A stretch of 64,000 bases of DNA from Eledone cirrhosa (Eukaryota), in the NCBI GenBank assembly GCA_964016885.1, contig OZ024742.1, positions 370,326,001 to 370,390,000 of the forward strand, given 5' to 3'. Positions within the stretch are counted from its first letter, which is position 1. The number at the start of each line of letters is the position of its first letter. Shown in pieces: positions 1 to 64,000 of the stretch. A model generated the notes under the pieces. That model saw only the letters and a program-made list of their open reading frames with translations, did no database searches and was not told the origin of the DNA. Made by a program: the position numbers and the translations under genes.

Positions 1-345
1 TATGTGGCCCTTTAGGGTAGTTTTGATACTAGCCCCTATTGCATGTGCGACCATTTTTCTTACCTGATCAGTGTTTTGGGGGGTCCGTATAGCTTTGGTC
101 CACCCAATCCACCTTCCTATGGGAGTCTTTTTAGCCATTGAGGTTATGGTGGGGGGTCTACCTCTTATAGGTCTACTAGGGCAGAAACATCTAAGGTCAT
201 GGCTGTCTAGGTAGTCAGTGTCGTAGGTCCAGTTCGTCTGTGTCGACGTCGCAGAACTCCACCTCACTCTCAATGATCATCTCCACACATCTTTTCACAG
301 CAAAATCAATGTTAATGGATGGGTACAGTGACACCACATCCATGG
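1..345 (-). mobile_element. Penelope-like element (PLE) reverse transcriptase fragment, decayed, runs off the window start
   Basis: Manual minus-strand translation gives SMDVVSLYPSINIDFAVKRCVEMIIESEVEFCDVDTDEL, then after a frameshift/deletion DYLDSHDLRCFCPSRPIRGRPPTITSMAKK...RKMVAHAIGASIKTTLKGHI. DVVSLYPSI matches the PLE/telomerase-type RT motif DxxSLYxxI. Not in the ORF track. Confidence 0.75.
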
Positions 346-359
346 ATGTGGTGTCGGAA

Positions 360-1614
360 GATCTTCCGACTCAGCTCAGGTAACTGACCTTGTGGGCTTA
401 TTTTTAATCAATTCGCTACATAGGAAAATACCTGGTACTACCGGAGGTTTATATAGGGATGACATGCTTTTACTTATTAATAATAATAACCCTGAACTAA
501 ATAGAAAATGTAAACAAATTACAAAATTTTTTAATTACTTTAACCTTAAAATAGAAATTGAGAACAAACAAAGAATAGTCAATTTCCTAGATATAACATT
601 AAATCTCAACACATGTCTCCACTATCCTTTTCACAAGTTGAATGAAAACTTAAACTATGTCAACTTTAACTCTAACCACCCCAGATCTGTCAAAAACACT
701 ATAGTAAACTCAGTCCAAAAACGTATCTCTAGGATCTCGTCGAATAGAAAGATTTTTGACGAAAAGGCCCAATACTATAATGATGCACTAGCTAGGGCAG
801 GGTATGCTGATAAGATTGTGTACATAGATAATGATAAACAAACTAAACAAAGTAACAACTTTTTTTAATTATGGCAACAACATTAACAACTATAATAGAA
901 AGCATTACAATAATTCCAAAGGACAAAAAAGAAATAGAACTAGGAACATAATTTGGTTTGCCCCCCCCTTTCTCACTAAACATTAAAACCCACATCGCTA
1001 AATTATTTTTCAAAGCTCTTGATAATCGCTTCCCTAGAACACATAGGTACCACTCAATCTTCAATAGGCATACAATTAAATTAACCTACTCATCCACCAA
1101 AAATTTAGCACAAAATATTAATAGAATAAATAATAGGAACTTAAAACCTACTGATAATAGCATAAATAATATACAAGTTAACAAATGTAACTGTAGAGAT
1201 AGATCTAAATGTCCGTTAAATAACAACTGCTTAGTTAAAAATATAGTATACAATTGTAATGTTAATACTGACTCTAATTCTTTTAACTACGTCGGTTCCA
1301 CATCGACGGAATTTAAACTTCGCTATAATAACCACAAGAATTCTTTCACAGATCCAAATAAAAAATCTTCAACGGCACTATCAGGTGTACTCTGGCAACT
1401 TAAGCTAGATAACGTTAGATATTCGACGGCTTGGAATATAGTCTCAAGAGGGATTCCTTTTAATTCATCCTCTGAGACATGTGACCTCTGCGCAGAGGAG
1501 ATATTCTTTATACTAAAATCTAAAAATTCCCTTAACCTACGGACAAATTTATTCAGTTGTTGCAAACATAGATTAAACTCAACGTTTAAATATAAATTTA
1601 AATTTAAAATGTAG
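360..1614 (+). mobile_element. Penelope-like retroelement, 5'-truncated and frame-disrupted: RT C-terminal half, thumb and GIY-YIG endonuclease
   Basis: In frame from 362: SSDSAQVTDLVGLF (RT motif B'), GGLYRDD (catalytic), VNFLDITL, YVNFNSNHP. Second ORF 958-1614 has a Cys-rich CNCRDRSKCPLNNNC linker, then NIVY..YVGST..FKLRYNNH..CDLCAEE (GIY-YIG). Stop at 866-868 and a frameshift separate the two ORFs. Confidence 0.9.
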
Positions 1615-2722
1615 TATATTTAGTTTGATTTATATTTATATGAGAACTAGCCGATAAATCTTTTGATTCCTAAATCTTTGATTCCCTCTTTTTACTCTTT
1701 TTATTGTTTATTTTATTTTATTTATTTTTATTTTTATTTTTTTTATTTTTATCTAAACATTCCTCATGAAAAATTAAGCTACCCTAAAAGCCGATGCTCC
1801 AAATTTTTTGAATTAACCTTACACTTGATAAACTTATATATTAAATATAGGAACATATGTAGACATTATTGGACATCATAATCTTCTTTGCGATATTCCT
1901 TGCTAGATGTGATTTGATAGATAATTTTTGGCTTTGTCTTGTAGTGAACTTGGCAATATATTGTCAATTAACTTTTGAAGGGTTGTTCTTTGTGGTTTAT
2001 TTTTATTTTCATTTTTATTTTTATTTTTATTTTTATTTTTATTTTTATTTTTATTCTTTTAGTATTGTAGTATTCTATAATATTTTTATTTTTTATTTTA
2101 TTTTATTTTATTTTTATTTTTAATATTTTTATATGTAAATTTTTATTTTTAATATTTTTATATGTAAAGTTTTAATACGTAATATTTTTAATACGTAGTA
2201 TTTTTAATATGCAATATTTTTATTATGTAATATTCTTTCGTAATATTCTTTTTTAGTTTTCTATTCTATATTTTTATATTTTTATATATTTTTACTTATT
2301 ATCATTATTATTGTTATCTCTGCTTATAATATAATATATATTTTCGATTAGTATATTGAAATCTGCTCTCTATTTCTGCTTGATAGATAATCTTGTAGAG
2401 TAATCGCAAGAATAATAATACGCTCAAATTTTTATACCACATTGAGAATGTTTTCCGGTAACTTTGAATTTGCGGAGTGAATCAGTTGGATTCACATAGA
2501 CATATGAATTTTTTAAAAAACTAAACATAAGATAATGAATTTTCACGCATTGTGAATACTTGTTTCATCCAGGAATACTGATATTTACAATATAGTGTAA
2601 GTTTTATAAATACTAATACATTAAAACATAGGGTTTTCTACGCCTCGAATATGTCTGGCTATTTTTAAATTTTTTCTCTCTATATATCTCTCTATATATC
2701 TCCCTTACATTAATACTTGAGC

Positions 2723-2757
<35 letters not shown>

Positions 2758-3230
2758 ATGCATCATTGATACACTTACTCAAAATGACCTCCCACTACCT
2801 AATTTTTCTATATCTATATTTATATATGTATCTATCTCTATTTCCTCTCTCTCTCTATATATATATATATATCTCTTTCTGTCTCTTTACATGAAGCTCT
2901 TCGCTTTATCTATTTTTCCATCTCTCTATTTTGTCCCATGCATTTCTTCTTTTTCTTTTTCTTCTTTTTCTTCCTTTTCTTCGTTTTGTCTTTCTTTCTT
3001 TCTTATTTCCCTCTTTTCTCTCTCTCTTTCTTTCTCTCTGTATTTTCACTGCTAGAGTAAACCTCTTCAAATGAAGTTGATGTTTATTACGGTATGTCGA
3101 ATATATTTATCTATAAAACTGTTTATATTGTATTTTGTCTGATAAAGGCATAGCATATTGTTAATATGATATCCCCGAAATATATATAATGAAATAAATA
3201 TGGTTTTATAAATATAGTTTTCCATTTATT
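1615..3230 (+). mobile_element. Probable PLE 3' untranslated/pseudo-LTR region with (TTTTTA)n, (TAAA)n and CT-rich tracts
   Basis: AT-rich region directly after the GIY-YIG ORF. It ends in a hammerhead-like motif and is followed by (TA)n. Confidence 0.5.
3131..3196 (+). ncRNA. Decayed minimal type I hammerhead ribozyme of the PLE type
   Basis: Stem I TATTTTGT (3131-3138) pairs with ATGAAATA (3189-3196), 8/8 including two G-U. Core CTGATAA at 3139-3145 (canonical CTGANGA). Stem II AGGCATAGCATATT-GTT-AATATGATATCCCC pairs 11/14. GAAA at 3177-3180, palindromic TATATA loop III, UH site TA at 3187-3188. Confidence 0.7.
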
Positions 3231-3235
3231 TAATA

Positions 3236-6926
<3,691 letters not shown>

Positions 6927-7540
6927 CATGGCGGCTGCCAACTCGTTTTCGAGTACGGCCACTACTTTATATCCATGTAGGAGAACCCCTACTGATGCGC
7001 TAAACGAGTGTGACTTTTCAGTCCAGCCAGCGACTTGAAAACTCGGGTACAAACACTACACTTGTGACAATTATTGACACATAGTGCTGGGCCCATGGTA
7101 CCATGTCACGACAAGTGCAGAGAGATCTCCAGATATAAAGCAATGCCTGTGCCGTGAAGCTTTTATAGTGAGCAAAGGCACTGCACAAAGCCAGTCCCAC
7201 TCTCTTAACCAAGATGATATTTACCAAAAAGAAGAACAAGTCAACATCATTGGATACCATCAGAGTTGCAGGTGTTATATCAGAGTTTTCCTTCTCCTAG
7301 AATTCTGCCTCGACAAAGGCTAAGGGGTCATCTCTCCCGGTGATTTTGGATGGCCATTGACTCTTAAGAGCTCCTTTGCCCTTTGACAGGTTTTGTTTTT
7401 AGTCCTGCAGGATGTCCAAAGTCACCCTCCTCACCAAGCAACCTTGGTGGGGTTGCCAGTTTAGTCGCCAACGACCCGACCATGAGACAGGTTGTACTGG
7501 GATACATGTTACCAGTAGCACCAACTGGTGACCTGACATA
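6927..7540 (-). mobile_element. ~610-bp GC-richer insert within the TA tract, probably a non-LTR retroelement 5'UTR or non-autonomous element
   Basis: Sharp boundaries with TA/CATA on both sides and no credible ORF. Minus strand contains several hairpins and CTAGGAGAAGGAAAACTCTG, recalled from RTE-type 5'UTRs. Family assignment is tentative. Confidence 0.5.
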
Positions 7541-7853
7541 ATATATATACATACATATATATATACATACATATATATATACATACATATATATATACAT
7601 ACATATATATATACATACATATATATATACATACATATATATATATATACATACATATATACATACATATATATATACATACATATATATATATATACAT
7701 ACATATATATATATATACATACATATATATATATACATACATATATATATATATACATACATATATATATATACATACATATATATATACATACATATAT
7801 ATATATACATACATATATATATATACATACATATACATACATATATATATATT

Positions 7854-7932
<79 letters not shown>

Positions 7933-7933
7933 T

Positions 7934-7966
<33 letters not shown>

Positions 7967-8143
7967 ATATTTATATATATATTTATATATATATATATAT
8001 ATATACATATATATTTATATATATATATATATATATACATATATATTTATATATATATATATATACATATATATTTATATATATATATATATATATACAT
8101 ATATATTTATATATATATATATATATATACATATATATTTATA

Positions 8144-8174
<31 letters not shown>

Positions 8175-8677
8175 TTATATATACATATATATACATATAT
8201 ATATATTTATATATACATATATATACATATATATATATTTATATATATACATATATATATATTTATATATACATATATATACATATATATATATTTATAT
8301 ATATACATATATATATATTTATATATACATATATATATATTTATATATATTTATATATACATATATATATATTTATATATATACATATATATATATTTAT
8401 ATATACATATATATATATTTATATATATTTATATATACATATATATATATTTATATATACATATATATATATTTATATATATTTATATATACATATATAT
8501 ATATTTATATATATTTATATATACATATATATATATTTATATATACATATATATATATTTATATATATTTATATATACATATATATATATTTATATATAT
8601 TTATATATACATATATATATATTTATATATACATATATATATATTTATATATATTTATATATACATATATATATATT

Positions 8678-8709
<32 letters not shown>

Positions 8710-8743
8710 TTTATATATATTTATATATACATATATATACATT

Positions 8744-8830
<87 letters not shown>

Positions 8831-8867
8831 TTATATATATATATATATATATATACATATATATATT

Positions 8868-8922
<55 letters not shown>

Positions 8923-8927
8923 TTATA

Positions 8928-8958
<31 letters not shown>

Positions 8959-9019
8959 TTATATATACATATATATATACATATATATATATTTATATAT
9001 ACATATATATATATTTATA

Positions 9020-9053
<34 letters not shown>

Positions 9054-9079
9054 CATATATATATTTTATATATATATAT

Positions 9080-9148
<69 letters not shown>

Positions 9149-9229
9149 TATATATTTATATATATATATACATATATATATACATATACATATATATATA
9201 CATATACATATACATATACATATATATAC

Positions 9230-9301
<72 letters not shown>

Positions 9302-9339
9302 ATATATACATATATATATATACATATACATATATATAC

Positions 9340-9373
<34 letters not shown>

Positions 9374-9545
9374 ATATATACATATACATATATATATATA
9401 CATATACATATATATACATATACATATATATACATATACATATATATATACATATATATATAATATATATATTATATATACATATATATATAATATATAT
9501 ATATATATTATATATATATATAATATATATAAATATATATATTTA
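7541..9545. repeat. Compound (TA)n microsatellite
   Basis: Direct reading. Confidence 0.98.
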
Positions 9546-9703
9546 TTAAAATAACAGGTTAAAGTTTAAGCAAAGAATCGCTGCTTTTGCTCTACGGTTC
9601 TTATATATTTGATATATATTTCCTTATATACATACATATATATATATATACATATATATATATACAATCTTTGGATTTTATTCTTCAATTTTATTATTAT
9701 TAC

Positions 9704-9737
<34 letters not shown>

Positions 9738-10024
9738 TTTGTGTGCGTGCAAAAGAGATAAAATGAGAGGAAGAACGAGAAGTGTGTATTATGTAGGTGA
9801 GAAAGGTAAACAGCCTTGTTTTATAAGAGGTGAATATAACGGTGACATAAATGACATCTAATATACATGGAACATATCTTGGGTGTGGCTGTTGGTGGAA
9901 ATGTCGCCGATAAACGGAAAATCTGATTAATTCAGCAGTATTCTGTATGGCTTTGACTATCAATGTATGGTTTGTATATTCCTGTTCGTGTGGCATTGAC
10001 ACTATCAATATATGGTCTCTATAT

Positions 10025-10028
<4 letters not shown>

Positions 10029-10094
<66 letters not shown>
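10029..10094. repeat. (GT)n microsatellite
   Basis: Direct reading. Confidence 0.95.
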
Positions 10095-10096
<2 letters not shown>

Positions 10097-10714
10097 CATT
10101 GACTATCAATATATGGGTCTGTATATACATGTGTGTGTGTGTATACATTTATATATATATATATACACACACACATACACACGCGCGTAGACAAATACGT
10201 TGGGCTGTGTAGCTTTGTAAAGGTGCTTAGATGTGCATGTGTGTGTGTATATGTAAAGATATGCATGTGTGTGTACATACGTACGTTGTTGGGATGTATG
10301 ACATGTGGACAAAGTTTATAGTAGCCAGTAAATGTTCACTATTATACCGGTGTCTGAGACAGGTGTAATAGTGAAGGTCTCGGGTAGAGAAACCACACAA
10401 CTTGGGGTCATTTGGAATGCTACATTCGTCCAAAACATCAAAAATCAAAGGAATCGCCAGCAATTTGTGTTGTCTGAGCATCTGGGATGTTTATGTATAT
10501 ATTTGAAACATATGTTATTCTACTGTAAATTTATTTATATGCTCTGTATAATTATATATATATATAGCAAAAAAACGGAATTTCAACTTCAAAGTTCTAA
10601 TCAAACTTACCCTTAAAGCTAATATATATATATATATATATATACAGTTGATAGAACACAGAGAGAGTTGATATCACACGATATAATAGTATATAGTTGA
10701 TATCACACGATATA

Positions 10715-10912
10715 TAATAATAATAATGAAATTATTGTGTAAAGTGCTCAGGTGCACTACAACTCGTCAAAGGTGTATGTATAGTACATAGAATAATACA
10801 CAAATGTCAGGGAAGTACATGTGTGTATGTGTTAGCTGTAGTGTTGGCGGATCTCGGGAAGCATGGAGGCCTTAAAGGATGCAGTGTCTCGACAGCTAAC
10901 AACTGATGCAGG
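10715..10912 (-). mobile_element. 3'-terminal fragment of a CR1/L2-like LINE with an (ATT)n tail
   Basis: Minus strand reads PASVVSCRDTASFKASMLPEIRQH, like the WNxLPxxVV..FK end of CR1-group ORF2. Short UTR and (TTA)n tail follow. Both flanks carry GTATATAGTTGATATCACACGATATA. Confidence 0.65.
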
Positions 10913-11168
10913 TATATAGTTGATATCACACGATATAATAGTATATAGTTGATATCACACGATATAACAGTATATAGTTGATATTACACGAAAATACATA
11001 GGAAAACATTTTCCCCACTGAAATCGAAGGGAGGTGTTTTTCTATAATAATACCATATGATGAAAAATGACCGTTTAATATTGTACATATGTTAGTGTAG
11101 ACATGTTCAACTACTATGCTACATATTGAGGTGGGACAGAAAATACGAAGACAGAGTGTCTGAAACAG

Positions 11169-11670
11169 CACCGGCCATGTGGAGAGGCTTTTATGTGGTA
11201 AAATACACCACCGGTTCATGTGGGGAGGCTTTTATGTGGTAAAATACACCACGGGCCATGTGGGGAGGCTTTTATGTGGTAAAATACACCACCAGTTCAT
11301 GTAGGGAGGTTTTATGTGGTAAAATACACCACCGGTTCATGTAGGGAGGCTTCTATGTGGTAAAATACACCACCGGTTCATGTAGGGAGGCTTCTATGTG
11401 GTAAAATACACCACCGGTTCATGTAGGGAGGCTTCTATGTGGTAAAAATACACCACCGGTTCATGTAGGGAGGCTTCTATATGGTAAAATACACCACCGG
11501 TTCATGTAGGGAGGTTTCTATGTGGTAAAATACACCACCGGTTCATGTAGGGAGGCTTCTATGCGGTAAAAATACACCACCGGTTCATGTAGGGAGGCTT
11601 CTATGTGGTAAAAATACACCACCGGTTCATGTAGGGAGGCTTCTATGTGGTAAAATACACCACCGGTTCA
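11169..11670. repeat. 41-bp minisatellite, ~12 copies (CACCGGTTCATGTAGGGAGGCTTCTATGTGGTAAAATACAC)
   Basis: Period 41 (e.g. 11371 and 11412). The first copies are more diverged. Confidence 0.95.
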
Positions 11671-11693
11671 TGAACCGGTGGTGTTTTTTGTCA

Positions 11694-12388
11694 GTATAGC
11701 TATAACATATTGTGTAGTTTTATATACAAGGTAAGTGGTGTGTAGATATCTAGGTATAGCTATAACATATTGTGTAGTTTTATATACAAGGTAAGTGGTG
11801 TGTAGATATCTAGGTATAGCTATAACATATTGTGTAGTTTTATATACAAGGTAAGTGGTGTGTAGATATCTAGGTATTGCTATAACATATTGTGTAGTTT
11901 TATATACAAGGTAAGTGGTGTGTAGATATCTAGGTATAGCTATAACATATTGTGTAGTTTTATATACAAGGTAAGCGGTGTGTAGATATCTAGGTATAGC
12001 TATAACATGGTGTAGTTTTATATACAAGGTAAGTGGTGTGTAGATATCTAGGGTATAGCTATAATATATTGTGTAGTTTTATATACAAGGTAAGTGGTGT
12101 GTAGATATCTAGGTATAGTTCTAACATATTGTGTAGTTTTATATACAAGATAAGTGGTGTGTAGATATCTAGGTATAGCTATAACATATTGTGGTTTTAT
12201 ATACAAGGTAAGTGGTGTGTAAGTGATATCTAGGTATAGCTATAACATATGTGGTTTTATATACAAGGTAAGTGGTGTGTAGGTGATGTCTAGGTATAGC
12301 TATAACATATTGTGGTTTTATATACAAGGTAAGTGGTGTGTAGGTGATGTCTAGGTATAGCTGTAACATATTGTGTGGATTTATACAT
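11694..12388. repeat. 60-bp minisatellite, ~11 copies (GTATAGCTATAACATATTGTGTAGTTTTATATACAAGGTAAGTGGTGTGTAGATATCTAG)
   Basis: Successive 60-nt lines 11701-12000 are near identical; the array degenerates towards its right end. Confidence 0.95.
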
Positions 12389-12532
12389 GAAGTAAGAAGA
12401 GACGCGTGACAAATTGGATATATTACATTATACACGAGAGTGAGCTGTAATGTTCTTAGGGTGACAAGGAAGAAGTGATGCTAGAGCTGAGAAATCTTGC
12501 TTGTGTGTGTATGTCTACACACACACACACAC

Positions 12533-12702
12533 ACGAGGGTCAGCTGAAATGGTTTTAGGCTGTCTATGAAGGTGTGATGCTAGAGCTATGAAATCTTATA
12601 AGCATTAATTTCAACTCTTAATAGCTGTAATGAAAAATATACATTTGGTCATTCCAGTAGAGTATCTTGATCAGCCTATCAACTTTCCAGCCGACCCTCA
12701 TA
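12533..12702. mobile_element. Tc1/mariner-type MITE (internally deleted), preceded by a decayed partial copy at ~12432-12500
   Basis: Imperfect TIRs: ACGAGGGTCAGCTGAAATGGTTTTAGGCTG ... CAGCCTATCAACTTTCCAGCCGACCCTCA(TA). The TA-yGAGGG terminus is typical of mariner elements. Confidence 0.7.
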
Positions 12703-13513
12703 TGTAAGAAAAGTATTTTTCTGTAGGTAACTAAGAACCAAGTTTTGGCAACTAAAGACAGTTCAATTCTAATTAATTTAATTGAAAATAAATAGACAAA
12801 ATTTAAAAAAAACTTTTTTCATATGAAAAAAAAAAAACATTTAAAAACAATAGGTTATATCAAAGTTCATATTTCTACCGGCATTACTGGACATTTGGCT
12901 AGAGTGATGGTCACATGTTAATTAGTTGTAGGTAATAAAGGACTGGTTTTAATTAAGCCGACTTTTCTGTTAGGTGAGTAATTATTGATACATATATATT
13001 AGAAAGTGAGGTTTTTTTACAAAATGAAAAATAACCGAGGTGTCCTACACGAGTGAAAGTATAAAGAAAAAAAGATTAAACCGAAAATGCAACTGGAGTC
13101 GTTTTTTATAAAAATATATTTATTTCGTTCCTTTACCAGTTTCGCAGTTCTTCTGCTTTTCAAAAGTAGAGTTGAGATGGAGGGTTTGTGGTTTTTCTCA
13201 CATCATATATATATATATAAGGTATACGAGTTTGAAACTCAAAATAGTCTCTTACGATTAAATAGCTCAAAGAAAGAGATTTTTCCGAGCCGTGTAATAA
13301 AATTGAATATAAAAAAGGGATAAACACAGATATAAACATACATGTGTTCAAATCGTAAGGGACCAGGTTCGCTAAGGTGAAAAAATACTAACTATAACAA
13401 TATGGTTTGCCAGACTCAATTTAATATACATATATGCAGGAAATTCGTAGATGGAAGATCAAGGAAAACAATGCTCAATCTATTGCAAGAGCTTATTTAG
13501 TAAAATAAATAAC

Positions 13514-13700
13514 GTTTCATACACTTAATATGTATGTGCTACCATTGCTTTCGTTGTCCAGTTATGACCATCACTGTATAATAGATTTGTCCGCGTGCCC
13601 GATGGGGGATCAGTTTGGAAGTGTCCCCTCCAATACACAGTGATGGCCATAACTTGACTCCGAAACCAATGGTCACACATACACGTTAAGTATATGAAAC
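13514..13700. mobile_element. Fold-back/MITE-like element with ~70-bp imperfect inverted repeats
   Basis: GTTTCATACACTTAATATGTATGTGCTACCATTGCTTTCG...CCATCACTGTATA aligns with the reverse complement of ...TACACAGTGATGGCCATAACTTGACTCCGAAACCAATGGTCACACATACACGTTAAGTATATGAAAC. Confidence 0.7.
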
Positions 13701-14714
13701 ATGAGACATCAACTCTTTAGTTCCCATATTTCACATGAAAAATACCAGCAAAGATTTTCATATTTTGAAAATAATCAAGAATTTGGAGGGATTATTTAAT
13801 GGTATTTGGAAAATAAAGGTTCTTGGTAAAATTATGATGGGAGGTTTTGATAAATATACACACTTTCAAATAAACAATTTTGTATTGTAGAAAGCTATGG
13901 TGGTTTAGAATCAAAAGGGTAAATATAGTTTTACCTGTTAGATTCTAGGGGTCCATGTAATTATTTTGGCCATAATATTTCAATAGAACCATTTTAGATA
14001 AGGAACTACACTGGAAATACTTGGAACCTATCAACAAAAGAGACTCCTCTGTGTGGTAGTTCACCCTGTTAGAAATAGCAGCCCGGTTTTCCCTTAAAAC
14101 CCATTCTAAGAGAGCCCCCCCACACACACACACACACCCTATTATTTGGATTATTGTATGTAGATCAGACATGTAAAAAAAAAAGGCGAGATTGTCATGT
14201 CTGGGACGCTTTTGAATATAAACATGCTCAATTAAACAAGCAAATAGTTTTAAACAAGGGTTAAACAAGCAAATAGTTTTCAATTATTAGGCTATGTAAA
14301 ATTAAAACAAAGACCTCAGACTTCCAGACTCCCCCAAAAATGAAGGATTGAAGATTTCAGTTGAGGATAATAGTTAGCAGCGAATCGAAGTCAGCATGAA
14401 TTGTTCTTGTTAAACATGTAAACAACATGTATTTAACCGGTTAACTTTACATGAATATACTTTGGTGTTTAACCCCAGGCCAAGCAATGATCAAGCAGGT
14501 ATTCCAGTCGTGACCATTCCATCTGTTTTAGGGGAATATATAGGGCTCGCATTATCTAATGTGTCCATCCCTTTTTCCCCAATTAATGACGATAAGGTGT
14601 GATTTGTGAAAAAGATGACATTTCGCTGCTATTTTTAGCAAGATAACTTGATCGTGCAGACCTGATTAACGACATTCCAGTTGTGACCATCCCAACTTTT
14701 TTTAATGTATGTAT

Positions 14715-15110
14715 TATACTTTCTACCACAGACAGGGTTATATTTGAAGGAGAAGGGATTGTATCGACTCAGTATTTGACTGGTACGTGGTTTTATCGAT
14801 CAGGGAAGTATGACTAACAAAATCAAACATCTGCTATGTTTGAACTTAGGTAAAATATATTTAAGTCAACACAAGAGAGTCCATTAGTTGACCACGTCAA
14901 CGCCTTTATAATAATTATAATAACCGTGTTAAACATTGGCACAAGCTCCAGAAATATAAGAGACTATAGTGTAGTCCATTATATTGACTCCAATACTTCG
15001 TCAGTACCTTATTTTAGCGACACAATCCCACCATACCATCCCCACTCAAGAAACTCCGAAAGGTTAAGTTTATCTCGAGCGATTTGAATTCAAAACGAAA
15101 ATAAAGCGCC
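14715..15110 (-). mobile_element. Two decayed SINE-like fragments
   Basis: Both share motifs (ATCGAC/ATTGAC-TCxAxTA...GTAC..TTTTATCGA...TTTGAACT/ATTC) with 21160-21260 and, in the opposite orientation, with 24870-24960. Confidence 0.45.
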
Positions 15111-15280
15111 AGCAAAGGTACTTTTGTCCCTGTCCTACAACTCTTCCATGATTTAGTGTACTGGCTACAAAGGTCCAATGGAACAATGCAAGGCCGCATT
15201 CTTCGCCCACTTAATTTCAAAAAAATGCAAGGCCGAAATACAAACACATTGGAACATTTACGTTTTAAAAAAAAATGTTT

Positions 15281-18200
15281 TGTAACCTAGGTAGACAGGT
15301 CCTGTAACCTAGGTAGACAGGTCCTGTAGCCTAGGTAGACAGGTCCTGTAGCCTAGGTAGACAGGTCCTGTAGCCTAGGTAGACAGGTCGTGTAACCTAG
15401 GTAGACAGGTCCTGTAGCCTAGGTAGACAGGTCCTGTAGCCTAGGTAGACAGGTCCTGTAACCTAGGTAGACAGGTCGTGTAGCCTAGGTAGACAGGTCC
15501 TGTAACCTAGGTAGACAGGTCCTGTAACCTAGGTAGACAGGTCCTGTAACCTAGGTAGACAGGTCCTGTAACCTAGGTAGACAGGTCCTGTAGCCTAGGT
15601 AGACAGGTCCTGTAGCCTAGGTAGACAGGTCCTGTAACCTAGGTAGACAGGTCGTGTAACCTAGGTAGACAGGTCCTGTAGCCTAGGTAGACAGGTCCTG
15701 TAACCTAGGTAGACAGGTCCTGTAACCTAGGTAGACAGGTCGTGTAGCCTAGGTAGACAGGTCGTGTAGCCTAGGTAGACAGGTCGTGTAGCCTAGGTAG
15801 ACAGGTCGTGTAGCCTAGGTAGACAGGTCGTGTAGCCTAGGTAGACAGGTCCTGTAACCTAGGTAGACAGGTCGTGTAACCTAGGTAGACAGGTCCTGTA
15901 ACCTAGGTAGACAGGTCCTGTAACCTAGGTAGACAGGTCCTGTAACCTAGGTAGACAGGTCCTGTAACCTAGGTAGACAGGTCCTGTAGCCTAGGTAGAC
16001 AGGTCGTGTAGCCTAGGTAGACAGGTCGTGTAGCCTAGGTAGACAGGTCCTGTAGCCTAGGTAGACAGGTCCTGTAGCCTAGGTAGACAGGTCCTGTAGC
16101 CTAGGTAGACAGGTCGTGTAACCTAGGTAGACAGGTCCTGTAACCTAGGTAGACAGGTCCTGTAGCCTAGGTAGACAGGTCCTGTAGCCTAGGTAGACAG
16201 GTCCTGTAACCTAGGTAGACAGGTCCTGTAACCTAGGTAGACAGGTCCTGTAGCCTAGGTAGACAGGTCCTGTAACCTAGGTAGACAGGTCGTGTAGCCT
16301 AGGTAGACAGGTCGTGTAGCCTAGGTAGACAGGTCCTGTAACCTAGGTAGACAGGTCCTGTAACCTAGGTAGACAGGTCCTGTAACCTAGGTAGACAGGT
16401 CCTGTAACCTAGGTAGACAGGTCGTGTAACCTAGGTAGACAGGTCCTGTAGCCTAGGTAGACAGGTCCTGTAACCTAGGTAGACAGGTCCTGTAACCTAG
16501 GTAGACAGGTCCTGTAACCTAGGTAGACAGGTCCTGTAACCTAGGTAGACAGGTCGTGTAGCCTAGGTAGACAGGTCGTGTAGCCTAGGTAGACAGGTCC
16601 TGTAACCTAGGTAGACAGGTCCTGTAGCCTAGGTAGACAGGTCGTGTAGCCTAGGTAGACAGGTCGTGTAGCCTAGGTAGACAGGTCCTGTAGCCTAGGT
16701 AGACAGGTCCTGTAACCTAGGTAGACAGGTCGTGTAGCCTAGGTAGACAGGTCCTGTAACCTAGGTAGACAGGTCGTGTAACCTAGGTAGACAGGTCCTG
16801 TAACCTAGGTAGACAGGTCCTGTAGCCTAGGTAGACAGGTCCTGTAACCTAGGTAGACAGGTCCTGTAACCTAGGTAGACAGGTCCTGTAACCTAGGTAG
16901 ACAGGTCCTGTAGCCTAGGTAGACAGGTCCTGTAGCCTAGGTAGACAGGTCGTGTAGCCTAGGTAGACAGGTCCTGTAGCCTAGGTAGACAGGTCCTGTA
17001 GCCTAGGTAGACAGGTCCTGTAACCTAGGTAGACAGGTCGTGTAACCTAGGTAGACAGGTCCTGTAACCTAGGTAGACAGGTCCTGTAACCTAGGTAGAC
17101 AGGTCCTGTAACCTAGGTAGACAGGTCCTGTAGCCTAGGTAGACAGGTCGTGTAGCCTAGGTAGACAGGTCGTGTAGCCTAGGTAGACAGGTCGTGTAGC
17201 CTAGGTAGACAGGTCCTGTAACCTAGGTAGACAGGTCCTGTAGCCTAGGTAGACAGGTCCTGTAACCTAGGTAGACGGGTCCTGTAGCCTAGGTAGACAG
17301 GTCGTGTAACCTAGGTAGACAGGTGCTGTAACCTAGGTAGACAGGTCCTGTAGCCTAGGTAGACAGGTCCTGTAGCCTAGGTAGACAGGTCCTGTAACCT
17401 AGGTAGACAGGTCCTGTAGCCTAGGTAGACAGGTCGTGTAACCTAGGTAGACAGGTCCTGTAACCTAGGTAGACAGGTCGTGTAACCTAGGTAGACAGGT
17501 CCTGTAGCCTAGGTAGACAGGTCGTGTAACCTAGGTAGACAGGTCCTGTAACCTAGGTAGACAGGTCCTGTAACCTAGGTAGACAGGTCCTGTAGCCTAG
17601 GTAGACAGGTCGTGTAACCTAGGTAGACAGGTCCTGTAACCTAGGTAGACAGGTCCTGTAGCCTAGGTAGACAGGTCCTGTAACCTAGGTAGACGGGTCC
17701 TGTAACCTAGGTAGACGGGTCCTGTAACCTAGGTAGACGGGTCCTGTAGCCTAGGTAGACAGGTCCTGTAACCTAGGTAGACAGGTCCTGTAGCCTAGGT
17801 AGACAGGTCCTGTAGCCTAGGTAGACGGGTCCTGTAGCCTAGGTAGACGGGTCCTGTAGCCTAGGTAGACGGGTCCTGTAGCCTAGGTAGACGGGTCCTG
17901 TAGCCTAGGTAGACGGGTCCTGTAGCCTAGGTAGACGGGTCCTGTAGCCTAGGTAGACGGGTCCTGTAGCCTAGGTAGACGGGTCCTGTAGCCTAGGTAG
18001 ACGGGTCCTGTAGCCTAGGTAGACAGGTCCTGTAACCTAGGTAGACGGGTCCTGTAGCCTAGGTAGACGGGTCCTGTAGCCTAGGTAGACGGGTCCTGTA
18101 GCCTAGGTAGACAGGTCCTGTAACCTAGGTAGACGGGTCCTGTAGCCTAGGTAGACGGGTCCTGTAGCCTAGGTAGACGGGTCCTGTAGCCTAGGTAGAC

Positions 18201-21158
18201 GGGTCCTGTAGCCTAGGTAGACGGGTCCTGTAGCCTAGGTAGACGGGTCCTGTAGCCTAGGTAGACGGGTCCTGTAGCCTAGGTAGACAGGTCCTGTAGC
18301 CTAGGTAGACAGGTCGTGTAACCTAGGTAGACAGGTCGTGTAACCTAGGTAGACAGGTCGTGTAACCTAGGTAGACAGGTCCTGTAACCTAGGTAGACAG
18401 GTCGTGTAACCTAGGTAGACAGGTCCTGTAGCCTAGGTAGACAGGTCCTCTAGCCTAGGTAGACAGGTCCTGTAGCCTAGGTAGACAGGTCCTGTAGCCT
18501 AGGTAGACAGGTCCTGTAGCCTAGGTAGACAGGTCCTGTAACCTAGGTAGACAGGTCCTGTAGCCTAGGTAGACAGGTCGTGTAACCTAGGTAGACAGGT
18601 CGTGTAACCTAGGTAGACAGGTCGTGTAACCTAGGTAGACAGGTCCTGTAACCTAGGTAGACAGGTCCTGTAACCTAGGTAGACAGGTCCTGTAGCCTAG
18701 GTAGACAGGTCGTGTAACCTAGGTAGACAGGTCGTGTAACCTAGGTAGACAGGTCGTGTAACCTAGGTAGACAGGTCCTGTAGCCTAGGTAGACAGGTCC
18801 TGTAACCTAGGTAGACGGGTCCTGTAGCCTAGGTAGACAGGTCCTGTAACCTAGGTAGACAGGTCCTGTAGCCTAGGTAGACAGGTCGTGTAACCTAGGT
18901 AGACAGGTCGTGTAACCTAGGTAGACAGGTCGTGTAACCTAGGTAGACAGGTCCTGTAACCTAGGTAGACGGGTCCTGTAGCCTAGGTAGACAGGTCCTG
19001 TAACCTAGGTAGACAGGTCCTGTAGCCTAGGTAGACAGGTCGTGTAACCTAGGTAGACAGGTCGTGTAACCTAGGTAGACAGGTCCTGTAGCCTAGGTAG
19101 ACAGGTCCTGTAGCCTAGGTAGACAGGTCGTGTAACCTAGGTAGACAGGTCGTGTAACCTAGGTAGACAGGTCGTGTAACCTAGGTAGACAGGTCCTGTA
19201 ACCTAGGTAGACGGGTCCTGTAGCCTAGGTAGACAGGTCCTGTAACCTAGGTAGACGGGTCCTGTAGCCTAGGTAGACAGGTCCTGTAACCTAGGTAGAC
19301 AGGTCGTGTAACCTAGGTAGACAGGTCGTGTAACCTAGGTAGACAGGTCCTGTAACCTAGGTAGACGGGTCCTGTAGCCTAGGTAGACAGGTCCTGTAAC
19401 CTAGGTAGACAGGTCCTGTAGCCTAGGTAGACAGGTCGTGTAACCTAGGTAGACAGGTCCTGTAGCCTAGGTAGACAGGTCCTGTAACCTAGGTAGACGG
19501 GTCCTGTAGCCTAGGTAGACGGGTCCTGTAGCCTAGGTAGACGGGTCCTGTAGCCTAGGTAGACAGGTCCTGTAGCCTAGGTAGACAGGTCCTGTAACCT
19601 AGGTAGACAGGTCCTGTAGCCTAGGTAGACAGGTCCTGTAACCTAGGTAGACAGGTCCTGTAACCTAGGTAGACAGGTCCTGTAACCTAGGTAGACAGGT
19701 CCTGTAACCTAGGTAGACGGGTCCTGTAGCCTAGGTAGACGGGTCCTGTAGCCTAGGTAGACAGGTCCTGTAACCTAGGTAGACAGGTCCTGTAACCTAG
19801 GTAGACAGGTCGTGTAACCTAGGTAGACGGGTCCTGTAGCCTAGGTAGACGGGTCCTGTAGCCTAGGTAGACAGGTCCTGTAGCCTAGGTAGACAGGTCC
19901 TGTAGCCTAGGTAGACAGGTCGTGTAACCTACGTAGACAGGTCCTGTAACCTAGGTAGACAGGTCCTGTAGCCTAGGTAGACAGGTCCTGTAACCTAGGT
20001 AGACAGGTCCTGTAACCTAGGTAGACAGGTCGTGTAACCTAGGTAGACAGGTCCTGTAGCCTAGGTAGACAGGTCCTGTAACCTAGGTAGACAGGTCCTG
20101 TAACCTAGGTAGACAGGTCCTGTAACCTAGGTACACAGGTCCTGTAACCTAGGTAGACAGGTCCTGTAACCTAGGTAGACAGGTCCTGTAACCTAGGTAG
20201 ACAGGTCCTGTAGCCTAGGTAGACAGGTCCTGTAACCTAGGTAGACAGGTCCTGTAACCTAGGTAGACAGGTCCTGTAACCTAGGTAGACAGGTCCTGTA
20301 ACCTAGGTAGACAGGTCCTGTAACCTAGGTAGACAGGTCCTGTAACCTAGGTAGACAGGTCCTGTAACCTAGGTAGACAGGTCCTGTAACCTAGGTAGAC
20401 AGGTCCTGTAGCCTAGGTAGACAGGTCCTGTAACCTAGGTAGACAGGTCGTGTAACCTAGGTAGACAGGTCCTGTAACCTAGGTAGACAGGTCGTGTAAC
20501 CTAGGTAGACAGGTCCTGTAACCTAGGTAGACAGGTCCTGTAACCTAGGTAGACAGGTCCTGTAGCCTAGGTAGACAGGTCCTGTAACCTAGGTAGACAG
20601 GTCCTGTAGCCTAGGTAGACAGGTCGTGTAACCTAGGTAGACAGGTCCTGTAGCCTAGGTAGACAGGTCCTGTAACCTAGGTAGACAGGTCCTGTAACCT
20701 AGGTAGACAGGTCCTGTAACCTAGGTAGACAGGTCCTGTAGCCTAGGTAGACAGGTCGTGTAACCTAGGTAGACAGGTCCTGTAACCTAGGTAGACAGGT
20801 CGTGTAACCTAGGTAGACAGGTCCTGTAACCTAGGTAGACAGGTCCTGTAACCTAGGTAGACAGGTCCTGTAACCTAGGTAGACAGGTCGTGTAGCCTAG
20901 GTAGACAGGTCGTGTAGCCTAGGTAGACAGGTCGTGTAGCCTAGGTAGACAGGTCGTGTAGCCTAGGTAGACAGGTCGTGTAGCCTAGGTAGACAGGTCC
21001 TGTAGCCTAGGTAGACAGGTCCTGTAACCTAGGTAGACAGGTCCTGTAGCCTAGGTAGACAGGTCCTGTAGCCTAGGTAGACAGGTCCTGTAACCTAGGT
21101 AGACAGGTCCTGTAACCTAGGTAGACAGGTCGTGTAGCCTAGGTAGACAGGTCGTGTA
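15281..21158. repeat. 22-bp minisatellite, ~267 copies: TGTA(A/G)CCTAGGTAGAC(A/G)GGTC(C/G)
   Basis: Period 22 (15301 and 15323). Variation is almost entirely at three biallelic sites. Confidence 0.98.
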
Positions 21159-21260
21159 ATTTAGGGGAATGCGGGGGGGGTGAAAGTCGATTAAATCGAT
21201 CGCAGGTAGTTTAATTTACCGCCACCAGCCAGAAGGATGAAAGGTAAAGTCTTCCTCGAT
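21140..21260 (-). mobile_element. Decayed SINE-like fragment continuous with the last 22-bp monomer
   Basis: ...GTGTAATTTAGGGG..AGTCGATTAAATCGA..GAAGGATGAAAGGTAAAGTC..CTCG. Reverse complement of the ACTTTACCTTTCATCC-type motif also seen at ~24895-24915. Confidence 0.5.
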
Positions 21261-21365
21261 AAAGACATGATGAAGTAACTAAACAGTAACATTATTTATA
21301 AAACTGTGAAGTTGAGAAAATAAAATATTTCCATATAAGTGTGAGAAAATAATGTGAAAACATAC

Positions 21366-21781
21366 CTGAGAGACTTGACAGCGAAGTATATGACCACGAT
21401 AGAGGTAATAGCTATCAATACATACAATGTCCTGAGAAGCATACCCTTGTTTTTTTGAATTTGGTCAACAATATGATGATAACTGGACGTATGGCTATTG
21501 GTAGTTGTGCCATTGTTGCATGAAGACGAATTATTAGATGATGGAGAACAGCTGGTAGATGCTGGTAGATTCAACGTGGAAGATGATGTTTTTAAAGTTG
21601 TTGATGATGTTGTTGTTGTTGATGGTATTAAAATTGGTAACAATTTATTTGTACGGACCACTTTCTCCAATTTCAATCCACTCACAGATATCGAACTATC
21701 GGCCACGAATATTGCAGACAGGATCAAAGAGACCGACCAAATCGAAGAGAAGCAAATATTATTTGGTAATAATGCATACAT
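21366..21781 (-). CDS. FAM174: First coding exon of a FAM174/TMEM157 (DUF1180)-like type I membrane protein
   Basis: Kozak-like GCCACGATG start; hydrophobic signal-like N-terminus; Ser/Thr/Asn-rich stalk; then [30 protein letters not shown], resembling the FAM174A transmembrane segment. Strong donor CAG|GTATGT at 21366/21365 (phase 2). No downstream exon recognised in the window. Confidence 0.8.
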
Positions 21782-21791
21782 CGTGGCAATA

Positions 21792-21792
<1 letters not shown>

Positions 21793-21878
<86 letters not shown>

Positions 21879-21955
21879 ATATATATATATATAAATGTAT
21901 ATATGTGTGTATGTATGTATATATATATATAAATGTATATATCTATATATATATG
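21793..21955. repeat. (GT)n/(TA)n microsatellite 12 bp upstream of the FAM174-like ATG
   Basis: Direct reading. Confidence 0.9.
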
Positions 21956-22979
21956 ATATAGGTGAATTTATAGATATTGTTTAATTAAATAATTGTGATG
22001 TCTTTGAACAAGTTTCTGTTGTTTTAAGAAGTGCTGTTCTTTTTCCAATAGATGTCTCGATAATATAGAATCCTCAAACTTTGATGTATTTATCCAAAAC
22101 AAGGTCCAATCAATTGATCAATAATGTTAATATTGATTTCTTGTATAAGGCTCAAATAAATAAAAGGCACCACATCTATAAAAGAAAGAAGTAAAATGAG
22201 ACAATATTTCCAGACAAGGATTACTGAAAGTTGCAGACTTCCTGGTTCTTGTTAATATAGACATTAATATATACATATTGTATACATATACATTAATTGT
22301 ACACTATTACACACACAATAAGTATCTTTAGCAATAATTTAACATAGTAATAATTATTATTGTAAAGAAAATAAATTGAACTTATTACCAGCAATAGAAC
22401 CCTGAAAAATGGTAAAATTATAACAAAATATTATTATAGACGTGTTTGTATGTATTCTTTACTACTAATTAACTAGAGTGAATGTGCGTAATGTAATATA
22501 TACCATGTGTGTGTATATATATATATATATATAATGTATATGTATGTACGTGTGTATGTGTATGTATGTACGTGTGTATGTATGTATGTACGTGTGTGTG
22601 TGTGTATGTATGTATGTACGTGTATGGGGGTGTATATGTGTATATATGAATGTATCTATGTATGTATATATGTGCATGTATATATGTGCATGTATATACA
22701 TATGTAGTGTGCGACTGTTTTACAAATATATATACATATAAAAATAATTCACCTTATGCATTTCTTTGTTTCTTCATGTAACATCTTAAACAGTATTTAA
22801 ATATTAAACCTTAATTAAAAACAAAACTAATAGTAATACTAATAATAATATATTTAAAAAATATCTACATATATAAATGTCTAATAGCGATTGAGAGGAA
22901 TTAGAGAAGTAAATACACAACTGGTTAAAATCATAGCTGTTTTGTTCTCCACCACCATATACATACTTATATACTATAT

Positions 22980-23640
22980 ATTACTCTGTCTTTCTCTAAT
23001 ATTCTCTCTCTTAGTCTTACCCTCTTTAATATTTCCTCCCTCTTCTACTTTTTCTCTCTTTCCTCCTTTTTTTATTTATTCCCACTATTCCTCTCGTTAT
23101 TAATCCCCCTCTCTCTTTCTTTTGCACCTTTCCTTTTCACTCTCTTTATTCTTACTCCCACTATTCCTCTCATTATTAATCCCCTCTCTCTTTCATCTCT
23201 CTTTCTTTTGCACCTTTCGTTTTCATTCCCTTTATTCTTACTCTCACTATTCCTCTCATTATTAATCCCTCTCTCTTTCTTTTACTTTTTTCTTTTGCTC
23301 CTTTCCCTTACTCCTACTATCCTCTCATTATTACTATCTCTTTCTCTCTCTTTCACCCTTTTACTTTTAACTCCCACTCTCGCTCTAATTATTAATCTTT
23401 CTCTCTGCCTGTCACCACTTTACTCCCATTATCTCTATCATTATTATTAGTCTTTCTCTCTCTTTTGCGTCCTTCGTTTCACTCTCATTATTAATAACTG
23501 CTCTCTCTCTCTTTCCCAATAACAATAATCGATCTTTTTCTAATAGTTTATTTCTCTCTTTATTTTCACTCGTTGCCTTTCTTTCTTCTTACTAACTCAC
23601 TTTCTTCGTATTCTTGCATCTTCTCTCTCTCTCGTTCACT
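22980..23640. repeat. Pyrimidine-rich (CT) low-complexity tract with degenerate ~75-bp repeats (CCCACTATTCCTCTCATTATTAATCCC)
   Basis: The motif recurs at ~23081, ~23157 and ~23244. Confidence 0.65.
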
Positions 23641-23659
23641 CATTTACTTGCTCTTATCT

Positions 23660-23830
23660 CGTCATAGCGAGAATACAACGTGATCTAGAAAAAAAAAAGA
23701 CAGAAGCATGTTCGTCTTATTTCGGCAATTCTCGTCAATTTCCGGCGAAAGTATCCACCCACTTCCCGTTCCACGTTGTCTACTCAGTTCCACGTGAGTT
23801 ATTATTACATCTGACAACGACAGACAAAGC
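23660..23830 (-). promoter_or_regulatory. Candidate promoter/TSS region for the FAM174-like gene
   Basis: Local CpG enrichment in AT-rich DNA. ETS-like TTTCCGG (~23739) and ACTTCC (23761), TTCCACGT twice, and E-box CACGTG at 23791-23796, ~2 kb upstream of the ATG. Inference only. Confidence 0.35.
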
Positions 23831-24864
23831 CTTAGTTTCATTTTCTCTTTCTTTCACCATTAGCTTAGTTATTTTCGATCCTAAACTTATTCTTCCTGTT
23901 GCTATTATTATTAATATATATTTACACTGTTTATTTTGTGGTTATTGCTAACAGGCAACACCTGTTGACTAAAGATATGTTTAAATATAAATTACACATA
24001 TGTATTGAGGCCAAACACGCCGTTCGGTTTTAAACCACACACCTGCTCCTTTGAGAATCTTCGGTAATATCTCGAATCAAACACCTCACTCTTATGTTCA
24101 CGTTTAGCCCCTTCTTTCCTACTCTGCTGTATAAAATGTCTTCAGAAATAGAAAGTGGTAGGTCAGGGACTTAGTAAGCCCATTTCATAAGAAACAACAC
24201 ACTTGCTACTGAGACCATCCAAGGATCTCCAAATGTGCTGGACATCCCAAGGGTTTTATTGAAATAAATACCAAGTCTGATGCCGAAATTACCAGTTTTT
24301 AATAATTATAATTATTCATTCACAATAATATTGCAAATAAAATATTGTTGATAATCAATATGTGAAATTTTATTTTATTTTATATTATTTTTTGTTTAAC
24401 ATATTCCTCGTCCTATTAACTCTTTTTGCTTGCCAAATGTAACGAGTACTCAATACTTCCCCCTAGTCTATCATGGCTTAGTAGCTCTATACGGACGTAC
24501 AATTGAATAAATAAATAAACACATAAATACAATTAACTATTGCTAGGAACCTTGTATTTGTTATGTTTATCAACGACATATTTGTAAACAGATATTTATG
24601 TTATATATATATATATATATATATTATTTAATAAAGATTTAGTGAAGTGTGGTTCTGTTCCGTGTTCCAACCGACAGGCTGAGGTCATGCTGGGGTACTG
24701 ACATTTATGATTATTTTTTTTAGGTGTCTGGATTCTTTATTCCCAGTTTGTGACCTCAAGGATGTCGCCATGTCAACATGTCACCATCATCTGACTAACA
24801 TGACTAACTTATAAAAAAAAAATCACACTCGCAGTCACGCGCTTTATTATATACAGTCACCTAT

Positions 24865-24965
24865 CAATATGGTTCGAGTTCAAATACTTCTTAAGTCAAT
24901 TTTACCTTTCGTTCTCAGGGTTTGATGAAATAAAACAGTCAAGTACTGGTGTCAATATACAACTA
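24865..24965 (+). mobile_element. Decayed tRNA-derived SINE-like fragment
   Basis: GGTTCGAGTTCAAAT (B-box-like) followed by GTCAATTTTACCTTTCGTTCTCAGGGTTTGATGAAATAA..AGTCAAGTACTGG. Confidence 0.45.
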
Positions 24966-25433
24966 GGTATCCTCTCTTACCAAATGTATGGCCAGGTAGC
25001 AGGCCTGTCGACAGCTTTCGATGGTGGGGTGGGGGTTCCGAACATTCGGGGTGGACATTCTAATTAACAATAAGTCTAAAGCAGAGTTTCGGTATAAGTA
25101 TATCACTAAATTTAAATATGCAACCATTGAAAAATAACGATTGTTGTTGTTGTTGATGGTGGTGGGGTTGAGCGTTGCCAAGAATTCTCCCTCGTGACTG
25201 ACAGGCCACTACCCTACTAGTGTTAGAAGACTAGTAGTTCTTAAAGCAACAATGACAAAAGAAAAAAATGCTGCTTGTTCTACATGGAAGTGAGCTATGT
25301 CATAAAGTAGAGTTTCCTTTATTGTGTTGCTGATAACCTAAAGGTGTGTTGCTAAATTAGTGAAACCTAATCTAGTTTTACCAACATTTTAAGCTATTTT
25401 TGACGTATGACAACTCTGCATATATATATATAT

Positions 25434-26856
25434 GAATCAATGGCCGAGCTAGAGAAGAAATTCCAAACATGGAAGCACGGCCTAGAATCAAAAGGCCTTA
25501 AAATTAACCTGGCTAAGACTAAAGTTCTAGTTTGTAAGAAAGAAAATAAGGCGCCGGTCCCCTCCGGGAAATGGCCATGCTCAGTGTGGAGGAAAGGCGT
25601 AGGTAGAAACTCCATTTTATGTCCCAAATGCAAAGTATGGGTGCATAAAAGATGTAGTGGGATCACAGGTAAGCTAACTAAGAACACAGATTTTGCATGT
25701 GGCCGGTGCTCTTGTGCAATAAGTAGCAGCAAGTGCCCACAAAATACTAACTCTTTCAATTGCGCAGAGGATTCTATAGAAATAGTGGACAGCTTCCGTT
25801 ACCTGGGTGACAAAATCAGCAGTGAGGGAGGGTGCTCTGAAAGTACAGTAGCTAGAGTCAGAACTGGATGGAAAAAGTTCAGAGAGCTTATACCACTATT
25901 AGCCGCTAAAGGGTTCTCCCTAAAAACGAAAGGCAGGTTGTATGATGCCTGCATACGAACAGCAATGTTGCATGGCAGTGAGACCTGGGCATTGTGTGCA
26001 GAGGATATACGCAGACTAGAGAGGAACGAAGCTTGCATGCTCCGCTGGATGTGTAATAGTAATATACGTGAACGGCAAAGCATAAACGAACTAAGGAAAA
26101 AATTAGAAATAAGAGGGATCAGATGTTGTTTACTCGAGAGAAGACTACGTTGGTATGGTCACGTGATGCGCATGAAAGACGACAGCTGTATAACAAAGTG
26201 CAGGGCAATAAAGATAGATGGTAGCCACGGAGTAGGCAGACCCAGGAAAACCTGGGACGAACTGATAAATTCCGACCTCACACACTTACACCTCTCCAAG
26301 ACAATGTCACTGGACCAAGACCTTTGGCGGTACTCAGTAACAGAGAAGACCCGCCTTACCTAAATACAAAGTAAAACCTACTAGTCAGTAGGCATCTCTA
26401 ACAAAATACACCCCCGTCCCACCACCCCCACCCCATCCACACCGCCCCCTTCAATGCAAAGTTATGTTGGTGCCACAACATCCAGGCCGAAACAAACGAG
26501 ATCGTGTAGGTGTCACGACAAAAAAACACACAGTCCACGCTGTAATGTGGCCGTGTAGGCAACACGGTAAAAACCTCCCAGTCCCACACTGTAAATGTGG
26601 TTGGTGTTAGGAAGGGCATACAGCTGTAGAAAACCCGCCAGACAGTCCACGCTGTAATGTGGCCGTGTAGGCAACACGGTAAAAACCTCCCAGCCCCACA
26701 CTGTAAATGTGGTTGGTGTTAGGAAGGGCATCCAGCTGTAGAAAACCCGCCAGACAGTCCTATGCGAGCAAGACAACCACTCTTCCCTCAAGTGGGAAAA
26801 CCCCCGTCCAAACACATGCAAGCGTGGAACAGGGACGTTAAACGATGATGATGATG

Positions 26857-26858
<2 letters not shown>
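25434..26858 (+). mobile_element. 5'-truncated RTE-clade LINE: end of RT, PHD-like finger, C-terminus, 3'UTR and (GAT)n tail, inserted in (TA)n
   Basis: ORF with GLKINLAKTKV, FRYLG, MLHGSETW, RRLRWYGHVMR and GRPRKTW (RTE hallmarks), stop at 26363. 3'UTR ends GACGTTAAAC(GAT)5. TA runs on both sides. Confidence 0.92.
26530..26760 (+). repeat. 112-bp tandem duplication within the RTE 3'UTR
   Basis: CAGTCC recurs at 26531, 26643 and 26755, with two near-identical units between. Confidence 0.9.
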
Positions 26859-26950
<92 letters not shown>

Positions 26951-27099
26951 CACACACACATGATATAATTTATTTCAAGGTTTATTTAATGTGTCATGAA
27001 AAATATATATTTATAAAAAGTGTGTCACTAATGTGGAGAATTTGGAAAGCTGTGACATAGGAAAGATTCTTCTTCCTGCTCTTGCTCAACGGGGTCATC

Positions 27100-27500
27100 C
27101 TAAGCCAGCAATCCCAGAAGCATCATCATATGTAGGGCGACCAGGTTCACCAGCGCCCTCCATTGCTGGTTGTCCCATGCCATCTCTGCATCCTCCAAGG
27201 TGAACTCAAGCCTCCAGAGATCTTCCCTGATGACATCCAGCCATCTGGTGCAGGCCCTCTTCCAGCCTGTGTCGAACAAGAGTAAGGTCCTGGTAGGATA
27301 ATCTGGTGGAAAGCGGAGGACATGTCCGTACCAGCGCATACGGCAGGAAGCTATGAAGTGGGAAGCTGTACACATCAGCCCACCTCATAGCTAAAGGACA
27401 GATAAGTAACCCAAATGGAGAGACTGGTGTGAGATACTGGTCAATTCCATTCGGAACAAATAATATGATAGTGGAATATTGCAGTGTGTAGGGCTGTAAG
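27100..27500 (-). mobile_element. Decayed 3' end of an RTE-like LINE (different family)
   Basis: RMRWYGHVLRFPPDYPTR...TRWLDVIREDL...WRALV followed by an (ATG)n-like tail. Confidence 0.75.
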
Positions 27501-27507
27501 TAGACAC

Positions 27508-27965
27508 AGTATCATCTTCGTTTTTACATCCGTTTTTCCAAGTTTGCATGAGTCAGACGGGTCCTTCTAAGTATGGCATCTATCCCCTCATTACATTCCT
27601 TCGTCATCTCTGCAAGTATCATTGATTTGAGGTCAGCTCTCACAACCTCTGCCCAGGTGTTTCTTGGTTTACCTCTATGGCTACTTCTTTCCACTGGCAT
27701 TTCCTGGCACTTCTTCACCCATTGGTCATTATCCATGTACATCACATGTCCAAACCAACTCAGTCCTCTCTCTTGCACACCACCTTGAATTGCTCTTAAA
27801 CCCAGCTTCTCCTTCAAATCCTCCAAGCTCAGCCTTTCCCTCACACATTGGATAAAACATGGTTGCTTCATTTCTCTCAAGTCCTTGCAATCACCTACCA
27901 TATTTCACTATCATACTGTCGTCCTTGTGTATATATAGAGAAACCTTTTGTGGTCAACAGTGGAA
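27508..27965 (-). mobile_element. Decayed 3' end of an RTE LINE related to 25434-26858
   Basis: LKEKLGLRAI..QERGLSWFGHVMYMDNDQWVKKC..RGKPRNTWAEVVRADL. Ends CATGCAAACTTGGAAAAACGGATGTAAAAACGAAGATGAT, like the tail of the + strand copy. Confidence 0.8.
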
Positions 27966-27984
27966 GTAACTCGACCTGTTTTTG

Positions 27985-28050
27985 CTTGGTTTCTACAGCG
28001 GGATGCCCTTCTTAATGCCAACCACATTTACAGTGAGGTCTAGGTGCCTT
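27985..28050 (-). mobile_element. RTE 3'UTR motif fragment forming the left boundary of the satellite
   Basis: GGTTTCTACAGCGGGATGCCCTTCTTAATGCCAACCACATTTACAGTG is the reverse complement of 26699-26747 (CACTGTAAATGTGGTTGGTGTTAGGAAGGGCATCCAGCTGTAGAAAACC) with few changes. Confidence 0.85.
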
Positions 28051-31000
28051 TTGCCATACCACCAAAAACGACCACTTTACAGTGTGGACTGAGTGCCTTT
28101 TATCATGGCACCAAGACGAACACTTTACACTGTGGCCTGAGTGCCTTTTGCCATGGCAACAAAACGACCACTTTACAGTGTGGTTGGGTATCGTTTGGCA
28201 TGGCACCAAAACGACCACTTTACAGTGTGGTCAGGGTGCTCTTTGTCATGGCACCAAAACGACCACTTTACAGTGTAGACTGGGTGCTCTTTGTCATGGC
28301 ACCAAAACAACCACTTTATAGTATGGACTGAGTGCCTTTTGTCATGGCACGAAAACGACGACTTTACAGTGTGGGCTGGGTGCCTTTTGTCATGGCACCA
28401 AAACGGCCACTTTATAGTGTGGATTGGGTGCTCTCTGACATGGCACAAAACGACCACTTTATAGTGTGTACTGGGTGCTCTCTGTCATGGCACAAAACGA
28501 CCACTTTACAGTGTGTACTGGGTGCTCTATGTCATGGCACCAAAACGACCAATGTATAGTGTGGTCTAGGTGCCTTTTGTCTTGGCACCAAAAACGATAA
28601 ATTTATAGTGTGGAGTGGGTGCCTTTTCAAATGGCATCAAAACGACCACTTTACAGTAGGGACTGGGTGCTTTTCATCGTAGGACCAAAACGATCACTTT
28701 ACAGTGTGGACTGAGTGCCTTTTGTCATGGCACCAAGACGACCAATTTACAGTGTGGACTGGGTGCCTTTAGTCATGGCACCAAAACGACCACTTTACAG
28801 TGTGGAATGAGTGCCTTTTGTCATGGCACCAGGACGACTACTTTATACTGTGGACTGGATACCTTCATCATGGCACCAAAACGACCATTTTAGTGTGGAC
28901 TGAGTGCCTTTTGTCATGGCACCAAACGAACACTTTCCAGTGTGGTCTGGGTGCCTTTCATCATGGCACCAAAACGACCACTTTACAGTGTGACAGGGTG
29001 CCTTTTATCATGGCCCCAAAACGACCACCCTACAGTGTGGGCTGAGTGCCTTTCATCATGGCACCAAAACGACCACTTTACAGTGTGACAGGGTGCCTTT
29101 TATCATGGCCCCAAAACGACCACCCTACAGTGTGGGCTGAGTGCCTTTCATCATGGCACCAAAACGACCACTTTATAGTGTGGTCTGGGTGCCTTTTGTC
29201 ATGGCACCAAAACGACCACTTTCCAGTTAGGACTGGGTGCCTTTTATCATGGCCCCAAAACGACCACCCTACAGTGTGGACAGGGTGCTTTTTGTCATGG
29301 CACTAAAATCGAACACTTTATAGTGTGGGCTGGGTGCCTTTCATCATGGCACCAAAACATTAACTTTACAGTGTGGGCTGGGTGCCTTTTGTCATTGCAC
29401 CAAAACGACCACTTTATAGTGTGGACTGAGTACCTTTAGTCATGGCACCAAAATGACCACTTTACAGTGTGGGCTGAGTGCCTTTTGTTATAGCACCAAA
29501 ACGACCAATTTCCAGTGTGGATTGAGTGCCTTTTGTCATTGCACCAAAGCGACCACTTTACAGTGTGTACTGGGTGCTCTATGTCATGGCATCAAACCGA
29601 CCACTTTCCAGTGTGAACTGAGTGCCTTTTGTCATTGCACCAAAACGACCACTTTACAGTGTGTACTGGGTGCTCTATGTCATGGCACCAAAACGACCAC
29701 TTTATAGTGTGGACTTGGTGCCTTTTGTCATGGCACCAAAACGAACACTTTACAGTGGGGACTGGGTGCCTTTTATCGTGGCACCAAAACGATCACTTTA
29801 GTGTGGTCTGGGTGCATTTTGTCATGGCAGTAAAACGATCACTTTACTCTGTGGACTGTGTGCCTTTGGTCATGGCACCAAAACGACCACTTTACAGTGT
29901 GGACTGGGTGCTCTATGTCATGGCACCAAAACGACCACTTTATAATGTGGACTGGGTGCCTTTTGTCTGCGCATCAAAAACGACAACTTTATAGTGTGGG
30001 CTGGGTGCCTTTTGTCAGCGCTCCAAAACGACCACTTTACAGTGTGGACTGGGTGCCTTTTGTCAGCGCACCAAAACGACCACTTTACAGTGTGGAATGG
30101 GTGCTCTATGTCATGGCACCAAAACGAACACTTTATAGTGTGGACTAGGTGCCTTTCATCATGGCACCAAAACAATCACTTTACAGTGTGGGTTGGGTGC
30201 CCTTTGTCATGGCATCAAAACGACCACTTTACAGTGTGGGTTGGGTGCCCTTTGTCATGGCACCAAAACGACCACTTTACAGTGGGGACTGGGTGCTTTT
30301 CATCGTGGCACCAAAACGATCACTTTAGTGTGGACTAGGTGCATTTTGTCATGGCAGCAAACGATCACTTTACTCTGTGGACTGTGTGCCTTTGGTCATG
30401 GCACCAAAACGACCACTTTACAGTGTGGGCTGTGTGCCTTTTGTCATGGCACCAAAACGACCATTTTATAGTGTGTGCTAAGTGCCTATTGCCATGGCAG
30501 CAAAACGACCAGTTTACAGTGTGGACTAGGTGCCTTTTGGTATGGCACCAAAACGACCACTTTACAGTGTGGACTGGGTGCTGTTTGTCCACGCTCCAAA
30601 ACGACCAATTTATAGTGTGTACTAGTTGTTTTTGCCATGGCAGCAAAACGTCCACTTTACAGTGTGGTCTGGGTGCTGTTTGTCATGGCAACAAAACGAC
30701 CACTTTATAGTGTGGACTGATTGCCTTTTGTCATGGTACCAAAACAACCACTTTACAGTGTGGATTGAGTACCTTTTGTCATGGCACCAAAAACGAACAC
30801 TTTATAGTGTGGACTGTGTGCTTTTCATCATGGCACCAAAAGGATCACTTTACAGTGTGGTCTGGGTGCCCTTCATCATGGCACCAAAACTACCATTTTA
30901 TTGTGGACTGAGTGCCTGTGTCATGGCACCAAAAACAACCACTTTATAGTGTGGGCTGGGTGCCTTTTGTCATGGCACCAAAACAACCACTTTACAGTGT

Positions 31001-34000
31001 GGTCTGGGTGCCTTTTATCATAACCCCAAAACGACCACCCTACAGTGTGGACAGGGTGCCTTTTGTCATGGCACCAAAACGACCACTTTACAGTGTGGAC
31101 TGAGTGCCTTTTATTATTGCCCCTAAACGACCACTTTCCACAGTGAACTCGGTGCCGCTTGCCATTGCACCAAATCGACAACATTATAGTGTGGATTGGG
31201 TGCTCTCTGTCATGGCACAAAACGACCAGTTTATAGTGTGTACTGGGTGCTCTCTGTCATGGCACCAAAACGACCACTTTCCAGTGTGTACTGAATGTCT
31301 TTTGTCATTACACCAAAACGACCACTTTACAGTGTGGACTGAGTGCCTTTTATTATTGCCCCTAAACGACCACTTTCCACAGTGAACTCGGTGCCGCTTG
31401 CCATTGCACCAAATCGACAACATTATAGTGTGGATTGGGTGCTCTCTGTCATGGCACAAAACGACCAGTTTATAGTGTGTACTGGGTGCTCTATGTCATG
31501 GCACCAAAACGACCAATGTATAGTGTGGATTGGGTGCCTTTTGTCTTGGCACCAAAAACGATAACTTTGAAATGGCATCAAAACGACCACTTTACAGTAG
31601 GCACTGGGTGCTTTTCATCGTGGGACCACAACGATCACTTTAGTGTGGACTGGGTGCCTTTTGTCATGGCACCAAAACGACCACTTTATAGTGTGGACTG
31701 AGTGCCTTTTGTCATGGCACCAAAACGACCACTTTATAGTGTGGTCTGAGTACCTTTTGTCATGGCACCAAACGACCACTTTATTCTGTGATCTATGTGT
31801 TTTTTGTTATGGCACCAAAACGACCATTTTATAGTGTGGACTGGGTGCTCTTTGTCATGGCACCAAAACGACCACTTTACAATGTTCACTGGGTGCCTTT
31901 TGTCAACGCTCCAAAACGACCAATTTATAGTGTGTACTAGGTATTTTTGCCATGGCAGCAAAATGACCACTTTACAGTGTGGTCTGGGTGCCTTTTGTCA
32001 TGGCATCAAAACGACCACTTTACAGTGTGGACTGGGTGCCTTTTATCATGGCACCAAAACGACCACTTTATAGTGTGAACAAAGTGCCTTTTGCCATGCT
32101 ACCAAAATGTCACTTTATAGTGTGGACTGAGTGCCGTTTGGCATTGCCCCAAAACGAACACTTTATAGTGTGGACTGATTGCCTTTTGTGATGGTACCAA
32201 AACAACCACTTTACAGTGTGGACTGAGTACCTTTTGTCATGGCACCAAAAACGAACACTTTATAGTGTGGACTGTGTGCTTTTCATCATGGCACCAAAAG
32301 GATCACTTTACTGTGTGGCCTGGGTGCCTTTCATCAAGGCACCAAAACTACCATTTTAGTGTGGACTGAGTGCCGGTGTCATGTCACCAAAAACGACCAG
32401 TTTATAGTGTGGACTGGGTACCTTTTGTCATGGCACCAAAACAAACACTTTACGGTGTGGTCTGGGTGCCTTTTATCATAACCCCAACACGACCACCCTA
32501 GAGTGTGGTCAGGGTGCCTTTTGTCATGGCACCAAAAACGATAACATTATAGTGTCGACTGGGTGCCTTTCATCATGCCACCAAAACGTTCACTTTACAG
32601 TGTGGACTGAGTGCCTTTTATCATTGACCCTAAACGACCACTTTCCACTGTGAACTCGGTGCCTTTTGTCATTGCACCAAAACGAACACTTTATAGTGTG
32701 GATTGTGTGCCGTTTGTCATGGCACCAAAACGACGACTTTATAGTGTGGACTGAGTGCCTTTTATCATTGCGCCTAAACGACCATTTTACAGTGTGGATT
32801 GGGTATCGTTTGGCATGGCACCAAAACGACCACTTTACAGTGTGGACTGAGTACTTTTTGCCATGGCAGCAAAACGATCAGTTTACAGTGTGGACTGTGT
32901 GTCTTTTGGTATGGCACCGAATCGAACACATTACAGTGTGGACTGGGTCATCTTTGTCATGACACCAAAATGATCACTTTACAATGTGAGATAGGTGCCT
33001 TTTGTCAGCGCTCCGAAACGACCAATTTATATTGTGTAATAGGTGCCTTTTGCCATGGCAGCAAAACGACCACTTTATAGTGTGGACTGAGTGCCTTTTG
33101 TCATGGCACCAAAACGACCACTTTGCAGTGTGGTCTGGGTGCCTTTCATTGCAACAAAACAACCTCTTTACAGTGAGGACTGGGGGCCTTTTGTCATTGC
33201 ACCAAAACGACTACTTTATAGTGTGGACTAAGCACCTTTTGTCATGGCACCAAAATGACCACTTTCCAGTGTGGACTGAGTGCTTTTATCATGGCACCAA
33301 CACGACCACTTTCCAGTGTGTACTGAATGCCTTTTGTCATTGCTCCAAATCGACCAATTTACAGTGTGTACTGGGTGCTCTATGTCATGGCACCAAAACG
33401 ACCACTTTATAGTGTGGACAGGGTGCCTTTCATTGTGGCACCAAAACGATCACTTTAGTGTGGACTGCGTGCCTTTTATCATGGCACCAAAACGACCACT
33501 TTATAGTGTGGACTGAGTACCTTTTGTTATGGCACCAAAACGACCACTTTATAGTGTGTGCTAAGTGCTTTTGCCATGGCAGCAAAACGACCAGTTTACA
33601 GTGTGGACTGGGTATCTTTTGGTATGGCACCAAAACGACCACTTTACAGTGTGTACTGGGTGCTCTTTGTCATGGCACCAAAACGATCACTTTACAATGT
33701 GGACTGGGTGCCTTTTGTCAGCGCTGCAAAACGACCACTTTATAGTGTGTACAAAGTGCCTTTTGCCATGGCAGCAAAATGACCCCTTTATAGTGTGGAC
33801 TGATTGCCTTTTGTCATGGTACCAAATCAACCACTTTACAGTGTGGACTGGGTGCTTTTCATCATGGCACCAAAACGATTACTTTACAGTGTGGTCTGGG
33901 TGCCATTCATCATGGCAACGAAACAAACCCTTTACAGTGTGGACTGGTACCTTTTGTCATGGCACCAAAACGTCCATTTTCCAGAGTGGACTGGGTGCTT

Positions 34001-37000
34001 TTATCATGGCCTCAAAACGACCACCCTACAGTGTGGACTGGGTGCCTTTTGTCATAGCACCAAAAACGAACACTTTAAAGTGTCGACTGTGGGCCTTTCA
34101 TCATGCCTCCAAAACGATCACTTTACAGTGTGGGCTGGGTGCCTTTAGTCATGGCACCAAAACGACCACTTTACAGTGTGGACTGAGTGCCTTTTATCAT
34201 TGCCCCTAAACGACCACTTTCCAGTGTGTACTGAGTACCTTTTGTCATAGCACCAAAACAAATACTTTCCAGTGTGGACTCGGTACCTTTTGTCATGGCA
34301 CCAAAAACGAACACATTATAGTGTGGACTGGGTGCATTTCCTCATGGCATCAAAACGATCACTTTACAGTGTGGTCTGAGTGCCTTTTATCATTCCCCCT
34401 AAACGACCACTTTCCACTATAAACTCGGTGCCTTTTGTCATTGCACCAAAACGACAACTTTATTGTGTGTACTGGGTGCTCTATGTCATGGCACCAAAAC
34501 AACCTCTTTATAGTGTGGACTGGATGCCTTTCATCATGTCACCAAACCACCACTTTACAGTGTGGACTGGGTGTCTTCATCATGGCACCAAAACGAACAG
34601 TTTAGTGTGGACTGAGTGCCTTTTGTCATGGCACCAAAACGACCACTTTAGACTGTGTACTGAGTGCCTTTTGTCATTACACCAAAACGACCACTTTACA
34701 GTTTGTACTGGGTGCTCTATGTCATGGCACCAAAACGACCACTTTAGAGTGTGGGTTGCGTGCCTTTTGTCTTGGAACCCAAAACGATAACTTTATAGTG
34801 TGGAGTGGGTGTCTTTTGTCATGGCATCAAAACGATCACTTTCCAGTGTGGACTGGGTGCCTTTTGTCATGGCACCAAAACGACCTCTTTATAGTGTGGA
34901 CTGAGTACCTTTTGTCATGGCACCAAGACAACCACTTTACTCTGTGGATTGTGCGCCTTTTGTTATGACACCAAAACGACCACTTTATAGTATGTGCTAA
35001 GTGACTTTTGCCATCGCAGCAAAACGACCAGTTTACAGTGTGGACTGATTGCCTTTTGTCATGGTACCAAAACGACCACTTTATAGTGTGGACTGAGTAC
35101 CTTTTATCATGGCACCAAAACGACCACTTTATAGTGTGTGCTAAGTGCCTTTTGCCATGGCAGCAAAACGACCAGTTTACAGTGTGGACTGGGTATCTTT
35201 TGGTATGGCACCAAAACGATCACTTTACAGTGTGGTCTGGGTGCTCTTTGTCATGGCACCAAAACGACCAGTTTACAGTGTGGACTGGGTGCCTTTTATC
35301 ATGGCACCAAAACGACCACTTTATAGTATGTCCAAAGTGCCTTTTGCCATGGCAGCAAAATGACCACTTTACAGTGTGGACTGAGTCCCGTTTGGCATTG
35401 CACCAAAACGACCACTTTATAGTGTGGACTGATTGCCTTTTGTCATGGTACCAAAACAACCACTTTACAGTGTGGACTGAGTACCTTTTGTGATGGCGCC
35501 AAAAACGAACACTTTATAGTGTGGTCTGGGTGCCTTTTATCATGGCCCCAAATCGACGACTCTACAGTGTGGACAGGGTGCCTTTTGTCATGGCACCTAA
35601 AACGAACACTTTATAGTGTCGACTGGGTGCCTTTCTTAATGCCACCAAAATGATCCCTTTACACTGTTGACTGGATGTCTTTAGTCCTGGCACCAAAACG
35701 ACCAGAGTACAGTGTGGCCTGGGTGCCTTTTGTCATGGCACCAAAACGACTACTTTATAGTGTGGACTGGGTACCTTTCATCATGGCACCAATACGAGCA
35801 TTTTAGTGTGGACTGAGTGCCTTTTGTCATGGCACCAAAAACGACCACTTTATAGTGTTGACTGAGTGCCTTTTATCATGGCCACAAAACGACCACTTTC
35901 CGGTGTAAACTCGGTACCTTTTGTCATTACGCCAAAACGACCACTTTACAGTGTGTACTGAGTACCTTTTGTCATGGCACAAAAACGACACTTTAAAGTG
36001 TGGGCTGGGTGCCTTTTGTGATTGCACCAAAACGGCCACTTTCCAGTGTGGGCTGAGTGCATTTTGTCATTGCACCAAAACGACAACTTTATAGTGTGGA
36101 CTAGGTGCCTTTTGTCTTGGCACCAAAAACGACAACTTTATAGTGTGGTCTGGGTGCCTTTTGTCATGGAAACAAAACGATCATTTCAGTGTGGGCTGAG
36201 TACCTTTTGTCATGACACCAAAACGACCACTTTACAGTGTGGACAGGGTGCCTTTTGTCATGACACCAAAAACGACCACTTTATAGTGTGGACTAGGTGC
36301 CTTTTGTCATGGTAACAAAAACGAACACTTTATAATGTGGTCTGGGTGTCTTTCATCATGGCACCAAATCGACCACTTTATAATGTGGACTGACTACCTT
36401 TTGTCATGGCACCAAAACGAACACTTTACATTGTTGACTGTGTGCCTTTTGTCATTGCACCAAAACGACCACTTTACAGTGTGTACTGAGTACCTTTTTT
36501 AATGGCACCAAAACAACCACTTTACAGTGTGGGCTGAGTGCCTTTTTACATGGCCCCTAAACGAACACTTTCCAGTGTGAACTCGGTGCCTTTTGTCATG
36601 GCACCAAAACGACCACCTTACAGTGTGGACTGCGTCCCTTCATCATGACACCAAAATGACCACTTTACATTGTGGACTGAGTTCCTTTTCTCATGGCACC
36701 AAAACGACCACTTTACAGTGTGGTCTGGGTGCCTTTTGTCATTGCACCAAAACGACGACTTTACAGTGTGTACTGGGTGCTTTTGTCATGGCACCAAAAC
36801 GACCACTTTACAGTGTGTACTGAGTGCCTTTTGTTAATGCACCAAAACGACCACTTTGCAGTGTGGGCTGGGTGCATTTTGTGATTGCACCAAAACGGCC
36901 ACTTTCCAGTGTGGGCTGAGTGCATTTTGTCTTGGCACCAAAACGACCACTTTACAGTGTGGGCTGGGTGCCTTTTGTGATTGCACCAATACGGCCACTT

Positions 37001-40000
37001 TCCAGTGTGGGCTGAGTGCATTTCGTCATTGCAAAAACGACAACTTTATAGTGTGATCTGGGTGCCTTTTGTCATGGAAACAAAACGATCGTTTCAGTGT
37101 GGGCTGAGTACCTTTTGTCATGGCACCAAAAACGACCACTTTATAGTGTGGACTGGGTGCCTTTAGTCATGGTAACAAAAACGAACACTTTATAATGTGG
37201 TCTCGGTGTCTTTCATCATGGCACCAAAACGACCACTTTACGGTGTGGACTGGGTGCCTTTTATCATGTCTCCTAAACGACCACTTTCCGGTATGAACTC
37301 GGTGCCTTTTGTCATTGCACCAAAACGACCATTTTAAAATGTGGACTGAGTACCTTTTGTCATGGCACCAAAACGAACACTTTACATTGTTGACTGTGTG
37401 CCTTTTGTCATTGCACCAAAACGACCACTTTACAGTGTGTACTGGGTGTCTTTTGTCATGGCACCAAAACGACCACTTTACAGTGTGTACTGAGTGCCTT
37501 TTGTTAATGCACCAAAACGACCACTTTGCAGTGTGGTCTGGGTGCCTTTTGTCATGGCTCCAAAACGAACACTCTACAGTGTGGATTAGTGTCTTTTATC
37601 ATAGCCCCTAAACGACCACTTTCCGGTGTAAACTCGGTACCTTTTGTCATTGCGCCAAAACGACCACTTTACAGTGTGTACTGAGTACCTTTCATCATGG
37701 CACCAAAACGACCACTTTACAATGTGGACTGAGTGCCTTTTGGCATGGCACCAAAACGACCACTTTATAGTGTGGACTGTGTGCCTTTGTTATGGCACCA
37801 AAACGACCACTTTACAGCATGGACTGGGTGCCTTTTGTCATGGCACCAAAACGACCACTTTACAGTGTGGTCTGGGTGCCTTTTGTCATGGCACCAAAAC
37901 GACCACTTTACAGTGTGGACTGGGTTCCTCCATCATGGCACCAAAACGACCACTTTATAGTGTGTACTAAGTGCCTTTTGCCATGGCACCAAATCGACGA
38001 CTTTACAGTGTGGATTGGGTGCCTTTGTCATGGCACCAAAACGCCACTTTATAGTGTGGACTGGGTGATTTTGTCATGGCACCAAAACGACCATTTTACA
38101 GTATGGACTGAGTGCCTTTTGTCATGGCACCAAATCGACCACTTTACAGTATGGACTGGGTGCCTTTTGTCATGGCACCAAAACGACCACTTTCCAGTGT
38201 GGGCTGGGTGCCTTTTGTGATTGCACCAAAACGGCCACTTTCCAGTGTGTACTGAGTGCCTTTTGTCATTCCACCAAAACGACCACTTTATAGTGAGGAC
38301 TAGGTGCCTTTTGTCTTGGCATTAAAAACGACAACTTTATAGTGTGGACTGGGTGCCTTTTAACATGGTAACAAAAACGAACACTTTATAATGTGGTCTG
38401 TGTGTCTTTCATCCTGGCACCAAAACGACCACTTTGCAGTGTAGACTGGGTGCCTTTTGTCATGGCACCAAAACGACCAATTTACAGGGTGGACTAGGTA
38501 CCTTTTGTCTTGGCACCCAAAACGACGACTTTATAGTGTAGACTGCGTGCCTTTTGTCATGGCACCAAAACGAACACTTTACATTGTGGACTGGGTCCCT
38601 TTTGTCATGGCACAAAAACGACCACTCTAGAGCGTGGGCTGAGTGCCTTTTGTCATTGCACCAAAACGACCACTTTACAGTGTGAACTCGGTGCCTTTTG
38701 TCATGGCACCAAAATGACCACTTTACAGTGTGGACTGAGTGCCTTTTGTCATTGCACCAAAACGACCACTTTACAGTGTGTACTGAGTACCTTTTGTCAT
38801 GGCACCAAAACAACCACTTTACAGTGTGGTGTGTGTGCCTTTTGTCATGGCACCAACACGACCAATTTCCAGTGTGGAATGGGTGCCTTTTATCATGGTC
38901 GCAAAACGACCACCCTACAGTGTGGACTGGGTGCAGTTTGTCATGGCACCCAAACGATCAATTTAGAGTGTGGACGGTGTGCCTTTCATCATAGCACCAA
39001 AGGGACCACTTTACCGTGTGGGCTGAGTGCCTTTTATCATGGCCCCTACACGACAACTTTCCAGTGTGAACTCGGTGCCTTTTGTCATTGCACCAAAACG
39101 ACCACTTGATAGTGTGGACTGAGTACCTTTTCTCATGGCACCAAAATGATCACTTTACAGTGTGGCCTGAGTGCCTTTTGTCATGTCACCAAAACGACCA
39201 CTTTCCAGTGTAGACAGGGTGCCTTTTGTCATGGCATCAAACGATCACTTTCCAGTGTGTACTGAGTGCCTTTTGTCATTATACCAAAACTACCACTTTA
39301 CAGTGTGGACTGGGTGCCTTTCATCATGGCACCTAACCGATCACTTTACAGTGTGGACTGGGTGCTCTTCGTCATGGCACCAAAACGGCCAGAGTACAGT
39401 GTGGACTGGGTGCGTTTTGTCATTGCACCAAAACAACAACTTTACAGTGTGGACTGGGTGCCTTTCATCATGGCACCAAATCGAACACTTTACAGTCTGG
39501 ATTGGGTGCTTTTCGTCATGGCACCAAAACGGCCAGAGTACAGTGTGGCCTGGGTGCCTTTTGTCATGGCACCAAAACGACTACTGTATAGTGTGGACTG
39601 GATGCCTTCATCATGGCACCAAAACGAGCATTTTAGTGTGGCCTGGGTGCCTTTTGTCATGGCACCAAAACGACTACTTTATAGTGTGGACTGGATGCCT
39701 TCATCATGGCACCAAAACGAGCATTTTAGTGTGGACTGAGTGCCTTTTGTCATGGCACCAATGACGACCACTTTATAGTGTGGACTGAGTGCCTTTTATC
39801 ATGGCCATAAAACGACCACTTTCAGTGTGGACTGGGAGCCTTTTGTCATGGCACCAAAACGATAACTTTCCGGTGTAAACTCGGTGCCTTTTGTCATTGC
39901 ACCAAAACGACCATTTTATAATGTGGAAAGAGTACCTTTTGTCATGGCACCAATATGACCACTTTACAGTGTGGACTTGGTGCTTTTTGTCATTGCACCA

Positions 40001-42369
40001 AAACGACCACTCTACAGTGTGGGCTGAGTGCCTTTTGTCATTGCACCAAAACGACCACTCTACAGTGTGGGCTGAGTGCCTTTTGTCATTGCACCAAAAC
40101 GAGCACTTTACAGTGTGGGCTGGGTGCCTTTAATCATTGCAACAAAACAACCACTTTACAGTGTGGACTGGGTGGCTTTTATCATGGCTTCAAAACTACC
40201 ACTTTACAGTGTGTACTGGGTGCTCTATGTCATGGCACCTAAACGACCCCTTTATAATGTTGACAGGGTGCCATTTGTCTTGGCACCAAAAACGACAACT
40301 TTATAGTGGGGACTGGGTGCCTTTTGTCATGGCACCAAAACGATGACTTTAAAGTCTGAACAGGGTGCCTTTCATCATGGCACCAAAACAACCACTTGAC
40401 AGTGTGGACTGGGTGTCTGTTGTCATGACATCAAAACGACCACTTTACAGTGTGGACTGGGTGCCTTTCATCGTGGGACCAAAACGATCCCTTTAGTGTG
40501 TACTGGGTGCCTTTTGTCATGGAACAAAAACGACCACTTTATAGTGTGGACTAAGTACCTTTTGTCATGGCAGCAAACCGAGCAGTTTACAGTATGGACT
40601 GGGTGTCTTTTGGTATGGCACCAAAACGATCAATTTACAGTGTGGATTGAGTGCCTTTTGTCATGGCACCAAAACGACCACTTTCCAGTGTGGGCTGCGT
40701 GCCTTTTGTCATGGCACCAAATCGACCACTTTACAGTGTGGTCTGGGTGCCTTTTGTCATGGCGCAAATCGACCACTTTACAGTGTGGACTGGGTGCCTT
40801 TTGTCATGGCACCAGAACGACTACTTTACAGTGTGGACTGGGTGCCTTTTGTCATGGCACCAAAACGACCACTTTACAGTGTGGACTAGGTGCCTTTTGT
40901 CATGGCACCAAAACGACCACTTTACCGTATGGACTTGGTGCCTTTTGTCATGGCACCAAAACGACCACTTTACAGCATGGACTGGATGCCTTTTGTCATG
41001 GCACCAAATCGATCACTTTACAGTGTGGACTGAGTGCCTTTTGTCATGGCACCAAATCGACCACTTTATAGTGTGGACTGTGTGACTTTGTCATGGCACC
41101 AAAACGACCACTTTACAGTATGGACTGGGTGCCTTTTGTCATGGCACCAAAACGACCACTTTACAGTATAGACTGGGTGCCTTTTGTCATGGCACCAAAT
41201 CGACCACTTTACAGTATGGACTGGGTGTCTTTTGTCATGGCATCAAATCGACCACTTTACAGTATGGACTGGGTGCCTTTTGTCATGGCACCAAAACGAA
41301 CACTTTACAGCATGGACTGGGTGCCTTTTGTCATGGCACCAAAACGACCACTTTACAGTGTGGACTGGGTGCCTTTGTCATGGCACCAAAACTCCACTTT
41401 GTAGTGTGGACTGGGTGATTTTGTCATGGCACCAACACGACCACTTTACAGTGTGGTCTGTGTGCCTTTTGTCATGTCACCAAAACGACCACTTTACAGT
41501 GTGGGCTGGGTGCCTTTTGTCATGGCACTTAAACGACCACTTTACAGCGTGGACTGGGTGCCTTTTGTCATGGCACCAAATCGACCACTTTACAGTGTGG
41601 ACTGAGTGCCTTTTGTCATGGCACCAAATCGACCACTTTACAGTGTGGACTGGGTGCCTTTTGTCATGGCACCAAAACGACCACTTTACAGTGTGGTCTG
41701 GGTGCCTTTTGCATGGCACCAACACGACCACTTTACAGTGTGGTCTGTGTGCCTTTTGTCATGTCACCAAAACGACCACTTTACAGTGTGGACTGGGTGC
41801 CTTTTGTCATGGCACTAAAACGACCACTTTACAGCGTGGACAGCGTGCCTTTTGTCATGGCACCAAATCGACCACTTTACAGTGTGGACTGAGTGCCTTT
41901 TGTCATGGCACCAACACGAACACTTTACAGTGTGGACTGGGTGCCTTTTGTCATGGCACTAAAACGACCACTTTACAGCGTGGACTGGGTGCCTTTTGTC
42001 ATGGCACCAAATCGACCACTTTACAGTATGGAATGTTTGCCTTTTCTCATGGCACCAAAACGACCACTTTACAGTGTGGACTGGGTGCCTTTTGTCATGG
42101 CACCAAAACGAACATTTTACAGTGTGGACTGAGTGCCTTTTGTCATGGCACCAAATCGACCACTTTACAGTGTGGACTAGGTGCCTTTTGTCATGGCACC
42201 AAAACGACCACTTTACAGTGTGGACTGAGTGCCTTTTGTCATGGCACCAAATCGACCACTTTACAGTGTGGACTAGGTGCCTTTTGTCATGGCACCAAAA
42301 CGACCATTTTACAGTATGGACTGAGTGCCTTTTGTCATGGCACCAAATCGACCACTTTACAGTATGGAC

Positions 42370-45300
42370 TGGGTGCCTTTTGTCATGGCACCAAAACGAC
42401 CACTTTACATTATGGACTGGGTGCCTTTTGTCATGGCACCAAAACGACCACTTTACAGTATGGACAGAGTGCCTTTTGTCATGGCACCAAATCGACCACT
42501 TTACAGTATGGACTGGGTGCCTTTTGTCATGGCACCAAATCGACCACTTTACAGTATGGAAAGAGTGCCTTTTGTCAAGGCACCAAATCGACCACTTTAC
42601 AGTATGAACTGGGTGCCTTTTGTCATGGCACCAAAACGACCACTTTACAGCATGGACTGGGTGCCTTTTGTCATGGCACCAAATCGACCACTTTACAGTA
42701 TGGACTGGGTGCCTTTTGTCATGGCACCAAAACGACCACTTTACAGCATGGACTGGGTGCCTTTTGTCATGGCACCAAATCGACCACTTTACAGTATGGA
42801 CTGAGTGCCTTTTGTCATGGCACCAAATCGACCACTTTATAGTGTGGACTGTGTGACTTTGTCATGGCACCAAAACGACCACTTTACAGTATGGACTGGG
42901 TGCCTTTTGTCATGGCACCAAAACGACCACTTTACAATATGGACTGGGTGCCTTTTGTCATGGCACCAAATCGACCACTTTACAGTATGGACTGGGTGCT
43001 TTTGTCATGGCACCAAATCGACCACTTTACAGTATGGACTGGGTGCCTTTTGTCATGGCACCAAAATGACCACTTTACAGCATGGACTGGGTGCCTTTTG
43101 TCATGGCACCAAAACGACCACTTTACAGTGTGGACTGGGTGCCTTTGTCATGGCACCAAAACTCCACTTTATATTGTGGACTGGGTGATTTTGTCATGGC
43201 ACCAACACGACCACTTTACAGTGTGGTCTGTGTGCCTTTTGTCATGTCACCAAAACGACCACTTTACAGTGTGGACTGGGTGCCTTTTGTCATGGCACTA
43301 AAACGACCACTTTACAGCGTGGACTGGGTGCCTTTTGTCATGGCACCAAATCGACCACTTTACAGTGTGGACTGAGTGCCTTTTGTCATGGCACCAAATC
43401 GACCACTTTACAGTGTGGACTGGGTGCCTTTTGTCATGGCACCAAAACGACCACTTTACAGTGTGGTCTGGGTGCCTTTTGTCATGGCACCAACACGACC
43501 ACTTTACAGTGTGGTCTGTGTGCCTTTTGTCATGTCACCAAAACGACCACTTTACAGTGTGGAATGGGTGCCTTTTGTCATGGCACTAAAACGACCACTT
43601 TACAGCGTGGGCTGGGTGCCTTTTGTCATGGCACCAAATCGACCACTTTACAGTATGGACTGTTTGCCTTTTCTCATGGCACCAAAACGACCACTTTAAA
43701 GTGTGGACTGAGTGCCTTTTGTCATGGCACCAAATCGACCACTTTACAGTGTGGACTGTTTGCCTTTTCTCATGCACCAAAACGACCACTTTAAAGTGTG
43801 GACTGGGTGCCTTTTGTCATGGCACCAAATCGACCACTTTACAGTATGGACTGTTTGCTTTTCTCATGGCACCAAAACGACCACTTTAAAGTGTGGACTG
43901 AGTGCCTTTTGTCATGGCACCAAATCGACCACTTTACAGTGTGGACTGGGTACCGTTTGTCATGGCACCAAATCGACCACTTTACAGTGTGGACTACGTG
44001 CCTTTTGTCATGGCACCAAAACGACCATTTTACAGTGTGGACTGGGTGCCTTTTGTCATGGCACCAAATCGACCACTTTACAGTATGGACTGTTTGCCTT
44101 TTCTCATGGCACCAAAACGACCACTTTAAAGTGTGGACTGAGTGCCTTTTGTCATGGCACCAAAACGACCACTTTACATTATGGACTGGGTGCCTTTTGT
44201 CATGGCACCAAAACGACCACTTTACAGTATGGACAGAGTGCCTTTTGTCATGGCACCAAATCGACCACTTTACAGTATGGACTGGGTGCCTTTTGTCATG
44301 GCACCAAATCGACCACTTTACAGTATGGAAAGAGTGCCTTTTGTCAAGGCACCAAATCGACCACTTTACAGTATGAACTGGGTGCCTTTTGTCATGGCAC
44401 CAAAACGACCACTTTACAGCATGGACTGGGTGCCTTTTGTCATGGCACCAAATCGACCACTTTACAGTATGGACTGGGTGCCTTTTGTCATGGCACCAAA
44501 ACGACCACTTTACAGCATGGACTGGGTGCCTTTTGTCATGGCACCAAATCGACCACTTTACAGTATGGACTGAGTGCCTTTTGTCATGGCACCAAATCGA
44601 CCACTTTATAGTGTGGACTGTGTGACTTTGTCATGGCACCAAAACGACCACTTTACAGTATGGACTGGGTGCCTTTTGTCATGGCACCAAAACGACCACT
44701 TTACAATATGGACTGGGTGCCTTTTGTCATGGCACCAAATCGACCACTTTACAGTATGGACTGGGTGCTTTTGTCATGGCACCAAATCGACCACTTTACA
44801 GTATGGACTGGGTGCCTTTTGTCATGGCACCAAAATGACCACTTTACAGCATGGACTGGGTGCCTTTTGTCATGGCACCAAAACGACCACTTTACAGTGT
44901 GGACTGGGTGCCTTTGTCATGGCACCAAAACTCCACTTTATATTGTGGACTGGGTGATTTTGTCATGGCACCAACACGACCACTTTACAGTGTGGTCTGT
45001 GTGCCTTTTGTCATGTCACCAAAACGACCACTTTACAGTGTGGACTGGGTGCCTTTTGTCATGGCACTAAAACGACCACTTTACAGCGTGGACTGGGTGC
45101 CTTTTGTCATGGCACCAAATCGACCACTTTACAGTGTGGACTGAGTGCCTTTTGTCATGGCACCAAATCGACCACTTTACAGTGTGGACTGGGTGCCTTT
45201 TGTCATGGCACCAAAACGACCACTTTACAGTGTGGTCTGGGTGCCTTTTGTCATGGCACCAACACGACCACTTTACAGTGTGGTCTGTGTGCCTTTTGTC

Positions 45301-45930
45301 ATGTCACCAAAACGACCACTTTACAGTGTGGAATGGGTGCCTTTTGTCATGGCACTAAAACGACCACTTTACAGCGTGGGCTGGGTGCCTTTTGTCATGG
45401 CACCAAATCGACCACTTTACAGTATGGACTGTTTGCCTTTTCTCATGGCACCAAAACGACCACTTTAAAGTGTGGATTGAGTGCCTTTTGTCATGGCACC
45501 AAATCGACCACTTTACAGTGTGGACTGTTTGCCTTTTCTCATGCACCAAAACGACCACTTTAAAGTGTGGACTGGGTGCCTTTTGTCATGGCACCAAATC
45601 GACCACTTTACAGTATGGACTGTTTGCTTTTCTCATGGCACCAAAACGACCACTTTAAAGTGTGGACTGAGTGCCTTTTGTCATGGCACCAAATCGACCA
45701 CTTTACAGTGTGGACTGGGTACCGTTTGTCATGGCACCAAATCGACCACTTTACAGTGTGGACTACGTGCCTTTTGTCATGGCACCAAAACGACCATTTT
45801 ACAGTGTGGACTGGGTGCCTTTTGTCATGGCACCAAATCGACCACTTTACAGTATGGACTGTTTGTCTTTTCTCATGGCACCAAAACGACCACTTTAAAG
45901 TGTGGACTGAGTGCCTTTTGTCATGGCACC
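42370..45930. repeat. 1769-bp (37-monomer) higher-order tandem duplication, two copies
   Basis: Identical or near-identical ORFs offset by 1769: 42805/44574, 42864/44633, 43082/44851, 43335/45104, 43712/45481. Confidence 0.9.
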
Positions 45931-48213
45931 AAATCGACCACTTTACAGTGTGGTCTGGGTGCCTTTTGTCATGGCACCAAAACGACCACTTTACACTGTG
46001 GACTGAGTGCCTTTTGTCACGGCACTAAATCGACCACTTTACAGTATGGACTGGGTGCCTTTTGTCATGGCACCAAAACGACCACTTTACAGTATGGACT
46101 GGGTGCCTTTTGTCATGGCAAGAAATCGACCACTTTAGAGTATGGGCTGGGTGCCTTTTGTCATGGCACCAAAACGACTACTTTACAGTGTGGGCTGGGT
46201 GCCTTTTGTCATGGCACCAAAACGACCACTTTACAGTGTGGGCTGTGTGCCTCCATCATGGCACCAAATCGACTATTTTCATGTGGACTGAGTGCCTTTT
46301 GCATGGCACCAAAACGAACATTTTCCAGTGTGGTCTGAGTGCTTTTTGTCATGGCATCAAAACGACCACTTTCCACTGTGGAATGGGTGCCTTTGGTCAT
46401 GGCACCAAAACGACCACTTTACAATGTGGACTCAGTGCCTTTTGGCATGGCACCAAAACGACCACTTTATAGTTTGGACTGTGTGCCTTTGTTATGGCAC
46501 CAAAACGACCACTTTACAGCATGGACTGGGTGCCTTTTGTCATGGCACCAAAACGACCACTTTACAGTGTGGTCTGGGTGCCTTTTGTCATGGCACCAAA
46601 ACGACCACTTTACAGTGTGGACTGGGTTCCTCCATCATGGCACCAAAACGACCACTTTATAGTGTGTACTAAGTGCCTTTTGCCATGGCACCAAATCGAC
46701 GACTTTACAGTGTGGATTGGGTGCCTTTGTCATGGCACCAAAACGCCACTTTATAGTGTGGACTGGGTGATTTTGTCATGGCACCAAAACGACCATTTTA
46801 CAGTATGGACTGAGTGCCTTTTGTCATGGCACCAAATCGACCACTTTACAGTATGGACTGGGTGCCTTTTGTCATGGCACCAAAACGACCACTTTACATT
46901 ATGGACTGGGTGCCTTTTGTCATGGCACCAAAACGACCACTTTACAGTATGGACAGAGTGCCTTTTGTCATGGCACCAAATCGACCACTTTACAGTATGG
47001 ACTGGGTGCCTTTTGTCATGGCACCAAATCGGCCACTTTACAGTATGGACAGAGTGCCTTTTGTCATGGCACCAAATCGACCACTTTACAGTATGGACTG
47101 GGTGCCTTTTGTCATGGCACTAAAACGACCACTTTACAACATGGACTGGGTGCCTTTTGTCATGGCACCAAATCGACCACTTTACCGTATGGACTGGGTG
47201 CCTTTTGTCATGGCACCAAAACGACCACTTTACAGCATGGACTGGGTGCCTTTGGTCATGGCACCAAATCGACCACTTTACAGTATGGACTGAGTGCCTT
47301 TTGTCATGGCACCAAATCGACCACTTTATAGTGTGGACTGTGTGACTTTGTCATGGCACCAAATCGACCACTTTACAGTATGGACTGGGTGCCTTTTGTC
47401 ATGGCACCAAAACGACCACTTTACAGTATAGACTGGGTGCCTTTTGTCATGGCACCAAATCGACCACTTTACAGTATGGACTGGGTGTCTTTTGTCATGG
47501 CATCAAATCGACCACTTTACAGCATGGACTGGGTGCCTTTTGTCATGGCACCAAATCGACCACTTTACAGTGTGGTCTGGGTGCCTTTTGTCATGGCGCA
47601 AATCGACCACTTTACTGTGTGGACTGGGTGCCTTTTGTCATGGCACCAGAACGACTACTTTACAGTGTGGACTGGGTGCCTTTTGTCATGGCACCAAAAC
47701 GACCACTTTACAGTGTGGACTAGGTGCCTTTTGTCATGGCACCAAAACGACCACTTTACAGTGTGGACTGGGTGCCTTTTGTCATGACACCAAAACGACC
47801 ACTTTACAGTGTGGACTGGGTGCCTTTTGTCATGACACCAAAACGACCACTTTACAGTGTGGACTGGGTGCCTTTTGTCATGGCACCAAAACGACCACTT
47901 TACAGTGTGGACTGGGTGCCTTTTGTCATGGCACCAAAACGACCACTTTACAGTGTGGACTGGGTGCCTTTTGTCATGGCACCAGAACGACTACTTTACA
48001 GTGTGGAGTGGTTGCCTTTTGTCATGGCACCAAAACGTCCACTTTACAGTGTGGACTGGGTGCCTTTTGTCATGACACCAAAACGACCACTTTACAGTGT
48101 GGACTGGGTGCCTTTTGTCATGACACCAAAACGACCACTTTACAGTGTGGACTGGGTGCCTTTTGTCATGGCACCAAAACGACCACGTTACAGTGTGGAC
48201 TGGGTGCCTTTTG

Positions 48214-51200
48214 TCATGGCACCAAAACGACCACTTTACAGTGTGGACTGGGTGTCTTTTGTCATGGCACCAAAACGACCACGTTACAGTGTGGACTGGG
48301 TGCCTTTTGTCATGGCACCAAAACGACCACTTTACAGTGTGGACTGGGTGCCTTTTGTCATGGCACCAAAACGACCACTTTACAGTGTGGAGTGGGTGCC
48401 TTTTGTCATGGCACCAAAACGACCACTTTACAGTGTGGACTTAGTGCCTTTTGTCATGACACCAAAACGACCACTTTACAGTGTGGACTGGATGCCTTTT
48501 GTCATGGCACCAAAACGACCAATTTACAGTGTGGACTGGGTGCCTTTTGACATGACACCAAAACGACCACTTTACAGTGTGGACTGGGTACATTTTGACA
48601 TGACACCAAAACGACCACTTTACAGTGTGGACTGGGTGCCTTTTGACATGACACCAAAACGACCACTTTACAGTGTGGACTGGGTGCCTTTTGTCATGAC
48701 ACCAAAACGACCACTTTACACTATGGACTGTGTGCCTTTTGTCATGACACCAAAACGACCACTTTACAGTGTGGACTGGTTGCCTTTTGTCATGGCACCA
48801 AAACGACCACTTTACAGTATGGACTGGGTGCCTTTTGTCATGACACCAAAACGAACACATTACAGTGTGGACTGGGTGCCTTTTGTCATGGCACCAAAAC
48901 GACCACTTTACAGTGTGGACTGGGTGCCTTTTGTCATGGCACCAAAACGACCACTTTACAGTGTGGACTGGGTGCCTTTTGTCATGGCACCAAAACGAAC
49001 ACTTTATAGTGTGGACTGCGTGCCTTTTGTCATGGCACCAAAACGACTACTTTACAGTGTGGACTGGGTGCCTTTTGTCATGGCACCAAAACGACCACTT
49101 TACAGTGTCGACTGGGTGTCTTTTGTCATGGCACCAAAACGACCACTTTACAGTGTGGACTGGGTGCCTTTTGTCATGGCACCAAAACGACCACTTTACA
49201 GTATGGACTGGGTGCCTTTTGTCATGACACCAAAACGACCACTTTACAGTGTGGACTGGGTGCCTTTTGTCATGGCACCAAAACGACTACTTTACAGTGT
49301 GGTCTGTGTGCCTTTTGTCATGACACCAAAACGACTACTTTACAGTGTGGACTGGGTGTCTTTTGTCATGGCACCAAAACGACTTCTTTACAGTGTGGTC
49401 TGTGTGCCTTTTGTCATGGCACCAAAATGACTACTTTACAGTGTGGACTGGGTGCCTTTTGTCATGGCACCAAAACGACCACTTTACAGTGTGGACTGGG
49501 TGCCTTTTGTCATGGCACCAAAACGACTACTTTACAGTGTGGTCTGTGTGCCTTTTGTCATGACACCAAAACGACTACTTTACAGTGTGGACTGGGTGTC
49601 TTTTGTCATGGCACCAAAACGACTTCTTTACAGTGTGGTCTGTGTGCCTTTTGTCATGGCACCAAAATGACTACTTTACAGTGTGGACTGGGTGCCTTTT
49701 GTCATGGCACCAAAACGACCACTTTACAGTGTGGACTGGGTGCCTTTTGTCATGGCACCAAAACGACTACTTTACAGTGTGGTCTGGGTGCCTTTTGTCA
49801 TGGCACCAAAACGACACTTTACAGTGTGGACTGGGTACCGTTTGTCATGGCACCAAAACGACCACTTTACAGTGTGGACTGGGTACCGTTTGTCATGACA
49901 CCAAAACGACCACTTTACAGTGTGGACTGGGTACCGTTTGTCATGGCACCAAAACGATCACTTTACAGTGTGGACTGGGTGCATTTTGTCATGGCACCAA
50001 AACGACCACTTTACAGTGTGGACTGGGTACCGTTTGTCATGGCACCAAAACGACCACTTTACAGTGTGGACTGGGTGCCTTTTGTCATGGCACCAAATCG
50101 ACCACTTTAGAGTGTGGACTGCGTGCCTTTTGTCATGGCACCAAAACGACCACTTTACAGTGTGGACTGGGTGCCTTTTGTCACGGCACCAAAACGAACA
50201 CTTTACAGTGTGGACTGGGTGCCTTTTGTCATGGCACCAAAACGACCACTTTACAGTGTGGACTCGGTGCCTTTTGTCACGGCACCAAAACAAACACTTT
50301 ACAGTGTGGACTGGGTGCCTTTTGTCATGGCACCAAAACGACCACTTTACAGTGTGGACTGGGTGCCTTTTGTCACGGCACCAAAACGAACACTTTACAG
50401 TGTGGACTGGGTGCCTTTTGTCATGGCACCAAAACGACCAGTTTACAGTGTGGACTGGGTGCCTTTTGTCACGGCACCAAAACGAACACTTTACAGTGTG
50501 GATTGGTGCCTTTTGTCATGGCACCAAAACGACCACTTTACAGTGTGGACTGGGTGCCTTTTGTCACGGCACCAAAACGAACACTTTACAGTATGGACTG
50601 GGTGCCTTTTGTCATGGCACCAAAACGACCACTTTACAGTGTGGACTGGGTGCCTTTTGTCACGGCACCAAAACGAACACTTTACAGTGTGAACTGGGTG
50701 CCTTTTGTCATGGCACCAAAACGACCAATTTATAGTGTGGACTGTGTGCCTTTGTCATGGCACCAAAGCGACCACTTTATAGTGTGGGCTGGGTGCTTTT
50801 GTCATGGCACCAAATCCACCACTTTACAATGTGGACTGGGTGCCTTTTGTCATCGCTCCAAAACGACCACACTATAGCGTGTACTAAGTCCCTTTTGCAA
50901 TGGCACCAAAACGACGACTTTACAGTGTGGACTGGGTGCCTTTGTCATGGCACCAAAACGACAACTTTATAGTGTGGTCTGGGTGATTTTGTCATTGTAC
51001 CAAAACTACCACTTTATAGTGTGTACTAAGTGCCTTTTGTCATGGCACCAAATCGACCACTTTACAGTGTGGTCTGAGTGCTTTTTATCATGGCAACAAA
51101 ACGACCACTTTACAGTTTGGGCTGAGTGCCTTTTGTCATGGCACCAAAACGACCACTTTACAGTGTGGACTGAGTGCTTTTTATCATGGCAACAAAACGA

Positions 51201-54200
51201 CCACTTTACAGTGTGGTCTGAGGGCTTTTTATCATGGCAACAAAACGACCACTTTACAGTTTGGGCTGAGTGCCTTTTGTCATGGCACCAAAACGACCAC
51301 TTTCCAGTGTGGGCTGCGTGCCTTTTGTCATGGCACCAAATCGACCACTTTACAGTGTGGTCTGGGTGCCTTTTGTCATGGCGCAAATCGACCACTTTAC
51401 AGTGTGGACTGGGTGCCTTTTGTCATGGCACCAGAACGACTACTTTACAGTGTGGACTGGGTGCCTTTTGTCATGGCACCAAAACGACCACTTTACAGTG
51501 TGGACTAGGTGCCTTTTGTCATGGCACCAAAACGACCACTTTACAGTGTGGACTGGGTGCCTTTTGTCATGACACCAAAACGACCACTTTACAGTGTGGA
51601 CTGGGTGCCTTTTGTCATGACACCAAAACGACCACTTTACAGTGTGGACTGGGTGCCTTTTGTCATGGCACCAAAACGACCACTTTACAGTGTGGACTGG
51701 GTGCCTTTTGTCATGGCACCAAAACGACCACTTTACAGTGTGGACTGGGTGCCTTTTGTCATGGCACCAGAACGACCACTTCACAGTGTGGACTGGGTGC
51801 CTTTTGTCATGGCACCAAAACGTCCACTTTACAGTGTGGACTGGGTGCCTTTTGTCATGACACCAAAACGACCACTTTACAGTGTGGACTGGGTGCCTTT
51901 TGTCATGACACCAAAACGGCCACTTTACAGTGTGGACTGGGTGCCTTTTGTCATGGCACCAAAACGACCACGTTACAGTGTGGGCTGGGTGCCTTTTGTC
52001 ATGGCACCAAAACGACCACTTTACAGTGTGGACTGGGTGCCTTTTGTCATGGCACCAAAACGACCACTTTACAGTGTGGACTGGGTGCCTTTTGTCATGA
52101 CACCAAAACAAACACTTTACAGTGTGGACTGGGTGCCTTTTGTCATGGCACCAAAACGACCACTTTACAGTGTGGAGTGGGTGCCTTTTGTCATGGCACC
52201 AAAACGACCACTTAACAGTGTGGACTTAGTGCCTTTTGTCGTGAAACCAAAACGACCACTTTACAGTGTGGACTGGGTGCCTTTTGTCATGGCACCAAAA
52301 CGACCACTTTACAGTGTGGACTGGGTGCCTTTTGACATGACACCAAATCGACCACTTTACAGTGTGGACTGGGTGCCTTTTGACATGACACCAAAACGAC
52401 CACTTTACAGTGTGGACTGGGTGCTTTTTGACATGACACCAAAACGACCACTTTACAGTGTGGACTGTGTGCCTTTTGTCATGACACCAAAACGACCACT
52501 TTACACTATGGACTGTGTGCCTTTTGTCATGACACCAAAACGACCACTTTACACTATGGACTGTGTGCCTTTTGTCATGACACCAAAACGACCACTTTAC
52601 ACTATGGACTGGGTGCCTTTTGTCATGGCACCAAAACGACCACTTTACAGTGTGGACTGGGTGCCTTTTGTCATGGCACCAAAACGACCACTTTACAGTA
52701 TGGACTGGGTGCCTTTTGTCATGACACCAAAACGAACACATTACAGTGTGGACTGGGTGCCTTTTGTCATGGCACCAAAACGACCACTTTACAGTGTGGA
52801 CTGGGTGCCTTTTGTCATGGCACCAAAACGACCACTTTACAGTGTGGACTGGGTGCCTTTTGTCATGGCACCAAAACGAACACTTTATAGTGTGGACTGC
52901 GTGCCTTTTGTCATGGCACCAAAACGACTACTTTACAGTGTGGACTGGGTGCCTTTTGTCATGGCACCAAAACGACCACTTTACAGTGTGGACTGGGTGC
53001 CTTTTGTCATGGCACCAAAACGACCACTTTACAGTGTGGACTGGGTGCCTTTTGACATGACACCAAAACGACCACTTTACAGTGTGGACTGGGTGCCTTT
53101 TGACATGACACCAAAACGACCACTTTACAGTGTGGACTGGGTACCTTTTGACATGACACCAAAACGACCACTTTACAGTGTGGACTGGGTGCCTTTTGTC
53201 ATGACACCAAAACGACCACTTTACACTATGGACTGTGTGCCTTTTGTCATGACACCAAAACGACCACTTTACACTATGGACTGTGTGCCTTTTGTCATGA
53301 CACCAAAACGACCACTTTACACTATGGACTGGGTGCCTTTTGTCATGGCACCAAAACGACCACTTTACAGTGTGGACTGGGTGCCTTTTGTCATGGCACC
53401 AAATCGACCACTTTACAGTATGGACTGGGTGCCTTTTGTCATGACACCAAAACGAACACATTACAGTGTGGACAGGGTGCCTTTTGTCATGGCACCAAAA
53501 CGACCACTTTACAGTGTGGACTGGGTGCCTTTTGTCATGGCACCAAAACGACCACTTTACAGTGTGGACTGGGTGCCTTTTGTCATGGCACCAAAACGAA
53601 CACTTTATAGTGTGGACTGCGTGCCTTTTGTCATGGCACCAAAACGACTACATTACAGTGTGGACTGGGTGCCTTTTGTCATGGCACCAAAACGACCACT
53701 TTACAGTGTGGACTGGGTGCCTTTTGTCAATGTCACCTAAACGACCACTTTACAGTGTGGACTGGGTGCCTTTTGTCATGGCACCAAAACGGCTACTTTA
53801 CAGTGTGGTCTGTGTGCCTTTTGTCATGACACCAAAACGACTACTTTACAGTGTGGACTGGGTGTCTTTTGTCATGGCACCAAAACGACTACTTTACAGT
53901 GTGGTCTGTGTGCCTTTTGTCATGGCACCAAAACGACTACTTTACAGTGTGGACTGGGTGCCTTTTGTCATGGCACCAAAACGACCAATTTACAGTGTGG
54001 ACTGGGTGCCTTTTGTCATGGCACCAAAACGACCACTTTACAGTGTGGTCTGGGTGCCTTTTGTCATGGCACCAAAACGACACTTTACAGTGTGGACTGG
54101 GTACCGTTTGTCATGGCACCAAAACGACCACTTTACAGTGTGGACTGGGTACCGTTTGTCATGACACCAAAACGACCACTTTACAGTGTGGACTGGGTAC

Positions 54201-57200
54201 CGTTTGTCATGGCACCAAAACGACCACTTTACAGTGTGGACTGGGTGCCTTTTGTCATGGCACCAAAACGACCACTTTACAGTATGGACTGGGTGCCTTT
54301 TGTCATGACACCAAAACGAACACATTACAGTGTGGACTGGGTGCCTTTTGTCATGGCACCAAAACGACCACTTTACAGTGTGGACTGGGTGCCTTTTGTC
54401 ATGGCACCAAAACGACCACTTTACAGTGTGGACTGGGTGCCTTTTGTCATGGCACCAAAACGAACACTTTATAGTGTGGACTGCGTGCCTTTTGTCATGG
54501 CACCAAAACGACTACTTTACAGTGTGGACTGGGTGCCTTTTGTCATGGCACCAAAACGACCACTTTACAGTGTGGACTGGATGCCTTTTGTCAATGTCAC
54601 CTAAACGACCACTTTACAGTGTGGACTGGGTGCCTTTTGTCATGGCACCAAAACGACTACTTTACAGTGTGGTCTGTGTGCCTTTTGTCATGACACCAAA
54701 ACGACTACTTTACAGTGTGGACTGGGTGTCTTTTGTCATGGCACCAAAACGACTACTTTACAGTGTGGTCTGTGTGCCTTTTGTCATGGCACCAAAACGA
54801 CTACTTTACAGTGTGGACTGGGTGCCTTTTGTCATGGCACCAAAACGACCACTTTACAGTGTGGACTGGGTGCCTTTTGTCATGGCACCAAAACGACCTC
54901 TTTACAGTGTGGTCTGGGTGCCTTTTGTCATGGCACCAAAACGACACTTTACAGTGTGGACTGGGTACCGTTTGTCATGGCACCAAAACGACCACTTTAC
55001 AGTGTGGACTGGGTACCGTTTGTCATGACACCAAAACGACCACTTTACAGTGTGGACTGGGTACCGTTTGTCATGGCACCAAAACGACCACTTTACAGTG
55101 TGGACTGGGTGCCTTTTGTCATGGCACCAAAACGACCACTTTACAGTGTGGACTGGGTACCGTTTGTCATGGCACCAAAACGACCACTTTACAGTGTGGA
55201 CTGGGTGTCTTTTGTCATGGCACCAAAACGACTACTTTACAGTGTGGACTGGGTGCCTTTTGTCATGGCACCAAAACGACCACTTTACAGTGTGGACTGG
55301 GTGCCTTTTGTCATGGCACCAAAACGACCACTTTACAGTGTGGTCTGGGTGCCTTTTGTCATGGCACCAAAACGACACTTTACAGTGTGGACTGGGTACC
55401 GTTTGTCATGGCACCAAAACGACCACTTTACAGTGTGGACTGGGTACCGTTTGTCATGACACCAAAACGACCACTTTACAGTGTGGACTGGGTACCGTTT
55501 GTCATGGCACCAAAACGACCACTTTACAGTGTGGACTGGGTGCCTTTTGTCATGACACCGAAACGAACACATTACAGTGTGGACTGGGTGCCTTTTGTCA
55601 TGGCACCAAAACGACCACTTTACAGTGTGGACTGGGTGCCTTTTGTCATGGCACCAAAACGACCACTTTACAGTGTGGACTGGGTGCCTTTTGTCATGGC
55701 ACCAAAACGAACACTTTATAGTGTGGACTGCGTGCCTTTTGTCATGGCACCAAAACGACTACTTTACAGTGTGGACTGGGTGCCTTTTGTCATGGCACCA
55801 AAACGACCACTTTACAGTGTGGACTGGGTGCCTTTTGTCAATGTCACCTAAACGACCACTTTACAGTGTGGACTGGGTGCCTTTTGTCATGGCACCAAAA
55901 CGACTACTTTACAGTGTGGTCTGTGTGCCTTTTGTCATGACACCAAAACGACTACTTTACAGTGTGGACTGGGTGTCTTTTGTCATGGCACCAAAACGAC
56001 TACTTTACAGTGTGGTCTGTGTGCCTTTTGTCATGGCACCAAAACGACTACTTTACAGTGTGGACTGGGTGCCTTTTGTCATGGCACCAAAATGACCACT
56101 TTACAGTGTGGACTGGGTGCCTTTTGTCATGGCACCAAAACGACCACTTTACAGTGTGGTCTGGGTGCCTTTTGTCATGGCACCAAAACGACACTTTACA
56201 GTGTGGACTGGGTACCGTTTGTCATGGCACCAAAACGACCACTTTACAGTGTGGACTGGGTACCGTTTGTCATGACACCAAAACGACCACTTTACAGTGT
56301 GGACTGGGTACCGTTTGTCATGGCACCAAAACGACCACTTTACAGTGTGGACTGGGTGCCTTTTGTCATGGCACCAAAACGACCACTTTACAGTGTGGAC
56401 TGGGTACCGTTTGTCATGGCACCAATACGACCACTTTACAGTGTGGACTGGGTGCCTTTTGTCATGGCACCAAAACGACCTCTTTACAGTGTGGACTTAG
56501 TGCCTTTTGTCATGACACCAAAACGACCACTTTACAGTGTGGACTGGGTGCCTTTTGTCATGACACCAAAACGACCACTTTACAGTGTGGGCTGGGTGCC
56601 TTTTGTCAGGGCACAAAAACGACCACTTTACAGTGTGGACTGGGTGCCTTTTGACATGACACCAAAACGACCACTTTACAGTGTGGTCTGGGTGCCTTTT
56701 GTCATGGCACCAAAACGACCACTTTACACTATGGACTGTGTGCCTTTTGTCATGACACCAAAACGACCACTTTACACTATGGACTGGGTTCCTTTTGTCA
56801 TGGCACCAAAACGACCACTTTACAGTGTGGACTGGGTGCCTTTTGTCATGGCACCAAAACGACCACTTTACAGTATGGACTGGGTGCCTTTTGTCATGAC
56901 ACCAAAACGAACACATTACAGTGTGGACTGGGTGCCTTTTGTCATGGCACCAAAACGACTACTTTACAGTGTGGACTGGGTGCCTTTTGTCATGACACCA
57001 AAACGAACACATTACAGTGTGGACTGGGTGCCTTTTGTCATGGCACCAAAACGACCACTTTACAGTGTGGACTGGCTGCCTTTTGTCATGGCACCAAAAC
57101 GAACATATTACAGTGTGGACTGGGTGCCTTTTGTCATGGCACCAAAACGACCACTTTACAGTATGGACTGGGTGCCTTTTGTCATGACACCAAAACGAAC

Positions 57201-60200
57201 ACATTACAGTGTGGTCTGGGTGCCTTTTGTCATGGCACCAAAACGACCACTTTACAGTATGGACTGGGTGCCTTTTGTCATGACACCAAAACGAACACAT
57301 TACAGTGTGGACTGGGTGCCTTTTGTCATGGTACCAAAACGACCACTTTACAGTGTGGACTGGCTGCCTTTTGTCATGGCACCAAAACGACCACTTTACA
57401 GTATGGACTGGGCGCCTTTTGTCATGACACCAAAACGAACACTTTACAGTGTGGACTGGGTGCCTTTTGTCATGGCACCAAAACGACCACTTTACAGTGT
57501 GGACTGGGTGCCTTTTGTCATGGCACCAAAACGACTACTTTACAGTGTGGTCTGTGTGCCTTTTGTCATGACACCAAAACGACTAATTTACAGTGTGGTC
57601 TGTGTGCCTTTTGTCATGACACCAAAACGACTACTTTACAGTGTGGACTGGGTGCCTTTTGTCATGGCACCAAAACGACTACTTTACAGTGTGGACTGGG
57701 TGCCTTTTGTCATGGCACCAAAACGACCACTTTACAGTGTGGACTGGGTGCCTTTTGTCATGGCACCAAAACGACCACTTTACAGTGTGGACTGGGTGCC
57801 TTTTGTCATGGCACCAAAACGACCACTTTACAGTGTGGACTGGGTACCGTTTGTCATGGCACCAAAACGACCACTTTACAGTGTGGACTGGGTGCCTTTT
57901 GTCATGGCACCAAATCGACCACTTTACAGTGTGGACTGGGTGCCTTTTGTAATGGCACCAAAACGACCACTTTACAGTGTGGACTGGGTGCCTTTTGTCA
58001 TGGCACCAAAACGACCACTTTACAGTGTGGACTGGGTACCGTTTATCATGGCACCAAAACGACCACTTTACAGTGTGGACTGGGTACCGTTTGTCATGGC
58101 ACCAAAACGACCACTTTACAGTGTGGACTGGGTGCCTTTTGTCATGGCACCAAAACGACCACTTTACAGTGTGGACTGGGTGCCTTTTGTAATGGCACCA
58201 AAACGACTACTTTACAGTGTGGACTGGGTGCCTTTTGTCATGGCACCAAAACGACCACTTTACAGTATGGACTGGGTGCCTTTTGTCATGACACCAAAAC
58301 GAACACATTACAGTGTGGACTGGGTGCCTTTTGTCATGGCACCAAAACGACCACTTTACAGTGTGGACTGGGTGCCTTTTGTCATGGCACCAAAACGACT
58401 ACTTTACAGTGTGGACTGGGTGCCTTTTGTCATGGCACCAAAACGACCACTTTACAGTGTGGTCTGGGTGCCTTTTGTCATGGCACCAAAACGACCACTT
58501 TACAGTGTGGACTGGGTGCCTTTTGTCATGGCACCAAAACGACTACTTTACAGTGTGGACTGGGTGCCTTTTGTCATGGCACCAAAACGACCACTTTACA
58601 GTGTGGACTGGGTGCCTTTTGTCATGGCACCAAAACGACTACTTTAGAGTGTGGTCTGTGTGCCTTTTGTCATGACACCAAAACGACTACTTTACAGTGT
58701 GGACTGGGTGCCTTTTGTCATGGCACCAAAACGACTACTTTACAGTGTGGTCTGTGTGCATTTTGTCATGGCACCAAAACGACTACTTTACAGTGTGTAC
58801 TGGGTGCCTTTTATCATGGCACCAAAACGACCACTTTACAGTGTGGACTGGGTGTCTTTTGTCATGGCACCAAAACGACCACGTTACAGTGTGGACTGGG
58901 TGCCTTTTGTCATGGCACCAAAACGACCACTTTACAGTGTGGACTGGGTGCCTTTTGTCATGGCACCAAAACGACCACTTTACAGTGTGGAGTGGGTGCC
59001 TTTTGTCATGGCACCAAAACGACCACTTTACAGTGTGGACTTAGTGCCTTTTGTCATGACACCAAAACGACCACTTTACAGTGTGGACTGGATGCCTTTT
59101 GTCATGGCACCAAAACGACCAATTTACAGTGTGGACTGGGTGCCTTTTGACATGACACCAAAACGACCACTTTACAGTGTGGACTGGGTACATTTTGACA
59201 TGACACCAAAACGACCACTTTACAGTGTGGACTGGGTGCCTTTTGACATGACACCAAAACGACCACTTTACAGTGTGGACTGGGTGCCTTTTGTCATGAC
59301 ACCAAAACGACCACTTTACACTATGGACTGTGTGCCTTTTGTCATGACACCAAAACGACCACTTTACAGTGTGGACTGGTTGCCTTTTGTCATGGCACCA
59401 AAACGACCACTTTACAGTATGGACTGGGTGCCTTTTGTCATGACACCAAAACGAACACATTACAGTGTGGACTGGGTGCCTTTTGTCATGGCACCAAAAC
59501 GACCACTTTACAGTGTGGACTGGGTGCCTTTTGTCATGGCACCAAAACGACCACTTTACAGTGTGGACTGGGTGCCTTTTGTCATGGCACCAAAACGAAC
59601 ACTTTATAGTGTGGACTGCGTGCCTTTTGTCATGGCACCAAAACGACTACTTTACAGTGTGGACTGGGTGCCTTTTGTCATGGCACCAAAACGACCACTT
59701 TACAGTGTCGACTGGGTGTCTTTTGTCATGGCACCAAAACGACCACTTTACAGTGTGGACTGGGTGCCTTTTGTCATGGCACCAAAACGACCACTTTACA
59801 GTATGGACTGGGTGCCTTTTGTCATGACACCAAAACGACCACTTTACAGTGTGGACTGGGTGCCTTTTGTCATGGCACCAAAACGACTACTTTACAGTGT
59901 GGTCTGTGTGCCTTTTGTCATGACACCAAAACGACTACTTTACAGTGTGGACTGGGTGTCTTTTGTCATGGCACCAAAACGACTTCTTTACAGTGTGGTC
60001 TGTGTGCCTTTTGTCATGGCACCAAAATGACTACTTTACAGTGTGGACTGGGTGCCTTTTGTCATGGCACCAAAACGACCACTTTACAGTGTGGACTGGG
60101 TGCCTTTTGTCATGGCACCAAAACGACTACTTTACAGTGTGGTCTGTGTGCCTTTTGTCATGACACCAAAACGACTACTTTACAGTGTGGACTGGGTGTC

Positions 60201-63200
60201 TTTTGTCATGGCACCAAAACGACTTCTTTACAGTGTGGTCTGTGTGCCTTTTGTCATGGCACCAAAATGACTACTTTACAGTGTGGACTGGGTGCCTTTT
60301 GTCATGGCACCAAAACGACCACTTTACAGTGTGGACTGGGTGCCTTTTGTCATGGCACCAAAACGACTACTTTACAGTGTGGTCTGGGTGCCTTTTGTCA
60401 TGGCACCAAAACGACACTTTACAGTGTGGACTGGGTACCGTTTGTCATGGCACCAAAACGACCACTTTACAGTGTGGACTGGGTACCGTTTGTCATGACA
60501 CCAAAACGACCACTTTACAGTGTGGACTGGGTACCGTTTGTCATGGCACCAAAACGATCACTTTACAGTGTGGACTGGGTGCATTTTGTCATGGCACCAA
60601 AACGACCACTTTACAGTGTGGACTGGGTACCGTTTGTCATGGCACCAAAACGACCACTTTACAGTGTGGACTGGGTGCCTTTTGTCATGGCACCAAATCG
60701 ACCACTTTAGAGTGTGGACTGCGTGCCTTTTGTCATGGCACCAAAACGACCACTTTACAGTGTGGACTGGGTGCCTTTTGTCACGGCACCAAAACGAACA
60801 CTTTACAGTGTGGACTGGGTGCCTTTTGTCATGGCACCAAAACGACCACTTTACAGTGTGGACTCGGTGCCTTTTGTCACGGCACCAAAACAAACACTTT
60901 ACAGTGTGGACTGGGTGCCTTTTGTCATGGCACCAAAACGACCACTTTACAGTGTGGACTGGGTGCCTTTTGTCACGGCACCAAAACGAACACTTTACAG
61001 TGTGGACTGGGTGCCTTTTGTCATGGCACCAAAACGACCAGTTTACAGTGTGGACTGGGTGCCTTTTGTCACGGCACCAAAACGAACACTTTACAGTGTG
61101 GATTGGTGCCTTTTGTCATGGCACCAAAACGACCACTTTACAGTGTGGACTGGGTGCCTTTTGTCACGGCACCAAAACGAACACTTTACAGTATGGACTG
61201 GGTGCCTTTTGTCATGGCACCAAAACGACCACTTTACAGTGTGGACTGGGTGCCTTTTGTCACGGCACCAAAACGAACACTTTACAGTGTGAACTGGGTG
61301 CCTTTTGTCATGGCACCAAAACGACCAATTTATAGTGTGGACTGTGTGCCTTTGTCATGGCACCAAAGCGACCACTTTATAGTGTGGGCTGGGTGCTTTT
61401 GTCATGGCACCAAATCCACCACTTTACAATGTGGACTGGGTGCCTTTTGTCATCGCTCCAAAACGACCACACTATAGCGTGTACTAAGTCCCTTTTGCAA
61501 TGGCACCAAAACGACGACTTTACAGTGTGGACTGGGTGCCTTTGTCATGGCACCAAAACGACAACTTTATAGTGTGGTCTGGGTGATTTTGTCATTGTAC
61601 CAAAACTACCACTTTATAGTGTGTACTAAGTGCCTTTTGTCATGGCACCAAATCGACCACTTTACAGTGTGGTCTGAGTGCTTTTTATCATGGCAACAAA
61701 ACGACCACTTTACAGTTTGGGCTGAGTGCCTTTTGTCATGGCACCAAAACGACCACTTTACAGTGTGGACTGAGTGCTTTTTATCATGGCAACAAAACGA
61801 CCACTTTACAGTGTGGTCTGAGGGCTTTTTATCATGGCAACAAAACGACCACTTTACAGTTTGGGCTGAGTGCCTTTTGTCATGGCACCAAAACGACCAC
61901 TTTCCAGTGTGGGCTGCGTGCCTTTTGTCATGGCACCAAATCGACCACTTTACAGTGTGGTCTGGGTGCCTTTTGTCATGGCGCAAATCGACCACTTTAC
62001 AGTGTGGACTGGGTGCCTTTTGTCATGGCACCAGAACGACTACTTTACAGTGTGGACTGGGTGCCTTTTGTCATGGCACCAAAACGACCACTTTACAGTG
62101 TGGACTAGGTGCCTTTTGTCATGGCACCAAAACGACCACTTTACAGTGTGGACTGGGTGCCTTTTGTCATGACACCAAAACGACCACTTTACAGTGTGGA
62201 CTGGGTGCCTTTTGTCATGACACCAAAACGACCACTTTACAGTGTGGACTGGGTGCCTTTTGTCATGGCACCAAAACGACCACTTTACAGTGTGGACTGG
62301 GTGCCTTTTGTCATGGCACCAAAACGACCACTTTACAGTGTGGACTGGGTGCCTTTTGTCATGGCACCAGAACGACCACTTCACAGTGTGGACTGGGTGC
62401 CTTTTGTCATGGCACCAAAACGTCCACTTTACAGTGTGGACTGGGTGCCTTTTGTCATGACACCAAAACGACCACTTTACAGTGTGGACTGGGTGCCTTT
62501 TGTCATGACACCAAAACGGCCACTTTACAGTGTGGACTGGGTGCCTTTTGTCATGGCACCAAAACGACCACGTTACAGTGTGGGCTGGGTGCCTTTTGTC
62601 ATGGCACCAAAACGACCACTTTACAGTGTGGACTGGGTGCCTTTTGTCATGGCACCAAAACGACCACTTTACAGTGTGGACTGGGTGCCTTTTGTCATGA
62701 CACCAAAACAAACACTTTACAGTGTGGACTGGGTGCCTTTTGTCATGGCACCAAAACGACCACTTTACAGTGTGGAGTGGGTGCCTTTTGTCATGGCACC
62801 AAAACGACCACTTAACAGTGTGGACTTAGTGCCTTTTGTCGTGAAACCAAAACGACCACTTTACAGTGTGGACTGGGTGCCTTTTGTCATGGCACCAAAA
62901 CGACCACTTTACAGTGTGGACTGGGTGCCTTTTGACATGACACCAAATCGACCACTTTACAGTGTGGACTGGGTGCCTTTTGACATGACACCAAAACGAC
63001 CACTTTACAGTGTGGACTGGGTGCTTTTTGACATGACACCAAAACGACCACTTTACAGTGTGGACTGTGTGCCTTTTGTCATGACACCAAAACGACCACT
63101 TTACACTATGGACTGTGTGCCTTTTGTCATGACACCAAAACGACCACTTTACACTATGGACTGTGTGCCTTTTGTCATGACACCAAAACGACCACTTTAC

Positions 63201-64000
63201 ACTATGGACTGGGTGCCTTTTGTCATGGCACCAAAACGACCACTTTACAGTGTGGACTGGGTGCCTTTTGTCATGGCACCAAAACGACCACTTTACAGTA
63301 TGGACTGGGTGCCTTTTGTCATGACACCAAAACGAACACATTACAGTGTGGACTGGGTGCCTTTTGTCATGGCACCAAAACGACCACTTTACAGTGTGGA
63401 CTGGGTGCCTTTTGTCATGGCACCAAAACGACCACTTTACAGTGTGGACTGGGTGCCTTTTGTCATGGCACCAAAACGAACACTTTATAGTGTGGACTGC
63501 GTGCCTTTTGTCATGGCACCAAAACGACTACTTTACAGTGTGGACTGGGTGCCTTTTGTCATGGCACCAAAACGACCACTTTACAGTGTGGACTGGGTGC
63601 CTTTTGTCATGGCACCAAAACGACCACTTTACAGTGTGGACTGGGTGCCTTTTGACATGACACCAAAACGACCACTTTACAGTGTGGACTGGGTGCCTTT
63701 TGACATGACACCAAAACGACCACTTTACAGTGTGGACTGGGTACCTTTTGACATGACACCAAAACGACCACTTTACAGTGTGGACTGGGTGCCTTTTGTC
63801 ATGACACCAAAACGACCACTTTACACTATGGACTGTGTGCCTTTTGTCATGACACCAAAACGACCACTTTACACTATGGACTGTGTGCCTTTTGTCATGA
63901 CACCAAAACGACCACTTTACACTATGGACTGGGTGCCTTTTGTCATGGCACCAAAACGACCACTTTACAGTGTGGACTGGGTGCCTTTTGTCATGGCACC
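48214..64000. repeat. 10,600-bp (~221-monomer) higher-order repeat: ~48214-53400 recurs at ~58814-64000
   Basis: Identical ORFs offset by exactly 10600: 48441/59041, 48865/59465, 49585/60185, 50947/61547, 52226/62826, 52746/63346. Confidence 0.9.

Follow-up and report, generated by a model that had tools for sequence, protein, structure and literature searches.

A 48-bp satellite array in Eledone cirrhosa that probably grew from a repeat in the 3' UTR of an RTE-like LINE

The window is the whole stretch of 64,000 nucleotides of Eledone cirrhosa DNA that was analysed (G000:C3:370326001-370390000, in a 3.0-Gb assembly). We added 350 kb downstream, for a total of 414 kb, and extended coordinates carry the window numbering on. 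The window contains a 6.3-kb AT-type microsatellite (3242-9546), a 41-bp array of 12 copies (11165-11672) and a 60-bp array of 11.5 copies (11694-12385). Some 6 kb from the 48-bp array described below, on the minus strand of 21365-21781, lies what is likely the first coding exon of a gene for a FAM174-like membrane protein; its match to Pfam DUF1180 scores 24.1 bits, below the cut-off of 27.7. Giant arrays with unrelated units of 22, 36, 20, 39 and 38 bp, up to 112 kb in length, occupy window 15281-21159 and extended 111925-223825, 292913-296198, 305205-397925 and 401704-414000. Tandem arrays over 1 kb, including two 48-bp arrays, make up 81% of the 414 kb.

The first of the two 48-bp arrays, here called A1, is on the minus strand with respect to element sense. 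Within the window it covers 28021-64000 (750.9 copies, 87% matches according to TRF), and it continues for 18.7 kb beyond the window to extended 82660 (G000:C3:370408660). The whole array spans 54.6 kb and 1,139.5 copies (TRF) and contains no N; 8.5 Mb separate it from the end of the contig, which is 378.9 Mb long. These figures bear out the initial annotation, which had described a satellite of at least 36 kb and some 750 or more monomers. Monomers of A1 diverge from their own consensus by 5.3% on average. An older, heterogeneous zone beside the junction (28021 to approximately 40700, minus strand) has monomers that are 9-14% from the array consensus and 16-21% from each other, and a homogenised zone on the same strand (40700-64000 and onward to the far end) has monomers 3.5-6% from the consensus and 5-9% from each other. 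Nested block duplications of 1.8, 3.1 and 10.6 kb, 99.5-99.99% identical, are present within A1, and together with the divergence figures they reflect the homogenisation within arrays that is typical of satellites. One 1.77-kb block is duplicated at 42373-44096 and 44142-45865 (99.94% identical), and the 10.6-kb block at 48214-58854 has a head-to-tail partner at extended 58814-69454 (99.99% identical), neither with an assigned strand. The 10.6-kb duplication could be a very recent event or an assembly artefact.

Expansion driven by hairpins was considered and rejected. Short inverted repeats can be seen by eye in each unit, yet a three-unit stretch folded as DNA gave z = -1.57, with 13 of 200 shuffles equally good, and the array end with its tail folded as RNA gave z = +0.85. 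A search of Rfam over 23000-30000 returned two sub-threshold matches, both on AT repeats.

A1 runs into a 58-bp remnant of a 3' UTR tail of the RTE family (27979-28036, minus strand), which is in register with the last unit and whose first 16-18 bases are the start of a unit. The initial annotation had reported that the first monomer continues into the reverse complement of the 3' UTR of a LINE 1.3 kb away, and we recover this relationship. A 49-bp match on the opposite strand is 89.8% identical to 26696-26744 and 87.8% identical to 26584-26632, with a local score of 72, compared to a maximum of 27 in 1,000 dinucleotide shuffles; the junction string that the annotation quoted has its first 33 letters beginning at 27988. 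A single monomer, proposed to align with 26509-26550 of this UTR, does so at 26509-26554 (37 of 46 columns, score 45, shuffled maximum 30). Thus, in the shuffle control that had been named beforehand, monomer and junction each beat all 1,000 shuffles.

Both ends of A1 are altered. The tail lacks the rest of the 3' end found in dispersed copies, about 110 bp and a GAT-type microsatellite, and directly behind its cut-off end lies a second, decayed RTE-like fragment (27510-27978, minus strand), consisting of a coding-region end and a short 3' end, with 36-63% amino acid identity to the neighbouring ORF in three frames. The abrupt end of the tail could result from a deletion or from a template switch. 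At its far end, A1 adjoins a SINE in opposite orientation. No RTE flank is found there, and the upstream RTE sequence that the initial annotation had envisaged at this end does not survive. A candidate native 5' UTR boundary at the far end was dismissed, as its 10-base resemblance is explained by the adjoining SINE. No convincing target-site duplication surrounds A1, the longest shared word being 8 bp. Short-read contigs cover the tail and the units, including a run labelled as a second organism. No RNA run is among those listed as containing this sequence. Among the matches listed from four short-read contig sets over 27300-28300, no piece spans the junction, and the assembly is therefore the only source for both the junction and the 10.6-kb duplication.

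The LINE next to A1 (25433-26856, plus strand) is a 5'-truncated RTE-like element. Over 1.2-1.4 kb it matches its kin at 95-98% identity, and its subfamily is young. An open C-terminal part of its ORF (25433-26363) is followed by a 3' UTR (26364-26856) that carries diverged unit copies, a 112-bp duplication of unit plus tail (26530-26760) and a GAT microsatellite end. Among 11 relatives in the young subfamily, this 112-bp unit, which combines a 48-bp-like unit with the tail, is present in one to four or more copies. Two long relatives of the element each have a single open frame, of 1,075 and 1,069 amino acids respectively. The first of these frames matches Pfam Exo_endo_phos (69-286) and RVT_1 (599-799), both above cut-off, and a PHD-like cysteine domain also occurs in the long-relative ORF.

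RTE LINEs end in a short microsatellite rather than poly(A), and are frequently truncated at their 5' ends. The carrier LINE appears RTE-like in its anatomy, since it has, among frames of at least 600 amino acids, a single long ORF with an apurinic-type endonuclease followed by a reverse transcriptase, GAT-type 3' ends instead of poly(A), and variable 5' truncation in dispersed copies. Clade names are absent among the 120 reverse-transcriptase homologues listed of 201. The family is abundant: the 125 scored of 165,734 protein-search candidates are all 93-97% identical, apart from the query itself, and 20 spot windows of 10 kb, placed at round coordinates, contain seven tail matches in about five elements, from which a copy number of tens of thousands can be roughly extrapolated.

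The 48-bp unit is also found in dispersed elements. Of the dispersed copies, 29 were chosen for their similarity to the junction, and in all of these the same tail comes after 0-13 full units; 69 of 77 copies not chosen in this way have 0-2 units, as counted by a procedure that undercounts long, diverged arrays. Two parent types are possible for A1, whose own 5' part is lost. A LINE ORF C-terminus lies 226-741 bp upstream of the tail, in the same sense, in seven of the 29 copies closest to A1, and SINE-like elements with a tRNA-like head share the tail and carry their own variant of the unit. At least three types of element, the young LINE, the older LINE and the SINE, have diverged versions with one to three units. 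A copy on C8, complete at its 3' end, has 12 units of the A1 monomer variant (differences at 2 of 48 positions), and the A1 variant therefore predates A1. As in Ogre-type satellites, most copies have short unit arrays and few are expanded, in a continuous series that reaches thousands of units. The unit is a native variable-number repeat of this 3' UTR, which is hypervariable, with A1 as its extreme. The monomer did not arise from unique UTR sequence, given that the unit is already tandem in dispersed copies.

Walking and two array-internal searches detected 19 further arrays with 16 or more units, none of them chosen because of a tail. As reference for scoring how they end on the 3' side, we used the 3' end of one dispersed copy, minus the 18 bases shared with the unit. 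The same UTR flank, whose presence on other arrays was a suggested check of the initial proposal, ends 11 of the 19 (scores 41-130, shuffled maximum 27). The remaining eight have no scorable tail (scores 14-20); short tail-like scraps are visible by eye in three of these. In one array on C26 (13.36 Mb), tail sequence is on the 5' side instead. Shorter arrays in the family, with 5-14 units, end in the tail in eight of eight cases, and tail-ended arrays thus come in every size from 5 to 2,728 units. In the 11 tailed arrays, the tail marks the end of the repeat, which is not taken up again past the 3' end of the element. Array 5' ends are mostly truncated inside the array: one of 15 scored ends resembles the upstream UTR (score 40), and one has ORF sequence upstream.

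Arrays over 10 kb, A1 counted in, have lengths of 54.6, 53.7, 14.7, 131.1 and over 209 kb, which are appropriate to satellites. The combined length of those found so far is at least 463 kb, and four of the five are tailed. The 53.7-kb array (A2) is 141 kb from A1 on the opposite strand, and its tail is cut after about 60 bp. The A2 tail region (extended 277580-277800) is interrupted head-on by the 3' end of an opposite-strand family copy, behind which another long LINE begins. On C28, an array of 14.7 kb has a complete 3' end, and its pyrimidine-rich flank looks by eye like the upstream UTR in dispersed copies. A second C28 array, of 131,086 bp and 2,728 units with no N, is tailed by a 3' terminus with an internal deletion. 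The largest array, on C25 (G000:C25:18915001-19124329), exceeds 209 kb and 4,350 units, its 5' end not having been reached, and has no tail. At its end is a short, inverted stretch of the monomer. At a distance of 500 kb, the opposite strand bears a 1.5-kb array (G000:C25:19627132-19628597) whose consensus is identical, and the two are possibly one array that was split by an inversion. Consensus monomers of six arrays on four chromosomes differ at only 0-4 of 48 bases, and the A1 consensus differs from those of other long arrays at 5-8 of 48 positions. Divergence is flat, with no gradient, in A2, the C25 array and the 131-kb C28 array.

We consider it probable that A1 is the 48-bp 3' UTR unit carried by an RTE-like LINE that is abundant, and that it has likely grown in place, from a few units at the start to about 1,140. 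The seed would have been a single 5'-truncated copy, from an older subfamily, that was inserted here by target-primed reverse transcription, and would then have grown by host repeat expansion, through unequal exchange between sister chromatids or homologues, slippage and block duplication. At least two growth phases may have occurred, which would have left the junction side as the oldest part, and both ends would later have been trimmed or overlaid by other retroposons. The element would thus supply ready-made seeds and the host would inflate many short tandem units, with no function implied. Stepwise growth in place is indicated because the duplications are nested and the divergence profile has two zones. 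Amplification in place, as the initial annotation proposed, is the most likely course in view of these stepwise duplications and of the other arrays that end in the same UTR tail. Several observations run counter to this explanation. Eight of 19 arrays, including the largest, are tail-less, and the C26 array has its tail on the 5' side. A1 itself retains only the 58-bp tail, with no RTE flank at its far end and no convincing target-site duplication, and no ancestral empty or short allele was seen at its locus. Moreover, the divergence gradient is not general, 5' ends are rarely UTR-like, and the near-identity of the six consensus monomers would also fit exchange between arrays.

The same near-identity among arrays on different chromosomes, the eight arrays without a tail, and the lack of a clean retro-insertion boundary at either end of A1 could indicate that A1 arrived already long, copied with its tail from another array in the family by gene conversion, reinsertion of an excised circle or segmental duplication, such that only the homogenised zone grew here. 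This course is unlikely, as the A1 variant differs from all other long arrays examined at the 5-8 positions given above, and a search with the A1 interior found A1 itself in 149 of the 150 matches listed, and the 12-unit C8 copy in the remaining one. Even if A1 arrived already long, the unit would still have originated in the UTR. That origin would be reversed if the satellite were older than the LINE, with the unit captured into the UTR and the tails representing 5'-truncated cDNAs that annealed to arrays by homology. Homology-guided joining is feasible given the 16-18 bases shared by tail and unit, and the existence of arrays without tails is compatible with it. Nevertheless, we regard an older satellite as very unlikely: the diverged versions of one to three units, which are fixed in no fewer than three types of element, differ from each other more than the arrays do, and insertion into an existing array would usually leave repeat behind the element, which is absent in the 11 tailed arrays.

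The initial annotation placed the progenitor within the window, with a local inverted copy of the UTR of the RTE 1.3 kb away being amplified. Its derivation of the array from the 3' UTR of an RTE family stands, but the choice of the neighbouring copy as source does not. Proximity and significant similarity favour the neighbour, yet its last unit and tail are only 72-73% alike to the A1 junction, which ranks them 42nd and 45th of 71 unselected copies, among which the best reaches 84% (the best selected copy reaches 90%), and 92nd and 102nd in the full set of 149, in which close copies are enriched. The similarity ends after 46-49 bp of tail, where the neighbour's subfamily, with its own 112-bp repeat, diverges, and subfamily-diagnostic positions contradict descent from it. 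The neighbour is also 2-5% from its kin compared to 9-14% from the consensus for junction-side monomers, although these figures reflect different clocks and are only suggestive. Finally, 14 tail matches occur in the 414-kb stretch, and a cousin element near A1 is therefore expected by chance. Judging from these sequence comparisons, the neighbouring RTE is a cousin from a young subfamily and not the progenitor of A1, and we rate the opposite as extremely improbable.

Satellites derived from Ogre-type 3' UTRs, including PisTR-A of pea, were reportedly described by Macas et al. in 2009. According to the available text of PMC7004042, nine of 11 major satellites of Lathyrus originated from short tandem arrays in the 3' UTRs of Ogre elements (Ty3/gypsy, Tat) that were occasionally expanded, and the satellites of Lathyrus sativus and PisTR-A share with the Eledone array a variable 3' UTR repeat that is dispersed by the element and expanded in some places. 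They are also alike, to the extent that this text describes them, in having subfamilies with different units, which in the UTR considered here are 46, 48 and 112 bp. In contrast to Ogre, an LTR retrotransposon of the Tat/Ogre lineage, the carrier in this animal is a non-LTR, endonuclease-reverse transcriptase LINE of RTE-like type with a SINE partner, and array ends are readable in the assembly. A1 works like the Ogre case without being a member of that group.

Squamate SINE-derived satellites (sSats), as presented in the portion of PMC10702118 available to us, have up to about 1,000 units per locus at many independent loci. They resemble A1 in having a longer terminal unit that runs into the terminus of the element, an arrangement found in A1 and in 11 of 19 other arrays. 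The sSat monomer, on the same partial account (PMC10702118), is a portion of the SINE that was duplicated anew, whereas here a pre-existing LINE 3' UTR repeat is involved, in arrays of as many as 2,728 and over 4,350 units. Satellites derived from LINE 3' parts include the common cetacean satellite (L1), chicken HinfI (CR1) and Drosophila 18HT (HeT-A/TART), which exhibit the same homology to the 3' part of a non-LTR element but belong to other LINE clades; the word RTE does not appear in the accessible part of this review (PMC9659126). [quoted passage not shown] The carrier LINE is similar in ORF plan and 3' microsatellite, a comparison made by description only. In RTE-2_OV, by contrast, the microsatellite is most of the 3' UTR, and these excerpts mention no 48-bp unit (PMC9115989). 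No word beginning with "satellite" occurs in the main text, as available, of an octopus repeat annotation (PMC13282606). A description of this 48-bp satellite was not found in the open-access literature, a scope that leaves aside subscription journals, supplements, Repbase and Dfam.

The conversion of a retroelement tail into a satellite is an established route, and in Eledone it recurs at many loci of one genome. The concept is unchanged, and the value of this case is in its material, in which the same seed is represented from one unit to thousands, at identifiable loci and with junctions intact in the assembly. Such a series allows a test of a question raised in the available text of PMC7004042, namely whether expansion is favoured in some types of chromatin, or occurs anywhere with persistence at low recombination. 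The finding would gain in value if a genome-wide map made it possible to test, from the series of sizes, where it is that satellites grow. There is also a practical consequence, in that hundreds of kilobases of this satellite would enter a repeat annotation as pieces of LINE or SINE, distorting element counts and ages. We suggest, with somewhat more doubt than conviction, that one LINE family has provided 48-bp seeds, near-identical and in the tens of thousands, throughout a 3-Gb genome, of which giant locus-specific arrays make up perhaps a fifth; seeds grown to 15-200 kb or more keep the tail, and this could be an undescribed main route of genome growth in the lineage. If true, this genome would offer a natural experiment, dated and genome-wide, on the birth of satellites, both its sites and its mechanism.

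Giant arrays of unrelated units are common in this genome, which makes A1 less surprising. Four of the 20 spot windows consist wholly or almost wholly of tandem arrays, with units of 27/57, 87, 25 and 19 bp (on C1, C1, C2 and C5), which hints, in a small sample, that about a fifth of the genome is composed of giant minisatellite-type arrays. An interspersed-repeat origin was sought for the 22-, 36-, 38- and 39-bp arrays and for three of the four spot arrays, with no match in a small sample of DNA. A dispersed 61-bp tandem family, present at extended 92638-92824 and 398956-399752 and at loci on C27 and C28, is related to the 27/57-bp C1 array, and is likely another interspersed repeat that seeds arrays. 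Seven repeats of a 47-bp unit (G000:C3, extended 84002-84332) lie within the coding part of a decayed RTE-like copy, and here another portion of this type of element has seeded a second array.
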